Origin: a virus | IMG/VR virus record: IMGVR_UViG_3300045972_000791 | Location: 3,154-67,153 of that record | Length of the DNA: 64,000 nt | Strand: one strand, 5' to 3' | Part shown: positions 1 through 64,000 of the stretch, one piece after another | Layout: each line of letters opens with the position of its first letter | How positions within the stretch are numbered: the first letter of the stretch is position 1 | Position numbers and translations under genes: made by a program | Notes under the pieces: model-generated | What the model was told of the DNA's origin: nothing | Databases searched by the model: none | What the model saw: only the letters and a program-made list of their open reading frames with translations

Positions 1-224
1 TTAAATACTTTTGTATTAGACATACCATGTGTAGTCATTCTTTCTCTAGTTGCACATCCGCATGAAATAGTTGACTTTGATAAGAGACTTACTTTGTGAA
101 TAATTTTCTCAGTACCACAATCGCATTTACATTTATACACACGATTACGACCCACAAGTCCTCCATCAGAGAGGACTGTGAGTCTACCAAATCGACTTCC
201 AATCATACTATCATTATTTTTCAT
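1..224 (-). CDS. HNH-type homing endonuclease, N-terminal part (runs off window)
   Basis: Not in the ORF track. Manual translation from ATG 224: MKNNDSMIGSRFGRLTV...YKCKCDCGTEK...ISCGC...THGMSNTKVF, the same pattern as the ORFs at 18732, 37643 and 48718. Confidence 0.8.
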   Translation of the reverse strand, partial: MKNNDSMIGSRFGRLTVLSDGGLVGRNRVYKCKCDCGTEKIIHKVSLLSKSTISCGCATRERMTTHGMSNTKVF

Positions 225-243
225 AAATCATATAAACTCCTTT

Positions 244-2604
244 CTATATATCTAGTATCTCACGAGGGTATTCATTTACATTATCCTCCATAAAATCCCT
301 ACGAAGGGCTGGACCGTTTGTTCCGCCACCAAGTAATGCAGTAATCATTTCACCTGCATCATCAAAATCTTCTACTTTTAATTGATGGAGTGTTCTAGTT
401 TCTGGATTAAGCGTTGTATCCCATAATTGTTCATCTGTCATCTCTCCTAATCCTTTAAGATAACCGATGTTGATTCCGTTTTTTGCAAACTTGTTTACTA
501 ATTCTCCAAGTTCATAGAGTGTTGAAACAGATTCACTTTTATCATTGAACTTGATTTTGAATGGAGGCTCACATTCTCCAATCAGTTTAGCTGCATTAAG
601 GAACGCAGCTTGTGTAGACTGGAAGAGATGAACTTCTTTGTCCGTAACCACTGCTGATACAAATCCGAGTCCAGTATCACCAAGAACAGTAGTGCCTCTG
701 ATTTCAGCACTACCCAATCCTCCTGCAATTGCTTTTCTAAGTTCTTTTGCACTCTCAACCTCACTACTCTCAACAATACTTGCTACAAATTCAATAGGTG
801 AACCCATAGCTGAAGAAAGTATGTTTAATTTTTTACTATAGATTTCAATAGACTTGAGAAGTTTGGTGAGGTTAAAATTATTGAATTCACCATTTGCAAT
901 TATATCGCCCTTAGACATGAATCTTTTTGCGATATATGCATTAAGTTTTGCACCATCACGGATATAAGATACTTTATCTTTACCTTCTACAATACGGAAT
1001 AGAGGTGGTGCTGCAAGATACACATGACCATTTTCAATTAGTGGTTTCATATTTCTAAATATAGTTCCCATTAAAAGTATAGCTATGTGAAGTCCATCAA
1101 CATCAGCGTCACTTTCTATAATTATTTTATGATATTTCAATTTTTCAATATCGAAATCAATACCAATACCAGTACCAATTACATTAATAAGATCAGATAT
1201 TTCTTTATTTGCATACATGACATCCACACGAACACCTTCAGTATTGAGAGGTTTACCTTTAAGTGCATAAATCGCTTGAGTATTTTTATCTCTACCATTT
1301 TTTGCTGAACCTCCAGCACTCTCTCCTTCAACCACATGGAGTTCGCAGATTTTCGGATCTTTACTGATACAATCCGTTAATTTTGATATCGAATTAAGAG
1401 AGAACACTCCATCTTTTTGTTTGGCTCTAACTTGTTCTTTAGCCTTTCTAGCTGCAGTCCTTGCAGTAGCAGCGTCAGAAATTTTCTTTGCCAAAATCTT
1501 TGCTTTTGCTGGATTTTGACTAAGCCATAATTGCAGACCATCACTGACGATTCTCTGTGTGATTGTTTGTGCATCTTTATTCCCCAGTTGGCTCTTATGT
1601 TGGCCAGCATATTCGGGATTGGGATGTTTGACACTTATAATACATACTAATCCTTCTCTAGTATCTTCACCAGTAACAGCTGCTGCCTTTGGAAACAGAT
1701 TAGTACACTGTTCAGTCATTAATTTAGATAGAGCGAATCTAAATCCTGATACTGGTGTACCACCTTCACTCATCTTTATTGTATTACAAAAGAGTCGTGA
1801 GGTCTCATCGTAACTATTATTCCAAGTCATAGCTACTTCTACAGATACACCTTTATCTTCACCTGTAAAACGAATGATATCACCAATAATATTCTCTGGT
1901 GAAAGATGTTTTACATAATCTTTAAGACCATCTTTCGAACAATAAGTCTTAGACTTATTTGTAGCCTCATCTTCAATGGTGATCTGAAGACCAGTATTCA
2001 GATATGATCTTTCCTGATACATATGACATATATCTTTAAAATCATATGCACCCATATCCTCACCAAGTACCTCTGAATCAGGTTTGAAAGTAACTATAGT
2101 GCCGTGCTCTTTAGATTTACCTTGTTTAATAACTTCAGTTTTAGGTAATCCCTTTTTAAATGTCTGAGTCCAATAATAACCATCTCTATGAACTTCGACA
2201 TGCAAACGAGCAGAAATTGCATTGACCACAGCGGCACCAACACCGTTGAGGCCAGAAGAAATTTTATAGCTGTCATCGTTTTCATCAAATTTTCCTCCTG
2301 CATGAAGCTCTGTAAATACCATCGTCAGAGCATCATTACCTGTTTCCTTATTAATACCGACAGGTATACCCCTTCCATCGTCAGCTACAGATATTGAACC
2401 ATCTTCGTTCAATGTTATTACTACTTGAGAAGCGTATCCATTTAGTGCTTCATCAATAGAATTATCTGTAACTTCCTTAAGAAGATGAACCAATCCCAGA
2501 TGCCCTATATGCCCTATATACATTGTAGGACGCTTTCTAACGTTGTCAGGGTAATCAAGTTTTTGGATTGAATCCGCCCCGTAAGTAGCTTTTACTTTAG
2601 CCAT
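244..2604 (-). CDS. gyrB: Type IIA topoisomerase / DNA gyrase subunit B
   Basis: VRKRPTMYIG, EVTDNSIDE, DDGRGIP, LHAGGKF, SSGLNGVGAAVVNA (GHKL ATPase); VEGESAGGS, LKGKPLN, DADVDGLHI (TOPRIM); KGLGEM. Confidence 0.95.
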   Translation of the reverse strand: MAKVKATYGADSIQKLDYPDNVRKRPTMYIGHIGHLGLVHLLKEVTDNSIDEALNGYASQVVITLNEDGSISVADDGRGIPVGINKETGNDALTMVFTELHAGGKFDENDDSYKISSGLNGVGAAVVNAISARLHVEVHRDGYYWTQTFKKGLPKTEVIKQGKSKEHGTIVTFKPDSEVLGEDMGAYDFKDICHMYQERSYLNTGLQITIEDEATNKSKTYCSKDGLKDYVKHLSPENIIGDIIRFTGEDKGVSVEVAMTWNNSYDETSRLFCNTIKMSEGGTPVSGFRFALSKLMTEQCTNLFPKAAAVTGEDTREGLVCIISVKHPNPEYAGQHKSQLGNKDAQTITQRIVSDGLQLWLSQNPAKAKILAKKISDAATARTAARKAKEQVRAKQKDGVFSLNSISKLTDCISKDPKICELHVVEGESAGGSAKNGRDKNTQAIYALKGKPLNTEGVRVDVMYANKEISDLINVIGTGIGIDFDIEKLKYHKIIIESDADVDGLHIAILLMGTIFRNMKPLIENGHVYLAAPPLFRIVEGKDKVSYIRDGAKLNAYIAKRFMSKGDIIANGEFNNFNLTKLLKSIEIYSKKLNILSSAMGSPIEFVASIVESSEVESAKELRKAIAGGLGSAEIRGTTVLGDTGLGFVSAVVTDKEVHLFQSTQAAFLNAAKLIGECEPPFKIKFNDKSESVSTLYELGELVNKFAKNGINIGYLKGLGEMTDEQLWDTTLNPETRTLHQLKVEDFDDAGEMITALLGGGTNGPALRRDFMEDNVNEYPREILDI

Positions 2605-2664
2605 TATAGCTCCTTTTACTTCATATATTTATCGTTTGTTCTTTATTCTTTAAAACTTAAAAGT

Positions 2665-3111
2665 CTATCCGTAATAATATATTGGCTCGTCTGACATCTG
2701 GATATGTTCTGTATTAGTGCTTCTTATTTCTTTTGAATATAATTTACTATCAATACCTTCAAGAAACTCATTATTATCTATGATATCTTTAATCACATTC
2801 ATAATTGCATTAATAACTACTATTTTATCACTTCCCTGATATGTATAAAAATATAGTGTTGAATTATCATTGCTAACTTCATATTCAAATAATACTTTGA
2901 ATTTATCTTTAGTGTACGTTCTCTTCCAAAACCATATACCTTTTTGAATTTTATCTGTCTCTACGGGATTACAGTTATACACTTGATATCTATTCGTTCT
3001 ACTACTACTAATTTCACATTCAGGATATAATCTTTGTATTGCCTGTTTTATTATATCCTTTAGTGCATATACGCTTAGCGTAGGCTGTCTCTGTTCTGTA
3101 ATAAGTGTCAT
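2665..3111 (-). CDS. Hypothetical protein
   Basis: 148-aa ORF in a tightly packed minus-strand run, start overlapping the upstream stop. Confidence 0.7.
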   Translation of the reverse strand: MTLITEQRQPTLSVYALKDIIKQAIQRLYPECEISSSRTNRYQVYNCNPVETDKIQKGIWFWKRTYTKDKFKVLFEYEVSNDNSTLYFYTYQGSDKIVVINAIMNVIKDIIDNNEFLEGIDSKLYSKEIRSTNTEHIQMSDEPIYYYG

Positions 3112-3287
3112 ATTTTAATACTCCTTTCTTCTCCTGTAGATAGGTCAATAAGTTCTACTTTTCGTTCAGACAATCCATTATTAAAGGACACAATATCTAC
3201 TTTATCCACAAAATCAATAGCCTTGATTCTTGCCATTCCGTCATTCTTTACTTCAAATTCGATTGTGTACGTTAGTCTACACTTCAT
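3108..3287 (-). CDS. Hypothetical protein
   Basis: Start re-assigned to ATG 3287 behind AAGGAG. Confidence 0.6.
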   Translation of the reverse strand: MKCRLTYTIEFEVKNDGMARIKAIDFVDKVDIVSFNNGLSERKVELIDLSTGEERSIKI

Positions 3288-3298
3288 AATATTCTCCT

Positions 3299-3655
3299 TT
3301 AGTCTGATGGATCCCATGAGTTCATAGGCGTATTTTTATGTAATTTAATTATATGACATTTATACTTATCAACTTCCTTACTACCATATCGTGGTGCTAC
3401 TTTACAATCAATCGATCCTTTGTAAATAGTCCTACCGTTAACTTCGTGAGTTTCAGAATAAATCCTTCCCATAATTGCTACTTTACAAAGGACATAGTCA
3501 CCTTCAGTTTTATTTGTTGGAATAACATGACAATCCCTATACCACTTTCTATTGCGAAGCATAGGGTTATACTTCTTTTTATTCCACTCCCTTGTGAATG
3601 CAACTACTATACCAATAGGTATCTGATGTAACTTTCTTCTCTCCCAACATCCCAT
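3299..3655 (-). CDS. Hypothetical protein
   Basis: Start re-assigned to ATG 3655 behind AAGGAG and an early-type promoter motif. Confidence 0.65.
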   Translation of the reverse strand: MGCWERRKLHQIPIGIVVAFTREWNKKKYNPMLRNRKWYRDCHVIPTNKTEGDYVLCKVAIMGRIYSETHEVNGRTIYKGSIDCKVAPRYGSKEVDKYKCHIIKLHKNTPMNSWDPSD

Positions 3656-3689
3656 AAGAGTCTCCTTTAATTTATTTAGTAATCTAAAG

Positions 3690-3699
3690 TATAATATGT
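3690..3699 (-). promoter_or_regulatory. Early-type promoter motif ACATATTATA
   Basis: Identical 10-mer also at 6269-6278 and 49599-49608; resembles AR9/phiKZ early TATATTA motif. Confidence 0.55.
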
Positions 3700-3704
3700 G
3701 TATG

Positions 3705-3735
3705 AAAAAAGAAGGGGATTTCACCCTTCTTTTTT
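3705..3735. terminator. Intrinsic terminator
   Basis: A6-GAAGGG...CCCTTC-T6. Confidence 0.75.
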
Positions 3736-3781
3736 ACTTATGAGAGTACTACTTTTACTACAGTTATGTAATAACTTATTT

Positions 3782-4021
3782 TCACGAAATCTTCCTCTTA
3801 AATATGATTACTTTAGAAGTAATACCTTTAGTAAATGGGTTATCGCATCTCACATACCATATTGCACCATTTGAATCTCTCACTATAAAATCATTACTAT
3901 GAGAAGGTACAAATACAATATCTGAATTAGGAAATGCATCATTCACACCTTCTGCTTTATATGTTGTTGAACATCCAAGCATTCCTAATATTAATAGCAA
4001 AAGTATAATTACAGTTTTCAT
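3782..4021 (-). CDS. Putative lipoprotein
   Basis: MKTVIILLLLILGMLGC: signal peptide II with lipobox Cys. Confidence 0.7.
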   Translation of the reverse strand: MKTVIILLLLILGMLGCSTTYKAEGVNDAFPNSDIVFVPSHSNDFIVRDSNGAIWYVRCDNPFTKGITSKVIIFKRKIS

Positions 4022-4022
4022 T

Positions 4023-4394
4023 TTAATCCTTCCAATAGTATGGTGGTGGAACTTCTCTAAAATCACTAAATGTCTGAAATGAATTACTTTGAGTAATCAA
4101 AAATCCCTCTGGCACTTTAGCTCCTAATCTCATCTCATTACAATATAAACCAGTTAGTTCATCCTTACCATTAACTGTCTTACCTACAACCATCCACATT
4201 CTTCCATCTTGAATGATTATATCGCCAAATCCTCTTTCTTTAATAATTTTAGCATTAGCATCTTTCCATCTCTGAAAATCTTTATTCTGCTTTTCCTGTC
4301 TCTTATCACTATGAACAAAACCAAGTATAAGTATTACTATAAATAATAATATTAATGATAACATCATTGGCTTGAATAGATCTAACTTATGCAT
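4023..4394 (-). CDS. Membrane-anchored hypothetical protein
   Basis: N-terminal hydrophobic helix LSLILLFIVILILGF. Confidence 0.65.
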   Translation of the reverse strand: MHKLDLFKPMMLSLILLFIVILILGFVHSDKRQEKQNKDFQRWKDANAKIIKERGFGDIIIQDGRMWMVVGKTVNGKDELTGLYCNEMRLGAKVPEGFLITQSNSFQTFSDFREVPPPYYWKD

Positions 4395-4396
4395 TT

Positions 4397-5251
4397 TTAC
4401 TCCTGTACAATAGATGGATGAAGTAACATACCACTTTTTGAAACGTCGCTATACTCTACAATGATCTTTAATTCAACTTTCTTCCAGATAATATCTTCTT
4501 TATTATACTTTTTACCATCCGGAAATGAAGGTATAAGACTATATATACTCTTTCGAGTATCATCATTTAGCCCACCTGTACCCACTTTACCTACATAACT
4601 ACCAAATTCATCAGTAATAGCAAAGGATGCAAGATAATTAGATTCGACTCTAAATCCAACTATATTACAAGTCTTCTTTGTCCTCACCCTCACTTTGATC
4701 CATCTCTCGTCCCGAGTGCCATTGGAGTATATAGACTCCCTCTGCTTTCCCACAATACCTTCCATACCCTGCTTCTTGGCTCGTTCGAATAACTCGTTCG
4801 AATCCAAGTGGCTCTTTGGGGTGAAAGCCATCTCGTTGCTTAGGATATTCAGTCTCTCTTTTAGGGGGAATTTTCTTATGTCTTTCCCCTTGAATATCAA
4901 TATATCGAAGGGTATGAACGTAGCCGGCCTTGTCTCTGCCCATATCTTCGCCTTATTTCCTTTCACCCCTATTCTATTTTGAATAAGGGAAAATTGGTCT
5001 TTCATATTCTCATCTAGTACAATTAACTCTGAATCAACAAGAGAGTTTTTTGGTAAGTACATTCCATTAACTTCAGGAAATGATTCAGTAAGTCCACTAA
5101 CCCCTCTACCAAAAATCTCTCTTTTGTTATCTAATGATGATACTCCACCTCTAACCCCATTGTATTTATAAAACCAAAGATATCTATCATCTATGAATGG
5201 TTCTCTCTTTAGTAATAATAACATCGGATCATAGATAAAACTACTCACCAT
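4397..5251 (-). CDS. ATP-dependent DNA ligase (LigD/LigC-like ligase core)
   Basis: Motif I KYNGVR, VDSEL, FDIL...PLKERL, EGIVGK...S.Y..G.R...WIKV, OB-fold YVGKVGTG...LLHP. Confidence 0.88.
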   Translation of the reverse strand: MVSSFIYDPMLLLLKREPFIDDRYLWFYKYNGVRGGVSSLDNKREIFGRGVSGLTESFPEVNGMYLPKNSLVDSELIVLDENMKDQFSLIQNRIGVKGNKAKIWAETRPATFIPFDILIFKGKDIRKFPLKERLNILSNEMAFTPKSHLDSNELFERAKKQGMEGIVGKQRESIYSNGTRDERWIKVRVRTKKTCNIVGFRVESNYLASFAITDEFGSYVGKVGTGGLNDDTRKSIYSLIPSFPDGKKYNKEDIIWKKVELKIIVEYSDVSKSGMLLHPSIVQE

Positions 5252-5486
5252 ATTCTACCTTCAGATAGTTCTTACCAAATTCTGCACGAATTTCATTAAG
5301 CATTTCAGGTATACTTTCTTCAGGAACGTCTCCACTAATATCTCTAACCATTGTAGTAAGATCAGTTCCAGCTCCATGTTCTTCAAATAAATATTTATCT
5401 GCAATAGGTCTAAATTTTTTATCAACACCAATAATTCCAAGATTCTGATCCAACTGAAAGTAGATATAAATATTTTTATTAGCCAT
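5241..5486 (-). CDS. Hypothetical protein
   Basis: Probable start ATG 5486, overlapping the upstream stop. Confidence 0.55.
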   Translation of the reverse strand: MANKNIYIYFQLDQNLGIIGVDKKFRPIADKYLFEEHGAGTDLTTMVRDISGDVPEESIPEMLNEIRAEFGKNYLKVEYGE

Positions 5487-5938
5487 TAGATTATCCCTTT
5501 GTCTGTGCAAGTTTTACATGCACAGACACCTTTACCGCTATTAGGTGTAACGTACATAGGTTGGATAGATTCACATCGATCACACCATGCATCAACACCA
5601 GTTATACGATTGATTTTTATTTTACTATTTACATATTTACTGCATCCCGTTGCATGATTACCTTTTACTGTACTACCACATTCATCACACATTTTATACA
5701 TTCTCAAGTACCTCCAATGAGTTACCTTTTGATCTTCAGGCATTCCACCAGATTTAGATAACTCTTTACCAAATCCCTTGATATGAGTAAAGCTTATTTC
5801 ACTACAGTAGAACCACCCATTCGAATGGTAATATCCAACATAGTCTAAACCATTAATTTTAAACAAAACTACATCTGATACTAGGTTATCTATTTTAGTT
5901 ACTTCAGGCAACCCACTTTTTACTGATTGAAATTCCAT
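5486..5938 (-). CDS. Hypothetical protein (DUF551-like N-terminus, Cys-rich C-terminus)
   Basis: SVK.GLP...VTHWR pattern followed by CxxC pairs. Confidence 0.6.
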   Translation of the reverse strand: MEFQSVKSGLPEVTKIDNLVSDVVLFKINGLDYVGYYHSNGWFYCSEISFTHIKGFGKELSKSGGMPEDQKVTHWRYLRMYKMCDECGSTVKGNHATGCSKYVNSKIKINRITGVDAWCDRCESIQPMYVTPNSGKGVCACKTCTDKGII

Positions 5939-6234
5939 TACTTTTCTCCTTTCATTTTTGCTATATAATTTTTATAGCTTTGAACATAAACATATATAAT
6001 TCCTAGATTTGTCATATATGCTACACTAATAACTACATAACTTTTATTCTCATCAAAACTAACTACTTCTCCTGATCGTGGAATAATAACGTGCATTCCT
6101 TTTGATATATCATGAGTTAACAGTGTTATATTTTCATCTTCATAATCTAAATCCAACATCCTCGTAACTTTGTTGAGTTCATCGATATCAACATCCACAT
6201 AATTGATCTCTGTATAATTCTGATAAAGTTTCAT
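5938..6234 (-). CDS. Hypothetical protein
   Basis: GGAGG Shine-Dalgarno and early-type promoter motif upstream. Confidence 0.65.
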   Translation of the reverse strand: MKLYQNYTEINYVDVDIDELNKVTRMLDLDYEDENITLLTHDISKGMHVIIPRSGEVVSFDENKSYVVISVAYMTNLGIIYVYVQSYKNYIAKMKGEK

Positions 6235-6268
6235 TTTTATCCTCCCGATATTTAATTAATTACTCAAT

Positions 6269-6278
6269 TATAATATGT
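6269..6278 (-). promoter_or_regulatory. Early-type promoter motif ACATATTATA
   Basis: Just downstream of a terminator, upstream of 6234. Confidence 0.55.
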
Positions 6279-6282
6279 ATAT

Positions 6283-6322
6283 AAAAAAAGAATGGGAGTT
6301 ACCCCATTCTCTTTTTTTTTTT
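6283..6322. terminator. Intrinsic terminator after ku
   Basis: A7-GAATGGG...CCCATTC-T-tract. Confidence 0.75.
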
Positions 6323-6328
6323 ATATGA

Positions 6329-7129
6329 TTAATCCACACTCCCCATCAAAGCAGCTAAGAGGTCATTAGGGTCACTCTTCTTAGCACTAGCTTTAGGTGC
6401 TTTAAGAGCTTTACCTGCAACTCTAGCTTGGATTCCTTCTAACAGAAGTTCTTCATACTCATCAGTGAAGTCTTCTGCAGAGAACTCTTTATAAGTCTTA
6501 GATGCTATGATTTTCTTCATAACACCCATCATCTGTGATTCAACTTCAGTAGTTATATCTTCAAAGAATGGAGTTGAATCTTTGATAAGACCAATACGAT
6601 TAAGAGTCCATAGAACGATACCGCCTTCTTGTGGTACGAGAGCAACTACTTGCTCTTTTCTTGTCATTACATACTTCCCAAAACCAAACATTTCAGTTTC
6701 TTCAAGTGCAGCAAGAAGGAGTTCATAAGCAGTCTTTCCTTCTGGTTCAGGTACTACAAAATATGGAACACCTAAAATCATACCATCAAGAAGTTCAAGA
6801 CTAAAGAACTTTGTTATATTGATAGACTTATCAACATCTGGACAGATTGAGTCGAGGAATTCCTCTTCAATGAGAGTCCACTTCTCAGGACTCCCTTCAA
6901 ATCCCTTTAGAGATTTGCTACGGTCAACAGTACCGTGAGTAGGACATTTGTACTCTTGTTTCAATTTATCATGGCAGTCAGGACAGATCATATTAAGAGC
7001 GACCTTTTCTGACTCCTTTGACGTTACAGCACGGTATCCTTTCACCGGAATGGTTAACATTCCTAGTGAAATGAATCCACTGAAAGAACTGCGACCTAAT
7101 GATTTTTTCTTTTTAGCAGGTTTAGCCAT
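6329..7129 (-). CDS. ku: Ku DNA end-binding protein (NHEJ)
   Basis: RS.FSGFISLGMLTIPVK.Y.A, KGFE, PYFVVPE...AYELLLAALEET, FTDEY...L...I..R, DLLAAL..S: bacterial Ku pattern along its whole length. Confidence 0.92.
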   Translation of the reverse strand: MAKPAKKKKSLGRSSFSGFISLGMLTIPVKGYRAVTSKESEKVALNMICPDCHDKLKQEYKCPTHGTVDRSKSLKGFEGSPEKWTLIEEEFLDSICPDVDKSINITKFFSLELLDGMILGVPYFVVPEPEGKTAYELLLAALEETEMFGFGKYVMTRKEQVVALVPQEGGIVLWTLNRIGLIKDSTPFFEDITTEVESQMMGVMKKIIASKTYKEFSAEDFTDEYEELLLEGIQARVAGKALKAPKASAKKSDPNDLLAALMGSVD

Positions 7130-7340
7130 GTACTTCCTCCTCTGTTATAATTTCGTTCCATATAATAGCTATGGATTCAAAGACATGTCCTGTATTTCCT
7201 TTTAATGCTTCTTGTAGAGGATCTTCAAATGGACCATGAAGTGTATCAAATTGTATCTCTTCTTCACGATACTTATCTTCAACAAGTTTTTTTAGTGCAT
7301 CATATTGCTTTGTATTTAGTGCAGTCATATTAATCTCCAT
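7122..7340 (-). CDS. Hypothetical protein
   Basis: Small ORF overlapping both neighbours in the operon. Confidence 0.55.
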   Translation of the reverse strand: MEINMTALNTKQYDALKKLVEDKYREEEIQFDTLHGPFEDPLQEALKGNTGHVFESIAIIWNEIITEEEVHG

Positions 7341-7749
7341 AAATTATATGAGGATGACCATCTTCAAAAGCTCTTAAAGCTAAGTCTACACTAGAACTTT
7401 TGATATTGACTGCTTCTGAAGGTTTCATGATATCCCAGTGGATTGGACCTTCAGCGTTGTAATACATGTTTTCAATCTCAGTATCAAAATTATCTGCTTC
7501 AATGATATGGACATGTCCTTCATATCTTACACAGTCGCAATCCATACCACCCTCTACAATTGCAATCTTTCCTTCCTCACTACACTCTATAACTCTCTTC
7601 TTATTGTACAGCATGTCTTGGATTTCGTCATGTAGTCTTTCAATTTTTGGTGCGTGTAATTTATTCAAAAACTTAAGGTACTTTGTTTCAGATACAGATT
7701 TCTTTAAAACTTTTTTCATGTCTGTGTAACTAGCCATCGTATCCTCCAA
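7330..7749 (-). CDS. Hypothetical phage protein
   Basis: 139-aa ORF with GGMDCDC...AEGP...AFEDGHPH, in operon. Confidence 0.65.
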   Translation of the reverse strand: MEDTMASYTDMKKVLKKSVSETKYLKFLNKLHAPKIERLHDEIQDMLYNKKRVIECSEEGKIAIVEGGMDCDCVRYEGHVHIIEADNFDTEIENMYYNAEGPIHWDIMKPSEAVNIKSSSVDLALRAFEDGHPHIIYGD

Positions 7750-8248
7750 ATAATTGAGCTGTAGTTCCAGCTTTTTCTCTTAGTGCATTTAGTGAAATAT
7801 CAAAACGAGTGACATCTAATCCTTTTCTACGAAGATAACCCATATTGTCTTCACTATCGTCATACCGTTCAATGTATACGACTCTGATAATTTTTGTTTC
7901 TTCAGCAATTAAATCTGTACATCTTCTGCATGGTGAATGAGTGACATACAAAGTAGCGTCATTTGTGGGAAGACCGTAGTCTCTACAGAATTTAATTGCA
8001 TTAGCCTCTGCATGAATCTCATTCGCTAAAGACCAATTATGGTGATCAGGATATAGTAATTCTCCCGACTCCATTAGATCTTTACAATGAGGTTTACCTT
8101 TAGCCGTACCATTTCTACCTGTAGAAAGGATACGATCATTTCTTACAAGAACACTTCCAACTTGGTGTCTTGCACATGTGGACAATTCAGATACAATCAT
8201 TGCAATTCTTAGATTGATCTGGTCTTTTAATATCTGTCTTTCATTCAT
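7730..8248 (-). CDS. dCMP deaminase
   Basis: STC.R.QVG.V.V....I.STG.NG, HAEANAI, TLYVTHSPC..C zinc-binding motifs. Confidence 0.92.
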   Translation of the reverse strand: MNERQILKDQINLRIAMIVSELSTCARHQVGSVLVRNDRILSTGRNGTAKGKPHCKDLMESGELLYPDHHNWSLANEIHAEANAIKFCRDYGLPTNDATLYVTHSPCRRCTDLIAEETKIIRVVYIERYDDSEDNMGYLRRKGLDVTRFDISLNALREKAGTTAQLFGGYDG

Positions 8249-8667
8249 ATCGGTCGCCTAATTTGAGACATTTGATTTTGAATATTTGTCTGCAACTGCA
8301 TTATCTGTGAATTAAAAATCATGTCCATTGACCTGATCATTGCTCCACTCATTCCCATACTAATAACTTCTTTTACAGCAATCATTACTTCTTCTGGATG
8401 TTCATCAACATACTCTTTAACTACCTTATTAACTGTAGGCTGAACACATTCTTTAAGAATTTCTTCTAAAAGAGTTGGTCCGTCTATTGTTTTGTAATAG
8501 TCTCTTGGATCTTTAATTCTACTCCTTGTAAAGAATACATCCTGCATTCCTTTATCAACTAGCTTCTTGATATCTTCATCAGATAATAAATCTCCAATAC
8601 TATCCTTAATCCTATCTTTCATCTTCTGTTCAAATGTCTTACTCTCTGCTGGTAAATTTTCACTCAT
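8245..8667 (-). CDS. Hypothetical protein
   Basis: 140-aa ORF with ATGA overlaps. Confidence 0.65.
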   Translation of the reverse strand: MSENLPAESKTFEQKMKDRIKDSIGDLLSDEDIKKLVDKGMQDVFFTRSRIKDPRDYYKTIDGPTLLEEILKECVQPTVNKVVKEYVDEHPEEVMIAVKEVISMGMSGAMIRSMDMIFNSQIMQLQTNIQNQMSQIRRPI

Positions 8668-9173
8668 AACTTTCTCCCTTTCTTTTCAATTATACTTCTT
8701 AGACTGATTGGTGCATACAAATGTTCCATAAATATTAGATGATGTTTTAAAGTTCCACCTCCTGTGTGCCTAGCATTAATATTATTATGGAGATGACCAT
8801 GGATATTTAAATCATAATCTCCATCTATTGCTGGACGATGAGTCATAAGAACTCTCTTACCAAATATATTAAGTAATATTTCGTCACCTACAAAATCCCA
8901 TCCATGCTCAAGATACCATGATGAACTTTTCTTATCATGGTTTCCTCTTACTAACCACATTTTACCTTTACATGATTCTCTTAATCGAAGATTCCAATAC
9001 TCATCCTTATAAAATGCTACATCTCCAAAGTGTATTAATACGTCATTAGGCATGACTGTTTTAGTTATTTTGCTGAGTGTAGTCTCTTCGAATCCAATAG
9101 GTCGTCCTCCATATTCTTCTGTATGAAGGAGATTGTGTCCTAAATGAGTATCTGCAACACCCCAATAATTCAT
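8664..9173 (-). CDS. Calcineurin-like metallophosphoesterase
   Basis: DTHLGH, GD, GNHD, HGHLH motifs. Confidence 0.9.
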   Translation of the reverse strand: MNYWGVADTHLGHNLLHTEEYGGRPIGFEETTLSKITKTVMPNDVLIHFGDVAFYKDEYWNLRLRESCKGKMWLVRGNHDKKSSSWYLEHGWDFVGDEILLNIFGKRVLMTHRPAIDGDYDLNIHGHLHNNINARHTGGGTLKHHLIFMEHLYAPISLRSIIEKKGRKL

Positions 9174-9197
9174 GCATAACCTCCTTATAGAATTAAT

Positions 9198-9209
9198 AAC
9201 AACTTATTA
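9198..9209 (+). promoter_or_regulatory. Late-type promoter AACA-N6-YR
   Basis: AACA ACTTAT TA upstream of 9251. Confidence 0.65.
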
Positions 9210-9250
9210 ATAATATCTATTTAAAATAAGAGAAGATATAAGGAGTTATT

Positions 9251-9475
9251 ATGTTTCAGTGGGTATATAAGTTATTCAACAAAGAAGTAAATAAAATCAA
9301 AGAGGAACTTGATGAGGCCGATAGAGAACTAATTCGAGTTGTAGATGATGTTGTAGAGACTCTTATTAAACTAAACATTGTCAAAGAAGAAGATCTACCT
9401 GAGAATGCTGTTAAAAAACTCAATAGTCGAAGGGATCTTAGAAAAAAATTAATGAGCGAGCTTAATAAAAAGTAG
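9251..9475 (+). CDS. Hypothetical protein
   Basis: AAGGAG Shine-Dalgarno and AACA-N6-TA promoter motif upstream. Confidence 0.7.
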   Translation: MFQWVYKLFNKEVNKIKEELDEADRELIRVVDDVVETLIKLNIVKEEDLPENAVKKLNSRRDLRKKLMSELNKK

Positions 9476-9484
9476 GAGGCTCTA

Positions 9485-10168
9485 ATGAGTCATTTTAAAA
9501 ATACATGTCCTAAATGTGGGAATACATCACAGTGTCGTTGTATGAAATGTGATAAAGTTCAAACTGAAGACCTATGTCTTAGCTGTGAGCAAGATGCAAT
9601 AGTGACTGAAGGTATATTGAATCGAACCTGGATTAGTGTAAAAGAATATTTTGATATGGAGTATTCCTTAGAACGTACAAAGACCATGATCGATGATTAC
9701 TTAGCTGATGGAAGAATTGATGAATTAAAAAACTTTCTTGTAGTATTGAGACTTAATGCAGATAAAGATAATCATAAAGGTTTCTTTAAAAAATTAGGAC
9801 AAATGTTGTTATTTAGCTCACACTATAGACTGAATTATCTTCAATATAAAAGAGAAATATTACCTCTTATATTTTGGGCTGCAAATGAAATATCTAAAGC
9901 TGAAGGAAGAAAATTTGACTTTGAATTCTATTATGCTAGTACTACAGGGCAGCTCAACTCTAGAATGAATGATGTTGAACAGTATAATAAGTTCTATGAT
10001 ATGAATCGTGGAGTCAATCCTAACCTTCAAACATTACAAGTACTCAACTCTATGAATCCAAAAGATAGTGTGGGTTCAGTTGCTAAATTTTCTAATTTAC
10101 ATGCTGTTAGTAATCAGTACTATAATAATCCCGGATTAGCCGCAACTCTTCCATCTAATTTCAAATAA
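9485..10168 (+). CDS. Hypothetical protein with Cys-rich N-terminus, possible head protein
   Basis: CxxC repeats then IVTE-G candidate protease site; GGAGG Shine-Dalgarno. Confidence 0.6.
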   Translation: MSHFKNTCPKCGNTSQCRCMKCDKVQTEDLCLSCEQDAIVTEGILNRTWISVKEYFDMEYSLERTKTMIDDYLADGRIDELKNFLVVLRLNADKDNHKGFFKKLGQMLLFSSHYRLNYLQYKREILPLIFWAANEISKAEGRKFDFEFYYASTTGQLNSRMNDVEQYNKFYDMNRGVNPNLQTLQVLNSMNPKDSVGSVAKFSNLHAVSNQYYNNPGLAATLPSNFK

Positions 10169-10170
10169 AA

Positions 10171-10207
10171 AATAAGCGCATACACCTTTTGGGTGTATGC
10201 GCTTATT
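10171..10207. terminator. Palindrome/bidirectional terminator
   Basis: 16-bp stem AATAAGCGCATACACC between convergent genes. Confidence 0.75.
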
Positions 10208-10210
10208 ATT

Positions 10211-10624
10211 CTAATGTGTTACATCAATGTTTTTATATAACTTTAATAATTCCATTAAATTAGTAACAGTAGCACCTGCAACTGAATTATTAATATGATA
10301 AACATAATAAGTATCAGCTGCGTCTTTATATTCAAATTCAGTAGGGAGTTTACTCTTCCAATTCTCAATTTGAGATAAACCACAATCTAATGATATAAGT
10401 GCTACAGTATAATCTTTACTACGATCAGATATTGAATATACACCATCGATACAGTTAAGTATCCATTTTAAAGTTATCAAGTTATTTTCTAATTCAATAG
10501 CATCAAACTCTTGAACTATCTCTTGGAAGGTGGGGCTATCATCAGCATCACTACCGAGAAGATCATCAGTAAAACTAATTAAGTTAGCTAATAATTCTTT
10601 ATACCTATTATTCACTAGTTTCAT
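10211..10624 (-). CDS. Hypothetical protein
   Basis: 137-aa ORF, end of operon before palindrome. Confidence 0.65.
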   Translation of the reverse strand: MKLVNNRYKELLANLISFTDDLLGSDADDSPTFQEIVQEFDAIELENNLITLKWILNCIDGVYSISDRSKDYTVALISLDCGLSQIENWKSKLPTEFEYKDAADTYYVYHINNSVAGATVTNLMELLKLYKNIDVTH

Positions 10625-11471
10625 TCAATACTCCTCTCAATTTATGCATGTTAACCTCAATCATATGTGAATTAGGCATATCATCTATAACAGTATTACA
10701 TAGACTACACTCATCAATATTAATTGGATGAATATACGATACACTATGCATATCATGACAGTTACAATCCCAATATCCATTATGAAAACGAGTAGGATGA
10801 GTTTCATTTTTACCTACGTTTAGTACTGTTTCTAAATCAAATGAATATTGAGTTATGAATCTAACAGCACTTATAGCATCAGGTACTTCCTGATCATTGA
10901 AGTATTCGACAAACTGCTTACTGAGCTTTTCAAGCTCTGTGAGTTTATCAAACTCACCCCAACCTGGAACTAATCTATCCCATTCTGAATTAATGGCTTT
11001 AGAATTAACCATACTACTCTCTATATCATAGGTGTATCCTACCATATATTTAATAATATCATCTACTTGACGATATCCATCTTTTACTTCAGGACATCTA
11101 TAACGTGACTTACCTGCAACAGCACTCACACGCCACACGAGACCAGATAGATTTGCACCCATAAGAGCACTTCCACCACAATCCTGACCATATCCTTTCC
11201 GCATTTCAGAACTTGCCCAGAAGTATCCATGTTCTCCCATATGGGAACCGTTACTAAGAGTAGTACGCACCTCACCGATAGCAATTCCTACTCCTACAAA
11301 ATTACCACCATAATTAGCTACTCTTATTTGGAATACCTTACCTGGAATTTCATGGAATGTGGTACTACCGGTATATGCTTCTTGTTCATTGTGATAATGA
11401 GATGTAACTTTAAGACCATACTTATCAATAAGTATAAGCATTTCTGTTCTAGCTATATCATGTGCCTGCAT
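10608..11471 (-). CDS. Hypothetical protein with C-terminal YWDCNC...CxxC domain
   Basis: 287-aa ORF with Shine-Dalgarno. Confidence 0.7.
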   Translation of the reverse strand: MQAHDIARTEMLILIDKYGLKVTSHYHNEQEAYTGSTTFHEIPGKVFQIRVANYGGNFVGVGIAIGEVRTTLSNGSHMGEHGYFWASSEMRKGYGQDCGGSALMGANLSGLVWRVSAVAGKSRYRCPEVKDGYRQVDDIIKYMVGYTYDIESSMVNSKAINSEWDRLVPGWGEFDKLTELEKLSKQFVEYFNDQEVPDAISAVRFITQYSFDLETVLNVGKNETHPTRFHNGYWDCNCHDMHSVSYIHPINIDECSLCNTVIDDMPNSHMIEVNMHKLRGVLNETSE

Positions 11472-13260
11472 TAAATATCTCCTTTTTCATATTAGTTATT
11501 CTTTCATAAAGTACTCCTAATTTGAAATTAGGGTCTTTATCAGAGTCTATAAGACTCAATAAACCATCAAGCTCTTTATGTTTTATATTACCGCTAAATT
11601 CTTCAGGATTTTTAACTAATAGTGGTGTAGGAATTTGTAGCAAAGGAGATGCAGCGGTCTTTTCATCTTTAATAGGTAATATACCTACTGAATTAGCGAC
11701 AGCTATGTCTACTAACTCATAGAAGAAAGTTGATTTACCTCTGAATGGTATATGGTTTAGATCTCTCCATATCCTCCAATACTTGCACTCTGTAGTAGTT
11801 TCCTGTCCAAATTTACTGTAATTAACAAAATGTCCTTTATTTTTCTTAACTGCAATAATAGTTCCTGTATTGAATATCTCATTAAAGGAATCTGTTGGAC
11901 ATTTAACTAACACAACATACTGCTCTCCCAATGGACCAATTATCTTCAATGGTATCTTTCCACCATTAAATGTAATCTCTGGCTCTTTCATAGATGTGAG
12001 ATGCCAATGTCCACAATATCCGCACTTATAAGTACGAAGTACTCTATCGGGAAATGTTGCCGCTTTAGCTAAAGCTAGTTCATTACTAGGATACTGAGAT
12101 TTCTTTTTACATGAAAAATACTCTTCCTTTGATTCTTCATCAAAAGGCATCATAGGAAGAAGTTCAATATCATCTTCACTACAAGGATTAACTGTTTCCT
12201 TTATATTTTCATCTATTGTAACTGGATTATAGTCTTCTTCTATAGTAGTGAATATTTTTTCTATCGGAGGACTACTTATTGCCTTCTTTTTACTTATACT
12301 ATGATTATCAGTGGATGTAGTTTTCTTTTCTTTTGGTTTAGGCTTATCTCGAATCACTTTAATCTTAGGTATCTTTTCTTCAATAGCTTCTTCTTCTGGT
12401 TTTTGAAGAATAGTCTTTGATATGTGATTGTCACTAATCTCAAATTTATAATCATTCATATCAAGTATAGGATCATTATCTGACAATACTATTTCATCAA
12501 CTTTTACCTCTGCATTGTGAATTGAGATAAATCCTTTAAATTTCTTTCTCTTAAATGTAGTTGAGTGAAGATAGCTATCAAATTTAGCAACATCACATAC
12601 ATTTGAATTAAGTATCACTTGACTTACAATAATATCAAATAGACAATTATTTAAATGCAACTTAGACTTAGAGAATTTAACTCCAAAGGTTTCTCTGGCG
12701 ATATTCTCGTCACACGTAGCTACATACTTAAGTCTCCTAAGATTCAGTTCTTTATCATCAAACAACAGTATAACTGGAAGATACGAATGTAAACTTGACA
12801 TCTTATTATAAATAACCATTATATAAGATAGTGCATGACATCCAGTTATATCCGTTCCATCGGTATATACCTTTTCTTCAGGAAAGTAATTAAATGCATT
12901 ATCATATTGATGAATGAATTGTCTACTAAAATCAACTCCGGCTTCACCAAGATAATTGACAATACATCCATGTTCGTAATCTAGAGTTGTATCAGGTATA
13001 ATCCGTCTATTAAGGTGCCTGTTACCATCTTTAGTCACTGCCTCTTTCGCTTCAGTCAAGTCAAACTTAGAGATATACTCTAATAGGACTGGCATGTCAT
13101 ATGAATTTGGTTTTAAACTTACATCTAACTCAAGCAAAGATTCCAAACTAACGTCATCTAAATCACTCAGCTTATCGAAAATCTCCTGAGTGTCTATAAC
13201 TGATATATTTGGGAACCATACTGGTAGATGTGAATACTGTTTAATAATTCGTAGATACAT
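11458..13260 (-). CDS. Large hypothetical protein with internal Zn motif (YKCGYCGHWHLTS)
   Basis: 600-aa ORF. Confidence 0.7.
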   Translation of the reverse strand: MYLRIIKQYSHLPVWFPNISVIDTQEIFDKLSDLDDVSLESLLELDVSLKPNSYDMPVLLEYISKFDLTEAKEAVTKDGNRHLNRRIIPDTTLDYEHGCIVNYLGEAGVDFSRQFIHQYDNAFNYFPEEKVYTDGTDITGCHALSYIMVIYNKMSSLHSYLPVILLFDDKELNLRRLKYVATCDENIARETFGVKFSKSKLHLNNCLFDIIVSQVILNSNVCDVAKFDSYLHSTTFKRKKFKGFISIHNAEVKVDEIVLSDNDPILDMNDYKFEISDNHISKTILQKPEEEAIEEKIPKIKVIRDKPKPKEKKTTSTDNHSISKKKAISSPPIEKIFTTIEEDYNPVTIDENIKETVNPCSEDDIELLPMMPFDEESKEEYFSCKKKSQYPSNELALAKAATFPDRVLRTYKCGYCGHWHLTSMKEPEITFNGGKIPLKIIGPLGEQYVVLVKCPTDSFNEIFNTGTIIAVKKNKGHFVNYSKFGQETTTECKYWRIWRDLNHIPFRGKSTFFYELVDIAVANSVGILPIKDEKTAASPLLQIPTPLLVKNPEEFSGNIKHKELDGLLSLIDSDKDPNFKLGVLYERITNMKKEIFNAGT

Positions 13261-13274
13261 CTTAGATTCCTTTC

Positions 13275-13304
13275 AATGCCCCATACTCGAAAGTATGGGG
13301 CATT
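13275..13304. terminator. Palindrome/terminator
   Basis: AATGCCCCATACT-CGAA-AGTATGGGGCATT. Confidence 0.65.
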
Positions 13305-13310
13305 ATATTT

Positions 13311-13532
13311 TTAAAAACAACGTTGGATTTCATCCGTAAATACAACTAACATCTCAGTATGACCGAAAGATTTTTTAAATTTAACAGCTATATTTTCAGT
13401 ACCATCTGATAATGGAATCGTTGACATAACTTCACCTTTAAAATTATGACATTTCATTAAACCAAGCATTTCATCTGTAAATCTAACCTTATCACCAGTT
13501 CTAAAACTAGCTGATTTCTGTGCAGTTGTCAT
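13311..13532 (-). CDS. Small hypothetical protein (SH3/KOW-like)
   Basis: FRTGDKVRF...GEV pattern. Confidence 0.55.
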   Translation of the reverse strand: MTTAQKSASFRTGDKVRFTDEMLGLMKCHNFKGEVMSTIPLSDGTENIAVKFKKSFGHTEMLVVFTDEIQRCF

Positions 13533-14970
13533 CTTTGAAAAATCCTTTCTCCTTGAATTCTATGAAGGGTGTAAAAGTTCCAGTCAATCCTGGATCGCCC
13601 GCTGATGCTGATGCAAGACCCATTTTTCCTATATACGATGGATGAACACCGCGGTATTTAGGGGAAATATCATTCTTAGAACCATCAGCCAATGACTGTG
13701 GACCACGGAATGAATATTTAAGAGCGCAACCAAACAAGTCTAAGTCGTTCACAAGGTTACTATATCTAAGAAGTTTATTACCTTGTAATTTCTTTATTAC
13801 AAATCCAGGTTTTATATTCTTAAATATAGATTTCATATGTTTGAGAGTTACCGTTTTGTTATTCAATAGACGATAAGTGTTTTCAGAGAATCTCATAAGA
13901 ATGGGGTGAATAAGATACTCATTCATTCTCATTCTCTTATTACATAGATCCATACTGTCTGACTTAGATAAAGTATCATAGTTCATTTGCATAAAACGCA
14001 TAATTGCAAATACATCAGCTTTATCTTCATCTGGAATGTCAATAAGATTCTTACGAGTACAGTCGTCTAATACACGTTCTAAGGATATCATAACTCTTTG
14101 TGCTTTATCAAATTGAGAGTTAGTATTCTTAGTAAAGTATCTACCAAGCTTCTTCAACCAGAACTCAGTTGATTCAACTTGTTCCCTTATAAGTCCTTTG
14201 TTAGTACTAATAATTTCATAAAGTGATACTATAAAAGATGCACTAAATGAATTGTCAGGTATATCATTCAGACATACGATCCTAACATTCTTACCTGCTT
14301 TAAATGTGGTGTATCTCGATTCATCTACATCTACATCGCCATCATCTGGAAGGAGTACATCCACATAAGCATCCATTTTGAAGTATTCTATTGTTTTACT
14401 TAATCCAAACTTACTTAGATAATAGTGAAGAACATTCCTTCTGTTCTTAAAGATATCTAATGTCATGAGTCTTCCAGATATTTCTTCTCCAGTTACTGAT
14501 TCTATTGATATAATCTTGTCAGTACGAAATACTATAGGCATCAATAGTGTCTTTAGAGAGAATGTCTTACTTGTTACATATGTTGCTTTATCTATTACCT
14601 GCCAAATAGAGAAGTATTTACTACCATCAATAAGATAGTAAAAGTTATCAACTAGAGCAGGGAATAGCAACTTTAACTCTACATCTTCTGTCTCATCAAG
14701 CTTAGTTAGTTTGAATTTCATTTTGATTAATTGATGACGACTTTCTTCAATCTTATACCTAAAATTGAACTCGTTCGCAATTTCTGTCTCATCAGTTATC
14801 AATTCACAGCCAGTAAACTTAATACCTTCGATTACTTCCAATGCTTTGCTAACATCCTCTAAATATGATAGGATGTTATCCTTCTTACGATAATTCATAA
14901 TAAAATCATGGTTGAACTGCTCAGGGTTCTGACTTTGGTAGTGGTTATACATCTCCTTTAAAACCGTCAC
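13507..14970 (-). CDS. Phage multisubunit RNA polymerase, beta subunit N-terminal fragment
   Basis: FPALVDNFYYLIDGSKY (beta P.m...g.FiiNG), DLCNKRMR (L.NKRiR), SFRGPQSL...YRGVHPSYIGK...GDPGLTG (R.vHpshyGr...G.niGL rifampicin/fork region). Confidence 0.85.
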   Translation of the reverse strand: MTVLKEMYNHYQSQNPEQFNHDFIMNYRKKDNILSYLEDVSKALEVIEGIKFTGCELITDETEIANEFNFRYKIEESRHQLIKMKFKLTKLDETEDVELKLLFPALVDNFYYLIDGSKYFSIWQVIDKATYVTSKTFSLKTLLMPIVFRTDKIISIESVTGEEISGRLMTLDIFKNRRNVLHYYLSKFGLSKTIEYFKMDAYVDVLLPDDGDVDVDESRYTTFKAGKNVRIVCLNDIPDNSFSASFIVSLYEIISTNKGLIREQVESTEFWLKKLGRYFTKNTNSQFDKAQRVMISLERVLDDCTRKNLIDIPDEDKADVFAIMRFMQMNYDTLSKSDSMDLCNKRMRMNEYLIHPILMRFSENTYRLLNNKTVTLKHMKSIFKNIKPGFVIKKLQGNKLLRYSNLVNDLDLFGCALKYSFRGPQSLADGSKNDISPKYRGVHPSYIGKMGLASASAGDPGLTGTFTPFIEFKEKGFFKDDNCTEIS

Positions 14971-15113
14971 ATGAAACCTCCTTATATCGTAATATAAATT
15001 TTTGTTGTCAAATCTTTTCTTTTTAAAGTTTCTCTCCTTTTAGTAAGATATGATACAAGGTAATAATATTCACTTATTTTAACTTTTAAACTGAACTATC
15101 AGTACTTTTTCAT

Positions 15114-15125
15114 AACATACCGTTG
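15114..15125 (+). promoter_or_regulatory. Late-type promoter
   Basis: AACA TACCGT TG upstream of HU. Confidence 0.6.
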
Positions 15126-15178
15126 TAGCCGATATATTTCGGCATAACTATTAAAGAGAGAGAAAGGGGAAACAAACC

Positions 15179-15544
15179 ATGGCAATCGCTAAAAAACCAG
15201 CAGCAAAGGCAGCACCTGTAAAGGAAGTTAAAAAAGCAGCTCCAGCTAAGACTAAGAATGAGTCTTCTAGTACTGGTGATCTTGAGAACAAAGTGTATGA
15301 AGCTCTTGAACTTCCTACCAAAAAAGAAGCTAAGCTTGTAGTTAAAGCAGTTGTAACTGCTATCTGTGAGTTGGTTAAAGAAACTGGCCGTCTTCAGATT
15401 GCTGACTTTGGTATCCTTGGCGTTAAAACCATTGGTGCTCGTACTGGTCGTAATCCTAAGACTGGTGAAGCTATGAAATTGAAAGCTACTAAGACTGTAT
15501 CTTTCAAGACTTCTAAAGCCTTCAAAGATTACGTACGTTCGTAA
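15179..15544 (+). CDS. HU/IHF-family DNA-binding protein with Lys/Ala/Pro-rich N-terminal tail
   Basis: LQIADFG.L.V....ARTGRNPKTGE.MK..A.K.VSFK.SK.FKD.V. Confidence 0.93.
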   Translation: MAIAKKPAAKAAPVKEVKKAAPAKTKNESSSTGDLENKVYEALELPTKKEAKLVVKAVVTAICELVKETGRLQIADFGILGVKTIGARTGRNPKTGEAMKLKATKTVSFKTSKAFKDYVRS

Positions 15545-15552
15545 TAATAAAA

Positions 15553-15587
15553 ATTGTTGAGTAAGCCCATTGGGTTTACTCAACAAT
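15553..15587. terminator. Palindrome after HU
   Basis: ATTGTTGAGTAAGCCC-ATT-GGGTTTACTCAACAAT. Confidence 0.6.
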
Positions 15588-15594
15588 ATTATTA
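15582..15594 (+). promoter_or_regulatory. Late-type promoter (N7 variant)
   Basis: AACA ATATTAT TA, embedded in the 3' arm of a hairpin. Confidence 0.55.
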
Positions 15595-15606
15595 GGAGGA
15601 ATAGAT

Positions 15607-16305
15607 ATGCTTGATACAACAATTTATAAACCCATGTTTTTAACGGAAGCTCCTGTAAAGGGAGCACAGAAACTTGTACTACATGTAACACCTGCAAATG
15701 ATGATGAAGAAGACGATAAACCAGATGATAAAAAGGATGATGCCAAAGCGTCAGTTGATACCAAAGATGATGATACAGCAGATAATAAAACTGCAAATAA
15801 AGCAGATGATAATAGCGAAGATGGATCTGATGAAGGTGACGATACTGATAGTGAAGATGACTCAATGGATGATGATTCTGAGTTAGATGATGACTCAATG
15901 GATGATGACAGTGGAGATAGTACTAGTGATGAAGAAATTCCAGATGAGGAATTCACATCACCAGACAGTCAAGAGAGTGAAAAAAAGTATCTCCTATTTA
16001 ACTCATTTAAAGAGTTATCAGATCAGGTTAAAAATATATCTGAACTAATAGTTTACACTATACCCAATGTTAATATACCTGAAATAAAAGATTCTTTAGA
16101 GGCTATAAATTCTGAAGTAAATGATATTTTAGACAAAATCAATTTGGTGGTAGCAGGTGACTTTGATAAAAAAGACTATAGAAACCTATTAGTTACATAT
16201 ACATATTTGAGCGGTTCCATGAATCAGATCAACAAATTTATTTCAACACTTTTATCTAGTTCTAAACTAAAATCTGAAAAACCAGCAGATAATAGTGAGA
16301 ATTAG
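15607..16305 (+). CDS. Acidic prohead core/scaffold-like protein
   Basis: Directly upstream of the capsid gene; MFLTE-A cleavage-like motif; Asp-rich linker. Confidence 0.55.
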   Translation: MLDTTIYKPMFLTEAPVKGAQKLVLHVTPANDDEEDDKPDDKKDDAKASVDTKDDDTADNKTANKADDNSEDGSDEGDDTDSEDDSMDDDSELDDDSMDDDSGDSTSDEEIPDEEFTSPDSQESEKKYLLFNSFKELSDQVKNISELIVYTIPNVNIPEIKDSLEAINSEVNDILDKINLVVAGDFDKKDYRNLLVTYTYLSGSMNQINKFISTLLSSSKLKSEKPADNSEN

Positions 16306-16317
16306 ATTTTATTATGA

Positions 16318-16330
16318 AACAAAATTATTA
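16318..16330 (+). promoter_or_regulatory. Late-type promoter (N7 variant) for the capsid gene
   Basis: AACA AAATTAT TA. Confidence 0.6.
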
Positions 16331-16470
16331 GAATTCTACGGGCAGGTATTTGTGAAGATGTACCTTATATATACATTGGGTTTGGGCGAACCCTATGTAT
16401 CCTTTTTAAGTCATTGGATTTGTCAAGGCTATATAAGGGTTCTATCACGTACCACATTTTAGAATGGAGA
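16331..16470 (+). ncRNA. Structured 5' leader of the major capsid mRNA
   Basis: Stems CCTTATATA/TATATAAGG and ATACAT.GGGTT/AACCC.ATGTAT between the promoter at 16318 and ATG 16477. Confidence 0.5.
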
Positions 16471-16476
16471 TAAAAT

Positions 16477-18129
16477 ATGTCTATTAGTTACCGTGTACAA
16501 CATACCTCGAAACAGAAAGATGGGTTTTCGCAGGTAATGAATGAGGCCGCAGAAGTTTTTGCTGGTGAGCGTATTAATATGCTTGGTGGCGGAATTGCTG
16601 AGATTCTTGCAGAAGACGTTCTCTTCAATACTTATAAGGACGAACTCCTTAAAGGTATGGATGCTGACTCTTCTCTAGTTCTTGAGCAGTTGATTGATAA
16701 CACTCGTACTCACTGTCTTTCTGAAAGTGCATTGTCTGGTATCCAGCCTATTACGGCTCTTACTATGCCTACACTTCGTAAGTCGTGGCCACGTATTGGT
16801 GTAACTGAAGCTATTCCTACTGAAGCTGTTAAGCTTCCTAAGTTCAGCATCAGCTACTTGACTCCTTACCTCATGGACTCTAAAGGCGTTAAACAGCCAC
16901 TTCCACAGGCTCTTCGTGATCCTGCTTTGGTTGGTGGTCTTGTTAACCGTAAAGAGTTGAAAGGTACGATCGTTGCTGTTCCTGCAACTGCTCCTGTAGT
17001 TCCTGCAGAGCAGGACGGATTCAAAGGCTTTAACGTTGCTAAAGCCGATGTTCTTATTGGCGATTTCGCTATTAAGAATGAATCCCTTGACCGTGACTTC
17101 TATATCACTCATGTTAAACTTGCTGGTGTAACTTATACTCCTGCTCAGTTAGCTGAAGGTGGTACAAAGGTTTCCTTGAGAATGGAAACTACTAACGCAC
17201 AGATTTATGGCGAAGTTAAAGACGGAAGCGTTACTGATGTTCTTTTTGGTAAAGTTGACGTTACTAGCGGTCTTGTAACTCTTGCTTGTGTTGGTGGAAA
17301 GATTGAAGAAGTAACTTACCTCGGATACATTTCTTCTGAAATGAATACCCGTACTGAGCAAGTTGGATTTGATATCAACCTCAAGAACATCGATATTCCT
17401 ACTGGCGCACATATCACTGCTCCACTCCCAATCGAGTGGCTTCAGGATACTATGGCTATGTATCAGATCGATGGCGCTATGAAGGTTATTGATATTATGT
17501 CTGATACGCTTGCACAGAAAATTGATATGGAAGGTATTGCTTTCCTTCAATCTTCTTACGTAGAGAGCACAAATGCTGGTGTTAATTACAGCTATGAGTT
17601 CGATGTTAAGCCACCTGCTGGTTTTGCTGGTTCTCCTAAAGAATGGCGTGACGAGTTCAGAACTACTCTGGACTTTGCTGCTATTACTATGAAGAACGAT
17701 ACCTCCATGAATCAGGGTAAATTCTCTATTCTTGGTAATGATATCGACACACAGATCATCCCTAACGTTGAGTGGATCTTCAATAACAACGTTGATGAGC
17801 GTGGTGGCGTTGATGTTAACTACAGCATTGGTGCATACAGCGGTTCTAACCGTTACACAATGGTTTCTACCCCTAACGTTCCTGCTAACGCAATGTACTT
17901 GATGTACATTCCTACTAATCAGGATCAGATGACCTTTAAATACTACCCATATGCATTCGCTGTAGAGCGTGCAAATGGTTATGTTGACCCTAAGAACCCT
18001 AACGTTCCTTCCGTCATCATGACACGTAGGCAGGTATTTGAGAAGTTCACTAACCTCATCGCTAAGATTGAGATTAAGAACAACAGCAAGCCTATGTTTG
18101 CTCAGGGTAACCGTGTACCTGCAGCCTAA
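16477..18129 (+). CDS. Major capsid protein precursor
   Basis: 550 aa, strong high-expression codon bias, propeptide ending near CLSE-S, located between scaffold-like and terminase genes. Confidence 0.8.
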   Translation: MSISYRVQHTSKQKDGFSQVMNEAAEVFAGERINMLGGGIAEILAEDVLFNTYKDELLKGMDADSSLVLEQLIDNTRTHCLSESALSGIQPITALTMPTLRKSWPRIGVTEAIPTEAVKLPKFSISYLTPYLMDSKGVKQPLPQALRDPALVGGLVNRKELKGTIVAVPATAPVVPAEQDGFKGFNVAKADVLIGDFAIKNESLDRDFYITHVKLAGVTYTPAQLAEGGTKVSLRMETTNAQIYGEVKDGSVTDVLFGKVDVTSGLVTLACVGGKIEEVTYLGYISSEMNTRTEQVGFDINLKNIDIPTGAHITAPLPIEWLQDTMAMYQIDGAMKVIDIMSDTLAQKIDMEGIAFLQSSYVESTNAGVNYSYEFDVKPPAGFAGSPKEWRDEFRTTLDFAAITMKNDTSMNQGKFSILGNDIDTQIIPNVEWIFNNNVDERGGVDVNYSIGAYSGSNRYTMVSTPNVPANAMYLMYIPTNQDQMTFKYYPYAFAVERANGYVDPKNPNVPSVIMTRRQVFEKFTNLIAKIEIKNNSKPMFAQGNRVPAA

Positions 18130-18158
18130 TTAAGTAAGAAGACACCGCTAAATTAAAC

Positions 18159-18196
18159 TACACTCCCTATTCCACTTAAAGGGAATAGGGAGTGTA
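18159..18196. terminator. Palindrome after the capsid gene
   Basis: TACACTCCCTATTCC...GGAATAGGGAGTGTA. Confidence 0.65.
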
Positions 18197-18214
18197 TTTA
18201 GAAAGGGAAATATT

Positions 18215-18577
18215 ATGAGTCTAGATATGTTGCTAGCAGAAGATGATGTCTTCGAAAGTGAAGAATCTATTGACTGTGTAAGTGAAGAAGAATCTGAAGA
18301 TTTTCAGCAGTTTGATAATCTTGACGATCTTGATGAAGAAAGTGATATTGATGATCTTCGTAAAGATGTTAAAGATAATTCAGTTGTTGAAGACGTAGAA
18401 GTAGAAACTACAGATAACTCAGTTGCTGAAGATTCAGATTTTGAGTGTGACGAATATTCACTATCCAGTCTAGAAGAATCTGTGTATTTTAGCGAAGCTA
18501 AAAAACCTAGTGATTCAGAGGACGATGAAGAAAGTGAAGACGATGAAAGTATTGACGATGATGAAGATTGTGATTAA
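18215..18577 (+). CDS. Highly acidic small protein (head core-like)
   Basis: Very D/E-rich; LLAE and LEE motifs. Confidence 0.55.
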   Translation: MSLDMLLAEDDVFESEESIDCVSEEESEDFQQFDNLDDLDEESDIDDLRKDVKDNSVVEDVEVETTDNSVAEDSDFECDEYSLSSLEESVYFSEAKKPSDSEDDEESEDDESIDDDEDCD

Positions 18578-18621
18578 TCGTTAACATTTTATTGTCCATT
18601 GTCTTCTCCTTTTTGTAAAGA

Positions 18622-18659
18622 ATAATTCCCTATACCTTCCCCAAGGTATAGGGAATTAT
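18622..18659. terminator. Palindrome/terminator
   Basis: ATAATTCCCTATACCTT-CCCC-AAGGTATAGGGAATTAT. Confidence 0.65.
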
Positions 18660-18694
18660 ATAATATTCTCCGCACATAAATAAAAATATATTAG

Positions 18695-18706
18695 AACATA
18701 CTATCA
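18695..18706 (+). promoter_or_regulatory. Late-type promoter
   Basis: AACA TACTAT CA upstream of HNH-terminase. Confidence 0.6.
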
Positions 18707-18731
18707 TATAATATATTTTTGGAGAGAGCCT

Positions 18732-19535
18732 ATGAGAAAATATGAGTCTATAATTGGTAAACAATTTAATAGATTAACTGTATTATCTGAAGACAAACTT
18801 GTTGGTAAACAAAGATATTTCAATTGTAAATGTGAATGCGGTAATATTACCTCAGTCCGTATGTCTAGATTAAAAAATAAAAACAAGCCAGCTATATCTT
18901 GTGGTAAATGTAAAGATAGTATTATGGAAATAAAATTAGTTGGAAAGAAATTTGGGATGTTAACCATATTATCTCTTGATTTCAATAGTCCTATGAGTGG
19001 GATTAGAGGTGGTCCACCGAGAAGAGTTATTTGTAAATGTGAATGTGGAACAATAAAATCAATACCGTTATATTATTTAAAAGATACAAAATCTCCCACA
19101 TTATCATGTGGATGTTATAGAGATTTTATAAAAACTAGTCATGGAATGAGTAAAACACGTATATATAGTATTTGGCAGGGAATGAGAGATAGATGTAATA
19201 ATCCAAAAAATGTTTCATATCCTAATTATGGTGGTAGAGGTATATCATATTTAGATAAGTGGGAAGATTTTGAAGAGTTCTATAGAGATATGGGTGATCC
19301 TCCAACTGATAAACATGAACTTGATAGAATTGATAATGATAAACATTATACAAAGAAAAACTGCCGATGGTCTACTCATAAAGAACAGCAGAATAATAAA
19401 CGTAATAGTCATTTTATTGAATTTAATGGAAAGAAACAAACTCTTACTCAGTGGTCAGAAGAAACTGGTATAAAAAAGGAAACATTACGATATCGGTTAT
19501 ATAATAATTGGCCACTGGAAAAGGCTCTTTCATGA
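18732..19535 (+). CDS. Free-standing HNH homing endonuclease
   Basis: G..F.RLTV...CKCECG...SCGC repeats; W.GMR.RC.NP..Y..YGGRGI; LDRIDN...Y...NCRW....Q.NN. Confidence 0.88.
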   Translation: MRKYESIIGKQFNRLTVLSEDKLVGKQRYFNCKCECGNITSVRMSRLKNKNKPAISCGKCKDSIMEIKLVGKKFGMLTILSLDFNSPMSGIRGGPPRRVICKCECGTIKSIPLYYLKDTKSPTLSCGCYRDFIKTSHGMSKTRIYSIWQGMRDRCNNPKNVSYPNYGGRGISYLDKWEDFEEFYRDMGDPPTDKHELDRIDNDKHYTKKNCRWSTHKEQQNNKRNSHFIEFNGKKQTLTQWSEETGIKKETLRYRLYNNWPLEKALS

Positions 19536-20284
19536 TAGATCATCTTACCAAAAATGTATCTTTTTTAAAGATGCACAGATATCTTAAAGAAAAAGGTATT
19601 AAAAATAATAAATTCTTTCTAAAGCTAAATGACCCTGATCTGTTAGGAGTAGATCCTCACTCTCCAGATCTAACTAAAATACAAAAAGCAAAGATTCTAA
19701 AAGAAATTATAGGTAATCCATGGTATTTTTATAGATCCGTTATAATGATTCCCGTCCCAGGTGGTAACAAAGCCTTTGAATTGCATCGTGGTAACTTAGC
19801 TATGCTATGGGCAATGCATATGAATATTAAATCATGTGTACTATTGCCACGACAGAACTATAAGACTATTTCTACAATATGCGGTCTTCTATGGATATAC
19901 TACTTTGGAACCACTAACAGTCAGATGATCTTTAGTAATAAAGAGCTAAAAGACTCAAGACTTAACCTTAAACGATTTAAAGATATTAAAAATCTTCTTC
20001 CAAAGTATCTAGTTCATGAAGATAAATTGGATAAAGATAATATTGACTCTGTGGAACATAAGAAAAGAGGAAATGCTGTAGGAATTCTATCTGCTCCTAG
20101 AGACGAAGACCAAGCCGATAGGATGGGAAGGGGTATGACCGTTCCCATTGTATGGTATGACGAATTTGCATTCTTAAAATATAACTCTGTAGTATATGCC
20201 TCAGCTGCACCTGCACAAGGTCAAGCATCTATAGAAGCTGCAAATAATAAAAGACCATACTTTACTACAGTTACTACTACGCCT
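19532..20284 (+). CDS. Terminase large subunit, exon 1 (ATPase)
   Basis: Walker A LPRQNYKT, Walker B WYDEFAF, motif III TTTP; ATG 19532 overlaps the HNH stop. Confidence 0.88.
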
Positions 20285-20381
20285 AAATACTATTGGGCCG
20301 TCTGGATGAGAGTTCAGATGATAATCTCTTTAATTGCTGGAACATCCCTATGGGAAAATCAGCAGCGAAAATTCTACTACT

Positions 20382-20393
20382 AACATATCATTA
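20382..20393 (+). promoter_or_regulatory. Late-type promoter inside the intron
   Basis: AACA TATCAT TA upstream of the intron endonuclease. Confidence 0.6.
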
Positions 20394-20416
20394 ACAAAAT
20401 TGATGTGGAGGTAGTT

Positions 20417-21193
20417 ATGAGAAAAACTCATGAAACATTTGTATCTGAAGTATTTCAATTACGTGGTAACGAATATAAGGTTATTAGTAAATACACTACT
20501 AATCGAAATAAAATTCGTATGCTACATAATAAGTGCGGTATGGAATACGAAGTTGCACCTACTAATTTTCTAGGCTCTCCAAAGAAGAAAGGTATAGAAT
20601 GCCCATTTTGTACAGGTGGAGGTTCAGGTGCAGATAGACAACGAATGTCTGAATGGTTTAAGATTAAGGTAAAGAATAAAGTAGGAACAGCATACACAGT
20701 TATAGAAGAATATAAAGGTACTCATAAACCAATTGATATTCTTCATAATGATTGTAACAGAATTACTAAAGTTAGCCCAACTAATTTCTTAAAGAATACA
20801 GCTTATACAAGGTGTGTTCATTGCCAAAGAGAAGAAAATATCTCCCAAGGTGAGAAGATAATTAAAGATTGGTTGGAAACTAACGATGCTGATTTTACCT
20901 TTCAATGGTTTTGTCCAGAATTAAATAAAGAACAAAAAAATCATCGATATTCATTTGATTTTAGAGTGGAGCTGAATGATGGTTCTTTTGCACTTATAGA
21001 GTATAATGGTGAATTGCACTATAGACTATGGCGAGGAAATAGTGAATCTGCTGTTAAAAAATTAGAAAATACTCAAAAAAGTGATATTCTTAAAAAGGAA
21101 TATTGTCAAGATAATAATATACCTTTTCTGGTTATTCCATATACAAATCTTTATCAAATATCAACTATTCTAGATAAGTTTTTCCAAGAATGA
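20417..21193 (+). CDS. Intron-encoded endonuclease (Zn-ribbon repeats plus Vsr/EDxHD-like nuclease)
   Basis: H..CG...CPFC and H..C...CVHC repeats; SQGE, FDF...IEYNGELHY, D..K...C; GGAGG Shine-Dalgarno before ATG 20417. Confidence 0.8.
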   Translation: MRKTHETFVSEVFQLRGNEYKVISKYTTNRNKIRMLHNKCGMEYEVAPTNFLGSPKKKGIECPFCTGGGSGADRQRMSEWFKIKVKNKVGTAYTVIEEYKGTHKPIDILHNDCNRITKVSPTNFLKNTAYTRCVHCQREENISQGEKIIKDWLETNDADFTFQWFCPELNKEQKNHRYSFDFRVELNDGSFALIEYNGELHYRLWRGNSESAVKKLENTQKSDILKKEYCQDNNIPFLVIPYTNLYQISTILDKFFQE

Positions 21194-21363
21194 CGTTCAA
21201 CGACTAGAGCGAAAGCTCGTACACTACAAGCTAATGGTAGTGGAAATGGGAGACATCCTAACTCTATGAGAAGGATGAAGATATAGTCTACTCTGCACGG
21301 TAACATGCAGCTGCTAGGAAATTGCTAGCGGGATAGAAGTTGCGACTCTATTCGAATACAAGG

Positions 21364-22536
21364 AATAATATTGACGTATTAACTGGTTTATATTGTAAGA
21401 CTGAGATTATGGATAAAGCATGTCCATTTATCGAAGAGATGTATGATTGGAGTAGGGAAAAGGTTGTTACATACCTAGATAAAAACTCAGAAAATGACTT
21501 TGTATATATCGAATACTCTTATAAAGAATTAGGTAGAAGTGAAGCTTGGTTTAGGACGCAATGTCGTCAGTTGCTTGGAGATACGCTTAAAATCAAACGA
21601 GAAATACTTCTTGAATGGACTAAAGCCTCAGATACTTCTCCATTTACAGAAGATCAACTTCAGGCTATAGATGATAAACTACTAGAAGAGGTTGGAACTA
21701 TAACATTAAGAGAATACTATACTCTCCATCTTATAGATTTCATAAAGAAAGATAAAGTATATCTAGTTGGTCTTGACCTTGCAGGTGGTCTTGATAGAGA
21801 TGAATCAGCTATAGTTATCGTTGATCCAGATACTTCTCTACCAGTTGGTTTCTTTCATAATAATAAAATAGATACTGATGAACTATATCTATTAGCTCAA
21901 GAGCTTATTGAAAGCTACTTACCTAGATCAATTCTTATACCTGAAAGAAACTCTTATGGTTTACCATTCTGTCAACGATGGATGAAATCTAAATTAGAGA
22001 AAAATTTATTCTTTCATTCAAGAGAGAAAGCAGAAAAAAGAGTTGGTCAGGCAACATCTAAAACTAGACTTAAAGTATATGGTATCGATACTACTGCTAA
22101 GTCTCGTGATTTAATGATTGACATTCTTAAAAAGGATGTTGTAGAACATCCGGAGTTCTTCAGAATAAAGAAGCTATATGATCAAGTTCGCAATCTTGAG
22201 AGAACTAAGAATGGAAAGATAGAACACTCTTCACATAGTCATGACGATATTCTATTTGCATATTTAATGTGTAGATATGCCATGTGGTATCATATGGATA
22301 TCTTAGGTAAATATTTCCTAAAGGTAAATATCCAGAGAAGAAATGTATCTCATATGGAAATAGTTGGATCTAATAATGAAAGAGCTGTAGAAAGTAGAGA
22401 ATTATTAATGCAACCTATAATGCAACCAATTGAAAGTCCCTTAAGTACAATGACAGCTACAGGTGGACTTAAATTGGCAAAAAGATCTAACTTAATAAGC
22501 GTAATTAATTTAAATAATGATGATGGAGGAAGATAA
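21364..22536 (+). CDS. Terminase large subunit, exon 2 (nuclease)
   Basis: GLDLAGG..RDES, IPERNSYG, HDDILFA RNase H-fold motifs. Confidence 0.88.
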   Translation, partial: NNIDVLTGLYCKTEIMDKACPFIEEMYDWSREKVVTYLDKNSENDFVYIEYSYKELGRSEAWFRTQCRQLLGDTLKIKREILLEWTKASDTSPFTEDQLQAIDDKLLEEVGTITLREYYTLHLIDFIKKDKVYLVGLDLAGGLDRDESAIVIVDPDTSLPVGFFHNNKIDTDELYLLAQELIESYLPRSILIPERNSYGLPFCQRWMKSKLEKNLFFHSREKAEKRVGQATSKTRLKVYGIDTTAKSRDLMIDILKKDVVEHPEFFRIKKLYDQVRNLERTKNGKIEHSSHSHDDILFAYLMCRYAMWYHMDILGKYFLKVNIQRRNVSHMEIVGSNNERAVESRELLMQPIMQPIESPLSTMTATGGLKLAKRSNLISVINLNNDDGGR

Positions 22537-23325
22537 ATGTTATCTCAAGCTGGATTTGAAGATTTTGATGATACCAATCATCAGAATGAAGATTTTGATA
22601 TGGATGAGCTAAATAATTTATCCGCAGGTATTATAGGTGCATCAGTCCTAGATCAATTAAGAGGGGATATTGAATTAACTAAATCCCCTACTAACTTTTT
22701 AGGTATATTAGATGATAGGATTAAATATCTATTACAGATTAATTATGGTAATGATGATGTTATTATTAAGATTAAATCTGCAGAATTAGAATTTTATACT
22801 AATATAGCCATAGAAGTAGCAAAGCATTTAAGTGTTTCATTAGATGGTCTTGACCTTGAACCAACAATACCATCTATTTATAAGAGAAAAATTAAATCAT
22901 TGTATAATTTTCTAATTATATATCGATTTAATAATCTTATGAGTGTGTATTATACATATATACTAAACCATAGGAAAGATATTGCTAAAGAACTCAGACC
23001 TTATACTGATAAAAAGGATATTACTGTAGGTAATATGCGTAAACAGATTAAGAATTTTGATGATATTTCTATACTATATAATTTATCTGAAATCATTGAT
23101 CATCTAGCTGTAGATGATATGAAGATGGATGAATTTATTGATTTATTAACTACTGCTGATGGTGACTCGGTAGACACTTATCTTTCCGTTGAGTGTTTAA
23201 CTGGATGCAGTATTCCTAAACCACTTGAGACTTATTCTTCATTTGTTACTAACAATGATGATTTAAGATCTTCATTGGAAAATGAACTATTATTCCACTT
23301 AAATTCTACATTTGAAAGGAAATGA
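22537..23325 (+). CDS. Hypothetical protein
   Basis: 262-aa ORF abutting terminase, GGAGG Shine-Dalgarno. Confidence 0.7.
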   Translation: MLSQAGFEDFDDTNHQNEDFDMDELNNLSAGIIGASVLDQLRGDIELTKSPTNFLGILDDRIKYLLQINYGNDDVIIKIKSAELEFYTNIAIEVAKHLSVSLDGLDLEPTIPSIYKRKIKSLYNFLIIYRFNNLMSVYYTYILNHRKDIAKELRPYTDKKDITVGNMRKQIKNFDDISILYNLSEIIDHLAVDDMKMDEFIDLLTTADGDSVDTYLSVECLTGCSIPKPLETYSSFVTNNDDLRSSLENELLFHLNSTFERK

Positions 23326-23923
23326 AATGTCGGGGAGAACCTATCCAAGAAGTATAATGCAAGCAGCCATTGAGACTCATGGTAAGCAAACAGTGAATGA
23401 TGCTATTAAAGATATTGCTATGGGTGAGATTAGCATCAAAGATCAAATTGATGAAAATTTTGACCCAAACAAGCCAGTAGTTGAATCATCTGAGATTAGA
23501 GTTATGGCTAAAGAAGCAATGGTAGATGGAATGGATACTGAAGCCAGTATCAAACTTAGAAAACTTGCAGATGAAATAGATAATGTTGATAGTCTAGACA
23601 ATCTTATGGATAAATCGCTTATTCCAACTATTGATAAGTGGAAACAGTCTTTAAGTTCTCAAAATGAAATAATTGAAAAAGTACATAAAAAATTTAATAA
23701 GAACAGAAAATACACCTTTCTTATGATGGATACTTTTAGTAATATTAAGGAAGATTTAAATTCTGATTTTGATTTATTTAAGTCTGTAGTATATGCATAT
23801 ATGAATAAGAAAAGCTGTGAAGAATTATCGCAATTCCAACCAAAAATCATGTTTAAAATAAGAACTAGAGACGCTTCCCTCATTGAAAGAGCTAAAGAGG
23901 TAGTGAATTTCTACAGGGGATAA
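23312..23923 (+). CDS. Hypothetical protein
   Basis: 203-aa ORF in operon. Confidence 0.7.
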   Translation: MKGNEMSGRTYPRSIMQAAIETHGKQTVNDAIKDIAMGEISIKDQIDENFDPNKPVVESSEIRVMAKEAMVDGMDTEASIKLRKLADEIDNVDSLDNLMDKSLIPTIDKWKQSLSSQNEIIEKVHKKFNKNRKYTFLMMDTFSNIKEDLNSDFDLFKSVVYAYMNKKSCEELSQFQPKIMFKIRTRDASLIERAKEVVNFYRG

Positions 23924-23925
23924 AT

Positions 23926-24642
23926 ATGGATTTCCTTAAAGAAGTAAATGGTTCAATTATTTGTAATACATCAGAAATAAATGTCTATATAGACAAAGAT
24001 TATTTTGAGAATGGATTATCGGTTGAGATGGGTGATGGTATAAAAACGATAGGTCTTTTTTATATTGGAGTTAAATCATCACCAACATCTAATGAACAAA
24101 TTCATCGTATAAATATACCTGCTTTCGTAAAGATAAACTTCCCAAATAGATTTGAATCATCTAATGTATTTGAAGGAAAAGACTTAGCACATTATGAATG
24201 TGCTAAGTTATCGCAGGGTGATGTATTTATTTATACGACAAATCATGTTCAAAGTATCGATTCATGTATTGCCTTTCTTAAAGCCTTCAATCTAGCTAAG
24301 ATACCATCTGCAATACCATATGATGATCTTGTAAAGATGTATAAGGGTGCAGGTGAGTATAATGGTATTAACTTTGGTGTACCATCACTAATTGTCGAAA
24401 TCATTATATCTGAATTATGTAGAAATAGTACAAATATAAATGAGCCATATCGTTTAGTAGCTGGAACTGGTAAGCAAGGTTCATATAAGATGATTCCAAT
24501 CAAGAAGATAGCTGAAGTTAGTTCTGTTTTCAATGCTATAGCATTCGAGAACATGAATCAAGCTATTCAATCATCTGTAAAAATCACAAGAAGTGGTAAG
24601 ACTCAAAAGGTTTCACCAGTTGAGAAAACCATTTTTTACTGA
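23926..24642 (+). CDS. Probable RNA polymerase beta' extreme C-terminal fragment
   Basis: GVPSLIVEIIISELCR (cf. hiEviv.qM.R) and SSVFNAIAFENMNQAI...SPVE (cf. S.lsaasFqe....l). Confidence 0.6.
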   Translation: MDFLKEVNGSIICNTSEINVYIDKDYFENGLSVEMGDGIKTIGLFYIGVKSSPTSNEQIHRINIPAFVKINFPNRFESSNVFEGKDLAHYECAKLSQGDVFIYTTNHVQSIDSCIAFLKAFNLAKIPSAIPYDDLVKMYKGAGEYNGINFGVPSLIVEIIISELCRNSTNINEPYRLVAGTGKQGSYKMIPIKKIAEVSSVFNAIAFENMNQAIQSSVKITRSGKTQKVSPVEKTIFY

Positions 24643-24676
24643 TTAAAAAATGTATGAATCTATGCACTAAAAAGCC

Positions 24677-24688
24677 AACAAAGTATTG
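24677..24688 (+). promoter_or_regulatory. Late-type promoter
   Basis: AACA AAGTAT TG upstream of the sheath gene. Confidence 0.7.
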
Positions 24689-24754
24689 AACGATAGTAAA
24701 CATTTAGCGGTGTCACTCTATCGAAATACAAATCTTTAAGAAAGGAAAAGAATT

Positions 24755-27139
24755 ATGGAATATTTGCATCCATCAATTGCTACCCGTATCATTGATAACA
24801 GCATAATTTTTATGGCAGCTCAAGGGCTAACTAATCTTTATTCTGTTATTACTGCTGACAAGGGTAAGGACAACGTGGTACAATACATGACGTCCCCCAC
24901 CGAATTCTTATTTGAATACGGTAATCCTAGCATCGGCAAGCACGGACAGCAGAATAACAACCTCTATCAGTGGTTAAACACCAGTGGTGGAGCCTATGTA
25001 CTCCGTGTACTTCCTCCTGATGCCACCTACGCTAACCTTGTCTATGAATTGAATTACAAACTTGCAGCACCTGCCAATGGTGATAATACCAACAGTCATC
25101 TTTATTTTAAACCTGCATTTAACTCATTTGAATCTGCTAAGACACGAGATATGGTTGAAACTTATTTGACCACAAAATATGAGTTGACTAGTGAAGGCTT
25201 ACCAGTAGTTGTTGGTAATAATAAAGTGAATCTATCTGCAGATACTGATGGCTTTACTGTTAAACGTATTGTTGCATTTTTACCTAAAGCTCGTGGTAAG
25301 TACTATGAAAATCTTGGTGTAAAAATGTCTGTTGTAGATAATTACGACAGTACGTATGACTTCCGTTTGTTCAATATTGAAGTAGTTGAGAAATTCCCAG
25401 GTGGTGGATATAGTACTGTTGAAGGTCCATATCTTGTATCATTTGCACCTGATGCTATTTCTCTTTCACAGGAGTCATTGTACATCAGCAACGTAATGTC
25501 AAAATACAGTAAGTATTTTGAAGCAGTTGTTAATCAGTCTGCTCTTGATGATATTGCTGCTGTAATTGATACCTTTAATGCTATGACTTTCCCAAGTCCT
25601 ATAGCTGGAAAGAGTGTTTATTCTGATGTTAACCCTAACCTCATAGACATTCTTACAGGTACACACCTCAATAAGACTAATGGTGTACGTTATGTTAATG
25701 CATATAAAGCTGTACTTGATTGTGGTGAAGGTGTTGATGCTGATTTGAATAAAAATGAGCAGATCATCATTACTCTTGAGAACTCTGATGGACAGCAGGA
25801 AAAGTTTACTATCACTGCAGGTGCAACTTTAGCTACTGCAGAAGAAATTGCTATTGAAGTTAAAAAAGTAATCGATCCTAGCGTAAACTATGAGGCAACC
25901 GTTATTGGTGGTCGTGTAGCTATTACTAATATCGATTCTACTGAAACTTTTAAAGTAATTGGTTTGTCACTAGTTGTAGCTAATCCTTCACCTATAAGTA
26001 ATCCTAATCAACTTATTGCAGCTGTTAAGATCACTAAAGCTATTCCACTTGTTTCCTTCTTGAATTCTTCAAGTTTGGAAGTTATAAGTGAATTGTCTGA
26101 TCCTAATGATCCTAAGAGTCCTAAGAAATCTATGGATGATATTGCTGCAGAGTACATGATTGAACTTCCAGCTGGTAGTGAATTATTCAGTGGTGTACAG
26201 AGTCTTAATGATATTTCTTTCCTTCAGAATGGTTCTGATGGTAAGATCTTTACAAAAGCAGAGTTTGATTTACTTTCTCCTGCTGAAAAGACTGCTGCAT
26301 TTACTAAAGATATGCTTCTTGCTCGTGGTTTTGGACAGGGTGGTTACATTGACCCTACCGTTACTAATAAGAAGGAAGTTGTTATTGATGTAGTTATGGA
26401 CTCCAATTACAATGATTCTGTAAAAGGCGCTATAGTTACGTTCTGCAGTGAAATTCGTGGTGACTGTATTGCCATCATCGATACTAACTTCACTGCTACT
26501 CCTCAACAGGCACTTGATTGGAGGAAATTAAATCCTTTCTCTACATTCTATGCTTCAATCTTTACACAAGATTTTATTGTTGATGATGCATTCTCTGGTA
26601 GTGAGATTAAAGTTACATCTACTTACTTCCTTGCATCAAAAATTCCTAACATTGATGAGCAATACGGTTTACAGTATCCTTTCGTTGGTCCACGTAGGGG
26701 TACTATTTCTGGCTTTAAGAAAATGAGCTGGAATCCTACTGAGCCTCAAAAGGAATTGTTGTACAAGCGTCAGATCAACTATGTTGAGTCTGATATTAAA
26801 CGTACTAAATTTGGTTCACAGTTAACGTCACAGACTGTTGTTTCTGCTCTATCTAACATCAATGCAGTACGTACTTTGTTGCGTATTAAACGTGATGTTG
26901 AGACTTTGGCTGAAGATTATCAATTTGAATTTGGTGATCCGCAGACTTATTCCAACTTCCAGTACAATCTTAATACGTACTTACAGCGTTGGGTTGCAAA
27001 CCGTGCCTGTTCTATTATTAAAGGTCAGGTATATGCATCGGCTTATGACAAGCAGCAGAAAATTGCCCGTGTCCGTATTGACTTAACATTCAATTATGTC
27101 ATTGAGAGAATTCTCATTGACCTAGTTGTGAATCGATAA
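24755..27139 (+). CDS. Contractile tail sheath protein
   Basis: HPSI..RIID start, EF..EYG.P, YVLRV, C-terminal GPRRG...LY..QIN...LSNINAVR.L..IKR...IERI.I. Confidence 0.9.
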   Translation: MEYLHPSIATRIIDNSIIFMAAQGLTNLYSVITADKGKDNVVQYMTSPTEFLFEYGNPSIGKHGQQNNNLYQWLNTSGGAYVLRVLPPDATYANLVYELNYKLAAPANGDNTNSHLYFKPAFNSFESAKTRDMVETYLTTKYELTSEGLPVVVGNNKVNLSADTDGFTVKRIVAFLPKARGKYYENLGVKMSVVDNYDSTYDFRLFNIEVVEKFPGGGYSTVEGPYLVSFAPDAISLSQESLYISNVMSKYSKYFEAVVNQSALDDIAAVIDTFNAMTFPSPIAGKSVYSDVNPNLIDILTGTHLNKTNGVRYVNAYKAVLDCGEGVDADLNKNEQIIITLENSDGQQEKFTITAGATLATAEEIAIEVKKVIDPSVNYEATVIGGRVAITNIDSTETFKVIGLSLVVANPSPISNPNQLIAAVKITKAIPLVSFLNSSSLEVISELSDPNDPKSPKKSMDDIAAEYMIELPAGSELFSGVQSLNDISFLQNGSDGKIFTKAEFDLLSPAEKTAAFTKDMLLARGFGQGGYIDPTVTNKKEVVIDVVMDSNYNDSVKGAIVTFCSEIRGDCIAIIDTNFTATPQQALDWRKLNPFSTFYASIFTQDFIVDDAFSGSEIKVTSTYFLASKIPNIDEQYGLQYPFVGPRRGTISGFKKMSWNPTEPQKELLYKRQINYVESDIKRTKFGSQLTSQTVVSALSNINAVRTLLRIKRDVETLAEDYQFEFGDPQTYSNFQYNLNTYLQRWVANRACSIIKGQVYASAYDKQQKIARVRIDLTFNYVIERILIDLVVNR

Positions 27140-27153
27140 GGGGGTAATATAAA

Positions 27154-27918
27154 ATGGCCGATAATATGTTTACGCTTCAACCAGACTCCAATGAAGCCTA
27201 TGGGGTTTCTGAGTTTGGTAATATGGAAGGTAATCCAGACTATTACAGAGGATGGTTTAACACTGTTCAACAGCACGTTGATCCACTTATCACTGGCTAT
27301 GCATTTGTTAAGTGGTATGATCTTCCTACTTGGGTTACTGATTTCAACAGTCAGTTTACTAACTTAACTGAGAAAAACCTCAGAGCTTTTGACTTGCCTG
27401 GAGATATTGAGATTAATAAAATCTCAAGTCAGGCTGGTTTCTCTACTGAGGAGACTGAGTTTGCTGGCAGCATTGGTAAACCAACTGGCTTTCAGATGAC
27501 TCATAAAGAGTTTTCAGGTAGTCCTATTCGTCATGCATATTCACATTGGGTTTCTGGCATTCGTGATCCTAAGACTGGTGTTGCAACTTACCCACTATTC
27601 TCAGGTCTTGAGTATGCTGCAGTCAACCATACTGGTAGCCTTTTGTATGTTATGACCCGTCCTGACGCTACAAACTTTGATAATGCAGCTATTATTGAAT
27701 TTGCAGCTTACTTTACTAATGTTATGCCTACCAAGATTCCTCTTGGTCACTTGAACTTCTCTGCAGGTAGTAATGATGCACAGGAGATTCAGATGAGCTT
27801 CACAGGTATGATGCACTTTGGTCAGTCTGTCACTGCATTCGCTGCAGCTGAAATGCAGACTACTATTAAGGGTGTACACGGTAATTATCAGTACGATAAT
27901 AACGTTGAATTCCGTTAA
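27154..27918 (+). CDS. Tail tube protein
   Basis: Follows the sheath; EFSGSPI...W.SGIRDP.TG, FTNVMPT..P. Confidence 0.8.
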   Translation: MADNMFTLQPDSNEAYGVSEFGNMEGNPDYYRGWFNTVQQHVDPLITGYAFVKWYDLPTWVTDFNSQFTNLTEKNLRAFDLPGDIEINKISSQAGFSTEETEFAGSIGKPTGFQMTHKEFSGSPIRHAYSHWVSGIRDPKTGVATYPLFSGLEYAAVNHTGSLLYVMTRPDATNFDNAAIIEFAAYFTNVMPTKIPLGHLNFSAGSNDAQEIQMSFTGMMHFGQSVTAFAAAEMQTTIKGVHGNYQYDNNVEFR

Positions 27919-27925
27919 GATTAAT

Positions 27926-27964
27926 AAAATTAGCTCTATACCTTATGGGTATAGAGCTAATTTT
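27926..27964. terminator. Bidirectional terminator between tube and portal genes
   Basis: AAAATTAGCTCTATACC...GGTATAGAGCTAATTTT. Confidence 0.8.
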
Positions 27965-30255
27965 TAATTTATATCTTCATCATCAGATGACGGTGCATCT
28001 TCATCTGTTCCTGCATTTTCATCATCACCGCCACCACCTACATCCATTCCTTCAGCAGGTTGGTCTGCGGCTTCACCTTCTTTGTTATTTAGATCTTCAA
28101 TAGCTTTCTTCTTAGTAGCCTCTTGATTAGCCTGAATGATAGATGCTTCGAATAGTTCTTTAAACTCTTCCCATTCAACACCTGGCATTAGCTTCTTAAG
28201 TGACTCAATCCTAAAGATTCTCTTAGCATTTGGATCGATATCTACATCACCTATCATAGCTGCAGTTATGAACTCTAAGATTGAGTTAACATTGTTAACC
28301 ATATCATTCATAGATGCAGATAACAAAGTCATAGGCTTAGAGAACTTAACTTCCAACTTATCCAAGTCACCTTCTTCATATTCTTCAAGTGAAGAATATT
28401 CAGACTTATAAATCATTCTAACCATTTGAGTAAATTGCTCTGCAAAAACAGATTGCCATGATATAACTGATCGAACAAAACGTCCATTCATCATAGTAAG
28501 TGATCTTGCAAATTCAACTTCATCTGAATAGCCTAAGAATGCTGCAGGAATACCCATACCAGATATCATAGACCTTCTAAGATAATCTAAGAAGTCATTC
28601 TCAATAGATACATCCTGTCCAGGTAATGCATCAACTTCAATAGTCTTTTCACCATTCTGCATTGGAATATAAAGGTCATTAAATGTACCTACTGAGTTCA
28701 ATGCAGATGTGATATCACCTAAGTCTGAAGTTTTGAATTCTTTAGACTTAATAGATTTAACGAATGATTGAATAGCTCCAGGTGTATCTTCATCTAAACC
28801 TGTTTCAATATAAAAGATTCGTTTCTCAGGTGCTCTTACCAATTTCTGCATAAGAGTAGATATTAAACTAGCTAGATATAGTTTTGCGGTAAATAATACT
28901 GGACTATATGCTGAACGACCATATATACTATCTCCTTCTGATCTAAAGTGAACCATTTTATCAGGAGGAATGTATGTTATACGTAGTTTCTGATCTTTAT
29001 CGTAATTTGTTTTAAGAATACCATAAATAATATTCTTAAACTCAGGATTATCCTTAACAAACTTACGATCTATCTTACTAGCTACATTCTTACTAAAAAT
29101 ATTAGATATTAGTCTAAGTTTAGCACCTTTGATTTGGTCTGCAACAGGGTCAGGAGCACCAATATTTGTGGTGATCAGGTCTCTAAAACGGTTGTTACCT
29201 AGAGAGTGAGTAGTACCAAATTGTGTATTTGCCCCTATTTGATCAACATAGTAATACCCATAGTCAACGTTGTCCAGATTTAGCTTAATAACACGCTGTG
29301 GGTCAAGAATACGTAGAATAGAACCAGATAATTCAAATGTACCATCTTTAGTCTCTTTATCTTTAATCTCTTTTGCATCATTACCTGCTTCATATAATAA
29401 TACAGAAGGGTCTCGTGACATTATAACTGATTCTTGAAAGAATATTTTAATCTCTTCAGCCCAATCTATATTATCTTCACTTTTCTTACCAGTATTGGTA
29501 ATGTCTTCTATTTCTTTAAATTCATTCAACAGTACCTTATCATCATCACTAACACTGGCTTCTGTAAGAATATGGTTGGTATAGTACATTTCTTCATATT
29601 CTCTAGTTTCATCTCTGAATGCATTTTCCTCTTTTAGCATCTTACCTATTTCATCACCATAACCAAGAACGGCTACAAAGTTATCGCCTTTCTTCATAGT
29701 ATTACGAATGATTTTAGGTTGGAGGCGTTCAAGTAGATATTTCTTTTTTATTTCAGTAAGTCTTTTAGCTACTTCATTCTTCTTTTGTTCAGTAGCAGTT
29801 ACATTAGTATACTCAATGTTAAATGAAGTTTTTGTAAAGTCATCAGGAGATATGATATTATCAACGAATGTGTCCAATGCCATAGCCATCTGAGGAATTA
29901 AATCATAGATTTGATCAAAGCTATGATATAGTTGAACACGGTCTTTTTCACTATAAAAAATATCGTTTACAACACCAGTGTCAGCATTATCAACTAGATC
30001 ATTTACATTAACTTTCCCTTTTCCTTTTATACTCTTTCTACCACCACCGCCTCCGCTCTTTAACATTTCTACTCGACTAAAGAACTCAGTGATATTATTT
30101 CCAGTCTCCCTCTTGTAAGCAGAGGAAATCTTACTCATAGTATCTCTTACTTTGTCGTATAGATCATTATCGGCTTTAGCTGAAGTTCCAAACATTAATT
30201 CTGAGTTAGCATCTTGTAGATCTTTTATTGTTTGAATTTCTTTTTTATCAGACAT
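27964..30255 (-). CDS. Portal protein
   Basis: T4 gp20-like: ALD..VD.I.S.D, LVRAPEKRIFYIETG, DLYIP..NG...IEVDALPG, DYL...M..GMGIP.AFL. Confidence 0.88.
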   Translation of the reverse strand: MSDKKEIQTIKDLQDANSELMFGTSAKADNDLYDKVRDTMSKISSAYKRETGNNITEFFSRVEMLKSGGGGGRKSIKGKGKVNVNDLVDNADTGVVNDIFYSEKDRVQLYHSFDQIYDLIPQMAMALDTFVDNIISPDDFTKTSFNIEYTNVTATEQKKNEVAKRLTEIKKKYLLERLQPKIIRNTMKKGDNFVAVLGYGDEIGKMLKEENAFRDETREYEEMYYTNHILTEASVSDDDKVLLNEFKEIEDITNTGKKSEDNIDWAEEIKIFFQESVIMSRDPSVLLYEAGNDAKEIKDKETKDGTFELSGSILRILDPQRVIKLNLDNVDYGYYYVDQIGANTQFGTTHSLGNNRFRDLITTNIGAPDPVADQIKGAKLRLISNIFSKNVASKIDRKFVKDNPEFKNIIYGILKTNYDKDQKLRITYIPPDKMVHFRSEGDSIYGRSAYSPVLFTAKLYLASLISTLMQKLVRAPEKRIFYIETGLDEDTPGAIQSFVKSIKSKEFKTSDLGDITSALNSVGTFNDLYIPMQNGEKTIEVDALPGQDVSIENDFLDYLRRSMISGMGIPAAFLGYSDEVEFARSLTMMNGRFVRSVISWQSVFAEQFTQMVRMIYKSEYSSLEEYEEGDLDKLEVKFSKPMTLLSASMNDMVNNVNSILEFITAAMIGDVDIDPNAKRIFRIESLKKLMPGVEWEEFKELFEASIIQANQEATKKKAIEDLNNKEGEAADQPAEGMDVGGGGDDENAGTDEDAPSSDDEDIN

Positions 30256-30264
30256 AGTGATCCC

Positions 30265-31320
30265 CTAGTTTACATTCATATATCTCTTACATGCAGATGA
30301 CAAGCTTATTATATAGCTTTTCAAGAAGTCCATCATCCCAATAATATCGCTTATAATTGGTCCAACGTTTATAATTAAATCATTGTTGCTATACAATCCA
30401 GACTTCAATGCAATCCAATAAACGAATAATAATGATGACAGTTTACTTCTAGTTGATGTCGAATAATCAATATCGATAAATTTTTCTATTAAACTATCTA
30501 TATCTGACTTAGTTAGTATATCATTATTGAATGAGATAATCCCTCTTATTTGCTTCACATTTTCGATGGTATTATTATATGGGTAGTACCCATTAAATAT
30601 ATTCTCCGTGAATGAATAATCTCTAGCTAATAATGATGGTATATCATTAATCTTAATGATTAATTTATATAGTTCGTTATTATTAATTCCTTCAACGATT
30701 CCTCTACCAAGAAATATATCAGAGTATAATTTTTTTGCAAATAACTTAGCATTAGCATCAGTTACATCATTGAAAACATCTACTGAGTTATCTGGAAAGA
30801 TACTTGGTAGATCTATTTTTTCATCAACAGGAATATTTGTTCCATTATACAATGGTTCAATTAGAGATTTAAAATCAGTATCAATCTTAGTTTCATTATC
30901 ATAGTATAATCCACTAGACATTGATGCATATTCAGCAGTAAAGGCGTTAGTTAATAAATCAGACCACTTAATATATTTAAATGAATTATTAGCTGCTGTA
31001 TACTCCATAATATATTTATCTAGCTGAAGAGTTTCTGTACAATATTGATTTATATCAAATGTAACTTCTGCAGCAGTATCACTACTGTTGTATACAAATG
31101 TAAGTTCTCTATCTCTTTGATCTAAAAAGTTCACGACTTCATAGTCATTTATAATAGGAAGAGACATCAATTCATCAATACCAATTACGCCATCACATAG
31201 ATTATCAATACATCTCTGATAATTTTCTGGCAGCATATTCATTAGTCTCAGAAAGACACTCTTGTTATACTTATTTAGATTTATATTAAAGAAGTTACGA
31301 AGCACTTGTTCATCTTTCAT
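30265..31320 (-). CDS. Hypothetical protein
   Basis: 351-aa ORF. Confidence 0.7.
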   Translation of the reverse strand: MKDEQVLRNFFNINLNKYNKSVFLRLMNMLPENYQRCIDNLCDGVIGIDELMSLPIINDYEVVNFLDQRDRELTFVYNSSDTAAEVTFDINQYCTETLQLDKYIMEYTAANNSFKYIKWSDLLTNAFTAEYASMSSGLYYDNETKIDTDFKSLIEPLYNGTNIPVDEKIDLPSIFPDNSVDVFNDVTDANAKLFAKKLYSDIFLGRGIVEGINNNELYKLIIKINDIPSLLARDYSFTENIFNGYYPYNNTIENVKQIRGIISFNNDILTKSDIDSLIEKFIDIDYSTSTRSKLSSLLFVYWIALKSGLYSNNDLIINVGPIISDIIGMMDFLKSYIISLSSACKRYMNVN

Positions 31321-31328
31321 AATTTCAC

Positions 31329-32360
31329 CTATACTAAAGATAATTTTGTTATTGAATATGCTGATTCTGTGATTATACTTACATTAGCCATAAATTTCTT
31401 AAAATTATCCATTTCTGTAGTAGTTGGTTTAAAGTATTCAGATATTCTTAAATCATACATATATGGCATGAGATATTTATTTATGAAGTATGTATGATAA
31501 CTTGTTGCAAAATCATTTACATTAAACTCAAATGTAGAATTTTTCAATGATGTAATATAATTCTTTATTTTATTCTGAACTGTATCAGTTGTCACATCAT
31601 TAGTAACTGCAGTTATCATTGAGTTGATAGCCCTACTAATTAAAGACTGGGACGTACACTCTAAGTCATATAAACGGAATACTCTATTTTTATAGCTAAC
31701 TGATCTTAAAGCAAATCCATATACTCCACTCGCTTCTAATAATGTGAAATCACTATATGGTTTTTCCATAAAAATAGGTTCAGTATACAACTTAATTACT
31801 TCATCATATATTTTATCGATTATTACACTATTACAGTCTTCTTTAGAAGTTGATAGCTGATCCATAAAGTAACTACCATCTCCATCTTGATTAAAGAAAT
31901 TAGATAATGCTGATCTAACATCTACTTCAGCTAATGCATAAGATCCATTATATGTTTTAGTCATAAATGGATTTACAATCCAGTTTTCACGTCCAGCTAA
32001 TATAAGTGAATAATACTCCTTAAATGGAATAAACTTTTTAGATCTGAAGTCAGGAATACTACTATATACTTTACCACTAATGATATTTAATTCAAATAGA
32101 TTCTTAAGATCAGTATATCTTTGTAGATAATCATTATCACTATTATCTATTAATATTTCAACTGAGACAGCATTTAAATCTGGTAAGGCATATAGTTCAT
32201 CCATTGTAATATAATGATCTTTTAATGCACTAATAGTCTTAGTGAAAAGATCAGTGCCTAATATCGATAGTCTACTTATGATTGCATAATCTCTACTGTT
32301 TTCAGTTAGTTCTAAGCCTTCAATATAACTTAAAACTTCTTCGGATGTTAAAAGTGTCAT
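31329..32360 (-). CDS. Hypothetical protein
   Basis: 343-aa ORF. Confidence 0.7.
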   Translation of the reverse strand: MTLLTSEEVLSYIEGLELTENSRDYAIISRLSILGTDLFTKTISALKDHYITMDELYALPDLNAVSVEILIDNSDNDYLQRYTDLKNLFELNIISGKVYSSIPDFRSKKFIPFKEYYSLILAGRENWIVNPFMTKTYNGSYALAEVDVRSALSNFFNQDGDGSYFMDQLSTSKEDCNSVIIDKIYDEVIKLYTEPIFMEKPYSDFTLLEASGVYGFALRSVSYKNRVFRLYDLECTSQSLISRAINSMITAVTNDVTTDTVQNKIKNYITSLKNSTFEFNVNDFATSYHTYFINKYLMPYMYDLRISEYFKPTTTEMDNFKKFMANVSIITESAYSITKLSLV

Positions 32361-32363
32361 GAC

Positions 32364-32834
32364 TTACTCCATTTTACTTGATAACTTAGCTGCTTCCAGT
32401 AGTCTAGCATTTTCTAACTGAACTTGTTTGTTATCAGATATACGTGTTATAGTTGTTATTTCAGGTTCTACCAATACATCATCTATTATACTAATAAATT
32501 TGAGTCCTGTAACTTTTTCATATTCAGAAATTACTTCTAGTCTTTTATTGCTTTCTTTAGCAAAATCTCTATACTGGATATTATCAACAATTTTATCAGC
32601 TAACAATGATTCTAATGCCTTTTTCTGTTTAACTCCAGACATCTTATATTTTTTTCTATTACTTCTTTTGATAATTGGAATTAAATCAGCTAGTACTATT
32701 CTATCAAATAGTAGCTCATCCATGATAGGACGATATACTTCGTAAGGCATTGATAAAAGACTATATACAGCAGATATATTTTCTTGAGTTATTGGAAGTT
32801 TGTCTATCCTATCTCTTAGTTCTACATAATCCAT
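32364..32834 (-). CDS. Hypothetical protein
   Basis: 156-aa ORF. Confidence 0.65.
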   Translation of the reverse strand: MDYVELRDRIDKLPITQENISAVYSLLSMPYEVYRPIMDELLFDRIVLADLIPIIKRSNRKKYKMSGVKQKKALESLLADKIVDNIQYRDFAKESNKRLEVISEYEKVTGLKFISIIDDVLVEPEITTITRISDNKQVQLENARLLEAAKLSSKME

Positions 32835-32883
32835 AAGTCACCTATAAAAAGAGAAGAGAGGATAGATCCCCTCTTCTCCTATA

Positions 32884-33576
32884 TTAGAAGTCGATAGCTA
32901 TAAAGCTCTGTTTGGATGAATACGACTTAGATTCGCATTCTATTTCACACAATAGTTTGTTATCCAAAATATCATATAGAGTTATGTGGTGCTTAGCATC
33001 TTCTTCAGGTTTTACAAAAAGTTTTTGAGCAAGTCTAAGCTTCCAGTGTTTACTAGTAGTACCATATTCATTAACAAGAATATGTTTTTTAGTAAGAATT
33101 ACATCTGCAAATTCGGATTGACCACATTCTTCATAGAACCCATCTATATCTCTATATTCGCAAAGTATTTCACCATTATCTTTCAAGTTATTATACATCG
33201 TTTCAATTCTTCGTATATTTTTCAAATACGACTTATCAGTAAGCGATGTATATAATGGATATTTTTCACCGTGTATAACTAGATTTTCATCAAAGCTAAT
33301 ACCAGTCAATGGTTCTTCTTTCTTATTCTTAAAGACTTGAAATAACTCATCACTATTTACAGATACAATTTTAGTATCTAAACCTTTATGAAAGTCAATT
33401 AGTGTATATGAATAACATTCATCTGGAAGAATATATGCTTTTCCTCCAAATGCATACCACATCTTATTATTAAATAATAATTTTTTAGCTAGTTGATTCA
33501 TATTATTTAAATTTTTAAGATGATCCTTAAATGTAATGACCTTTTCTTTTTTAGCCATTTTTTCCACCCATAACAT
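32884..33576 (-). CDS. Hypothetical protein
   Basis: ORF downstream of the polB N-half; start may be MAKKEK. Confidence 0.65.
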   Translation of the reverse strand: MLWVEKMAKKEKVITFKDHLKNLNNMNQLAKKLLFNNKMWYAFGGKAYILPDECYSYTLIDFHKGLDTKIVSVNSDELFQVFKNKKEEPLTGISFDENLVIHGEKYPLYTSLTDKSYLKNIRRIETMYNNLKDNGEILCEYRDIDGFYEECGQSEFADVILTKKHILVNEYGTTSKHWKLRLAQKLFVKPEEDAKHHITLYDILDNKLLCEIECESKSYSSKQSFIAIDF

Positions 33577-33847
33577 TCTCGCTATCTAATAAATCAATTA
33601 TTTTTTGTTCAGAAGGGTCTTCACACCAAAAGGCATTTTTCAGCTTAAATATTTCTTTCTCTAAACGGACAATGCGATTAGAAGCGCATAACACTGTTCT
33701 AATACATTTAGCACTTCCATCTTTCATAATAATACTTATTGATCCGCAGTTATACTTTACTGAATGGGTATATTTATTACCCCCTATTGTAAGGGGGCTT
33801 TTCCTGATTTCTAATAGCTCAGATTTACATGATGGGCATATATCCAT
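33551..33847 (-). CDS. Small Cys-containing hypothetical protein
   Basis: CPSC...CGS; start overlaps the polymerase stop. Confidence 0.55.
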   Translation of the reverse strand: MDICPSCKSELLEIRKSPLTIGGNKYTHSVKYNCGSISIIMKDGSAKCIRTVLCASNRIVRLEKEIFKLKNAFWCEDPSEQKIIDLLDSENVMGGKNG

Positions 33848-35586
33848 TACACAACCTCCAATAGTTCTTGTAAGTCTGGTAAATTAAAATATTTTTTACC
33901 AGTAGCAATAAAATCTTTAGCTTGAATAGAATCAATAATTTTAGGTATTTCATCATTGAGTTTATTCTCTAATTTTAGTTGACTTTTATTATTATATACA
34001 TATACATCCTCAAACTGTTCAACTAAGAAAGCCTTACCAATCTGAGTAAATGAATCAATATTAAAACCTTGAATAATACTTGGATAGAGAGATGCAAGGT
34101 CAAGGTCACAAGTCTTTTCAAATATCTTATTTGATTTGATACCTAAGACTGGAATGCCTGTATGTGCAAGAAGTTTAGGATTAGCAACAAATGCACCACG
34201 AAACTTTTTCTTTGCATCATCTTTATCTTCATCTTCTTTAGATTTCCATTCATCACTACCATAATCCTGATTACGATTATTAGATAGCACGTATCCTTGG
34301 TCTCTAAAGAATCTATCAGCCATATTACGAAGACATATTGTCTTTGTCATAGCTTTGTTCATACGAGTTTCAGTCATCAAACTCAACTGATAAATAAGAT
34401 CAGTATCACCAATCTTCTTTTCAATCAAGTAACATCCAATAACGTCCATCGCATTATATTCCATAAACTTTAAGAAGTTAGAGTATGGAAATTTCTTCAT
34501 ATCATCAACAACTTCATCCTTACTCATACTAAGTTCTTCAGTAAGTACTGCATCTAACATGTATGAGTCTTTTTTCTGCATTGACTTACGAATAACTGCA
34601 TACTGAATCATTTGGTCAAGAAATATTACATCTGAAGTAATCTGTAACTGATCTTTCTTTTCAGATATATCTTTCGCTCTAGTATCAGTATAGTAATATA
34701 CCTGTTTATAATCTACTTCTTTTGGACACATTATAAGAGCAGGAATACCGCCTAGAATCTTTATTCTATTTATAACAGTTTGACCGTCAAATGAAAGGTT
34801 CCATGCATGAAGTATATCTGGTTTACATCTTTCATTAAGAAGCTTAAAGAATGCTTTAATAAGGTCTAATTCTTTATCAAAGAACTCAATTTCTATCTCT
34901 AGATTTGGACACTCATTTTTAAACTTCTTTTGAATAGTTTTAGTATACTTTTCAATTTGAGTATCTTCAAATATCCCAATCAATGTATTCTTTGGATTCC
35001 TCAGAACGAATTGATATAATATATTCTCTTGTTGATCATAATATCCTATAAGGTTGATAGGACTAGGTGCTTCTTCAGCAATAGGAAAACCTGGTATATT
35101 GGATGAGTCAACCTCGATATCCCAAAAACCTTTAGTAAGAGATGCAGTTAGATCAACTTCAGACTTATATTTAGATAGATATCTACTTATAGTGTGATCA
35201 CTAATATCCACATCTGAACCATGTAGAATTGGATCAAGGTGTAACTGTTTCAACTTACCAAAGTGTTTCTCTTGCAGACATGCCTCATAAAAGTCCATCT
35301 CACCAAGATATTTAGCTATCTCACGCATATACTCCCAATACTTACAGGTGACAGGAAATGTATCTTCAATAGGTACAAATAACGGTGGTGGATCCAAATA
35401 CTGGTCTACTTTATTCTGTTTAGTGACTCTAAAAGTTATAGTAGGATCAGCTATGAATCTCATTCTCTTTTCACCATCGATTTTTTCAACTATATATAAA
35501 CCTGTATGTTTCAGAGGTAATTTATTTCCATCTGAATCTTTACCGCCTCTTACTGTTAAAACATTGATCAACTGACGAACTGGCAT
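33847..35586 (-). CDS. Family B DNA polymerase, N-terminal half (3'-5' exonuclease plus motif A)
   Basis: ExoI WDIEV, ExoII AWNLSFD, ExoIII YNAMDV, FRGAFV..P, DLDLASLYPSII...NI. Confidence 0.9.
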   Translation of the reverse strand: MPVRQLINVLTVRGGKDSDGNKLPLKHTGLYIVEKIDGEKRMRFIADPTITFRVTKQNKVDQYLDPPPLFVPIEDTFPVTCKYWEYMREIAKYLGEMDFYEACLQEKHFGKLKQLHLDPILHGSDVDISDHTISRYLSKYKSEVDLTASLTKGFWDIEVDSSNIPGFPIAEEAPSPINLIGYYDQQENILYQFVLRNPKNTLIGIFEDTQIEKYTKTIQKKFKNECPNLEIEIEFFDKELDLIKAFFKLLNERCKPDILHAWNLSFDGQTVINRIKILGGIPALIMCPKEVDYKQVYYYTDTRAKDISEKKDQLQITSDVIFLDQMIQYAVIRKSMQKKDSYMLDAVLTEELSMSKDEVVDDMKKFPYSNFLKFMEYNAMDVIGCYLIEKKIGDTDLIYQLSLMTETRMNKAMTKTICLRNMADRFFRDQGYVLSNNRNQDYGSDEWKSKEDEDKDDAKKKFRGAFVANPKLLAHTGIPVLGIKSNKIFEKTCDLDLASLYPSIIQGFNIDSFTQIGKAFLVEQFEDVYVYNNKSQLKLENKLNDEIPKIIDSIQAKDFIATGKKYFNLPDLQELLEVV

Positions 35587-35611
35587 GTGTTCTCCTTTTG
35601 TTCAGTATATA

Positions 35612-35653
35612 CGATACTATGTTGTCTATATTTTTAAATTAAACATTTTATTA
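35612..35653. promoter_or_regulatory. Divergent pair of AACA-N6-YR promoters
   Basis: Minus 35612-35623 AACA TAGTAT CG (polB N-half); plus 35642-35653 AACA TTTTAT TA. Confidence 0.6.
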
Positions 35654-35686
35654 TGTTATTCATTTTATGGTGTGAGAGAGAAAACT

Positions 35687-36409
35687 ATGTCAGATGACAA
35701 TCTTTTTGAAGAAATGTTAACTGCTATGGAAAGGGAAGGACAAGCTACTGAAGAACTGTATACTGAGTTAAAAGAGCATTATGATACTATAAAGCTTAAT
35801 AGTCGTAGGATGCAGGGCAGCTTAACATTCCTTTCCAAACAAGCCGAAAATCTTATAGCTTTAAGACAGGCTAATCAACAAATTATTAAAGCAATGGTGG
35901 ATATGAAACACAAACAGTTTGGTAATACTATGAAGACTAAGATGTTATCTGTTAAACAAGAAACGGCTGATGAAGATGGTATTCCATTTAAAGTTGTTAA
36001 ATATCTTATAGATGCACTTAAAGTAGACTCTAATAATATAATGAGTATAGAGGGTGAATTAGTCAATAACCCTATTACTGATGATGATAGATTATTAGAA
36101 GGTAGATTAAGTGAATTGTCTGATGAAGAGACAACTGAAGACAGCATCATTCCAGCTGAAATTGATGAATCTACTATTGAACTAGTATGTGATGAACTAG
36201 GTAGTTATCATATAGTTGCTAATGGATATATTATATGTGATGATGATTATGATCTACCTAAAGATTCACCTACCTATGATGTAGGTAAGCATGGGGAGTT
36301 GAGGGCTTTTAATTCTGATGGAAAAGAGATTAAAATAGTCAGGTCTGATTCATTAGTATTTAGAGAGCCTGAAGAGGATGGTGAAATAGATGAGGAAGAT
36401 GATGACTGA
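35687..36409 (+). CDS. Hypothetical protein (coiled-coil N-terminus)
   Basis: Start re-assigned to ATG 35687, downstream of the promoter motif at 35642. Confidence 0.65.
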   Translation: MSDDNLFEEMLTAMEREGQATEELYTELKEHYDTIKLNSRRMQGSLTFLSKQAENLIALRQANQQIIKAMVDMKHKQFGNTMKTKMLSVKQETADEDGIPFKVVKYLIDALKVDSNNIMSIEGELVNNPITDDDRLLEGRLSELSDEETTEDSIIPAEIDESTIELVCDELGSYHIVANGYIICDDDYDLPKDSPTYDVGKHGELRAFNSDGKEIKIVRSDSLVFREPEEDGEIDEEDDD

Positions 36410-37046
36410 AGGATCTCTCCCAGAATTCTTATGGAGGGGTAAAGCTGCAGATATTATAAAGAATACAAAAATAGTAACTAAAAATGAATTGATATCTTTT
36501 ATGGAACCTGGAGATTTAATCTGCTCCAATACTCCTGATAGCAAGATAGTATCATACATGCATAATCTGTCTGGAATGTCAACTAAGATGGCTATGGGTA
36601 TTCCTTACTCTTCAATTAAATTAGTTGCAACTGACGGTATGTTAATAGGTTATGGTCTTAGGAAATCTCTTCCAACTAATGTAGGTCTTGATAAGACAAC
36701 TATTAGTGGATATGTTAATAAAGCTAGAGAGATTATTCTATTAAAACCAAAAGTACCCAAAGAAGATAGACTCGATGTTATTAAATGGATGGAAGAAAGA
36801 TTAGGAGTTCCATTTAATGTGAATATGCTTAATAGATCATTATTAGCTAGAGTAGTAAATAGCAAACCCAGTGATGATAAAGTGAAAGCTAGATTAAGTG
36901 AGAAAGTATCACTTTTCTGTTCTAACATAATTGCATATGCATTCTTATCCACAGGTCATAGATTAGTTGTGAATCCAGAGAATGCTTGGCCTGTAGATTT
37001 TATAGAATCAAACAATATTACACCAATAAGTCGAATACATCAATAG
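36390..37046 (+). CDS. Permuted papain-like NlpC/P60 (YiiX/YebB-like) protein
   Basis: EPGDLI...; LG.PF; LFCS..IAYAF...WP.DF. Confidence 0.65.
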   Translation: MRKMMTEGSLPEFLWRGKAADIIKNTKIVTKNELISFMEPGDLICSNTPDSKIVSYMHNLSGMSTKMAMGIPYSSIKLVATDGMLIGYGLRKSLPTNVGLDKTTISGYVNKAREIILLKPKVPKEDRLDVIKWMEERLGVPFNVNMLNRSLLARVVNSKPSDDKVKARLSEKVSLFCSNIIAYAFLSTGHRLVVNPENAWPVDFIESNNITPISRIHQ

Positions 37047-37054
37047 GAGGGATT

Positions 37055-37375
37055 ATGAACAAAGTAGCTCAATATGTAATAGATCGTCTTAAAGAACCAT
37101 CTTCATGGCGTGGTCTTATTATGGTAGGTACATCTACTGCAAGTATGTGTGGTGCAAAATACGATCTATCCACAGATCAAATTGTAGCAATTATTACTAC
37201 TGGTGTATTCGTATCTGGTATGGTAGGTAGTTTAATTCCAGATAAAATGAAAGCATCAGGTAAAGGTGTGATTGAAACTGTAACTGACAGTATCAAAGCA
37301 GTTGGTGATTCAGATGACGCAGTTAGAGATAATTCTGTAGGTATTAAAGTAATTGAAGTATTTGATAAAAAGTAG
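37055..37375 (+). CDS. Holin-like small membrane protein
   Basis: RLKEPSSWRGLI plus two hydrophobic segments; GGAGG before ATG 37055. Confidence 0.55.
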   Translation: MNKVAQYVIDRLKEPSSWRGLIMVGTSTASMCGAKYDLSTDQIVAIITTGVFVSGMVGSLIPDKMKASGKGVIETVTDSIKAVGDSDDAVRDNSVGIKVIEVFDKK

Positions 37376-37445
37376 TTACCGTATTCAGTGGATTTTTTAT
37401 TTAATATTATTTATATAGAATAAATAAAAATCCATTGGAGGAATT

Positions 37446-37583
37446 ATGCAAATCAAAGACCTTGCTGGCCGTAAAAATGTTGTAAAAATGGTTAAATATA
37501 TATGTCATAAGTGTGGTGTAGGTGGTCTCTTTCCCAAGGTTAAGAAAGTTGTGACCTGTAGTTATTGTGGTCACGCATCTTAA
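37446..37583 (+). CDS. 45-aa zinc-ribbon protein (below the ORF-track cutoff)
   Basis: GGAGG-N5-ATG; MQIKDLAGRKNVVKMVKYICHKCGVGGLFPKVKKVVTCSYCGHAS; followed by a terminator. Confidence 0.75.
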   Translation: MQIKDLAGRKNVVKMVKYICHKCGVGGLFPKVKKVVTCSYCGHAS

Positions 37584-37603
37584 CCATCTGTTTCAAATAC
37601 ATT

Positions 37604-37642
37604 ATGCTCTATTCCAATTAAGGAATAGGGCATATTTTTTTT
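37604..37642. terminator. Terminator
   Basis: ATGCTCTATTCC...GGAATAGGGCAT plus T-tract. Confidence 0.75.
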
Positions 37643-38455
37643 TTAATCCTTACCATATAATGCTTCTTCTACGGACCATCCTCTTTTTAGACGACCACGA
37701 ATAGTGCTACGATGTATACCTACTTCTTCTCCCCACATAGCTAATGATTGAATTTTTCCATTATACTCAATATTATGATTGTTAGATCTATTATTTTGCT
37801 GTTCTTTCATTGTAGACCATTTACAGTTCCTCTTTGTATAATGACCATTACTTTCTATTCTATCTAATGTATGTTTATCTGTAGGTGGATCACCCATATC
37901 CTTATAGAATTCTATAAAATTTTCCCATCTAACTGCATAAGATACACCTTTTCCACCATAATTAGGATTATTAGAGTTACATCTATCTTTCATCATAACC
38001 CAAATATGATAAATACGAGTACCCTCCATTCCATGTTTTGTATTGGCTTTAGATAACATTTCTTTTCCATAGCATCCACATGATTGTGTTCGTCCAAGAT
38101 TTAAACGACTTCCATCTACTTCTTTAGTATTTCCGCAATCACATTGACACATATAATGCCAATGTAAATTTTTTAATATAGTGGGATTTAATACTATTAA
38201 TCTCCCAAATCTTCTACCAATCATTTTACTATGGGTTCTAATGTTTCTTGCTGTATTTTCTTCTTTAATTCTTTCTTTATTAAAGCAACCACATGATGAT
38301 GTTTTACCGGATCTAAGACGAGTTCCATTATATTCTGATTCATTTCCATTACAACTACATCTACATTTATAATACAATTCCCCATATCTGTTATTAGCTT
38401 GTTTTAAAACAGTTAACCTTCCAAATACTTTTCCAATCATATTTATTTTTGCCAT
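37643..38455 (-). CDS. Free-standing HNH homing endonuclease
   Basis: Same family as 18732; start re-assigned to ATG 38455 behind GGAGG. Confidence 0.88.
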   Translation of the reverse strand: MAKINMIGKVFGRLTVLKQANNRYGELYYKCRCSCNGNESEYNGTRLRSGKTSSCGCFNKERIKEENTARNIRTHSKMIGRRFGRLIVLNPTILKNLHWHYMCQCDCGNTKEVDGSRLNLGRTQSCGCYGKEMLSKANTKHGMEGTRIYHIWVMMKDRCNSNNPNYGGKGVSYAVRWENFIEFYKDMGDPPTDKHTLDRIESNGHYTKRNCKWSTMKEQQNNRSNNHNIEYNGKIQSLAMWGEEVGIHRSTIRGRLKRGWSVEEALYGKD

Positions 38456-38467
38456 ATTGTACCCTCC

Positions 38468-38479
38468 TAATAAACTGTT
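38468..38479 (-). promoter_or_regulatory. Late-type promoter
   Basis: AACA GTTTAT TA upstream of HNH. Confidence 0.65.
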
Positions 38480-38491
38480 ACTCAAGAGGAA

Positions 38492-38527
38492 GTTAGTTCC
38501 CCATACTAAAAAGTATGGGGAACTAAC
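38492..38527. terminator. Palindrome/terminator
   Basis: GTTAGTTCCCCATACT-AAAA-AGTATGGGGAACTAAC. Confidence 0.65.
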
Positions 38528-38533
38528 ATAAGA

Positions 38534-38884
38534 TTAATGCATAGGGGAATGTCTACGTGTAAGATATACACGAACTTGTGCCTTGGCCTTCTGTCCATAC
38601 TTGCGTTGTATCGCAGCACGGAAGCTTTTCATTTTAAGATAGTGGAACAACATTTTAGAATAGAGAGGATCTCCACCCTGTTTTGCAATCAAGTTAGCTG
38701 CACGAGCAACCATACGCTTGATCTTAAGTTCTTTCTTGACTTTGTACTTACCAGTGATCATGCTACCTTCACCAAGCATTTCAAGGCTTTTGCAAGCGAT
38801 GTCATGTGCCTGATCAAGAATTGCAAGACTCTCACTGGTGAATTCAAATTCCTCATTAGCATTAGCTTCATCATTCAGAAACAT
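38534..38884 (-). CDS. Small virion/head protein (acidic propeptide, basic core)
   Basis: Late promoter motif; LGE-G site separates acidic and basic halves. Confidence 0.55.
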   Translation of the reverse strand: MFLNDEANANEEFEFTSESLAILDQAHDIACKSLEMLGEGSMITGKYKVKKELKIKRMVARAANLIAKQGGDPLYSKMLFHYLKMKSFRAAIQRKYGQKAKAQVRVYLTRRHSPMH

Positions 38885-38949
38885 GTGTATCTCCTTTACC
38901 TATTGTTTTTATGAGACCTATATTGTCTCGGTGCGCAACACAGTGCGTC

Positions 38950-39019
38950 TAATAGATTGTTATAGTTTATAATGAATTGTTTATATTATACCCTTAAAAT
39001 ATTTGACAACAGATTATCA
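38950..39019. promoter_or_regulatory. Divergent pair of AACA-N6-YR promoters
   Basis: Minus 38950-38961 AACA ATCTAT TA; plus 39008-39019 AACA GATTAT CA (polB C-half). Confidence 0.6.
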
Positions 39020-39040
39020 CTATTCGAAAAGGAGTAATAT

Positions 39041-40963
39041 ATGGACTTTATTAATGAGTGGGCTAATCAAGCAGCAGAACAGATTGCAATTATAAAAGGT
39101 ATTCCGTATGATCAAAAACTTATAAATAAAATACTAAAAGTTGGTAAGGCTCAGCTTCAGACAAAAGAGATGATTATCCATAATAATCTTACTCAGGTAG
39201 TCGAAGAAGGTACTACTGAAGATCTTTTAGATTATTATTTGGGTGATGATAAACCTCTTATGACTGGATATGGAGTTCTTTATCAACAACATGAAGGTTC
39301 TCTCAACCTTCCAGCTAAGATGTTAGCTTATTTAGGTTCAGAACGAAAAGTAGTAAAAAAGAAAATGTTTGAACATGTAAACGACGTTGATAAAGGCATA
39401 TATAATGCTTACGATACCAAACAAAAGGTTATTAAAGTTCTAGCCAATAGCTTCTATGGTGTTATGGGTCAAAAGAGTTTTATCTTTCATAATGAGTATA
39501 ATGGTCCAGCAATTACATATACTGCATATCAGATCATTACTAACTCAATGTTATCTATTGAAGCGTTTATGGCTAATAATGTTAGATTTAAAAACTTTGA
39601 TCAGATTATTCAATTTATTACTAATAGTTTAAAAACTACTCCTAGAACTCCTATTGAACAGATAATAGGTAGTAAAAAAGTTTTTAAATGCCCTAATATA
39701 ATTGAGTATTTAGTTAGTATGTCTGATTTTGATCTAACAGAAAAAGAGATAGATCTTCTAAATACCGCAGTTGGTGGATTAGTTCATGAAGAGATTTGGT
39801 TGTTATACTTTAAAAGGAATTTATTTGAATTTCTAAAACAGCCTAAAATAATTGATATGCTAGGTGATTGTTTAGATGGAGATTTTGTCAATCCAGATGA
39901 ACCACCTGAAGCAGTTAAACCTACAATAGATGCACTCTATGAATTGTTAGTAGACTATGTATCATATGACTATTTATATGAAGATCGTTTTGAACGCTCA
40001 CATGAGTTAGTTAGACAAGTTATCCTTGTAGTTGATACCGATTCTAACTTTATTTCACTAATGCCATTCTATGATTTCATGGCTGATCAATTTGATCTAG
40101 GTGACAAAGATGACAAAGAAGCATATATACCTGTGTGTAATATTATTACTCATATATTGAGTAGATATATCCATCGTACCCTCCATCTATTTGCAAATAA
40201 TATGAACCTCACAAAAGACAATCAGAAATTTCTTGCGATGAAATCAGAGTTTCTTTTTTCAAGAGTTCTTCTTACTAATAATAAGAAACAGTATGCTGCA
40301 AATATTGTGGCTACTGAAGGTAATGTTCTTGATAAACCAAAGCTTGAATTGAAGGGTATTTCCATAAAAAAGACAGGTCTTAATAAAGCTACACGTACAT
40401 ATTTTACTAAAATACTTGAAGATATGATGCTCAATGCTAAAGAGATCGATATTCCTGCCATATTGAGGAAATATTGGGAGTACGAGCGTGCTATTGTGAA
40501 GGGGCTTACTGAAGACCTTTCTACACAATTTTGTACACCTGGCAAGTACTCTAGCATAGATTCGTATAAGAACTATGCGCAGATGGATGTTGTTCGTGGT
40601 ACAATGCTGTGGAATTATATGAATGAAAGTAGACCTATTGGAAATCACAGTAAGATAAATAAAATTAAACTTAGAAGTATGACTAAAGATGAATTGAAAG
40701 AAGCTATGAAAGATTTTCCTGAAGATTTAGAAGCATTATTAGAGCTTATGGAAAAAGATGAAGTATTTAAAAAATATGGATTAGATATTTTAGCTCTACC
40801 AAAAGATTTAGAGACAATTCCAGATTGGGTTAGACCTCTTATGGATGTTAGTACTATGGCTAGTGATATTATGAGAAATGCAATAGTTCTTCTTGAAAGT
40901 TTAGGAGTACAATTACTCACTATTAGAAGTAAGAACTACTATAGTAATATTCTTCAGATGTAA
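39041..40963 (+). CDS. Family B DNA polymerase, C-terminal half (motifs B and C, thumb)
   Basis: ERK..KKKM, Q...KVLANSFYG, VDTDSNF, KKQYA, KGI. Confidence 0.9.
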   Translation: MDFINEWANQAAEQIAIIKGIPYDQKLINKILKVGKAQLQTKEMIIHNNLTQVVEEGTTEDLLDYYLGDDKPLMTGYGVLYQQHEGSLNLPAKMLAYLGSERKVVKKKMFEHVNDVDKGIYNAYDTKQKVIKVLANSFYGVMGQKSFIFHNEYNGPAITYTAYQIITNSMLSIEAFMANNVRFKNFDQIIQFITNSLKTTPRTPIEQIIGSKKVFKCPNIIEYLVSMSDFDLTEKEIDLLNTAVGGLVHEEIWLLYFKRNLFEFLKQPKIIDMLGDCLDGDFVNPDEPPEAVKPTIDALYELLVDYVSYDYLYEDRFERSHELVRQVILVVDTDSNFISLMPFYDFMADQFDLGDKDDKEAYIPVCNIITHILSRYIHRTLHLFANNMNLTKDNQKFLAMKSEFLFSRVLLTNNKKQYAANIVATEGNVLDKPKLELKGISIKKTGLNKATRTYFTKILEDMMLNAKEIDIPAILRKYWEYERAIVKGLTEDLSTQFCTPGKYSSIDSYKNYAQMDVVRGTMLWNYMNESRPIGNHSKINKIKLRSMTKDELKEAMKDFPEDLEALLELMEKDEVFKKYGLDILALPKDLETIPDWVRPLMDVSTMASDIMRNAIVLLESLGVQLLTIRSKNYYSNILQM

Positions 40964-40971
40964 ATAATCTC

Positions 40972-40994
40972 GCATATACCTATATGGTATATGC
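40972..40994. repeat. 23-bp palindromic direct repeat, copy 1
   Basis: GCATATACCTATATGGTATATGC. Confidence 0.9.
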
Positions 40995-40998
40995 GAGA

Positions 40999-41955
40999 TT
41001 AATCTAGACTTAATGTATACTCTTCCATAGCACTGTATAGCTCTTTACTAATTGCCCTACCTACAAATTGATCTTTCATTATTTGTAGAGCTTCTTCAGG
41101 AGTGTGTCCTTTTCTATACGGCCTATCAGCAATTAGAGCAGAGTAAACATCTGCAGTATTAATGATTCTAGTGTTTCGACCTATTTGATCGCCTTCTATA
41201 CCCCTAGGGTATCCTCTACCATCTAGTCTCTCATGATGATCCCTAATATTACTTAGGATTACTTCATTAGAAATAGTCTCTTTTATATAATCATACCCAA
41301 AAACCGTATGATCCTTCATTATATCGTACTCTTTATCAGTTAAACTCTCAGGCTTATTTATAATCTCGTCAGGTATAAATATTTTACCTATATCGTGTAG
41401 TATTGCTCCTGTACCTAAGTCAGATAATTCATCGTGATCTAAATTATACATTCGATGAGCAAGTACTAGTGATAAGGTTACAACATGTATGGCATGAGCA
41501 TACTCATATCCATTATGAACAATGATTTTACTGATTTCTTTAAATACATTAGGATTATTAAGACATGATGTTATTATACTATCTACCAATGTCCTACACC
41601 TATCTATATTACTACTGACTGCAATTGGGTTATTATAAATTTCAGATATATAGTTTGTAGATACTGTAAATAAAGCATCTATTTTCTTTGTAACTGAATA
41701 ATTCTTATTTGCAACTATATTCTCTAAAACTTCTTCCGTCTGACGGGTAAAAACTTCCATATCACCATATCTTAAATATATGAACTCAGTACTAGATCTA
41801 TTTAATCTCTCAATATCTCTTCTAGTAAATAATTCCCCTGCCGGTTTGTATAAGATATAATTATCTCTATTCTTTATAAAGACTGGGAAGTTTAAAGGAA
41901 AATCATCAATAAATGATGATACAAGGATACTTTTATATAAATTATCCCTACTCAC
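40999..41955 (-). CDS. HD-GYP cyclic dinucleotide phosphodiesterase
   Basis: H..HV, LHDIGK, KP..LT..EY..MK.H...G, HHERLDG.GYP.G, AD.YSAL...RPYR. Confidence 0.92.
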   Translation of the reverse strand: MSRDNLYKSILVSSFIDDFPLNFPVFIKNRDNYILYKPAGELFTRRDIERLNRSSTEFIYLRYGDMEVFTRQTEEVLENIVANKNYSVTKKIDALFTVSTNYISEIYNNPIAVSSNIDRCRTLVDSIITSCLNNPNVFKEISKIIVHNGYEYAHAIHVVTLSLVLAHRMYNLDHDELSDLGTGAILHDIGKIFIPDEIINKPESLTDKEYDIMKDHTVFGYDYIKETISNEVILSNIRDHHERLDGRGYPRGIEGDQIGRNTRIINTADVYSALIADRPYRKGHTPEEALQIMKDQFVGRAISKELYSAMEEYTLSLD

Positions 41956-41983
41956 ATTTAGCTCCTAGACTGTTATTTAATAT

Positions 41984-41995
41984 CAATAGGATGTT
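41984..41995 (-). promoter_or_regulatory. Late-type promoter
   Basis: AACA TCCTAT TG upstream of HD-GYP. Confidence 0.65.
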
Positions 41996-42016
41996 CATTA
42001 AATATTTGGGAGATCT

Positions 42017-42039
42017 GCATATACCTATATGGTATATGC
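42017..42039. repeat. 23-bp palindromic direct repeat, copy 2
   Basis: Identical to 40972-40994. Confidence 0.9.
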
Positions 42040-42049
42040 AGATTTTTAC

Positions 42050-42640
42050 TCATGCACTAGCTAATTTGGCTTCAAGCAGCTTAATATCTTTATCTAGATC
42101 TTTTCTTTTTTCACGTTGTTTTTGGAGAGCAGATATAATTTTAGCTTTAGCAATTGGATCAAATTTTTCTTCTCTGGCTTTCATAATACCTAGTATCTGG
42201 ATGATAGTTTGTATTAATCGTGCAATAATACCAACTGCACATGTAGCTGATATTAGTGCAAAGAGTATAGTTACACCAGTTATAACCATTCCAGCAAGAG
42301 CAAGTACTGCAGTATCTTTAGCACCAGTCTTAGCTGCAAGCTTGGCATTATTCATCCATGCTTCAGCTTTTGTTTCTATGGCACTTTTACCTTCAGTTAA
42401 GAAATGAACTCCTTCATTCTGAATCCAGGTACCTTTAGGACTTTTATGGAATTTAGTTTTAACTGCAGACCAAGCTGTAGCATGACATACTTGTTCTCTT
42501 GTAGCATGACCTACAAGTTTTTTAGGATCTGAATTAGCTTCAAAGCATTCATTGAATGCAGCTACATAAATTTCTTGTGCATGGTCAGGAAGTATTTCTC
42601 GTATAGTACGAGATAACTCAGTAGTATTTTTATATGGCAT
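42050..42640 (-). CDS. ChaB-domain fusion protein
   Basis: MPY....LP.HAQEIY..AFN...AWSAVK..F.K...G.W followed by about 120 extra residues. Confidence 0.85.
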   Translation of the reverse strand: MPYKNTTELSRTIREILPDHAQEIYVAAFNECFEANSDPKKLVGHATREQVCHATAWSAVKTKFHKSPKGTWIQNEGVHFLTEGKSAIETKAEAWMNNAKLAAKTGAKDTAVLALAGMVITGVTILFALISATCAVGIIARLIQTIIQILGIMKAREEKFDPIAKAKIISALQKQREKRKDLDKDIKLLEAKLASA

Positions 42641-42649
42641 ATTAGTTCC

Positions 42650-42778
42650 TCAACTTTTAGCAGATTTAGCTTTAGTTCTACATTTTGCAGCCAAACTCTT
42701 TATTTCAGATATACCTTTTTTGACATTAGCTTTTCTTTGAGCATCTTTGTTTGGATTATTTTTAGATACTCTTCCCAC
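42650..42778 (-). CDS. 42-aa basic peptide
   Basis: GTG start; MGRVSKNNPNKDAQRKANVKKGISEIKSLAAKCRTKAKSAKS fills the protease-ChaB gap exactly. Confidence 0.45.
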   Translation of the reverse strand: MGRVSKNNPNKDAQRKANVKKGISEIKSLAAKCRTKAKSAKS

Positions 42779-42783
42779 TAATA

Positions 42784-43569
42784 TTAAAATGCTCTTGCCA
42801 TAAATTCATCAAGCTTTTTAATAGTAGATTGCTCAAGGAACAAACGTGCAGTAGTCTGTCCATGTTTAATTGAAGCCATCTTACCATCATAACCTATCTT
42901 AGCCTCATCTAGACCGCAATTTAAGAAAGTTTCTGCAGCTTCATGCATAACACCTTCTCTAGACAAGAATTCACGTAAATTAGACTCAGTAAGAGCAATC
43001 TGGATGTCCTCATTATTAGAAGTAATCATAGCTGATTCAATAACATTTTCCATATAAGCAGGTACGTGTGATGGATGAAGAACCCAATCCCAAGTAAGAG
43101 CTTTCATTGGATTAGAAATAACTTGCTTACCAGATTCAGTCTTGATAGGAGCCATACCACGGAAAGAGAATGCAACTTTACATCCTTGCTCAACAAGACC
43201 TTTCATATCACGACCAATACGGGTGTTGGCAGTTTCAACAACACCTTTCATAAGATTCCTGTCAAACTTAAGGTCTGTTATGATGTGTGATGCACGGGAC
43301 ATATCAATAGTCATCTGACGTTCAATAGACTGATCTAAAGGATGTCCACACTCACCAAGAAGTGATTTAGTTTTAAGACGTTCTACGATATAAGGAGCTT
43401 TAATCGCTTCCTGAAGGATTTTTGTTGGATAGATGCGTCTATTCCTATTCTCAACATCTCCCTCTTGAAGAATACAGTTCATTCGTACATACTGTTTTGT
43501 AGATTGAATGATTTCAGGTTTAGACTCTACTCCAGCTTCCGTTAAGATATAACCGAGTGTTTTACTCAT
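42784..43569 (-). CDS. Prohead protease (T4 gp21-like)
   Basis: NRNRRIYP, LGECGHP, SHII, FSFRG, WDWV..PS. Confidence 0.92.
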   Translation of the reverse strand: MSKTLGYILTEAGVESKPEIIQSTKQYVRMNCILQEGDVENRNRRIYPTKILQEAIKAPYIVERLKTKSLLGECGHPLDQSIERQMTIDMSRASHIITDLKFDRNLMKGVVETANTRIGRDMKGLVEQGCKVAFSFRGMAPIKTESGKQVISNPMKALTWDWVLHPSHVPAYMENVIESAMITSNNEDIQIALTESNLREFLSREGVMHEAAETFLNCGLDEAKIGYDGKMASIKHGQTTARLFLEQSTIKKLDEFMARAF

Positions 43570-43630
43570 TTTATTATCCTTTCCTATGAAAATTATCCTA
43601 TGAAAATTATGAAAAAAAATTAAGGGTTAC

Positions 43631-43642
43631 TAATAAAATGTT
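43631..43642 (-). promoter_or_regulatory. Late-type promoter
   Basis: AACA TTTTAT TA upstream of the protease gene. Confidence 0.7.
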
Positions 43643-43660
43643 AGACTTAAGATGATATTA

Positions 43661-43692
43661 GTGGGAGTATCTCAATTAAGAGATACTCCCAC
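43661..43692. terminator. Palindrome after csp
   Basis: GTGGGAGTATCTC-AATTAA-GAGATACTCCCAC. Confidence 0.65.
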
Positions 43693-43706
43693 GTAGATTT
43701 GTTAGA

Positions 43707-43910
43707 TTATTTAACAACAGCTACATTAGAAGCCTGTTGTCCTTTCTGTCCTTGAACAATATCAAGAGTTACCTTATCGTTCTCTTTAAGAGTTTTAAAA
43801 CCATCACCTGCGATTGCGGAAAAATGGACGAATACGTCATCTTTACCCTCAACTGAGATGAAACCAAAACCTTTTGCCTCATTAAACCACTTAACTGTTC
43901 CTTGTGCCAT
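43707..43910 (-). CDS. cspA: Cold-shock protein
   Basis: GTVKWFN..KGFGFI...DVFVHFSAI...GFKTL. Confidence 0.95.
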
Positions 43911-43970
43911 TGCTTTTTCCTTTTCTTACTTTCTTGATATATCAGAGAACTATGCTCTGAAATTGTATTC

Positions 43971-43982
43971 TGATTATTTGTT
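43971..43982 (-). promoter_or_regulatory. Late-type promoter
   Basis: AACA AATAAT CA upstream of csp. Confidence 0.55.
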
Positions 43983-44048
43983 ACCATTTTTTAGAGTAAA
44001 AAGTGGCTTACGCCTTGTTAGTGCGTCTATCATAACATTAATATGTGT

Positions 44049-44504
44049 TTATAAATTCTGTCGCCTTGCCCATTCAGCAATAAGAATTGCCTCAGCTATA
44101 CCATCATGTTTTACACGACCCTTTGGAGGGATAAGGTTAACTGTAGGAAATATCTTCTCACATAGTACAATTGCATTATTTTTATCAGAATTTAGATGCA
44201 TTGTTTTCTTCCATGTTTGAGGAGCTACATCATGATATGGTATCTCCATCCAATATGCAGACGTTTCAAATATACCAAAATGATTACCATATCCAAATGC
44301 AGATTTTATACCCTGTTTAGGCATTGTCTGAGCACGTTCAGAGATAATACACATTCCTCCAAGACATTTCTCATACCATAGATGCAGTTTGCTAATTATG
44401 TCCTTTTTTCCATCAGGCATTTTACAATACTCAATAAGCATTCTATCATCACCTAATAAACATAATCCACCTTTCTGACCTGGATCAACACCTAAATATA
44501 GCAT
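44049..44504 (-). CDS. RuvC-like Holliday junction resolvase
   Basis: LGVDPG..GG, E, SAF.YG..FG, V.PQ.WKK, HDG.AEA.LIA. Confidence 0.88.
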   Translation of the reverse strand: MLYLGVDPGQKGGLCLLGDDRMLIEYCKMPDGKKDIISKLHLWYEKCLGGMCIISERAQTMPKQGIKSAFGYGNHFGIFETSAYWMEIPYHDVAPQTWKKTMHLNSDKNNAIVLCEKIFPTVNLIPPKGRVKHDGIAEAILIAEWARRQNL

Positions 44505-45076
44505 TATTTACTCCTATATATTTCTAAAAGACAATCTTTCTCTCCACCAGCCATAACATCGCATGCTTCATTCCAAATGTGTCCTTTATGCCCACGCACC
44601 CAACTAAAATATACATCTAAATAACTACCGTAGCTTAATACATTAGATGCATTGCTTAGTTTAACAAGTTTTTTCCACAGATCTATATTAGCTGTTGATT
44701 GCCCTTGGTTGTTCTTCCAACCACGCTTTAACCAACCTCTCATATACTCTGTAGCACCACGTATGACATATTGTGAATCAGATACAACTGTAACCTTAGT
44801 GCCTTCTTCATATAATTCTTTTACTTTTGATAGACCACTTATAACGCCTAACAACTCCATACGAGAGATTGATGTTGACATCTCCCCTCCAGAACCACGC
44901 TGTACTTCTTCACCTGATTCAGTTATAACAAAACCCCAACCCCCAATGCATGGGTGGTTGGGGTCTTTTTGACCGTTATTCCATGTGCTACCATCAGTAT
45001 AGAGAAATACACCGTCATCTGGGTTCAATTTAGAATAATCAAGATACTTTATTCTATCTGAAAACCCTTTCTCCAT
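44504..45076 (-). CDS. rnhA: Ribonuclease HI
   Basis: YTDGS, GGWG, RMEL.GV, SDSQYV, W...GWK, N.DLW, WVRGH.G...NE.CD. Confidence 0.93.
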   Translation of the reverse strand: MEKGFSDRIKYLDYSKLNPDDGVFLYTDGSTWNNGQKDPNHPCIGGWGFVITESGEEVQRGSGGEMSTSISRMELLGVISGLSKVKELYEEGTKVTVVSDSQYVIRGATEYMRGWLKRGWKNNQGQSTANIDLWKKLVKLSNASNVLSYGSYLDVYFSWVRGHKGHIWNEACDVMAGGEKDCLLEIYRSK

Positions 45077-45085
45077 ATATTACCT

Positions 45086-45472
45086 CTATTCTGCAGGAGT
45101 TGCTGCAGCTTTTTCCTGTGCTTGAGATAAGATGTATTGATGAGCCATTCTATTGGCTGTGGTCTGCATATTTCTGCAACAATCCGTCATCATCTGAATG
45201 TACTGAAACGGGTCATTCGAAAACATTCCAGTATAAGCACATACAAGACCGGAAAGTTTACCAGAGACTTCAGTCACATTGGTAAGATTAGTAGTTGGCG
45301 AGAGAGTAACTAATACTGCATGAAGAAATTCATCATTAGGTGCAATTGCAGCTAACAAATCTTCATTCTTTTTCATAATTTCTTCATGTGTAAGTTCAAC
45401 TTCTTCTACTGGTTGTACTAGAGGAGCTTCTTCATTTTCTACAATGATTGCATCTTCTACTTGGTTTTCCAT
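45086..45472 (-). CDS. Hypothetical protein
   Basis: 128-aa ORF in operon. Confidence 0.65.
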   Translation of the reverse strand: MENQVEDAIIVENEEAPLVQPVEEVELTHEEIMKKNEDLLAAIAPNDEFLHAVLVTLSPTTNLTNVTEVSGKLSGLVCAYTGMFSNDPFQYIQMMTDCCRNMQTTANRMAHQYILSQAQEKAAATPAE

Positions 45473-45496
45473 GGTTTCTCTTCCTTTTCATTTGAA

Positions 45497-46468
45497 TTAT
45501 AGTACCATTATTCTGGTTTTGATCTTATCTTTCGTATGCCCAAAATCATCCTCAATCTTATTATAAGCTATGTTAAATTTAAATGATGGATATTTGGCTT
45601 TGAGCTTTTGAAAGAATCTTTCTTTAACATCATTATCAGAATAAATGGTTACATCCTGCTTGAGGAATCCTAATTTTACTATGTTGTTTATTATACCACC
45701 AAATCCCTTACCCTGACATGCTGAATAAATTACATTACCAGTTTTAGGTTTCTCACAGTGATGAATTGCACCTAATAGACTTATAATACCTTCAGCCATT
45801 ACTACACTAATTGATGGATTTAGTAAATCTACTTCAGTTGCAATTCTATAGGTTCTATCTGAAACTGCATTAGGGAATATCTGATAATCAATATATCTTT
45901 GATATTTACCTGATACATCACGAAATGTTATAAAAGAACCATCTGCAGATAAGAAGCCGAGATAATTGCGGTGGATATCGTCAACATCTTGTTCATGATA
46001 ACTTAACTTGTCAATTTTATTAAACTTTAGAAATTCCTTAAAGTTTGTAATAATCCTAAGTCTTGGAACGTCGTCTTCAGTAAATTGAACTCCTATCCTA
46101 TCATTTAGATACTGTAGCTTACGCATACCATATCCATATCTAGGGATAGTAGTTAAAGGTTGTCCATTCGTGAGCCTAAGTTTTTTAATCTTAAGCCCAC
46201 GCATGAACTTTTTCTCATTATTATTAGCAAATTCAATTCCATCCAGATCATAGATTTTATTATCTCGAAGGAACTTGACAGTCATAGCAGATCCAGCTAT
46301 ATCGCATATTTTACAATGCCATGCATACGGCTCTTTTTTAGAGATGTATAAATGTGCATGCGAAGAGTCCCTTGAATCACCACAACTTTTACACCTAATT
46401 TGAAATTCTGTATGATTTTCATAGAAAACACTACATGTACGTCTAAGTAGATCTCCTAAATCATTCAT
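45497..46468 (-). CDS. DNA primase (T4 gp61-like)
   Basis: Zn finger RC..CGDS...HLY...HC..C; TOPRIM AEG and YSDND. Confidence 0.8.
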   Translation of the reverse strand: MNDLGDLLRRTCSVFYENHTEFQIRCKSCGDSRDSSHAHLYISKKEPYAWHCKICDIAGSAMTVKFLRDNKIYDLDGIEFANNNEKKFMRGLKIKKLRLTNGQPLTTIPRYGYGMRKLQYLNDRIGVQFTEDDVPRLRIITNFKEFLKFNKIDKLSYHEQDVDDIHRNYLGFLSADGSFITFRDVSGKYQRYIDYQIFPNAVSDRTYRIATEVDLLNPSISVVMAEGIISLLGAIHHCEKPKTGNVIYSACQGKGFGGIINNIVKLGFLKQDVTIYSDNDVKERFFQKLKAKYPSFKFNIAYNKIEDDFGHTKDKIKTRIMVL

Positions 46469-48004
46469 CTAACTCACCATATGAATAAACCTAAGTACTT
46501 CGTCAGATATAGATGATATATTGTAGCTCATTGGGAGATACTCATCTTCATCATCTACTCTTGGAAGTCTATCAAATTTATTTTTCTCAAGCGTTGCAAT
46601 GAATTTGATAACAATAGTGCTGTCTGCGAGACGTTGCCCTATAAAACTAAACTTACTGTGTATCTTTTTGTAGCTAGTACTCCTAATAAGTTCAGATATA
46701 AATTTCTTACTAGATAATGTTTCTCTGGCAATAATTTCACTATCTTTAGGAATACCAGTTAAGTAATCAGCTAGAATAGGAAGATCATGCTTATAGAGTA
46801 ACTTTTCAGCAATCATTAACAGTTTTATATACTGAATTTTAGTTGCTGAATTTAAAGCCTCTTGTCTTCCCATCTCTCGTTGATATATGAGAGTTAGAAT
46901 TCTTTTCTGTAAATCATTAATCTTGATACGATTCAGATAGTAACTCAACTCCTCTGGACATATATCATAATCCAGTTCCCGAATATACTTTCGGATGATG
47001 GATTCGATATTTGCATCGTTTATCACCTTCAAGCCTTCATCATGCTGATAGGCTTGCTCAATCCTTTCAAAAGGATTGCTTCCCTCATCAGAGTCTATAT
47101 CAATTGTATTGATTGGACGATATTGGATAGGGAAGTTTTGTGTAAACAAATACATAAGCTGATTCTTTAAAGTAGTATGAATATATGATACTATACCTCT
47201 ATTATGAGCTAATTTTGGAAGTGTATCACATATTGTCTTTCTATAAAGAATACGAATAAATACATCTGGTGTTATACCTAAATTCTTTAGATAAGACCAA
47301 ATGATTTTATCTGAATAGTTAGTTGCAACTACTCTAGACTCCGCTAATTTGAATAGTTTATTCTCTAAATTCATATGACTAGGAGTAAATTTACGTAGCA
47401 CTCTAAGGAATGAGCTAAAGATGAAACTATTTGTTGGATTCTCTGAGATTGGATCTGCTGCTTTAACAAGACTAAATCTCAATTCACAAAAATCCATTAT
47501 GATAGGGATAATCAGTTTTGCTGCAAAGGATGCTTTAATTACTGCTTTAGTGTGCTCTGGCTTGAATTGTAGTTCTACATTTTTAATCTTGTCATCACTG
47601 AGAGATGGTGGTTCATAGTAGATTTCCTCTATATTATCAGAGATAATCTTAACGACTTCATCATCGATAAGTCTATCTATAGCCTGATAAAACTGCTCTA
47701 GAGTTATTTCTACCTCTTCATCACTATCAGTATCCTCTCTATATTCGGCAAATGCGTCCATATTGAGAATACCAATTATTGCAAACTTCATTTTTAGATA
47801 ATTATAAACAAACGTTTCTGATCTACCACCAACATACGATATTGCTTCAGCAATTCTATCAGACATATTCCGATAGGTTTTTTTCTTGTTGAGTGGAAAA
47901 TTATTAAAGTTTGTTCCCCCAGTATAACCCTTCGACATATATTTATCAAAGTGTATGATTATACCGTCCTTCTCAGATGTAGTAACAAGTAAATCCTTTG
48001 CCAT
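46469..48004 (-). CDS. Conserved-looking phage protein; candidate sigma-like promoter-specificity subunit of non-virion RNAP
   Basis: 511 aa, predominantly helical; two genes downstream of groEL once the HNH is ignored, as recalled for AR9 gp228/gp226. Function is inferred from synteny only. Confidence 0.5.
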   Translation of the reverse strand: MAKDLLVTTSEKDGIIIHFDKYMSKGYTGGTNFNNFPLNKKKTYRNMSDRIAEAISYVGGRSETFVYNYLKMKFAIIGILNMDAFAEYREDTDSDEEVEITLEQFYQAIDRLIDDEVVKIISDNIEEIYYEPPSLSDDKIKNVELQFKPEHTKAVIKASFAAKLIIPIIMDFCELRFSLVKAADPISENPTNSFIFSSFLRVLRKFTPSHMNLENKLFKLAESRVVATNYSDKIIWSYLKNLGITPDVFIRILYRKTICDTLPKLAHNRGIVSYIHTTLKNQLMYLFTQNFPIQYRPINTIDIDSDEGSNPFERIEQAYQHDEGLKVINDANIESIIRKYIRELDYDICPEELSYYLNRIKINDLQKRILTLIYQREMGRQEALNSATKIQYIKLLMIAEKLLYKHDLPILADYLTGIPKDSEIIARETLSSKKFISELIRSTSYKKIHSKFSFIGQRLADSTIVIKFIATLEKNKFDRLPRVDDEDEYLPMSYNISSISDEVLRFIHMVS

Positions 48005-48019
48005 TGTTCCTCCTGTTTC

Positions 48020-48721
48020 TTATTTTCTTCTATTAGCTCTCTTCTTTGCCTCAGCCTCCTTTATTTTGAGTTGTTTTACCTTCTCTTTTTCTTTCTCTTT
48101 TTTCTTGTTTTTAACAATCTTTTCTTTAGCTTTGTTATACTCTACCATCTTCTCATCGAATGTTTTGATGGATTTGAAAAGTGCCTTCCAATTGACTTTT
48201 CCGTCAATATGTTTTGTTATCTCATTTTTAGACGTTAAATTATATTCCTTCATACTTAATGCAGCGAATGTAATACTTTTTTCAAAACCCCATGTCATAG
48301 AAGGATTTCTTACATCGGGTGGATCTAACAACGCTTGTTTTGGAAGCTTACCGATAAGTTTATCTACTAACCATTTATCTCTTTCAAGTACATAACAATA
48401 CGTGTATACGAAATTTGGAGAGTTTGAAAAGAAACGAATACCATACTCACTTATACTCTTACTTTGTTTAGCCTCATTATTTAATGGTGTAAATACTAAT
48501 ACAACATCATAATATATATTATATTCTTCAGATGGAATAGAAAATGAAAAGATATAATCGTCTTTCTCAGTATATACTGAAAGTTCCATTGGCATTTTAA
48601 GAAAAGCTTTAGCTGCCCTAGTTCTCATATTCTCAATTATTTCATCACGCCTTGCTATATGTGCAGAACCTCTACCTGCAGGATTGGTTAAAAGTTGTTT
48701 ATAATTAATTAAATCTTTCAT
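48020..48721 (-). CDS. Hypothetical phage protein with basic C-terminus
   Basis: Start ATG 48721 overlaps the HNH stop; IPSE...YDVV.VF...FFSNSP.F.YTY. Confidence 0.7.
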   Translation of the reverse strand: MKDLINYKQLLTNPAGRGSAHIARRDEIIENMRTRAAKAFLKMPMELSVYTEKDDYIFSFSIPSEEYNIYYDVVLVFTPLNNEAKQSKSISEYGIRFFSNSPNFVYTYCYVLERDKWLVDKLIGKLPKQALLDPPDVRNPSMTWGFEKSITFAALSMKEYNLTSKNEITKHIDGKVNWKALFKSIKTFDEKMVEYNKAKEKIVKNKKKEKEKEKVKQLKIKEAEAKKRANRRK

Positions 48722-49530
48722 CTTCTTCCTCCAAGTGGAACAGATAAAGCTTCTTCTACAGTCCATCCTGCATATATTCTGTTTCTTACAATACTAGGAT
48801 CCATATTATTAAGTCTAGCTAGTTTAGTAATAGGCGCAGTAATTCCGTTATAAGTTTCAATTCTATTATTTCTTTTATTTAAAGCTTGTTCAGAATAATT
48901 AGCCCATGTACAATTATCTTTAGAATATGGTTTATTATTTTTAACTCGTTCTAAAGTTGCATCTTCTGTTGGAGGATTACCCATATCTTCATAGAATTTT
49001 TCAAAAGAATTCCATGAAGTATCATACTTTATACCACGACCACCATATCGTGCATATGCGCTGTTTTTCGGATTGTCACATCTTTGTCTCATACTAGACC
49101 ATATACTGTAAATTCTTGTTTTTGTCATACTATGTGTTGTAGCAATATTTGCCATAGTTTCAGATCTGAAACATCCACATGACTTTGTATGATTAGATTT
49201 AAGTTTTCCACCTTGTACAATACAATTATTTCCACATTTACAAAGACAATTCCAAAATTTATGCTTACTATCAGAGTGTGAAAATGATGTCACTACCAAT
49301 TTATTAAATTTTTGTCCTACTAAGTCATATCTATTACGAGTTAATGTACATCCACATGATAATGCAGGTGTATCTTTATGAGTTAATCTAATTGTAGGAA
49401 AATTTTTTATATTTCCACATTCACATTTACATTTATATATAGCATTATTACCAATTGTACCTTCTCTAGATACCACTATAAGTTTTCCAAACTGTCTTCC
49501 AATCATTTTAGAATCATTAGATTTTCCCAT
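48718..49530 (-). CDS. Free-standing HNH homing endonuclease
   Basis: Same family as 18732 and 37643. Confidence 0.88.
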   Translation of the reverse strand: MGKSNDSKMIGRQFGKLIVVSREGTIGNNAIYKCKCECGNIKNFPTIRLTHKDTPALSCGCTLTRNRYDLVGQKFNKLVVTSFSHSDSKHKFWNCLCKCGNNCIVQGGKLKSNHTKSCGCFRSETMANIATTHSMTKTRIYSIWSSMRQRCDNPKNSAYARYGGRGIKYDTSWNSFEKFYEDMGNPPTEDATLERVKNNKPYSKDNCTWANYSEQALNKRNNRIETYNGITAPITKLARLNNMDPSIVRNRIYAGWTVEEALSVPLGGRR

Positions 49531-49560
49531 TTACTCCCCCTAACTATAATTTTATAAGTA

Positions 49561-49572
49561 CAATTATATGTT
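49561..49572 (-). promoter_or_regulatory. Late-type promoter
   Basis: AACA TATAAT TG upstream of HNH. Confidence 0.6.
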
Positions 49573-49598
49573 AGGGGGAGTAGTTAATAATACTAAGT

Positions 49599-49608
49599 TA
49601 TAATATGT
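49599..49608 (-). promoter_or_regulatory. Early-type promoter motif ACATATTATA
   Basis: Heads the HNH/sigma-like/primase/RNase H run. Confidence 0.55.
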
Positions 49609-49612
49609 ATAG

Positions 49613-51364
49613 TTATTTTGAGTTCATTTCCATATCAATCAAACCAACTGATACGAATTGACCTGAAGTTATCAGTAGACCAATAATAGAGAATGTTGAA
49701 CGTACAATCTCATAATCTGTTTCTGCAGAGTTGATAATTTCAGTATTAGGGAACTCTTCAAATTCCATTGTCCTAGCATTGAATATAGTCTTCCAATCAT
49801 TACAACAAGCACGTACAATTAAATCAATAGCCTGAGCAGAGTCAGTACCAGTAAGAATACTTGGATGCTTTGCAATAACTTTATCATGTGCAGATTTATT
49901 ATCAATAAAAGAAAGTACTTTACAGAATACTTCTTTAAATGCATCTGCTACAGCATCAATAAGACGATATACTTCCATAGTAGTGAGGAATGTCTTATCA
50001 AAGATTTCATTAGCTAAAACATTTCTAAACTCTTGTTCAGATAGGATCTTAGGGATAATAAGATTTCCACCCATTACAATACCAAACTTGAGTGCTGATT
50101 GACATGCAAATACTGCATCTTCTACAAGAAATTTTTTCGTTTCAATTTCTTGAGGAGTCTCACCACCAACCTTAATAACTACCATACCATCAGATAGTGA
50201 TGCAAGACGATTCTTTAATACTACTACATTAGTATCACGTTCAATATGATCTTCTATTTGGAGAAGCTTTTCTAATTCTCCACGTATAGAATCTATCTTA
50301 GCTGTGATATCTTCCTGACTACCTTTACCACCAAGAAATTTAGTGACTAAATCAGTACCTTTAATTGCAGAGCACTGACCTAAACGATCAAGAGGGAATT
50401 CTCTAAGAGATTCACCTGCAATCTTATTGTAGTAAGCACAACCAATATAGATTGAAAGATCTTCAAATTTAGCAAACGCTTCAGGTGATTCAGTAGCCAT
50501 ATCGATTGCAGCAATTGGCATAGACATGTTCTTAACTTTATTAACATGTAAGAATTCTCTAAAGTTTGAATCATAACCTTTAGCTACTAATAGTAAAGAT
50601 GCTCCCATACCACAAATCTTCTGTATGAGATCACCAACTATTGTCATATCTTCTCCACCTAAAGTACCATTAGTCATAAAAATGAATACATTTTCATGCT
50701 CACATTTAATGCCAGTCTCAGTTGCAGAAGTAGCAAAATACGGATTAATGATACCACGGTTAACTTCAATACCACTAGTTCTTTCATAGTATGTATTAGA
50801 AGTTGAGCCTGATTCTACAGTAATAGAACAATCTCTACCAACTTCAGTAAAGATTTCATGTATCATATCAGCTAATTTAGCATCACTATTAGTTGAAATA
50901 TATGCAACATTCTTAAGGTGATTAGTATCTTCTAAAGAAATAGCACGCTTGAGAATTTCTTCTCTAAGCATATCAGACATGATGTTAAGTCCATCAACAA
51001 CATCTTTAGGAGATAATTCATTACCTGCTGCAGTTACGGCTTTATAAATCTCATTAGATGCAACGACTGCCGAGGTCGATCCATCACCAACACTACGTAC
51101 TAGACGAAAGCTAATACGTTTAAGAAGATCAAGAATAGTTCTAGGGAATGGATGCTTGAAGAAAATTTTACGAAGAACTGAATAACCATCCTTAGTTGCA
51201 AAATGCTGAAGATTATGATCTTGTACAATTGCATGTTTTCCATATGGTCCGAGAGTACTACCTACTGCACCTGCAATGTAATCTAGGGTTTCACCCATCA
51301 ATTTCTTACATTCAACATCATTAATAACATTTGACGAAAATACATTTTCCATAGTTCTCTCCAT
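49613..51364 (-). CDS. groEL: Phage GroEL-like chaperonin
   Basis: STLGPYG, TKDGYSV, VGDGSTSA, IKVGG.T..E......VEDA..A..SA...GIV.GG. Confidence 0.9.
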   Translation of the reverse strand: MERTMENVFSSNVINDVECKKLMGETLDYIAGAVGSTLGPYGKHAIVQDHNLQHFATKDGYSVLRKIFFKHPFPRTILDLLKRISFRLVRSVGDGSTSAVVASNEIYKAVTAAGNELSPKDVVDGLNIMSDMLREEILKRAISLEDTNHLKNVAYISTNSDAKLADMIHEIFTEVGRDCSITVESGSTSNTYYERTSGIEVNRGIINPYFATSATETGIKCEHENVFIFMTNGTLGGEDMTIVGDLIQKICGMGASLLLVAKGYDSNFREFLHVNKVKNMSMPIAAIDMATESPEAFAKFEDLSIYIGCAYYNKIAGESLREFPLDRLGQCSAIKGTDLVTKFLGGKGSQEDITAKIDSIRGELEKLLQIEDHIERDTNVVVLKNRLASLSDGMVVIKVGGETPQEIETKKFLVEDAVFACQSALKFGIVMGGNLIIPKILSEQEFRNVLANEIFDKTFLTTMEVYRLIDAVADAFKEVFCKVLSFIDNKSAHDKVIAKHPSILTGTDSAQAIDLIVRACCNDWKTIFNARTMEFEEFPNTEIINSAETDYEIVRSTFSIIGLLITSGQFVSVGLIDMEMNSK

Positions 51365-51378
51365 AAAATAAAATGTGG

Positions 51379-51390
51379 TAATTTACTGTT
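51379..51390 (-). promoter_or_regulatory. Late-type promoter
   Basis: AACA GTAAAT TA upstream of groEL. Confidence 0.65.
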
Positions 51391-51405
51391 ACATAAAATT
51401 AAAAT

Positions 51406-51441
51406 CTGAATCTGCATACCATCTAAGGTATGCAGATTCAG
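51406..51441. terminator. Palindrome/terminator
   Basis: CTGAATCTGCATACC...GGTATGCAGATTCAG. Confidence 0.65.
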
Positions 51442-51443
51442 GT

Positions 51444-51695
51444 CTATTTTTTCTTAGCTTTTAAAGCCTCTGCATCAAGTGCTTTTTCTCTAGCTCTAGC
51501 TTTAGCTTCAAGCAAACGCTGTTTAGCACTAGCTAGTTCAGATATAAGCCATAAGTCACTTTTCAGAATATCTTCTAATGCCAATTGACCCTCAAAAAGT
51601 TCGAGGACATTGACAATAAAGTCTGATGTCTCTCGCCTAAAGCGAGCCGAAGTGACGATTATGCTTTCTCCATTAGTTTGCTGAAAAGCAAGTTT
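51444..51695 (-). CDS. Start-less ORF, probable -1 frameshift extension of the upstream gene
   Basis: 83 open codons (…DFIVNVLELFEGQLALEDILKSDLWLISELASAKQRLLEAKARAREK…) with no ATG, overlapping the upstream gene end in the -1 frame. Confidence 0.6.
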   Translation of the reverse strand, partial: KLAFQQTNGESIIVTSARFRRETSDFIVNVLELFEGQLALEDILKSDLWLISELASAKQRLLEAKARAREKALDAEALKAKKK

Positions 51696-52867
51696 TCACA
51701 ATCAATATTGATTGCCTCAATTTCATTAGCACAAGCTGCACAAACCATCTTTGGAAGCTGATAGTTTACTTCAAATTTCTTAGCACGCTCATTGATTTCT
51801 TCATTCAAACGATCACCATCAGTTGGTGACAATCTAGATACAATTCTAAGCATTTCATTACGATCTGTAACAGGGAAGAATATTGCTCTTCCTTCATTTT
51901 CTAATTTCTCACTATCTGGAATGAATAGTTGTTTAATGAACAACATCATACCAATGATATTAGAAATATCAGCAATGAATTTAGGATTGAATGCTTTAAG
52001 AAGAATAAGATGATCTGAAAGACTAGGAGTACAAATATCTACTACAATATTAGATGTTGGTAGAAGTACTCTTGAAGTAGTATGTACCATTGAGTTACTA
52101 GCTACATCTTCAGGATTAGATGATTTAGAAATAGAATCTAAATATCCAAATGCAGTTTCATCTTTAATCTGCTGAAGAAGATGAGCACCAATTTTTGCAT
52201 CAATTTTATTTTCACATTTACCACAGGTGATATCAAAATCAGATTCTCCAGGGTATGTTTGAGCGTAGAGACCATACAGAAGAGTTTCTAAGTCATGATA
52301 TGAAGTCATCTTCAACCACTCATCAAACTTAGGTTTAGGAATATTCATTTCAATAATATGATCATATATTGAACGATACAGCTTTCTACGGCTTTCAAAA
52401 GGACTCTCTACCGAGTTAAGAATCCTAATTTTATCTTCAAGACAAAGTGAAGAAATCTTAGCAACATATGCTGATTGAGGGCATACAATCATAAATGTTG
52501 ATTTGTTGTTAAGAATCTTTTCAATAATACCACTTCTACCCATAGCAGATGTAGTATTGATCTGAAGATTAGTTAAATCAATATTTGGATTACCTTTAAG
52601 AATAACTTTTGTTTCATGTTTCTTTTCTTCAACTACAGGTTCTTCTTCTGGACTTTCAAATGATACCTCTTCAATTTTAGGTACTTCTGAGAAAGCATCT
52701 TCAATAGACTGATCAACTACTGGTTCAGGTAAAGTTTCAACTACAGGTTCTACCATTGGTTCAGCAACAACTGCAGCTGCGGCTTGTCTTAATGCTGCTG
52801 GAATTTGAAAACGACTTGGATCTTGAGCTTCTACGACATTGTTTTCTTCACTCATTTCTCTCTCCAT
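51659..52867 (-). CDS. Baseplate hub/tail assembly chaperone-like protein
   Basis: DLETLLYGLY..TYPG...ITC.KC and C-terminal CAAC...LLF pattern; next to a gp25-like gene. Confidence 0.6.
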   Translation of the reverse strand: MEREMSEENNVVEAQDPSRFQIPAALRQAAAAVVAEPMVEPVVETLPEPVVDQSIEDAFSEVPKIEEVSFESPEEEPVVEEKKHETKVILKGNPNIDLTNLQINTTSAMGRSGIIEKILNNKSTFMIVCPQSAYVAKISSLCLEDKIRILNSVESPFESRRKLYRSIYDHIIEMNIPKPKFDEWLKMTSYHDLETLLYGLYAQTYPGESDFDITCGKCENKIDAKIGAHLLQQIKDETAFGYLDSISKSSNPEDVASNSMVHTTSRVLLPTSNIVVDICTPSLSDHLILLKAFNPKFIADISNIIGMMLFIKQLFIPDSEKLENEGRAIFFPVTDRNEMLRIVSRLSPTDGDRLNEEINERAKKFEVNYQLPKMVCAACANEIEAINIDCENLLFSKLMEKA

Positions 52868-53301
52868 TAATGAATTAAAATTTCCGAGGTAACTCTCGAA
52901 GTAGATGTATCTTTCTTAAGCACTATACCAATAAACTTTTCATCAGTCTGACTACCCAATTCAAATGCAACAATTATAGAATTTGTTATATTCTCATTAT
53001 ATGTATTCATATTTTCAACAATAGTGTTTTTAATGTACTGACTACTTGCAGGTACCCATTTACTTACTTGCTCACTAATTTTTGATCTTAAATCAGATAG
53101 TGTAGCATCGTCTAAAAATTCAAAATCATATTTTTGAACTCCTATACCTAGCGAGTAGTTATTAGGATAAGTTCCAGGCTCAGTTAGTAATAATGTTTGT
53201 AGACGAAGAGCTAAAGCTCTCACACCAGTTTCATTATTAACTATATTAAAATCTGTATTAATCTCATATGTTGGCTCTATTGCTAATGGCGAATCTGACA
53301 T
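52867..53301 (-). CDS. Baseplate wedge protein (gp25-like)
   Basis: L..LLLTEPGTYP....LG.G...Y.FE. Confidence 0.75.
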   Translation of the reverse strand: MSDSPLAIEPTYEINTDFNIVNNETGVRALALRLQTLLLTEPGTYPNNYSLGIGVQKYDFEFLDDATLSDLRSKISEQVSKWVPASSQYIKNTIVENMNTYNENITNSIIVAFELGSQTDEKFIGIVLKKDTSTSRVTSEILIH

Positions 53302-53337
53302 ATTATCCTCCGTTTCAATATATTTGTTAATATTGTT

Positions 53338-54072
53338 TTATTTAGGTAATAGTCCCAAAGATCTATTAGTTACTGCTCTTTTACCAAAAAGTGATATTGC
53401 CTTTTTGTCATATAAAATTGCTAATTTTAGAGGATCATTTCCTTGCGCTATATGAATGGTTTTACCTTCATAAATCATATTTGACATAAATTTAGAACCA
53501 TTTGGTTTGTTAACTCTAAAAACGCCTTTATATCCAGTAACTCTTACTTTGTTATTAGCTTCAGTTATTTTAGCAGCTCTCATATTACAATTAAGATGAC
53601 TAAATTCTATATTGCTTAAATCAAAATACATTTCTTTCGGATTAGGTGCATTCATCCAATCAATAATGTGATCTATTGATAGATCTGTAATTGTCAGTTC
53701 TTCCCCACATCTATAACATTTTGTATAATTTAAAGCACTAAGCATATTATATATATCATAATAATTTTTTGAAGTTTTTTTATTATTTGCTTGCAGATTT
53801 TTTTCTCTCACTTCATCAATTTTTTTAAGAGCTTTATTAATTCTTTTAGTAATTGAACTAATTCTTGTTGTATCAGTAAATTGTCTACATACATTCTCTA
53901 AATTTTTTAATATAAACAATTCAGGATGTATAAATTCTACTTCCTTATTTTCCTCTTCAAGTTTATTAATAAGTGCATTTTTAATATCTCTTATTAAAAT
54001 ATATCTGGCTTTTCCATAAGACATTCCTAGTTTTTCTTTTTTAAGATCTTCATATTTTTCTCTATAATTCAT
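53338..54072 (-). CDS. HNH endonuclease with C-terminal AP2-like domain
   Basis: CYRCG...SIDHI...N....H..CN; TGYKGV...A..YDK.A..LFG..A.TN. Confidence 0.85.
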   Translation of the reverse strand: MNYREKYEDLKKEKLGMSYGKARYILIRDIKNALINKLEEENKEVEFIHPELFILKNLENVCRQFTDTTRISSITKRINKALKKIDEVREKNLQANNKKTSKNYYDIYNMLSALNYTKCYRCGEELTITDLSIDHIIDWMNAPNPKEMYFDLSNIEFSHLNCNMRAAKITEANNKVRVTGYKGVFRVNKPNGSKFMSNMIYEGKTIHIAQGNDPLKLAILYDKKAISLFGKRAVTNRSLGLLPK

Positions 54073-54095
54073 AATTCCCCCTAATTTCAGTTAAT

Positions 54096-54160
54096 TAACT
54101 ATTTGTTATAAAAGTCAATTAAACTAGAATTAGAAAGAATTTTATTGAAACATATAATTG
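54096..54160. promoter_or_regulatory. Divergent pair of AACA-N6-YR promoters
   Basis: Minus 54096-54107 AACA AATAGT TA; plus 54149-54160 AACA TATAAT TG. Confidence 0.6.
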
Positions 54161-54195
54161 TATAAAGTCACATTATAGCAAGGGGTATTGATCTC

Positions 54196-54942
54196 ATGAA
54201 CAATTACAAGTGCCCTATCTGCTCTAGGGGATACATAAACACTGATGGATTATTTCACCATGTAGATAAAGATCATCACGATTCTCTACAGGGAATGACA
54301 AGTAAACAATACTGTTTCAATCGTAAGTATAAAATTTCAGGTAGAAATGGTAAAAGCGTTATATCTAAAAAGCCTACTCCTTGGAATGAAGAATTAGGTA
54401 GATATGAACGTTTTGCTAACGATGCTGAAAGACAAGAATATCGTAAGATATTTCTTGAACGTATGCAGAAAACTTATGGAAAAGATACTCTATTAAATGA
54501 TCCTGATGTACAAAAGAAGATGTTAGCTAATAGAAAGATATCTGGAATATACAAATTTCGTAATGGTAAAGAAGTAACTTATACTGGTGATTATGAAAGA
54601 CATTTCTTAGAAGTAATGGATACTTTATTAGAATGGTCACCTGATGACTTATTTGTACCTGCACCACAAGTTATCGATTATCATAATCCACGCACAGGTA
54701 AGATGAGTTTTTATATACCAGATGCGTATATTTCATCACTCAATATGATAATTGAAATAAAATCTGAAGAAAATAAACACTATAGAGAAAGAGACCTTGA
54801 TATTGAAAAAGCTAAAGATGCTGCAACTATTAAGAAGGGATATAGGTTTGTCAAAATATTTGATAAACAGTATCATGAATTATTAAATGCAGTTATTGAG
54901 GCAAGAAATAGTCAATGGTCTAATGGAGATATTTATGATTAG
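54196..54942 (+). CDS. C2H2 zinc-finger plus PD-(D/E)xK nuclease (TnsA/T4 gp4-like)
   Basis: CPIC...H....H; YE..FL; FYIPDAY...IIEIKS. Confidence 0.7.
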   Translation: MNNYKCPICSRGYINTDGLFHHVDKDHHDSLQGMTSKQYCFNRKYKISGRNGKSVISKKPTPWNEELGRYERFANDAERQEYRKIFLERMQKTYGKDTLLNDPDVQKKMLANRKISGIYKFRNGKEVTYTGDYERHFLEVMDTLLEWSPDDLFVPAPQVIDYHNPRTGKMSFYIPDAYISSLNMIIEIKSEENKHYRERDLDIEKAKDAATIKKGYRFVKIFDKQYHELLNAVIEARNSQWSNGDIYD

Positions 54943-55198
54943 TGAATTCTTAGAAAAGAATGGATTACGTAGTACTGTATTAGAAGCAAATGAAATGAGT
55001 ACTGTTGAAAAACATATTGCTGAGAAAAACGCTCTTAATAAGAAACATAAAAATGAAGTAGATTCAATTATAGAAAAGTACAATCATAAAGATGCAGATG
55101 AGTATAAAATGCATCGTGAACTTTCACCAGTACATGAAAAACATAATAAAGAAATTGAAGAAATGGGAATACGACATAAAAAAGAAAGGGGTCTATAA
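54935..55198 (+). CDS. Small charged head-protein-like ORF
   Basis: Start re-assigned to ATG 54935; VLE-A motif. Confidence 0.5.
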   Translation: MISEFLEKNGLRSTVLEANEMSTVEKHIAEKNALNKKHKNEVDSIIEKYNHKDADEYKMHRELSPVHEKHNKEIEEMGIRHKKERGL

Positions 55199-56070
55199 TG
55201 AGTAACATTCAAAACCTTAGTAAAAGATGTATCGAGTATGCTGAAAAGGGTTTATTCGGTATGCTTGCAGAACATCTTAAAGTTGAAAAGAGTAGTATAG
55301 AATCTGATCTATCAGCTCTTAATGAAACTGTAACGGATACTGTTAAACGTGACAAAGCATATCAGGTTGTAACTGAAAATATTTGCACGCTAGCTAATAT
55401 TGCAGATATTCCTAGCTTGAAACGCCATCGTTTAGCATCAAATGCAACTGCTGCTCTTCGTGAAACAGTTATGCTTTTGATTGAAAGTCAGGCTAAACTG
55501 AGTGAAAAAGAAGTTGCTGGCGATATTCTTAATGAATCATTCAGTATGGAAAATTGTTTATTTCTAAATGAAGCTAATCCATATATTACTCATTTTAAAA
55601 ATGAAATTAAAATTCATCCTAAAGCTAAAGGTTCTATGAAGAATCTTACTCATGATGAACGCAAACAGTTCTTTAAAGATGTAGCCGTTAAATGGCATGC
55701 AAAAAAGAAAGAAGCTGCAGGTAAAGAAGCAACTGATCGTCAAATAAAAATTGATAATCATAAAAAAGAAGACTTAAATATATCTGAAGGTTCACATGAT
55801 ATAGCTATGGCTGCACTAAATAAAAGAATTGAAACATTAGAAGACCAAGCAGATGGTTTAGATGTTAAAGGTAATCCAGAATCAAAAAAGAAAGCATCAC
55901 AAATTAGAGAAAAAATTAAAGAATTAAAGGAAGATGTATCTATTCTTAATGAAAAAACTAAAGGTAATCTTGAAGCTCTTAAGAAAAGTGGAAAGATGAA
56001 GACCTTTGAAAAAGGTACAGACAAAGTTGTAGATAAAGATAAAGATAAAAAAGATGATGAAAAAGATTGA
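55198..56070 (+). CDS. Prohead core/inner-head protein
   Basis: Repeated LxE sites (LNE, LRE, LIE, ISE) separating charged modules. Confidence 0.55.
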   Translation: MSNIQNLSKRCIEYAEKGLFGMLAEHLKVEKSSIESDLSALNETVTDTVKRDKAYQVVTENICTLANIADIPSLKRHRLASNATAALRETVMLLIESQAKLSEKEVAGDILNESFSMENCLFLNEANPYITHFKNEIKIHPKAKGSMKNLTHDERKQFFKDVAVKWHAKKKEAAGKEATDRQIKIDNHKKEDLNISEGSHDIAMAALNKRIETLEDQADGLDVKGNPESKKKASQIREKIKELKEDVSILNEKTKGNLEALKKSGKMKTFEKGTDKVVDKDKDKKDDEKD

Positions 56071-56120
56071 GTGAAATAGATATGTGACTGGTACGTTACA
56101 TACTGAAATAGGGTAATAAA

Positions 56121-56153
56121 AATAGGCTTACCCCTCATAAGGGTAAGCCTATT
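56121..56153. terminator. Bidirectional terminator
   Basis: AATAGGCTTACCC...GGGTAAGCCTATT between convergent genes. Confidence 0.7.
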
Positions 56154-56155
56154 CT

Positions 56156-56839
56156 CTATGTTAACTGCGCTTGTTTATTAAATGGTCTTACAACTGTTTT
56201 GAGAAAATAATCTACTCTCTTTAAATATTTTTGTGGATCACGATTTATTCTTACATTACGTGGTCCAGCATTATAACATAGTAATGCAGATTTTCTTCTC
56301 TTTTCCTTGTTTTTAACAGAAGCATAATTTTGGTGAAGTATCTCAAAATAGTATGCTCCCATTCGGACTGCAAAGTCCGAGTCAGTTAGAAGACGTTTCT
56401 TCAGTTGGGCATCTGTATAAGTACCTAGCTCTGGATGTGCAGCTAATACGGCTCTACAGGCAGGGAGTTGTGTTTGCATCTCTCCTAATGATGCTCCTCC
56501 GTCTCCAACTTTATCAAGCAATCCTGCGTGTGTTTCAGCAAGTGCGATAGCTTGAGTATCTTCAGGGTGGCCCGTTTCCTTGCCCACTGAATGGGCTAAA
56601 CGTAGAATTTTAGTTTGTTCATGAGTCAAACCTAATTCATGGCCTGCAAGTTCAACCTTCCCATTGGGCGGTGATACTGTCCCTGTACATCGCTGTAGGT
56701 CAATGACCACAGCTGGTTTGATTGAAGCACCAGCAATAATTATTGTTAAACTGATAATTAATGATGATACAACAACCGCCAGTAGTGCTTTAGTCACCTT
56801 TTTGATAACAGGTACTTCAGCAACAGTGTGTCGGTTCAT
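56156..56839 (-). CDS. SLT-family lytic transglycosylase with N-terminal transmembrane anchor
   Basis: AIALAET (catalytic Glu), SLG.MQ, GAYY, YNAGP; hydrophobic stretch ALLAVVVSSLIISLTIIIAG. Confidence 0.8.
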   Translation of the reverse strand: MNRHTVAEVPVIKKVTKALLAVVVSSLIISLTIIIAGASIKPAVVIDLQRCTGTVSPPNGKVELAGHELGLTHEQTKILRLAHSVGKETGHPEDTQAIALAETHAGLLDKVGDGGASLGEMQTQLPACRAVLAAHPELGTYTDAQLKKRLLTDSDFAVRMGAYYFEILHQNYASVKNKEKRRKSALLCYNAGPRNVRINRDPQKYLKRVDYFLKTVVRPFNKQAQLT

Positions 56840-56842
56840 ATC

Positions 56843-56905
56843 TTACACTCCTTTGTTGTGTTGACTCTTGCAGTATCCATCTTTTTTGGACACTACAAAA
56901 ATCAT
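56843..56905 (-). CDS. 20-aa leader peptide (uORF)
   Basis: AAAGGAGGC-ATG; MIFVVSKKDGYCKSQHNKGV*, stop 3 nt before the muramidase ATG. Confidence 0.4.
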   Translation of the reverse strand: MIFVVSKKDGYCKSQHNKGV

Positions 56906-57011
56906 GCCTCCTTTCGTATTTACTAGGCGTGCTTTGTTGGATTTGCTACGCCAGATATAAAATCGTTCTTTATTATTTGTTAATTAAATTTATTTGAAAA
57001 GGATGCTAAAA

Positions 57012-57365
57012 ATGGGAATCTTACAGACTGTCGTTGAGAAATTACGTATTGCTGCACCCACGATTAAACGTTCACCAAAATGGCCTACTGTACGTGCAGC
57101 TCATATTAAGAAACATGGTAAATGTGCAGCATGCGGTTCCACTAAAACTTTAGAAGTTCATCATATTGAGCCATTCCATCTTAATCCTGATTTAGAGTTA
57201 GATCCTAAAAATCTAATTACTTTATGTGAAAGTACATCAAATGGAGTAATCTGTCATTTATTCATTGGTCACAGCGGTGATTACAAAGCTTATAATCCAG
57301 AAGTATTAGTTGATGCTAAAATTGCTCTTGATCGTATTACTCATCGTCCATACGATAAGAAGTAG
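57012..57365 (+). CDS. Small HNH endonuclease
   Basis: W..VR......CAACG....LEVHHI.P......LD..NL.TLC....CH...H. Confidence 0.85.
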   Translation: MGILQTVVEKLRIAAPTIKRSPKWPTVRAAHIKKHGKCAACGSTKTLEVHHIEPFHLNPDLELDPKNLITLCESTSNGVICHLFIGHSGDYKAYNPEVLVDAKIALDRITHRPYDKK

Positions 57366-57400
57366 ACAATGTATTCCTCTTTTTATTTGAAATTATATAC

Positions 57401-57412
57401 AACATAGTAATA
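57401..57412 (+). promoter_or_regulatory. Late-type promoter
   Basis: AACA TAGTAA TA upstream of 57449. Confidence 0.6.
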
Positions 57413-57448
57413 TGTCTTTCAAATAATAGTTCGTAAAGAGGAAATGAT

Positions 57449-58501
57449 ATGAGCTTTCAAGCGGTTTTTAATTATTCCAAACCAAAGTATTCAGTATTGA
57501 ATGATCTTATTGGTGGATGGATGCCATCAGTAGATATAGTTCGTATATTTTTTGATATAGATGCATTTACTGCAGTTCTGTTTAATCCAAGAAATGTTGA
57601 TTTTATGAGAGAATTAATGTCTGAAAGAAAAATGTATGCTGCATCTGAGATAATCAATATTGCAGCACACTATAGACACTATTTCTGGTCGAGGTATAAT
57701 GTACCTACTGATATTATAATGAATTATACCTTAGAACCTATTGATAGTGGCGAAGAGGGATATCTAAAGCAGCATTATGACAAGAGGTTAGGTATCACAC
57801 CTGAATATAAAAGATTGTCAAATTACACATCAGGATGTGTCAGGCTAGCTAGTAAGATATGTGAGTTCATACCTAACGTCCACGTTATTAATACTAAGAC
57901 GATGGATCCACATACACTACCTAATGTTGTAATGAATCAAATTACTCCAGGTGATGACTCATCAATGAACTTAGTAGTATCTAATAAGAAACATATGATA
58001 ATGTATGGTCTCAATCATAACTGCGCAGTAATGACTTATCGTGGAGATAATACTCAGATAGTTACTAGTGATAATATGAATGAAACCGTTAGCTCTAAGT
58101 ATAATATTGGAGTTCCACCTCATTTTTATCCTATAATTATTGCTATATCTGGTGATGTTACGGTAGGTATGAAGCCAGTAAGAGCACGATATAGTGCTAT
58201 TAAATCAATGAAAATGATTAAAAAGATGTTAGAAGATAAGGTAATAACTAAAAATACGTATGATATAGATTCATTTTTAGACAGAGTAGATGTATTTACT
58301 AGTGAAGAAAAAGAAAGAATTGCTAAGCGATTTGAATATATAAATATTCGTAAATCAGCATCACAGTTAGATCTAGCAAATATAGAATCTCAAATTATCA
58401 ATAAATATGATTGGGATTCTTTACTTAGTCTGAATGCTAGATACTTTGAAGAATACCCTATAAACTTAGAGTATACTGTTGATGGTGAAAAATATGAGTG
58501 A
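57449..58501 (+). CDS. Divergent 5'-3' exonuclease/FEN-like protein
   Basis: FFDID near N-terminus and AISGD...G...V H3TH-like motif. Confidence 0.45.
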   Translation: MSFQAVFNYSKPKYSVLNDLIGGWMPSVDIVRIFFDIDAFTAVLFNPRNVDFMRELMSERKMYAASEIINIAAHYRHYFWSRYNVPTDIIMNYTLEPIDSGEEGYLKQHYDKRLGITPEYKRLSNYTSGCVRLASKICEFIPNVHVINTKTMDPHTLPNVVMNQITPGDDSSMNLVVSNKKHMIMYGLNHNCAVMTYRGDNTQIVTSDNMNETVSSKYNIGVPPHFYPIIIAISGDVTVGMKPVRARYSAIKSMKMIKKMLEDKVITKNTYDIDSFLDRVDVFTSEEKERIAKRFEYINIRKSASQLDLANIESQIINKYDWDSLLSLNARYFEEYPINLEYTVDGEKYE

Positions 58502-58509
58502 GGTAATAT

Positions 58510-60234
58510 ATGGCTGGATTAGGACTGGATATAGGTAGTCTTACCAAGAGTACAGGTTTATCTGTACCTAATCTTGGAAGTGTCAATAGTTTAAAGGATT
58601 CGATGCCTAATCAGGTATCACTAAATAGTATACCTAAACCTAGTCTGCTAGGTGGATCTAGTCTAACTAATACTAATTCTAGTTTACCTATTACCCCTCC
58701 AACTATCGGAGGGGCAACAAATTTATCAGGAGGAACGGCTGCATTTTTCAAAGCAGATACTCCTACTACTGCTCCTGAATCAGTAGCTAAGAGTATAGGT
58801 ACTGTACCTGAAGAAGTAGGTCCACCTACACTTACTCAAAGTACAACTATAGTTGCTCCTACAACTGATAATCCAACTACAGGTGCTCCTAAAGGAGCAG
58901 ACACTGCAAGTGGTAAAGAGTCTGAAGTAGATGTAAATTATGAGAATTATGTTTATAAATTAGAAATTGGAATATACTACGATGCAGAAGACGAGCTACA
59001 GGACTTATCAACAAATGTACTAGCATGTAACTTGATCAATAATTATGATGTAAATGTTATGCCATTCTTTGAATTAGAAATGATGCTTAGTAAAAACGTA
59101 TATAATGATTTACTAAAGTTTTATACTGAAGCAACTGCAGTATTAAGACTAACTATGTTTAGATCTAATAGAGGTAATGAACCTGATATCCTTCCAGAAA
59201 ATATTATTGAACCTATGTCATGTAGTATAATTGACTTACAGGGTCAACCAATGCCTGGTGGAATTGATACATTAACTGATGATCAACCAAACATACCAGT
59301 AGTTATGTATCTATTCTTAGAAGAACATTTGAGAGTTACTAAATCAATCATAAACCGAATATTTACTAACTGTACTATGGAAAGTGTAGTAAGTCAAATT
59401 AATACAGAGAATAGTACCATTCCAGTATTAATGGTAAAGCCTAATATAGAAAAGAAATATGAACAAGTAGTAATCCCTCCAATGACTATACGTAGAGTTA
59501 TGGACTACCTACAAATGAAGTATGGTATATATAAAGATGGTTTAAGATTCTTCTTTGGCTTTCATTATTTATATATTATGAGTAGGTCTCAATCTGCATC
59601 TCCTCAAGATGATTATAAAGAGGTTATTATAGAGTCCGTATCAGGCATAAATAATAATTTACTTGAAGCAGATGGATCATATACTGATGATGAGGCTGAA
59701 GTACATAAGATTAGAACCTCCTTTGTACCTATATTTAAACTAGAACATAACTTATGTCATCTGACTGATGGTGAGAAAATGTTAGTAGGTGGATCCTCTC
59801 AGACTGCCCACTCAACAGCTCAGTGTGATGCTGTTCAAGGTATGGAGAAACCATTAGATGCTAAGAAGTCTAAAGAAAGAGCCGTATGGGATAAATCTAG
59901 TAATGAATTTGCAACTCATGAGTATGCTAAAAAATCTCAGGAAGATTCAGATAAAGTTACAATACAGATGGCTCTTATAAACATGTTTCTACTAACTCCA
60001 GACAAAGTATATCGTATAAAATTTGCTGATAGAAAACTTAAAAAACATGACGGAACATACAGAATTTCTAATAGTGGATATAGACTATCTAGAAGAGCTG
60101 GAGATGTATATATGGTAGGTAATTCTTTATCAGAATTTCTTCTTATAGAAAGAGATGAAGTTCTTAAAAATGAAGATAAACCATTTCTAGTAAATATACC
60201 TTCAGTAACAACATCAAAACCAAGCATATTATAA
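58510..60234 (+). CDS. Probable virion structural protein (baseplate hub-like) with S/T/P-rich N-terminus
   Basis: 574 aa; IPP.T....DYLQ..YGIY..G..FFF; beta-rich C-terminus. Confidence 0.5.
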   Translation: MAGLGLDIGSLTKSTGLSVPNLGSVNSLKDSMPNQVSLNSIPKPSLLGGSSLTNTNSSLPITPPTIGGATNLSGGTAAFFKADTPTTAPESVAKSIGTVPEEVGPPTLTQSTTIVAPTTDNPTTGAPKGADTASGKESEVDVNYENYVYKLEIGIYYDAEDELQDLSTNVLACNLINNYDVNVMPFFELEMMLSKNVYNDLLKFYTEATAVLRLTMFRSNRGNEPDILPENIIEPMSCSIIDLQGQPMPGGIDTLTDDQPNIPVVMYLFLEEHLRVTKSIINRIFTNCTMESVVSQINTENSTIPVLMVKPNIEKKYEQVVIPPMTIRRVMDYLQMKYGIYKDGLRFFFGFHYLYIMSRSQSASPQDDYKEVIIESVSGINNNLLEADGSYTDDEAEVHKIRTSFVPIFKLEHNLCHLTDGEKMLVGGSSQTAHSTAQCDAVQGMEKPLDAKKSKERAVWDKSSNEFATHEYAKKSQEDSDKVTIQMALINMFLLTPDKVYRIKFADRKLKKHDGTYRISNSGYRLSRRAGDVYMVGNSLSEFLLIERDEVLKNEDKPFLVNIPSVTTSKPSIL

Positions 60235-60270
60235 TAATACCCCTATACCTAAAGAGGTATAGGGGTATTA
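60235..60270. terminator. Palindrome/terminator
   Basis: TAATACCCCTATACCT-AAAG-AGGTATAGGGGTATTA. Confidence 0.65.
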
Positions 60271-60357
60271 CCCGTAAACGTTGAACTTTCATATATATAT
60301 TATTTTAGTAAGAAGCAAACAAATCCAGTAGTATAAATAGAAAAGGAGAAACAAATC

Positions 60358-60750
60358 ATGAGTGTATCCGAGAAAGCATCAAAAGCAGTTAAGGACGTGA
60401 TCGTTGAGGAGGCTTCAGCTACATCGATCTTTCTGGCTTCCATCAAGGAAGCAGCTAAAGCTATCAACTTCGACAAAGTAATTGCTGATGTCAAAGCTGG
60501 TATGGAAAAATCTTGTGAGGCGTATACCACCCGCAACGAGAAGTATCTTGCTGAACTAAAGGAAAAAGCAGAAGAAAAGAAGGAAAAGAAAGAAGAGAAG
60601 AAAGACCTTTCTGAGTTGGAAGAGGAAATTGCTGAAATCGAGAAGGATATCGAAGAAGGCGAGGAAACTCTTGCTGAAGCTCGTATCCAGTTGAAGAAAC
60701 TCCAGAAGAAGGCGGCTAAAACTAAAGCTAAAGCTGCTGAGAAGAAGTAA
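60358..60750 (+). CDS. Charged coiled-coil protein, highly expressed codon usage
   Basis: AAGGAG Shine-Dalgarno; E/K-rich; followed by a terminator. Confidence 0.7.
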   Translation: MSVSEKASKAVKDVIVEEASATSIFLASIKEAAKAINFDKVIADVKAGMEKSCEAYTTRNEKYLAELKEKAEEKKEKKEEKKDLSELEEEIAEIEKDIEEGEETLAEARIQLKKLQKKAAKTKAKAAEKK

Positions 60751-60793
60751 AAAATAAGCTATTACCCTCACAGGTAATAGCTTATTTTTTTTT
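60751..60793. terminator. Bidirectional terminator
   Basis: AAAATAAGCTATTACC...GGTAATAGCTTATTTT plus T-tract. Confidence 0.8.
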
Positions 60794-60799
60794 TAGATT

Positions 60800-61654
60800 T
60801 TAGTAGTCGATACCGTCAAAAAGGCTACCGGACTCTTTTTTAGCAGAGGAAGAAGATTTAGACATACCTGCCTGAATGATACGCTTGTACTCATTTTTAG
60901 AAATAATAATGCAGCTACCAACTTCTTTGAAAACGATAGAAACAACATTCATTGCTTCTTTAACGGTTTCAGCTTCTTTCTTGTCGCCATTCTGCTCGGC
61001 AAGACGGATAGCAATACCTTTAAGACCATCAAATACTTTAGCAGCATCACGAGCGTGAGCAACGACTTTCATGAGGTCTTTGAAAGGTTGAATAGCATGC
61101 TGAGCGTTTACGCTAGCACCTTTCTTAACTTTACCAAGGCAAAGCTTCTTAACTGCTTCAGAAACACTTTCTTCATTCTTAGCGCCAATAGCCATAAGAA
61201 CGATTTCTTTAGCGGAAGTGTTAGCCTTAACTTCAAATTTACTAGCAATACCCTGAAGAACAGTGGTTATACGCTGAACTTCTTTAGCAGTTGCACCATT
61301 AGCTACAGCTTCATGAACGTCAACTTTGACAGTACCAAAGTTAGAAGCTTCTTTCTCAACACGCTCAATCCATTTTTCGTCAGCGCCAACAAGACCAAGA
61401 ATTTTAGTCCAGAGATTAGAGAAGAAGTTCTTAATTTTTGCCCACAATTTTTTGATGAAGGCAACAAATTTTGCCCACCACTCAGAAACGCCTTCAGTAA
61501 GAAGTTCAGCGTTTTCAGTGATGATTGCTTTATGCTCAATAGCCATCATTCTCTGGACCAAGTTGCCATAAGTTACGTTGGCTTCAACAAGGATCTCAGT
61601 AAGGGTTTCAACTGGAAGTCCAGCATTTTGTTCAACGCTCTCAACTAGAAACAT
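60800..61654 (-). CDS. Abundant inner-head protein
   Basis: Multiple LxE sites then LTE-G...W.K...FIKKLW.KIK.FF amphipathic motif typical of jumbo-phage internal head proteins; strong codon bias. Confidence 0.7.
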   Translation of the reverse strand: MFLVESVEQNAGLPVETLTEILVEANVTYGNLVQRMMAIEHKAIITENAELLTEGVSEWWAKFVAFIKKLWAKIKNFFSNLWTKILGLVGADEKWIERVEKEASNFGTVKVDVHEAVANGATAKEVQRITTVLQGIASKFEVKANTSAKEIVLMAIGAKNEESVSEAVKKLCLGKVKKGASVNAQHAIQPFKDLMKVVAHARDAAKVFDGLKGIAIRLAEQNGDKKEAETVKEAMNVVSIVFKEVGSCIIISKNEYKRIIQAGMSKSSSSAKKESGSLFDGIDY

Positions 61655-61727
61655 AATTTTCTCCTTAAATTTTGGTAATACTTCAATTTTAATTATCTGA
61701 ATTCCAAAGGAATTTCATTCTATCCTA

Positions 61728-61755
61728 TCTACGGGCAAGTAGTCAGATGTACCTT
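61728..61755 (+). repeat. Bipartite motif shared with the capsid leader (16335-16366)
   Basis: TCTACGGGCAAGTA-GTC-AGATGTACCTT versus TCTACGGGCAGGTA-TTTGTGA-AGATGTACCTT. Confidence 0.8.
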
Positions 61756-61760
61756 GAAAA

Positions 61761-62717
61761 TCAAATAATAATTGATCCAGAATCCGAGGACTGGGCGGTT
61801 CTCGCACTACTGGACACTTCAATATCTTGTTTCCTAGTGACGGATAAAGTTGAGCGATTTGCTAAGTCACTTTCAACAGCAAAAACTTCAGCAACATCTC
61901 TGAATCGTTTTGCTATAGCTTCTTGTTTTTTAGCAACATCCTTCTTATCTCTAGAAATACTTTGAGCATGCATCTCAATGTATTCAGCATATGATATAAA
62001 CCAATTAGCTACATTTTTTCTAAAGTGTAAGAATAGGAAGATTATATCTCGCACATGAAGAACTAACCATATAATAAAAAAGGCTAGAACACCAATTGCA
62101 ATAGGATCTTCTTTAAGCATTGTGGACTCTTTCTTAATAGTAGTCTTTAAGAAGTTATCCATTTTACCATTACGAATATTTTCAACAGTAGAAGATAAAC
62201 CCGATAGTGCTACATCATCTTCCATATTAAATGTCTTCATTTTCATCTCATATTCACCACGAGGAGTCTTTACATAATCAACTCCACGTAGAATAAATGT
62301 AGCCGTTGCATGAAATACATTTAGTACTAATGACATATAAAGATTAGTAATTAAGTATGATCCGGACTCAAATCCGTAAGCAAAATACTGAGCACGAGAC
62401 TGAAGGAATTCTATAAGAATTTGTAGTTCAGATAGTTTAGAAGATATCTGTTTACCAACTAATGAATTTAATTTATCAACACATAAAGATGCATCCATGA
62501 ATTCTTTAATGTGAATTACATGACCTTTAGATGCTCTAATCTTTTTAATAACATCATCAGAAGCAAAGTCTTTACTTTCAGTGATAGATTTAAGTCTATC
62601 AAGAAGAAGATTAGCTGTAGAATCAGTATATTTATTTTGAGCAGATTCATTTAATCTTACAAACCATCTTTCATTTTCATTACCTGCAATTTTAGCATAT
62701 TCTCTGATAGATTTCAT
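61761..62717 (-). CDS. Probable virion (head) protein
   Basis: LNE-S and LKE-D sites, hydrophobic segment. Confidence 0.55.
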   Translation of the reverse strand: MKSIREYAKIAGNENERWFVRLNESAQNKYTDSTANLLLDRLKSITESKDFASDDVIKKIRASKGHVIHIKEFMDASLCVDKLNSLVGKQISSKLSELQILIEFLQSRAQYFAYGFESGSYLITNLYMSLVLNVFHATATFILRGVDYVKTPRGEYEMKMKTFNMEDDVALSGLSSTVENIRNGKMDNFLKTTIKKESTMLKEDPIAIGVLAFFIIWLVLHVRDIIFLFLHFRKNVANWFISYAEYIEMHAQSISRDKKDVAKKQEAIAKRFRDVAEVFAVESDLANRSTLSVTRKQDIEVSSSARTAQSSDSGSIII

Positions 62718-64000
62718 TATCGACTACCTCCACTACCGACTAATGCAGAAAAAGTTTTCATCATATCTTTCTTAGTCAGATTGTTATTTTCACGTTCTTC
62801 TGAAGGTATTGTTGTACGATCAAATCTACCTGAGTTATCATCAAATACCCACATAGTTTCAGTTGCAGGATCAACTATGATAAATCCTAATAGATGAAAC
62901 AGTTTAACCATACTCATAGCAACTGAAGATCTTTGTAGATCAATACCATAAGTTCTCTTAATTGTTTCTACTTCGCTCATTTCCATTATAAAGGTAGTAG
63001 TGGGAAGTAAATGATCTTGCTTAAGAGCCAATGCAGTAGTTGCATCTTTAGCATTAGCTCTAAGCTTCCAAAACCAAAAAGCAGTCTTTTGATCGTTAGA
63101 AACATCATTCTTTAGCTTGTCCATATTGAAAACAAAATCTTTCCAGAATGAAATTTCACCAGTTGTCCATTGTATAGCTCTAAAGATAAGACGATTATCT
63201 CTCATAGATACACCTACTTGAGATACCATTTCTTCAGTAGGAATAACATGTACAATAGTTTTAACAGCAACAAGAATAGTTGTTTCTTCTATTCTATCAC
63301 CTGCTTTATAGTAGATCTGAACTGGAAGTGTTAATGGTGCAAGTTCACTCATCTTACGTTCAACTTGACCAACATTATATCCTTTAGATTTCTTTTTATC
63401 ATTTAAACTCTGTTTAAATTTTTCAAAGTCTTTTGCATCTTGACCATACCTAGACTCTTGTGGTTGATTAGAGGAATGAGGTGCTGGAGCTTCGTTTAAT
63501 CCAATTCCTAAACCATTATTTAATGGAGTGATATTTTCTAATACTAACTGGTCTCCATGATTTATCAAATATGAAATAACTTCTTCTCTGATATTGGGTG
63601 TAGATATTGAACCACGTACATGTTGATTAGTCCATCGAGTATCAGTTTCACCTTCATCACTTCTGTTGAGAGCAATACCCTTAAACATGTCAATAACTGA
63701 CTGTTTATTCATACCTTGACTAACATCGACTAAATCCTCATTGCTAAGAATAATTCTGATTAAGTCAATAAGTTTACGTTCAATAGATCTAGATAATACA
63801 GCAATCTCATTTATACTAAGAGAACTAGATACAAAAAGTGGAAAATAACAGATAGTATCAGCTGCCCTTTGTGTAATAGATTTCATAGGTCGTTTACTAG
63901 GAAATATAGTCGATCTGAGAGCATGTAGACCATCCACTTCCACATTACCACTTTGACTAAGTCCACCTCTAATGAGGTCTAAAATCGCTCCAATACTCAT
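62717..64000 (-). CDS. Probable virion structural protein
   Basis: 427 aa; VLE-N and LNE-A sites; in the head-protein operon. Confidence 0.55.
   Translation of the reverse strand: MSIGAILDLIRGGLSQSGNVEVDGLHALRSTIFPSKRPMKSITQRAADTICYFPLFVSSSLSINEIAVLSRSIERKLIDLIRIILSNEDLVDVSQGMNKQSVIDMFKGIALNRSDEGETDTRWTNQHVRGSISTPNIREEVISYLINHGDQLVLENITPLNNGLGIGLNEAPAPHSSNQPQESRYGQDAKDFEKFKQSLNDKKKSKGYNVGQVERKMSELAPLTLPVQIYYKAGDRIEETTILVAVKTIVHVIPTEEMVSQVGVSMRDNRLIFRAIQWTTGEISFWKDFVFNMDKLKNDVSNDQKTAFWFWKLRANAKDATTALALKQDHLLPTTTFIMEMSEVETIKRTYGIDLQRSSVAMSMVKLFHLLGFIIVDPATETMWVFDDNSGRFDRTTIPSEERENNNLTKKDMMKTFSALVGSGGSR

Follow-up and report, generated by a model that had tools for sequence, protein, structure and literature searches.

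A bacterial-type Ku and a stand-alone LigD-type DNA ligase in a probable AR9/PBS1-like jumbo phage

A phage known from one metagenomic record encodes, close together on one strand, a bacterial-type Ku and a small ATP-dependent DNA ligase of the LigD type. We lean, with modest confidence, towards the reading that a minimal module of two proteins, for end joining and end protection, was gained by an AR9/PBS1-like jumbo phage and apparently kept in two relatives. The pair would most likely protect or rejoin broken ends of the phage DNA. The DNA analyzed, referred to below as the window, is a stretch of 64,000 nucleotides taken from the 67-kb IMG/VR record IMGVR_UViG_3300045972_000791; all coordinates refer to the window.

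Genome context and gene arrangement

The replicon is a phage, as had been claimed from its sequence: genes for a capsid, sheath, portal, split RNAP, split terminase and GroEL were found. From the estimated completeness of the 67-kb record (about 26%), it is probably a jumbo phage, so that the jumbo size put forward in the earlier note is borne out as probable. Hallmarks of the AR9/PBS1-like (Takahashivirus-like) phages were recovered, namely the major head protein, the tail sheath and the split multisubunit RNAP (PHROG matches) together with genes interrupted by HNH endonucleases. The capsid shares 39% identity with that of AR9/PBS1, and the 21 records it matched all belong to AR9-like phages of Bacillus, Staphylococcus, Listeria and Yersinia; the phage is a distant member of this group and no close relative of AR9. 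Matches to AR9-like phages were found neither for the topoisomerase gene nor for three neighbours in the Ku unit, and PADLOC gave no match on 10 proteins of the block. The source phage is giant, of pond-water origin and kin to the Bacillus phage AR9. The earlier note called the phage lytic; the record is labelled 'provirus' in IMG/VR, and no integrase and no host genes were seen in the scanned parts of the 67 kb. A scan of genome contigs found no phage-type Ku and hence gave no clue to the host.

The earlier note had located both genes between positions 4397 and 7129, and both ORFs do lie there, on the minus strand, spanning 2.73 kb end to end. The features of the region are the following.

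4397..5251, minus strand: stand-alone LigD-type ATP-dependent DNA ligase, 284 aa (family and sequence matches, model, fold search, motif tables)
5241..6234, minus strand: three small ORFs of 98, 150 and 89 aa between Ku and ligase (ORF list)
6263..6280, minus strand: AR9-early-promoter-like element ATACATATTAT-N6-G (motif scan, AR9 consensus)
6289..6310, no strand assigned: terminator-like GC hairpin between an A-run and a T-run (sequence reading and scan)
6329..7129, minus strand: Ku, 266 aa (Pfam, PHROG, NCBIfam, solved-chain matches, AF2 model and Foldseek)
7730..8248, minus strand: dCMP/cytidine deaminase of the Ku unit, context only (Pfam dCMP_cyt_deam_1, E 1.4e-18)
8664..9173, minus strand: calcineurin-like metallophosphoesterase, first gene of the Ku unit (Pfam Metallophos_2, E 1.1e-6)
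9203..9220, minus strand: AR9-early-promoter-like element ATAGATATTAT-N6-G (motif scan, AR9 consensus)

The hairpin begins 19 nt past the Ku stop codon and marks the boundary between the Ku and ligase units. One promoter-like element (6263..6280) lies 28 nt upstream of the unit ORF98-ORF150-ORF89-ligase. The other (9203..9220) precedes, by 29 nt, the unit that begins with the metallophosphoesterase, continues with the dCMP deaminase and extends to Ku. With the terminator-like hairpin and one of the promoter-like elements between them, Ku and ligase lie in separate early-promoter-like units and not in one operon. The AR9 early-promoter consensus was taken from PMC5312081. As published and with up to 2 mismatches it is not enriched (21 matches, 22.65 expected), and the enrichment holds only for the refined form with N6-G, which gave 6 matches against 1.56 expected, a number reached in 0 of 100 shuffles. 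Sigma-70-like promoters were not enriched either (34 found, 50.9 expected). The 'early region' of the earlier note is therefore early only in the sense that elements resembling AR9 early promoters precede both units.

The three small ORFs between Ku and ligase are tightly packed and mutually overlapping; they belong to no known family (Pfam, PHROG, NCBIfam, PADLOC) and their conservation is undetectable. ORF150 carries 8 Cys in its C-terminal half, and its N-terminal half is weakly DUF551-like, with atlas matches all below 0.9. It was considered as a conserved third part of the module and rejected, having no homolog except itself. The metallophosphoesterase matched TIGR04123 PdeM at E 7.5e-8 with 32 bits (cut-off 150); judged from this weak likeness to the ligase-associated nuclease PdeM, it is at most a possible end-processing enzyme.

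The Ku and ligase proteins and their relatives

The ORF at 6329..7129 is a bacterial-type Ku with the beta-barrel/bridge fold, because it scores above the curated NCBIfam cut-off (TIGR02772 Ku_bact, 168.9 bits, cut-off 150; Ku residues 13-265 aligned with profile positions 1-259 of 259) and its model matches solved Ku. It was also recognized by Pfam PF02735 (E 8e-25, 88.3 bits, cut-off 25) and by PHROG 4873 'Ku-like DNA end binding' (E 2.4e-19), and its sequence matched the solved bacterial Ku chains 9vnq, 8v53 and 9i91. The top Foldseek matches of the AF2 model (pLDDT 73.3) were B. subtilis Ku (9vnq, E 5.9e-15) and M. tuberculosis Ku (9ig8, 9i91 and 8v53). Family and fold suggest that the protein would form a homodimeric ring threaded by DNA ends.

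This Ku had been described as full-length, which is right for the core and for the minimal C-terminal motif (DPNDLLAALMGSV) but not for the extended basic C-terminal tail, which is absent in the alignment with homologs. The minimal motif is conserved, with D256, L257, A259, L261 and S264 invariant or nearly so in an alignment of 11 Kus, and the corresponding region of bacterial Ku recruits LigD according to passages of two papers (PMC13201618, PMC13717202). This motif is followed by 0, 5 and 0 residues in the three phage-type Kus and by 8-112 residues, including at least 5 Lys/Arg, in 54 of the 55 non-phage homologs. The N-terminal tail of the phage Ku is basic (MAKPAKKKK), and in the three phage-type Kus it comprises 12-13 residues with 4-5 Lys/Arg; in sequence, a basic N-tail stands in place of the usual basic C-tail. 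A Cys/His knuckle, C49-P-D-C52 ... C62-P-T-H65, aligns within residues 23-91 of M. tuberculosis Ku, which form the bridge according to the paper on that protein. The CxxC...CxxH pattern noticed earlier in the bridge is thus present but not unique: the same site reads HxxH...CxxC in 11 of 55 non-phage Kus and CxxC...CxxC in one, and by alignment the knuckle is a variant of a site found in some bacterial Kus.

The ORF at 4397..5251 is, as modelled, a complete two-domain (NTase and OB) ATP-dependent ligase with the LigD ligase domain as its closest kin. The NTase domain was detected by Pfam DNA_ligase_A_M (PF01068; E 3.7e-20, 72.9 bits, cut-off 26.2). The OB domain model PF04679 gave 17.1 bits, below its cut-off of 27.5; despite this, the AF2 model (pLDDT 94, pTM 0.87) shows a C-terminal beta-domain with the OB fold behind the NTase domain. 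Taken as a whole, the model aligns with DNA-bound human Lig1 over both domains (TM 0.80-0.81), and Foldseek matched it at E about 1e-18 to archaeal ligases and to the ligase domain of M. tuberculosis LigD. Among the NCBIfam models, which for LigD comprise TIGR02779 (NHEJ_ligase_lig), TIGR02776, TIGR02778 (POL) and TIGR02777 (PE), the best was the NHEJ ligase domain TIGR02779 (E 3.8e-37), with 128.1 bits, below its curated cut-off of 227.75. A complex prediction with two copies of Ku and the ligase had a median score of 0.34, the control scoring 0.22, and speaks neither for nor against binding.

With bacterial NHEJ (a Ku homodimer and LigD, as in M. tuberculosis or as YkoV/YkoU in B. subtilis) the phage pair shares the Ku family, its fold and the minimal C-terminal motif; the LigD ligase domain is the best family model of the phage ligase, and cellular relatives of this ligase adjoin Ku. 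The phage system differs in being virus-encoded in two transcription units, in a Ku with a basic N-tail in place of the extended basic C-tail, and in a ligase with KxNG, with no motif VI and with no polymerase or phosphoesterase domain, neither module (TIGR02778, TIGR02777) having a match in the 67-kb record, about 26% of the genome. In the archaeal NHEJ of Methanocella paludicola, Ku, Lig, Pol and PE are encoded separately. Ku and ligase are separate polypeptides there as in the phage, whereas its Pol and PE proteins have no counterpart seen in the phage's 67 kb.

Other phages carry one of the two parts. The mycobacteriophages Omega (cluster J) and Corndog (cluster O) likewise encode a bacterial-type Ku, as the earlier note had stated; they are 70-110-kb high-GC actinophages, neither of which has an ATP-dependent ligase (PF01068, 0/2), and tblastn at E 1e-5 detected no similarity between their Kus and that of the window. 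Stand-alone LigD-type ligases, small and ATP-dependent, occur in the Rhizobium/Sinorhizobium phages phiLM21, PPF1 and RHph_TM3_3_3, in the Psychrobacillus phage PVJ1 and in SPbeta (LigB/YoqV). They are 25-31% identical to the phage ligase, the SPbeta-type matches covering the NTase part only (residues 9-187), and unlike the window phage, none of the five phages checked, which hold the nearest catalogued ligases, has a Ku. Five complete AR9-like phages all have an NAD-dependent ligase, while Ku and ATP-dependent ligases are absent from all of them, and for this reason the pair looks like an accessory gain relative to these phages. The co-occurrence in phage genomes that had been proposed as a check was found in none of the twelve catalogued phages checked, the pair being rare among such phages; an apparent pairing was seen on two related contigs. 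The closest relatives of Ku (P0002, 61% identity) and of the ligase (P0060, 59%) each come from a 7,615-bp JGI contig, and the next ones (Ku P0003, 50%; ligase P0063, 44%) each from a JGI contig measuring 2,405 bp; from equal size and source, the pair appears to be kept on both contigs. Scans of viral contigs, whether the query was a single protein or the Ku alignment, did not find the related contigs and gave a weak match (L002, 37% over 51 residues), and a metagenome scan yielded, among the matches listed, the loci L003 and L004, each with a Ku of bacterial type. Among cellular proteins, most of the ligase's nearest relatives are linked to Ku: in the 80 best, Ku lies in the available flank for 48 and within 500 bp for 42, and 10 of the 14 stand-alone short ligases adjoin Ku.

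These distributions bear on the best-surviving alternative, which we consider possible but rather unlikely: Ku alone would cap linear ends against RecBCD/AddAB-type exonucleases, as Mu Gam does, and the ligase would be an independent neighbour with a nick-sealing or replicative role. The gene arrangement argues in this direction and against a module, as Ku and ligase stand in separate units with a terminator-like hairpin and three non-conserved ORFs between them and Ku has an early-type promoter-like element of its own; ligase-less phage Kus and Ku-less phage LigD-type ligases both exist, as described above. Mu Gam itself binds ends and blocks exonuclease, and a preprint presents it as a Ku homolog that acts with a host ligase; it is a Ku-lineage phage protein that, like the phage Ku, could potentially shield linear DNA ends. 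The phage Ku differs from it in being of the canonical bacterial type, with a C-terminal motif that recruits LigD in bacteria (in the passages cited above) and with a candidate ligase partner. A LigA-type ligase was not found in the 67 kb, and if the remaining 74% of the genome holds none, the phage ligase could be the sole, replicative one. Against this, the replication ligase of AR9-like phages is NAD-dependent in 5/5 and ATP-dependent in 0/5, so the phage ligase looks accessory; its cellular relatives are mainly Ku-linked; and Ku and ligase relatives are apparently paired on both contigs with parallel divergence (61/59% and 50/44%).

The ligase active site

The ligase has recognizable motifs I (KYNGVR), III (DSE), IIIa (FDIL), IV (EGIVGK) and V (WIKVR). 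Motif I reads K29-Y-N-G-V-R and aligns with the KYDG of archaeal ligases, so the replacement of KxDG by KYNG, pointed out earlier, is real. K29 is invariant in alignments of 60 and of 4 sequences, and the third position of the motif is Asp in 143 of 151 aligned relatives, Asn in 6 and Arg in 1. The protein ends with LLHPSIVQE, an end shared by the relatives P0060, P0063 and P0064, and the motif table placed no motif VI (LRxPxF...RxDK) in it, the Arg of LRxP and the RxDK both being missing, a loss that the earlier note had overlooked. That Arg is present in 138 of the 151 relatives and missing throughout the window ligase clade; an RxDK-like motif occurs in just 32.

The loss of the motif I Asp and of motif VI, together with the 128 bits obtained where TIGR02779 demands 227.75, argues against a working module, and the loss could mean that the ligase is crippled or partner-dependent. 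It would then lack ATP self-adenylylation and either bind nicks or ends without catalysis or need a partner or another nucleotide donor. In keeping with this, one review holds that ATP-dependent ligases cannot carry out step 1 without motif VI (PMC4609770). We nevertheless judge such an enzyme improbable. In the four-member phage ligase clade, at 36-60% identity, K29, G32, R34, D73, E75, D116, E164, G165, K169 and K186 are invariant; the remaining catalytic residues are thus kept, and this purifying conservation across the clade argues for a functional active site. According to an excerpt of PMC10946426, the active fungal Trl1 RNA ligases natively have KxNG as motif I, and Asn would therefore be compatible with lysine adenylylation. 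The scarcity of RxDK-like motifs (32/151) means that a short C-terminus is common among these ligases, and part of another review (PMC7470946) describes a M. tuberculosis LigD-ATP complex in which motif VI makes no direct contact with ATP and its role is unclear. Finally, 6 of the 7 sequences without Asp have lost the Arg as well, and they represent at least two lineages; the changes look compensated and not like decay.

Proposed role

We propose that the pair acts as an end-joining and end-protection module, as follows. Ku, made from an early-type promoter, would ring free ends of phage DNA, as its fold and family suggest, and its basic N-terminal tail would replace the DNA-gripping basic C-terminal tail of bacterial Ku. 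The Ku core and the minimal C-terminal motif would recruit the phage's stand-alone LigD-type ligase, which would seal ends that are already ligatable; only such clean ends are expected to be sealed, because no polymerase or phosphoesterase module was seen in the 67 kb. For the same reason the 'self-sufficient' system of the earlier note holds as far as Ku and a LigD-type ligase core are both encoded, and not for the other LigD modules. A ligase-only partner for Ku is plausible, since the C-terminus of M. tuberculosis Ku touches the ligase domain of LigD as well as its polymerase domain (a passage of PMC13717202) and in B. subtilis the core of Ku aids an isolated ligase domain in ligation (a passage of PMC13201618). 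The likely benefit would be survival of double-strand breaks made by host nucleases or by the phage's own many HNH endonucleases, and a second one would be the shielding of linear ends from host exonucleases.

That the pair serves to circularise the genome at entry, and not to repair accidental breaks, is very unlikely. Pitcher et al. reportedly described in 2006 that the Ku of Corndog and Omega works with host LigD in genome circularisation at entry, and the presence of Ku genes in both phages was confirmed. Phages of the AR9 type package DNA by a headful-type mechanism and are generalised transducers; terminal redundancy would then permit circularisation by recombination, with no need for end joining. 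The analysis covered about 26% of the genome.

A more far-reaching version of the proposal, which we regard as distinctly doubtful, is that a virulent jumbo phage has a Ku-dependent end-joining pathway of its own with a re-engineered ligase, in which the pair formed by the motif I Asp and the motif VI Arg has been neutralised and motif VI dropped, and which is closed on the ends by a Ku with a predicted zinc knuckle and an N-terminal gripping tail. Breaks from restriction, CRISPR, base-excision attack and the phage's own homing endonucleases would then be survived. If true, Ku-dependent phage end joining would be a counter-defence of a type undescribed for lytic phages.

Catalogued phages with Ku borrow the host ligase and those with LigD-type ligases have no Ku, both being together in 0 of the 12 checked. 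A phage with both parts could rejoin or shield its own DNA in hosts lacking end joining, a possible route past DNA-cutting defences and past its own endonucleases. With 266 and 284 aa and with polymerase and nuclease domains absent, the pair comes near the smallest possible end-joining system; it is therefore attractive as a minimal model and might serve as an end-joining tool in bacteria devoid of NHEJ. The ligase clade, in turn, is a natural experiment on the motif I Asp and motif VI, both supposedly essential.

The Ku and ligase genes and their phage

Both genes announced in the earlier note were found where it had placed them, on the minus strand at 6329-7129 (Ku) and 4397-5251 (LigD-like ligase). 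The 266-aa Ku matched Pfam PF02735 (E 8e-25), PHROG 4873 ('Ku-like DNA end binding') and, in an end-to-end alignment, the NCBIfam model TIGR02772 Ku_bact with 168.9 bits (curated cut-off 150). A sequence search found solved Ku chains of B. subtilis and M. tuberculosis, and these structures were also the best Foldseek matches of an AF2 model (pLDDT 73). The 284-aa ATP-dependent DNA ligase matched PF01068 (E 3.7e-20) and PHROG 114, and its best NCBIfam model was TIGR02779 'NHEJ ligase domain' (LigD-type; E 3.8e-37), with a score of 128 bits that lies under the curated cut-off of 227.75. A ligase model built from 60 relatives (pLDDT 94, pTM 0.87) has NTase and OB domains. Its structural matches are archaeal ligases and the ligase domain of M. 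tuberculosis LigD (E about 1e-18), and it can be laid over human Lig1 clamped on DNA with a TM of 0.8. Judged by alignment, the relatives favour the 284-aa start over the 275-aa gene call (P0059), because the conserved YDPM lies before Met10.

The observation was thereby confirmed, and its interpretation as a two-component NHEJ kit of a jumbo phage is supported in part. The best-supported reading, held with moderate confidence, is a minimal phage-borne module in which Ku would bind phage DNA ends and the ligase would seal ligatable breaks.

The record is 67,153 bp long (the window is bases 3154-67153) with an IMG/VR completeness estimate of 26%, so that the whole genome should be roughly 250 kb. 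PHROG matches included a major head protein, tail sheath, portal-like protein and prohead protease as well as multisubunit RNA polymerase pieces, two DNA-polymerase pieces, a primase, an RNase H and a GroEL-like chaperonin. The capsid protein shares 39% identity with its counterparts in the Bacillus phages AR9 and PBS1, and all 21 records matched in a capsid search were AR9-like jumbo phages of Bacillus, Staphylococcus, Listeria or Yersinia; on this capsid evidence, the window belongs to the AR9-like jumbo phages as a distant member. In IMG/VR the record bears the label 'provirus'; neither a host gene nor an integrase was found among the 44 large ORFs scanned and the 3 kb outside the window, the scanned genes were all phage-like and no host flank was seen. 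These 3 kb, at the left end of the record, encode an SF2 helicase with HA domains. The PHROG scan showed the large terminase gene split into pieces by two HNH endonuclease genes, and another endonuclease gene sits between the two DNA-polymerase pieces, which lie on opposite strands. Near-identical DNA with an intact Ku-ligase block was present in three pond-metagenome runs from three studies, and the record may stem from one of these runs. At position 6311, an intergenic homopolymer beside the terminator-like hairpin, the contigs of all three runs carry one extra T relative to the window, probably a length error or a variant without coding effect.

Features of the Ku-ligase block and of other loci
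9203-9220, minus: element ATAGATATTAT-N6-G, 29 nt before the first gene of the block
8664-9173, minus: calcineurin-like phosphoesterase, first gene of the Ku unit; weak PdeM similarity (32 bits, cut-off 150)
6329-7129, minus: Ku
6289-6310: GC hairpin with A-run and T-run flanks, 19 nt past the Ku stop
6263-6280, minus: element ATACATATTAT-N6-G, directly after the hairpin, 28 nt before the next ORF
5486-5938, minus: orphan 150-aa ORF between Ku and ligase, eight Cys in its C-terminal half (CxxC...C...CxxC...CxCxxC)
4397-5251, minus: ATP-dependent DNA ligase
4023-4394, minus: small protein encoded directly after the ligase, with a hydrophobic helix at its N-terminus
3782-4066, minus: ORF with a lipoprotein-like signal ending LGMLGC, overlapping the 4023-4394 ORF
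49613-51364, minus: GroEL-like chaperonin gene (PHROG 5725, E 7e-108)
18732-22536, 33847-40963, 48718-49530, 53338-54942: at least six HNH/homing-type endonuclease genes
3684-3701, 6263-6280, 9203-9220, 48502-48519, 49593-49610 (all minus) and 10601-10618 (plus): copies of the refined promoter-like motif

Between 9173 and 244, every gene is read from the minus strand. The Ku unit would comprise the metallophosphoesterase, ORF140, a dCMP deaminase, two small ORFs and Ku, and the ligase unit ORF98, ORF150, ORF89, the ligase and the small membrane and lipoprotein-like ORFs; both appear to be of early type. PdeM is a nuclease of bacterial ligase-associated damage-response operons, and the phosphoesterase heading the Ku unit could process DNA ends or act as a nucleotide phosphatase alongside the neighbouring dCMP deaminase. 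The ORFs at 3782-4394 could be early genes of the superinfection-exclusion type. The AR9 early promoter is given as AAATATATATTAT-N6-G (PMC5312081). The refined motif ATA[C/G]ATATTAT-N6-G, which resembles this virion-RNAP early promoter, occurs six times in the window (five copies on the minus strand) vs 1.56 expected, a number reached in 0 of 100 shuffles. The exact AR9 consensus is not enriched in the window. For the early region named in the earlier note, the timing is deduced from the promoter-like elements before both units. No counterparts of the neighbouring genes were found in AR9-like phages, and by sequence comparison the whole block is lineage-specific cargo.

Distribution of the pair

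With the window Ku as tblastn query (E 1e-5), no match was obtained in a set of 50,697 catalogued phage records. The ligase matched 42 records, none above 32% identity, from Rhizobium/Sinorhizobium phages, SPbeta-like Bacillus phages and one Psychrobacillus phage, and an actinobacterial Ku query matched 88, of which 87 were mycobacteriophages. Whole phage records were also searched by HMM. The five complete AR9-like phages all carry an NAD-dependent ligase, with neither Ku nor ATP-dependent ligase (0/5 each), whereas the window phage carries Ku and an ATP-dependent ligase; within its 67 kb (26% of the estimated genome), no NAD-dependent ligase and no LigD polymerase or phosphoesterase module was found. 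Omega and Corndog, which the earlier note had described as dependent on host LigD, indeed have no ATP-dependent ligase (0/2), and Ku was absent from five phages with the nearest catalogued ligases, so that both genes occurred together in none of the 12 catalogued phages examined. A preprint reports Ku in 11 phages of its data set, and OrthoDB has 11 viral Kus, all of Mycobacterium or Streptomyces phages (PMC11936186). A survey of 224 jumbo-phage genomes names Ku, by term search, in the reference list only (PMC7824862). No published description of a phage with both genes was found in a literature search poor in subscription journals.

Protein relatives were sought among 5.8 billion proteins. 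The close relatives of Ku are P0002 (61%) and P0003 (50%), followed by proteins at 30%; that of the ligase is P0060 (59%), to which an exhaustive HMMER search added P0063 (44%) and P0064 (37%) before identity fell to about 30%. No close relative of either protein was found in species-representative prokaryote genomes. P0002 and P0060 are each located on a single 7,615-bp JGI contig, and P0003 and P0063 each on a single 2,405-bp JGI contig; these two coincidences of size and source, with parallel divergence, make it very likely that Ku and ligase are co-located in each case. On the 2,405-bp contig the two genes would take up about 1.6 kb, so the three intervening ORFs of the window cannot all be there, consistent with the 150-aa Cys-rich ORF having no homolog except itself. 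The N-terminal half of this ORF was weakly DUF551-like in an atlas structure search. Among the best 80 cellular ligase relatives (26-34% identity; 66 long multidomain and 14 short stand-alone ORFs), Ku was present in the examined flank in 48 and within 500 bp in 42, and the short stand-alone ligases were Ku-adjacent in 10 of 14. The alternative that the window Ku is a stand-alone end protector and the ligase is unrelated to it appears rather unlikely.

Ku tails and ligase motifs

In an alignment of 58 Kus, the window Ku, P0002 and P0003 share an N-terminal tail of 12-13 residues (MAKPAKKKK...) with K6-K8 invariant; only two other sequences have a long N-terminus, both possible start-codon artefacts. 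The trio keeps the minimal C-terminal motif DPNDLLAALMGSV and ends 0-5 residues past it, vs a Lys/Arg-rich extension of 8-112 residues in 54 of the 55 others. The basic tail thus seems to have shifted from the C- to the N-terminal end. In B. subtilis Ku, recruitment of LigD is ascribed to the minimal motif, and the extended tail is described as a limit to threading on DNA (PMC13201618). The CxxC...CxxH cluster pointed out in the earlier note is present (C49-x2-C52...C62-x2-H65) in the bridge hairpins, defined as residues 23-91 in M. tuberculosis Ku (PMC12784962); P0003 has CPDH...CSEC and P0002 a 15-residue insert in the cluster. As HxxH...CxxC occurs in 11 and CxxC...CxxC in 1 of the 55 other Kus, the cluster is, by alignment, a variant of a recurrent site and no novelty. 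It is predicted to bind metal; the word zinc does not occur in any of three bacterial-Ku cryo-EM papers.

Motif states in 151 aligned ligases
Motif I, third position: Asp 143, Asn 6, Arg 1
Motif III, middle residue: Gly 142; Ser in the window clade (window ligase, P0060, P0063, P0064)
Motif V, second basic residue: Lys 125, Arg 13 (including the window), other 13
Arg of motif VI 'LRxP': present in 138
RxDK-like motif: present in 32

The ligases of the window clade end 8-10 residues past the expected LRxP start, and in the alignment all four have neither the LRxP Arg nor RxDK. The gene for the small membrane protein begins 3 nt past the ligase stop, which argues that the short end is native and not a truncation. 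Seven of these LigD-type ligases do not have the motif I Asp (KxNG or KxRG), and in six of them the motif VI Arg is missing as well; of the 143 with the Asp, only one full-length sequence is without this Arg. The joint loss is tied to the window ligase, P0060, P0063, P0064, P0068 and P0081. A quick tree placed the double change in the window clade (support 0.99) with a sister whose attachment is weak (0.58), and once more in P0081, hence in at least two lineages. This pattern may reflect the compensated loss of an ion pair and hints at functional coupling between the Asp and the Arg. Although the clade members are only 36-60% identical, K29, G32, R34, D73, E75, D116, E164, G165, K169 and K186 do not vary among them, as is typical of an enzyme under selection. 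A review describes motif VI as orienting the pyrophosphate leaving group and as indispensable for step 1 (PMC4609770); in the M. tuberculosis LigD-ATP-metal complex it makes no direct ATP contact (PMC7470946). Fungal Trl1 RNA ligases have KxNG as their native motif I (PMC10946426). We regard a ligase unable to charge itself as improbable; the enzyme is probably active, with an unusual step-1 chemistry.

A probable minimal end-joining module

A joint action of Ku and ligase on phage ends would be compatible with what is described of other Kus: the C-terminus of M. tuberculosis Ku touches both the ligase and the polymerase domain (PMC13717202), and with the core of B. subtilis Ku, ligation by the ligase domain on its own is supported (PMC13201618). 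By analogy, a ligase-only partner for Ku is plausible. Given the endonuclease genes, many self-made double-strand breaks would be possible. Corndog-like circularisation upon entry, which would be one form of the module reading, is very doubtful. Combined, these results place the pair, as a variant, among the known kinds of bacterial Ku-LigD end joining and phage Ku, notable for its host replicon, its minimal composition, the apparently relocated basic Ku tail and the altered ligase motifs.

Follow-up and report, generated by a model that had tools for sequence, protein, structure and literature searches.

An AR9-type late promoter motif and its predicted polymerase in an uncultured pond jumbo phage

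Does the short motif AACA-N6-YR, which recurs ahead of genes in a 64,000-nt stretch of viral DNA (the window), mark promoters of an AR9-type phage RNA polymerase, and is the DNA that carries it made with deoxyuridine (dU) or with thymidine? The window represents ~26% of the genome of an uncultured jumbo phage, and a run search located its sequence in three pond metagenome runs. The AACA-N6-TA/G repeats are genuine, and they correspond to the late promoter used by the non-virion RNA polymerase of the uracil-DNA Bacillus phage AR9, given as 5'-A(-11)ACA-N6-T-A/G(+1) (PMC7598289; PMC5312081; PMC9209446). Because the motif matches that of AR9 and the matching promoter-reading proteins are encoded as well, the window is a further example of the already known AR9 system in a distant uncultured relative, as opposed to a new system. 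No RNA run contains the sequence; judged from the DNA, the sites very probably serve as promoters for a gp226-type polymerase. The full statement, that they are AR9-type late promoters of an AR9-like jumbo phage with dU-substituted DNA, is probable.

Position, orientation, and spacing of the motif

Counted without regard to genes, the loose motif AACA-N6-YR shows no enrichment in the window: it occurs 169 times where 173.7 are expected, a count equalled or exceeded in 69 of 100 shuffles. The tight pattern AACANNNNRTYR is mildly enriched (41 vs 28.4; 1 of 100 shuffles). For the loose form, enrichment is missing window-wide, yet it emerges strongly in gene-upstream orientation. With our own gene calls (81 genes and 42 gaps of at least 12 nt on the 67-kb contig), 4,750 nt of gap sequence read toward the downstream gene start contain AACA-N6-YR 24 times against 6.2 expected and AACA-N4-RT-YR 19 times against 1.06, and neither count is reached in any of 500 first-order Markov simulations. 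The opposite reading of the gaps yields 3 vs 2.6, with no enrichment. The signal in the window is therefore positional. It is also specific in spacing: in oriented gaps, N7 gives 7 vs 6.2 and N5 gives 11 vs 6.3, with no enrichment at either spacing, while the tight N7 form AACA-N5-ATTR (3 vs 0.58; 20 of 1000 simulations reach 3) is suggestive only.

Two bases left free by the loose search are nevertheless strongly biased: 19 of the 24 sites have A at -3, and 20 have T at -2. When 180,224 dyads (4-mer, N0-10, 3-mer) are ranked without guidance, AACA-N4-ATT comes third (13 vs 1.83, Poisson p 7.5e-8), behind just two dyads that both reflect the ribosome-binding site and start codon, which makes it the top non-ribosome-site signal. 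Upstream of AACA the sites are uninformative at every position, and therefore there is no -35-like element. Across the 19 tight sites the predicted +1 lies 13-138 nt from the start codon (median 34).

Of the 40 gene-upstream gap sides in the window, 21 carry the N6 motif and 17 the tight form, and where the gap is at least 30 nt the N6 motif is on 21 of 36; the initial impression of a motif in nearly every intergenic gap was overstated. None of the gene-upstream gap sides in the first 9 kb has it. Among the 24 loose matches, at least two (21302+ and 56846-) look like chance occurrences, one inside intron-like sequence of the terminase gene and the other overlapping a ribosome-binding site 7 nt from the start codon.

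Late-type and early-type sites along the window

All 18 N6 sites recorded initially, nine on each strand, are present where they were placed, and further matches accompany them. On the plus strand, the first putative late promoter, AACAACTTATTA (9198..9209), has its predicted +1 42 nt before gene 9251-9475, and the second, AACATACCGTTG (15114..15125), precedes the HU-like gene 15179-15544. Two plus-strand motifs share the gap ahead of the HNH endonuclease gene 18732-19535: the candidate promoter AACATACTATCA (18695..18706) and a newly noticed late-type motif, AACATTTTATTG (18583..18594), 138 nt before 18732. Farther along are AACATATCATTA (20382..20393, +), upstream of a homing-endonuclease-like gene (20417-21193) that splits the terminase gene, and AACAAAGTATTG (24677..24688, +), upstream of the tail sheath gene 24755-27139. 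The 3'-terminal part of the sheath gene contains a possible internal promoter, AACATTCAATTA (27085..27096, +), placed 58 nt ahead of gene 27154-27918.

Two divergent candidates follow: AACATAGTATCG (35612..35623, -) upstream of the gene for the exonuclease part of the DNA polymerase (33847-35586, AR9 g132 homologue), and AACATTTTATTA (35642..35653, +) upstream of gene 35687-36409 (AR9 g142 homologue). The minus-strand site AACAGTTTATTA (38468..38479) sits immediately 5' of the ribosome-binding site of the HNH endonuclease gene 37643-38455. Upstream of the virion-protein gene 38534-38884 (AR9 g153 homologue) are the likely promoter AACAATCTATTA (38950..38961, -) and, in the same gap and not previously noted, the late-type motif AACAATTCATTA (38970..38981, -); AACAGATTATCA (39008..39019, +) faces the gene for the DNA polymerase catalytic subunit (39041-40963). 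The minus strand then carries AACATCCTATTG (41984..41995) upstream of the HD-domain protein gene 40999-41955, a second AACATTTTATTA (43631..43642) upstream of the prohead protease gene 42784-43569, and AACAAATAATCA (43971..43982) upstream of the cold-shock-domain gene 43707-43910. A minus-strand run comprising 48718-49530, the g227 homologue, the gp226 homologue, and primase is headed by AACATATAATTG (49561..49572, -), and the GroEL-like chaperonin gene 49613-51352 is preceded by AACAGTAAATTA (51379..51390, -). Finally, AACAAATAGTTA (54096..54107, -) lies upstream of the HNH-domain gene 53338-54072, a further AACATATAATTG (54149..54160, +) upstream of gene 54196-54942 (AR9 g233 endonuclease homologue), and AACATAGTAATA (57401..57412, +), which has A at -2 and fits the loose form only, upstream of gene 57449-58501 (AR9 g220 homologue).

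Several assignments are uncertain. A weak loose match, AACAAAAATTTA (14995..15006, -), falls 25 nt before the gp105 homologue. The three N7 variants of the initial annotation exist as sequences, namely, AACAATATTATTA (15582..15594, +), 3' of a hairpin and immediately 5' of a ribosome-binding site, AACAAAATTATTA (16318..16330, +), in the gap that leads into the major capsid gene 16477-18129, and AACAAATATATTG (53316..53328, -), upstream of gene 52867-53301; as a class they lack statistical support. The major capsid gene has no canonical N6 site.

A second, AR9-type signal, ATATTAT-N6-G, is also present (6 vs 0.53 expected; 0 of 500 simulations). It would mark early genes, and its reader is presumably a virion-borne polymerase. 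These early-type, promoter-like sites, all on the minus strand, include 3684..3697 and 6263..6276, each 29 nt before a gene (3299-3655 and 5938-6234, respectively); 9203..9216, 30 nt before the run that begins with 8664-9173 and includes dCMP deaminase; 15056..15069, 86 nt before the gp105 (beta-N) homologue; and 49593..49606, in tandem with the late site at 49561 ahead of the run holding the gp226 homologue. The arrangement parallels AR9, where gp105 is described as an early gene and the gp226 run is likewise preceded by tandem early and late sites (PMC5312081). As in AR9, such tandems may keep genes expressed continuously. In the window the early element is reduced to (A/C)ATATTAT, shorter than the AAATATATATTAT of AR9.

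The predicted promoter-reading polymerase and its relatives

Judging from sequence matches, the window encodes both proteins that form the AR9 promoter pocket. The gp226 homologue, a predicted sigma-like promoter-specificity subunit of the non-virion RNA polymerase (46469..48004, -, 511 aa), shares 27% identity with AR9 gp226 (BLASTP E 4e-41; PDB 7s01_A E 2.2e-33), and its counterpart of the uracil-selecting 2.1bis helix, YSDKIIWSYLKNL vs YSDVVIWTYLKNM in AR9, is conserved, keeping 9 of 13 residues, including I207, W208, and Y210, with Ile in place of Val206. The gp105 homologue, a predicted N-terminal beta fragment (13507..14970, -, 487 aa), is 39% identical to AR9 gp105 by tblastn (PDB 7s00_c E 2.7e-103) and retains R363, an arginine found in 78 of 82 family members. 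The AR9 K375 column is variable, with His in the window and a one-residue insertion in AR9; the adjoining column is K/R in 58 of 82 members and K in the window. The "split RNAP subunits" reported initially were an overstatement: a search with AR9 proteins recovered 2 of the 5 non-virion polymerase subunits on the contig, a single gp105-like beta fragment and the sigma-like subunit.

On the AR9 model, a phage-encoded, rifampicin-type-independent, multisubunit non-virion RNA polymerase with a sigma-like, gp226-homologous subunit would melt the DNA and read 3'-UUGU-5', the complement of AACA, on the template strand at -11 to -8, in a pocket that the 2.1bis helix of gp226 forms together with the beta-N fragment. 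RNA would start at the purine 7 nt beyond AACA. The start region in this phage would read A(-3) T(-2) T/C(-1) A/G(+1), with AACATTTTATTA as its best form. Window sites and AR9 promoters have the same AACA at -11 to -8, N6, T/C at -1, and A/G at +1, and both are without a -35 element, whereas the start region is tighter here than in AR9, where A at -3 and T at -2 occur in 63/104 and 52/104 sites.

The kinship is distant, with identities to AR9 from 27% (gp226) to 39% (gp105, capsid). The major capsid protein is 39% identical to that of AR9/PBS1, and its relatives at 30-38% identity are Yersinia phiR1-37, Staphylococcus S6/MarsHill-like, Listeria LPJP1, and Bacillus BpSp phages; all 21 of its phage-record matches are AR9/PBS1-like Bacillus, Listeria LPJP1, Staphylococcus S6-like, or Yersinia phiR1-37 phages. 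Gene neighbourhoods are also common to the window and AR9: primase, gp226, g227, and GroEL, as well as HU adjoining beta-N.

The same pipeline recovers the signature in AR9 itself (108 vs 33.9, with N5 and N7 flat), which bears out the initial AR9-type reading. In 50-kb stretches, AACA-N6-TR is enriched upstream of genes in phiR1-37 (20 vs 4.5; 0 of 300 simulations) and S6 (8 vs 3.1; 5 of 300) and not significantly in phiKZ, which has thymine DNA (4 vs 3.5). Over 15 IMG/VR loci that encode gp226-family proteins and span 24-66% GC, N6 sums to 102 vs 31.8, N7 to 22 vs 31.5, and N5 to 26 vs 32.4, and 12 of the 15 reach a simulation p of 0.05 or less; the closest relative (L024) gives 13 vs 2.75 and contains AACATTTTATTA three times. 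The window motif is prominent enough to be visible by eye; the published accounts describe no late consensus for phiR1-37 (PMC5312081) and none from MEME for MarsHill (bioRxiv 10.1101/2020.12.14.422802).

Uracil or thymine DNA, and possible other readers of the motif

A dCMP deaminase (7730..8248, -; AR9 g221 homologue, tblastn 32% identity; Pfam PF00383 E 1.4e-18) is present as annotated, and it is not diagnostic of dU DNA, as thymine and hmC phages such as T4 encode one. The evidence leans toward dU on other grounds, and the phage DNA is probably dU-substituted, with deoxyuridine most likely replacing thymidine; the AR9 enzyme needs deoxyuridine at -11 and -10. For a phage of the AR9-like clade dU is what one would expect, and the initial view that either chemistry would be notable went too far.

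The foremost alternative is that the same promoters and polymerase family operate on a genome of thymine or another 5-substituted pyrimidine, a natural thymine-tolerant AR9 code in which Ile at 206 and His at the AR9 K375 column would accommodate the methyl group. We regard it as unlikely. In its favor, residue 206 departs from the Val that Fraser et al. termed "absolutely conserved" among 12 homologues (PMC9209446), and the two closest gp226 homologues, P0002 and P0003, share the Ile. Yet the AR9 Val206 side chain is described as excluding the thymine methyl, tolerance was engineered by its loss in V206G, and discrimination at -11 is attributed to DNA backbone conformation, independent of any side chain (PMC9209446). 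Because Ile has the same C-beta branching plus one carbon, and tolerance came through side-chain removal, this bulkier residue should exclude the methyl at least as well as Val, and it leans toward dU.

Gene content likewise cuts both ways. No contig protein matches the AR9 uracil-DNA glycosylase inhibitor (Ugi) at E <=1e-3, and its syntenic place holds no homologue. The genes thyA, thyX, and dUTPase are absent, which says little by itself because only ~26% of the genome is available. ThyA and ThyX are missing from all eight complete gp226-family genomes searched (5/5 CheckV-complete ones plus AR9, phiR1-37, and S6), whereas phiKZ encodes ThyA. Furthermore, the phage-collection relatives of the capsid protein are only known or presumed uracil-DNA jumbo phages. 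On the thymine side, the sequence was assembled from three pond metagenome runs, though dU reportedly impedes standard library preparation (bioRxiv 10.1101/2020.12.14.422802). The window also differs from AR9 in its pond origin.

Very improbably, the motif is a true regulatory signal with another reader, for example a host sigma factor recognizing it as a -10-like element, or a DNA-binding regulator of the phage. Its AT-rich 3' half (TATTA, TAATTG) does resemble a -10 hexamer, and TTGAC precedes two sites, but the lack of upstream information leaves no -35-like element, and enrichment persists in gp226-encoding loci whose GC range, 24% to 66%, implies very different hosts, and is absent from phiKZ. 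The motif is, moreover, identical to the experimentally mapped AR9 consensus (PMC7598289; PMC5312081). Bacterial sigma-70-family factors are alike in using a sigma2-like domain to trap bases flipped out ~10 nt before the start (PMC9209446); they differ in reading the non-template strand, usually with a -35 element. The phiKZ non-virion polymerase resembles the AR9 type in its split beta/beta' subunits, fifth sigma-like subunit (gp68), and short late-promoter element overlapping the start, described as T(-3)ATG(+1) (PMC9209446; PMC7598289), and differs in reading thymine double-stranded DNA without AACA.

Chance, whereby AACA followed by YR would simply be common in AT-rich intergenic DNA, fits the flat window-wide count and is otherwise scarcely credible, being rejected by the oriented counts that no composition-matched simulation reached, the flat opposite-strand, N5, and N7 readings, the biased -3 and -2 bases, and the unguided dyad scan.

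The predicted late promoter motif

The published late promoter of AR9 reads 5′-A(-11)ACA-6N-T-A/G(+1) (PMC5312081; PMC7598289), and its layout, AACA followed after exactly 6 nt by T (or C) and then A or G, recurs upstream of genes in the window. Genes were called by a codon-usage and ribosome-site score, which gave 4,750 nt of sense gaps (intergenic sequence read toward the downstream gene start) and 3,708 nt of remaining gap sequence, with expectations derived from 500 first-order Markov simulations. The loose motif AACA-N6-YR occurs 24 times in sense gaps, against 6.2 expected, and its tight form AACA-N4-RT-YR 19 times, against 1.06; neither count is reached in any of the 500 simulations. 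In the opposite orientation of the gaps, the loose motif is found 3 times (2.6 expected). All 18 of the N6 sites reported in the initial annotation are present in the motif listing of the window, and the motif is enriched in oriented gaps. Over the whole window, the loose motif shows no enrichment (169 vs. 173.7 expected) and the tight one a slight excess (41 vs. 28.4). Given this flat window-wide count, the signal is visible only with gene orientation taken into account. An unguided scan of 180,224 dyads (a 4-mer, N0-10, and a 3-mer) placed AACA-N4-ATT third, below two ribosome-site/start-codon dyads.

The free positions of the 24-site logo show A at -3 in 19/24 and T at -2 in 20/24, a preference that is weaker in AR9 (A 63/104, T 52/104); the ATTA ending of window sites also occurs in AR9, at the sites that precede g115 and g126, the tail sheath gene. 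Among the 19 tight sites, the predicted +1 precedes the start codon by 13–138 nt (median 34). From -29 to 0, no position of the logo exceeds 0.36 bit of information, and there is no conserved -35-like element. A bacterial sigma-70 promoter (-35 TTGACA, about 17 nt, -10 TATAAT) was rejected, as the logo lacks upstream information and the motif is common to loci of GC 24–66%.

The distribution of the motif is more restricted than the "nearly every intergenic gap" originally described: 21 of 40 gene-upstream gap sides carry it, 17 of them in the tight form, and the first 9 kb of the window contain none. Spacing variants fare less well. Neither N7 (7 vs. 6.2 expected; 208/500 simulations) nor N5 (11 vs. 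6.3; 31/500) is significant in sense gaps, and the proposed N7 variants lack significance as a class; the tight N7 form, at 3 vs. 0.58 (20/1000 simulations reach 3), is at most suggestive. Individual N7 sites may still function, since the AR9 transcription study places the late consensus at 94 of 118 non-early transcription starts and lists 17 more with altered spacing or non-consensus bases (PMC5312081). The major capsid gene (gap 16306-16476) and the gene preceding it (gap 15545-15606) have no canonical N6 site, only the N7-spaced AACA(A/AT)ATTATTA; in contrast, the AR9 capsid gene has an N6 site, AACAAAAAATTA. A recurrent gap layout consists of a GC-rich, terminator-like hairpin and then, within about 10–30 nt, a late-type motif (e.g., 38456-38533, 41956-42049, 51353-51443), so that each gene or short operon looks separately terminated and re-initiated. 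Over 35001-55000, the contigs of two pond runs are either pieces of the identical strain or fragments from unrelated organisms, and offer no usable variation at the motifs.

The same count was applied to reference phages. Across the 250 kb of AR9, a uracil (dU) DNA phage, AACA-N6-YR occurs 108 times against 33.9 expected, with N7 and N5 at 29 vs. 34.6 and 34 vs. 33.9. AACA-N6-TR reaches 20 vs. 4.5 expected (0/300 simulations) upstream of genes in 50 kb of phiR1-37 (60–110 kb, our L021) and 8 vs. 3.1 (5/300) in 50 kb of S6, both dU phages, and 4 vs. 3.5 (139/300) in 50 kb of phiKZ. The oriented test thus separates AR9-type phages from phiKZ, a thymine-DNA phage that also has split polymerases. 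Pseudomonas phage PaBG was set aside as unrelated because it uses a sigma-70-type factor. According to published accounts, predicting the late promoters of these phages is difficult or impossible unless transcripts are available, the reports concerned giving none for phiR1-37 or MarsHill (PMC7598289; PMC5312081; bioRxiv 10.1101/2020.12.14.422802), and the phiR1-37 transcriptome study is described as having obtained no late promoter consensus (PMC5312081). A simple orientation-aware count recovers the AR9 code in the window, phiR1-37, S6, and 15 metagenomic loci, and not in phiKZ. A full-text literature search found no report of oriented-count detection of the code in phiR1-37, S6, or metagenomic phages, which is not proof of its being unpublished, the supplements of the AR9 papers lying outside the scope of the search.

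On sequence grounds, the window sites are well supported as predicted AR9-type late promoters. They are accompanied by genes for the reading proteins and by the companion class of early promoters. Such promoters are what a distant AR9-like phage should have; the result therefore adds a new, distant member to a known system and does not overturn current understanding. Features that stand out in the window are Ile at the uracil-selecting position of the polymerase, a start element (ATTR) under tighter constraint, and the lack of a canonical site for the capsid gene.

Predicted early-type promoters and gene content

The 34 annotated early or unlabelled promoter features of AR9 have in common AAATATATATTAT with G six bases on. 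A similar element, ATATTAT-N6-G, occurs 6 times in sense gaps of the window against 0.53 expected (0/500 simulations), and once each with N5 and N7 spacing. Minus-strand sites lie at 3684-3697, 6263-6276, 9203-9216, 15056-15069, and 49593-49606, three of which (3684, 6263, 49593) have identical ACATATTAT-N6-G. The minus-strand genes running from 9173 to gyrase B, which include those for ligase, Ku, and dCMP deaminase, have early-type sites only (9203, 6263, 3684). The homologue of gp105, the N-terminal beta fragment (beta-N) of the non-virion RNA polymerase, is preceded by the early-type site 15056, and gp105 is listed as an early gene in AR9 (PMC5312081). The run of the homologue of gp226, the sigma-like specificity subunit, has early-type 49593 and late-type 49561 in tandem, an arrangement that AR9 is reported to use for continuously expressed genes, gp226 included (PMC5312081). 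ATATTAT-N6-G thus resembles, and is predicted to be, an AR9-type early (virion RNA polymerase) promoter. With it, the window gains a promoter map of about 20 late and about 5 early sites, each with a predicted start nucleotide. In the early-type run, the DNA ligase is ATP-dependent and the end-binding protein is Ku-like (4397-5251(-), 6329-7129(-)). AR9 has a Ku homologue and an NAD-dependent ligase.

The window (GC 30–37%) is taken from one virus record of 67,153 bases, of which it covers 3154-67153; CheckV puts the completeness of the record at an estimated 26%. A megablast search with 5.5 kb of it found no match among phages. The predicted major capsid protein (16477-18129(+)) has 21 matches in the phage collection, all from the dU-jumbo-phage group: AR9/PBS1-type Bacillus phages (39% identity), Listeria LPJP1, Bacillus BpSp, Staphylococcus S6-like phages (about 36%), and Yersinia phiR1-37 (30%). 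The DNA of AR9, S6, and phiR1-37 is reported to contain uracil, and that of MarsHill-like phages is presumed to (PMC5312081; bioRxiv 10.1101/2020.12.14.422802). In a local tblastn of the 81 predicted proteins of the record against AR9 DNA (KU878088.1), 35 distinct queries matched at E 1e-3 or less. The homologues include gyrase B, dCMP deaminase (7730-8248(-)), gp105 (13507-14970(-), 39%), gp226 (46469-48004(-), 27%), HU, capsid protein, tail sheath, portal, prohead protease, RNase H, primase, g227, GroEL, and baseplate and virion proteins. The core structural and replication genes are thus homologous to those of dU jumbo phages (the AR9/PBS1, S6, phiR1-37 group), and gene order is shared with AR9 for primase, gp226, g227, and GroEL, and for HU adjoining beta-N. 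The window fragment is assigned to the AR9-like jumbo phages, whose DNA presumably contains uracil.

The terminase large subunit is in two pieces (19532-20383 and 21340-22536, both +) around an endonuclease gene (20417-21193(+)) with its own late-type promoter at 20382, which looks like an intron or homing-endonuclease insertion; in the AR9 annotation, 5 pieces are joined to give the terminase. The family-B DNA polymerase is divided into an exonuclease-containing part (33847-35586(-)) and a catalytic part (39041-40963(+)), 3.5 kb apart and on opposite strands as in AR9 g132 and g152, and a late-type promoter precedes each. Four more HNH endonuclease genes are found at 18732-19535(+), 37643-38455(-), 53338-54072(-), and 57012-57365(+); two are close paralogues (PHROG 374, E about 1e-75), and three have a late-type promoter directly upstream (18695, 38468, 54096). 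A late-type promoter (43971) also precedes a 67-aa cold-shock-domain protein (43707-43910(-); PF00313, E 5.8e-27), in whose stretch the summed depth of metagenome contigs is several-fold higher and cold-shock gene fragments of other organisms map. An HD-domain protein (40999-41955(-); PF13487 HD_5, E 1.1e-28), convergent with the catalytic polymerase gene and likewise with a late-type promoter, might, speculatively, act as a nucleotide phosphohydrolase with a part in pool control. Of 50 window proteins scanned against Pfam and PHROGs, many fell into no family, and large proteins of 600, 351, 343, and 290 aa (regions 11458-13260(-), 30265-32360(-), 55198-56070(+)) have no match in AR9, Pfam, or PHROGs.

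Polymerase specificity and the DNA base

The AR9 non-virion polymerase is reported to read 3′-UUGU-5′ on the template strand, with thymine at -11 or -10 abolishing recognition; gp226 I207 and gp105 R363 flank the -10 uracil, whose C5 atom is 3.9 Å from the C-beta of gp226 V206, Y210 stacks on the -9 G, and gp226 V206G accepts thymine (PMC9209446). The window gp226 homologue aligns with AR9 gp226 over 467 residues (E 4e-41), and among solved structures it matches the AR9 polymerase subunit 7s01_A alone (E 2.2e-33). Its 2.1bis helix, YSDKIIWSYLKNL compared with YSDVVIWTYLKNM in AR9, carries the changes V205K and V206I and keeps I207, W208, Y210, L211, K212, and N213; S245 and Y246 are kept as well. 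The two proteins most similar to it (54% and 53% identical) have Ile at 206 too. In the gp105 homologue, which matches PDB 7s00_c (E 2.7e-103), R363 is retained, as it is in 78 of 82 aligned homologues. His in the K375 column was rejected as a sign of changed specificity and given no weight, because the 82 homologues vary in this column and a one-residue insertion immediately precedes it in AR9; the neighboring column is K or R in 58/82, and K in the window.

Three observations favor uracil in the DNA of this phage: the capsid relatives all fall in the dU clade; residue 206 is larger and beta-branched, not the small residue that admits thymine; and the relatives searched have no thymidylate synthase. 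We infer that Ile at this position still excludes thymine. The source record has no ThyA, ThyX, or dUTPase, which is weak evidence with 26% of the genome in hand, and the Pfam and PHROG scans of the 50 window proteins detected no thymidylate synthase, dUTPase, UDG, or Ugi. The UDG inhibitor that the initial annotation had put forward as a check did not emerge from this 26% of the genome: no window protein matches the AR9 g104 region (tblastn, E 1e-3 or less), and no ORF occupies the syntenic Ugi place between HU and beta-N. ThyA and ThyX are both absent from all five CheckV-complete gp226-family genomes, from three further records (38–84% complete, L014 and L024 being from the same metagenome as the closest relative), and from AR9, phiR1-37, and S6; phiKZ has ThyA (E 5e-52) and no ThyX. 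One of the five complete genomes has a marginal dUTPase-family match (22.8 bits), the three partial records and AR9 having none, and three of the five have dCMP deaminase. The latter enzyme is not diagnostic of dU DNA.

The opposing reading is that this lineage, with Ile206 and an extended ATTR start, is a natural variant whose polymerase would read the template-strand code of AR9 in DNA that contains thymine or is non-uracil in some other way. Common sequencing libraries are reported to be impaired by dU DNA (bioRxiv 10.1101/2020.12.14.422802), and the window sequence is nevertheless present in three pond metagenome DNA runs, with no RNA run among the public matches listed; this counts against uracil or is neutral, and the same goes for the missing Ugi match and for dCMP deaminase. 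We regard such a thymine-reading variant as improbable, though if it were real, the promoter code would be uncoupled from the dU genome.

The gp226 family and metagenomic relatives

The gp226 family proved large, with 303 representatives at 50% clustering in a full HMMER search (E 0.001 or less), compared with three relatives from a word-index protein search. Among 135 aligned members, AR9 included and only proteins of 380 aa or more, residue 206 is V in 73, I in 12, T in 9, P in 7, G in 5, R in 4, S in 4, and another residue in 21; 133 members keep W208. Thymine-tolerant enzymes might naturally be sought among the members with a small residue, and the position-206 variants together constitute a ready-made set for studying how uracil-versus-thymine discrimination evolved.

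Against viral contigs, the gp226 homologue as a single query found no relative; when gp226 homologues were used as an alignment, the search brought up 15 IMG/VR loci of 24% to 66% GC (near-duplicates among them being L011/L012 and L015-L018). All 15 have more AACA-N6-YR in their sense gaps than expected, with simulation p of 0.05 or less in 12. Summed over the 15 loci, N6 stands at 102 vs. 31.8 expected, N7 at 22 vs. 31.5, and N5 at 26 vs. 32.4; at position 206, eight loci have V, six T, and one S. It is about an even chance that an AACA-N6-TR code and thymidylate-synthase-less genomes are common to hundreds of uncultured gp226-encoding jumbo-phage lineages spanning 24% to 66% GC, a reading that is more probable than the thymine-reading variant and that, if true, would mean that dU genomes extend well beyond what the few phages in culture indicate. 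The code is in any case detectable in many thymidylate-synthase-less jumbo phages of varied GC, which may serve specialists more than the window itself.

Four of the loci (L007-L010, GC 57–66%; records G001 and G002) are from complete jumbo-phage genomes whose gp226 homologues have Val206 and in which AACA-N6-YR is enriched upstream of genes. These genomes show no ThyA, ThyX, or dCMP deaminase, and one of them has a marginal dUTPase-family match that could be dCTP deaminase. They hint that dU genomes occur in phages of high-GC hosts.

A second scan, with an alignment of beta-N homologues, yielded a closer relative, L024 (47% identity), with 13 late sites in sense gaps against 2.75 expected. 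Three of these sites are AACATTTTATTA, the 12-mer also found in the window at 35642(+) and 43631(-). Of the five new loci tested, only L031 lacks a late-motif excess (4 vs. 3.0). Early-type sites number 3–4 per locus, against 0.2–0.6 expected, a level reached in at most 8/300 simulations.

Follow-up and report, generated by a model that had tools for sequence, protein, structure and literature searches.

Two non-coding regions of a phage genome, 45 kb apart, share a bipartite sequence motif. One copy lies ahead of the gene for the major capsid protein, and the other, in the same DNA orientation, lies ahead of a gene that is read from the opposite strand and probably encodes an internal head protein. 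The question raised by this arrangement is whether the motif places the two genes under a common control, either through their messengers or as a site on the DNA, or whether it belongs to one of the two loci and is only resembled at the other. We have addressed this question in a window of 64,000 nucleotides, bases 3154–67153 of a 67,153-base record, and positions below are those of the window unless the record is named.

Judged from its sequence, the window belongs to a jumbo phage of the AR9/PBS1 kind. Completeness of the record is put at an estimated 26%, and the window represents roughly a quarter of the phage. The best matches of the capsid protein among known phages are those of AR9, PBS1 and their kin, with 39% identity to the AR9 major head protein; the next are those of Staphylococcus and Listeria jumbo phages and of Yersinia phiR1-37. 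At the DNA level, there is no similarity to known phages at either locus. The phage is known solely from pond metagenomes, three of which hold its DNA, and no RNA sequencing run holding it is listed.

The likeness to AR9 extends to the late promoters. In the part of the AR9 account that bears on this point, the late promoter consensus is given as AACA-(6N)-T-A/G, the last base being the transcription start, and 17 late promoters are described in which the distance from AACA to T-A/G is different or one or two bases depart from the consensus (PMC5312081). In the present window, the pattern AACA.{4}ATT[AG] has 19 matches, of which 12 fall in intergenic sequence, about 6% of the DNA; the other seven are in coding DNA, all seven on the sense strand. 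Because of this intergenic enrichment, we consider the phage to have late promoters of the AR9 kind, and its late genes are predicted to be transcribed from AACA-N4-ATT-R promoters. AACA followed by T and an A or G start is present ahead of both leaders considered here. The tetranucleotide and the T-R start element are those of the AR9 nvRNAP promoters; the differences are that this phage adds a preference for ATT before the start and that the spacer, 6 N at the 61820 promoter, is 7 N at the capsid promoter. The shared motif sits downstream of the promoter and outside it. At the other promoter matches whose nearest downstream gene start is within about 70 nt, the leaders measure 12–67 nt, and the predicted 147- and 166-nt leaders of the two head genes are, on that account, unusually long. 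The AACA-N4-ATT-R pattern could help to delimit late transcription units in AR9-like phages that have not been cultured.

The motif consists of two halves separated by a spacer. Copy 1 reads TCTACGGGCAGGTA-TTTGTGA-AGATGTACCTT, with a spacer of 7 nt, and copy 2 reads TCTACGGGCAAGTA-GTC-AGATGTACCTT, with a spacer of 3 nt, both on the + strand. The copies are identical at 24 of the 25 motif positions, the sole difference being a G/A transition, and in a local alignment taking in 150 nt on each side the likeness ends at 32 and 28 nt, respectively. The differences between the copies are thus concentrated in the spacer, the 25 flanking positions holding the one transition. Each copy lies between open reading frames, copy 1 within the intergenic region 16306–16476 and copy 2 within 61655–61760. 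The motif is, therefore, as the preliminary description had it, in its sequences, coordinates, degree of identity and spacers and in the non-coding character of both copies. The coordinates of the features discussed here are collected in Table 1.

Table 1. Features of the two motif-bearing loci, with operon-end hairpins and late-promoter matches of the window
Feature	Position	Strand	Remarks
Gene upstream of the capsid gene	15607..16305	+	232 aa, acidic, scaffold- or protease-like; weak PHROG 'peptidase' match
Predicted capsid late promoter, AACAAAATTATTA	16318..16330	+	AACA-N7-T-A; predicted start A16330; kept in L004
Structured 5' leader of capsid mRNA	16330..16476	+	147 nt, predicted
Motif copy 1	16335..16366	+	Leader +6..+37; mostly paired in cis with 16441-16465
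Closing helix, 3' arm	16441..16465	+	UCU, UCAC, GUACC, UAGAAU; predicted
Major capsid protein gene	16477..18129	+	550 aa; PHROG 20655, E 1.6e-145; Pfam Gp23
Terminator hairpin, bidirectional	60749..60790	.	18-19 bp, T-runs on both sides, between convergent genes
Probable internal head/virion protein gene	60800..61654	-	284 aa
Predicted leader of the 284-aa gene	61655..61820	-	166 nt; overlaps the end of the upstream gene by its first 60 nt
Motif copy 2	61728..61755	- (as read in mRNA)	Leader +66..+93, reverse complement; same DNA orientation as copy 1
Predicted late promoter, AACAAGATATTG	61820..61831	-	Start at G61820; lies within the 3'-terminal part of gene 61761-62717
Virion structural protein gene	61761..62717	-	318 aa; homologue of AR9 gp214
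Operon-end hairpins	18622-18659, 60235-60270, 27926-27964, 40965-41001, 42013-42043		
Operon-end hairpins (more)	51406-51441, 10171-10207, 38492-38527, 13275-13304		
Late-promoter matches, examples	9209, 18594, 20393, 24688, 38536, 54160, 57412	+	
Late-promoter matches	e.g. 54096, 51379, 49561, 43631, 41984, 14995	-	

A search of the whole 67-kb record for further copies revealed no third one. The only other match is to half 1 with two mismatches, at 56453 in coding DNA and without half 2. A partial copy at about 37115–37135 on the - strand is likely to be due to chance, because it falls inside a probable + strand gene. This gene, 37065–37375, which was not called, reads by eye as about 103 codons with an ATG that follows GGAGGG; it occupies part of an apparent intergenic region of 596 nt. 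The exact motif of this phage occurs in no other viral contig searched.

Several familiar classes of element were considered for the motif and set aside. A solitary CRISPR repeat was rejected by reasoning, since the two copies are unequal in length, and so were direct repeats bounding a mobile segment, since structural genes fill the 45 kb between the copies. A scan for intrinsic terminators, defined as a GC-rich hairpin with a T-run, found none at either copy, and the terminators of this phage are perfect hairpins of 12–18 bp, unlike the motif. Rfam models gave no match at the gathering score anywhere in the window, none at E ≤ 1 at the capsid locus and only two chance-level matches at the second locus; a tRNA scan found nothing.

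The ends of operons in the window carry long perfect hairpins with stems of 12–18 bp and loops of 4–6 nt, often without a T-run. Six of them have a common apex, (T)ATACC-loop-GGTAT(A), and those at 40972 and 42017 contain an identical 23-nt palindrome. These hairpins may act as a signal for termination or for RNA processing that is peculiar to the phage RNA polymerase.

At the capsid locus, copy 1 had been described as beginning 5 nt after the predicted transcription start and as lying inside a structured leader. The former holds if the AR9-type AACA-N7-TA promoter at 16318–16330 is used; the latter agrees with the fold predicted by ensemble folding, in which residues 16333–16338 pair with 16460–16465, 16345–16349 with 16449–16453 and 16352–16358 with 16441–16448, with pair probabilities of 0.91–0.99. 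The cis pairs so formed are AUUCUA:UAGAAU, GGUAU:GUACC, GUGA:UCAC and AGA:UCU. The predicted helix begins at +4 of the capsid mRNA, and its 3' arm stops one base short of the Shine–Dalgarno sequence GGAG at 16466–16469, which is itself not clearly sequestered in the fold of this phage. The three fold z-scores calculated in this work are weak (−2.15, −1.08 and −1.79), and for the capsid leader RNAalifold offers as an alternative a small 5' hairpin in which one pair is changed on both sides, from U-A to C-G.

The 12-mer TACCACATTTTA, at 16450–16461 beside the capsid Shine–Dalgarno sequence, recurs inverted at 51369–51380, directly after the predicted late start of gene 49613–51364; it is AT-rich, and its recurrence may be due to chance.

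A search with the capsid protein identified in viral contigs only L004, with 77% identity, and L005, with 42%; the relatives in metagenome contigs are 32–53% identical, and in genome contigs there are none. L004, an 11.7-kb IMG/VR contig that also carries an orthologue of the 15607..16305 coding sequence, is the only close relative found. Comparison of the two capsid loci reveals 72% identity in the capsid coding DNA and 80% over the whole leader, rising to 91% in the promoter and first 19 transcribed nucleotides and 92% in the leader core 16363–16441. Because the leader is in these parts more conserved than the coding DNA that follows it, we take copy 1 to lie in a selected cis element. Between the two conserved parts is the block 16348–16362, where only 6 of 15 positions are identical. 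This fast-evolving block takes in the spacer together with AGATGTA in half 2, the last four bases of which, CCTT, are conserved.

The motif itself is, accordingly, divided in its conservation. L004 keeps 12 of the 14 positions of half 1, with C and G at the others, and 6 of the 11 of half 2, which there reads GGAAAATCC, giving 18 of 25 for the whole. In this one relative, half 1 is thus largely kept, and 5 of 11 positions have changed in half 2. The L004 version of the motif has no second copy in viral contigs, its only match being L004 itself. In the predicted folds, the long-range helix is kept in L004 through changes in its strands: GGUAU:GUACC becomes GGUGCU:AGUACC, and at the 5' end UUCCA pairs with UGGAG, which includes the Shine–Dalgarno sequence. 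Covariation in this leader is judged from two sequences and has little power.

The leader core 16363–16441 contains two hairpins inside the CCUUAUAUA:UAUAUAAGG helix; it matches no Rfam family. A search with the pattern of this core gave one extra match, by eye an unrelated, coding-like stretch, which we attribute to chance. The capsid leaders of L008, L010 and AR9 run for about 100–150 nt behind promoter-like matches of the AACA type (AACG in L008), as judged by eye. They share neither sequence nor architecture, including the helix from the 5' end to the Shine–Dalgarno sequence, with the leader described here. In L008, whose capsid protein is 53% identical, the segment GAACGTTAAACTTAGATAATTC at 121–150, upstream, resembles AACAAAATTATTAGAATTC of this phage; the predicted leader of L008 is also 147 nt long, and the remainder of it is unrelated.

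Copy 2 lies 6 nt past the stop codon of gene 61761–62717 and 73 nt ahead of the ATG of gene 60800–61654. The 284-residue product of the latter gene had been called an abundant inner-head protein. Bearing on this identity are a syntenic position with AR9 gp215, a virion structural protein, 30% identity to it over the N-terminal 98 residues (BLASTP E 4e-9) and a Pfam phiKZ_IP match of 26.3 bits, under the cut-off of 27. A tblastn search with the product found no match in known phages. On these sequence comparisons, the product is likely to be an internal head protein, though weakly identified. The gene for AR9 gp215 likewise has a late-promoter match of its own. Searches with three flanking proteins revealed no close relative of this locus in viral contigs. 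For the 427-residue protein encoded nearby, there is no close relative in genome contigs, and the homologue alignment reached relatives of only 24–30% identity; closer homologues, at 56% and 57%, are on JGI contigs. Compared with one another, the translation-initiation regions of the two genes rank 46th in likeness among 2701 pairs.

Whether the resemblance of the two copies exceeds chance depends on how it is scored and on what it is compared with. A shuffle test of the specific pattern found 2 occurrences in the window and 0 in 100 shuffles; this test is post hoc. A broader test used 36 intergenic regions of at least 20 nt (about 4 kb), compared all against all in both orientations; the set included 37047–37642, which probably contains the uncalled gene. 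When scored without regard to composition, the pair reaches 34, a value attained by the top pair in 18 of 60 intergenic shuffles, and is not significant. Composition-weighted scoring, which rewards GC-rich matches (the genome is 33% GC), gives 28.8 bits and ranks the pair third among intergenic comparisons, where only two pairings of terminator hairpins score higher; none of 200 intergenic shuffles reached this score with its top pair, the mean maximum being 22.7 (sd 1.7) and the highest 28.3. In the window as a whole, 26 pairs have at least 28.8 bits, this one ranking last among them, and 3.8 ± 2.0 such pairs are expected by chance, as estimated from 60 dinucleotide-preserving shuffles. Some of the other 25 pairs fall in mutually repeating stretches near 19, 37 and 49 kb. 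The significance is conditional, since it hinges on both copies falling within non-coding DNA, which makes up roughly 6% of the window. We conclude that the shared motif is a two-copy similarity that exceeds chance modestly, and just for non-coding DNA.

In the repeating stretches, 19219–19472 and 37715–37968 form a 254-nt inverted repeat of 75% identity, and there are shorter matches of 19032–19058, 19077–19115 and 18822–18847 with 49348–49434. The 254-nt repeat and the 49-kb matches are probably paralogous genes.

As copy 1 would be transcribed in the + strand leader and copy 2 read as its reverse complement from the predicted late promoters, the two mRNAs are complementary. This part of the preliminary description is borne out, given those promoters: segments of 14 and 11 bp would flank an internal loop of 7 × 3 nt, the sole G/A difference giving a G-U wobble. 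The core duplex has a calculated energy of −40.8 kcal/mol; opening the two sites costs 13.1 and 12.3 kcal/mol, leaving a net gain of about −15 to −17 kcal/mol, and co-folding both leaders yields a structure that includes the duplex and lies 17.2 kcal/mol below the separate monomers. The GGGCA (CGGGCA) of the capsid leader is in an internal loop and the UUGCCC of the other leader in a hairpin loop atop a long AT-rich stem, and both are predicted to be mostly unpaired. The energy of the whole-leader duplex, −68.0 against a mean of −45.1 ± 7.9, is second among 574 pairs and does not discriminate; nor does the longest Watson–Crick/G-U run between the leaders. The AR9 capsid and gp215 leaders, delimited from inferred promoters, have no inverted complementarity, scoring 13.5 bits against 11.9 ± 1.7 for shuffles.

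These properties invite the reading that the two messengers pair. The capsid mRNA would be bound at +6 to +37, late in the infection, by the leader of the 284-aa gene; pairing would start at the exposed GGGCA/UGCCC cores and displace the capsid cis helix near the Shine–Dalgarno sequence. Either or both of the mRNAs would then be translated or degraded differently, through protection of the 5' end or as a target for a double-stranded RNase, and the amounts of the head proteins would be coupled. We regard this reading as rather unlikely, although a good deal speaks for it. The 25 complementary positions, the favourable core duplex and co-fold, the G-U wobble at the one difference, the two GC-rich cores predicted to be unpaired and the location of both sites in predicted late leaders of head genes count in its favour. 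The identity between the copies within this genome (24/25) is higher than that between copy 1 and its orthologue (18/25), and copy 2 carries this phage's own state of the fast-evolving half 2, as co-evolving partners would give. The clustering of differences in the spacer looks like constraint on the two halves, and the hly–prsA2 pair offers a precedent (PMC8722363, in the portion drawn on here; see below). On the other side, AR9 is without such complementarity, the motif of the capsid leader is predicted to be mostly sequestered in cis, the energy of the whole-leader duplex is not exceptional enough to discriminate, the match exceeds chance no more than modestly, and in L004 half 2 differs at 5 of its 11 positions. 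The stronger form of the idea, that pairing through the exposed GC-rich core would open the capsid cis helix and so couple two head components made in fixed proportion, is a shade more doubtful.

The other ways of giving copy 2 a function fare less well. A site on the DNA that a phage protein, such as a regulator of very highly expressed late head genes, would recognise whichever way the genes run would suit the common + strand polarity of the copies in the genome, their proximity to late promoters, the retention of 12 of 14 positions of half 1 in L004 and the weak dyad TAC-N6-GTA of half 1, which is extended to CTAC-N6-GTAG in copy 2. Such an operator would be expected to have a fixed spacing and to be conserved; here, the spacing of the halves differs by 4 bp, which corresponds to about 140° of helical twist, and half 2 has diverged in L004, and for these two reasons we disfavour the orientation-independent site that had been proposed. 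Besides, the distance to the predicted start is +6 in one case and +66, in the opposite orientation, in the other, there are just two copies in 67 kb, and the analysis identified no candidate binding protein; the site is, in our estimation, improbable. Less probable by far is a + strand transcript at the second locus, whether an antisense small RNA or a small gene, that would carry the motif in the sense of the capsid leader. The ATG inside half 2 does open a 72-aa frame on the + strand there (61747–61965) and, by eye, a frame of 34 codons at the capsid locus, but only the first three codons are common to the two frames, and a small open reading frame starting at this ATG was rejected because L004 has no ATG at the corresponding place. 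Between 61655 and 61728, the + strand is devoid of late-promoter matches. Sigma-70-like sequences occur at the background rate (7 against 7.7 expected), and the strong predicted terminator at 60749–60790 would block read-through from the upstream + strand gene. The antisense RNA of the preliminary description is thus left unsupported, having no promoter of its own and a terminator upstream.

The explanation that we prefer, at a little short of an even chance, is that copy 1 serves within the capsid leader as one strand, the 5' arm, of a cis helix and that the resemblance of copy 2 to it is a relic or a coincidence. Copy 1 would be native to the late mRNA of the major capsid protein, starting 5 nt past the predicted start. 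As 5' arm, it would take part in a long-range helix by which the 147-nt leader is closed onto the stretch directly before the Shine–Dalgarno sequence. In the closed leader, the 5' end would be shielded and the access of ribosomes determined in cis. Copy 2 would then be a 28-nt look-alike in the leader of 60800–61654, antisense relative to that gene. It might have arisen as a short ectopic duplicate of this part of the capsid leader and have survived because it landed in non-coding DNA, which we think unlikely when taken by itself; a coincidence at the edge of chance seems to us slightly less likely again. Counting for the cis helix with a look-alike are the maintenance of the helix in L004, a leader that is well conserved, a half 2 that has diverged, the composition-blind score, the chance level of 3.8 pairs per shuffled window and the AR9 leaders without inverted complementarity. 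Counting against it are the intergenic result of 0/200, the clustering of differences in the spacer, the G-U wobble, the exposed cores and the long leaders, together with the lineage-specific match in half 2, the weak fold z-scores and the two-sequence basis of the covariation. The transcription starts and folds used in this explanation are predicted, and from them we infer the cis role and the absence of a role in trans. The solid results are that this is an AR9-like phage with late promoters of the AR9 type and that its capsid leader is more conserved than the coding DNA behind it.

The preferred cis helix has parallels in bacteria and phages, where highly expressed mRNAs may begin with stabilising stem-loops or carry structured leaders; ompA, aprE and the SP82 stabiliser are examples. 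As in those, structure is predicted at the very beginning of the messenger, the capsid helix tying the 5' end, from +4, to the region adjacent to the Shine–Dalgarno sequence in a leader that is conserved beyond its coding sequence. It differs from them in that its architecture is not recognisable in L008, L010 or AR9 and corresponds to no Rfam family. Were the two leaders to pair, a functional analogy would be the anti-antisense activation brought about by small RNAs, as in DsrA–rpoS: an RNA acting in trans on the 5' arm of the capsid helix would free the 3' arm beside the ribosome-binding site. The trans partner here would be the leader of another mRNA, and the capsid Shine–Dalgarno sequence is not clearly sequestered to begin with.

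A literature search, at the level of listings, found no description of direct mRNA–mRNA regulation between phage structural genes. If true, pairing of the two leaders would be a new viral way of setting the ratio of structural proteins, one that does without a regulatory protein or a small RNA made for the purpose, and would extend the few known bacterial mRNA–mRNA interactions to phages. One of these, in the portion of the published account that concerns us, is the pairing in Listeria monocytogenes of the hly 3' UTR with the prsA2 5' UTR, which protects prsA2 from RNase J1 (PMC8722363). Measured against that portion of the account, the two phage messengers likewise have complementary untranslated segments and encode functionally linked proteins, and one of the segments lies so close to the 5' end of its mRNA that pairing could hinder decay from that end; the phage pair, in which pairing is hypothetical, differs in that the complementarity runs from leader to leader.
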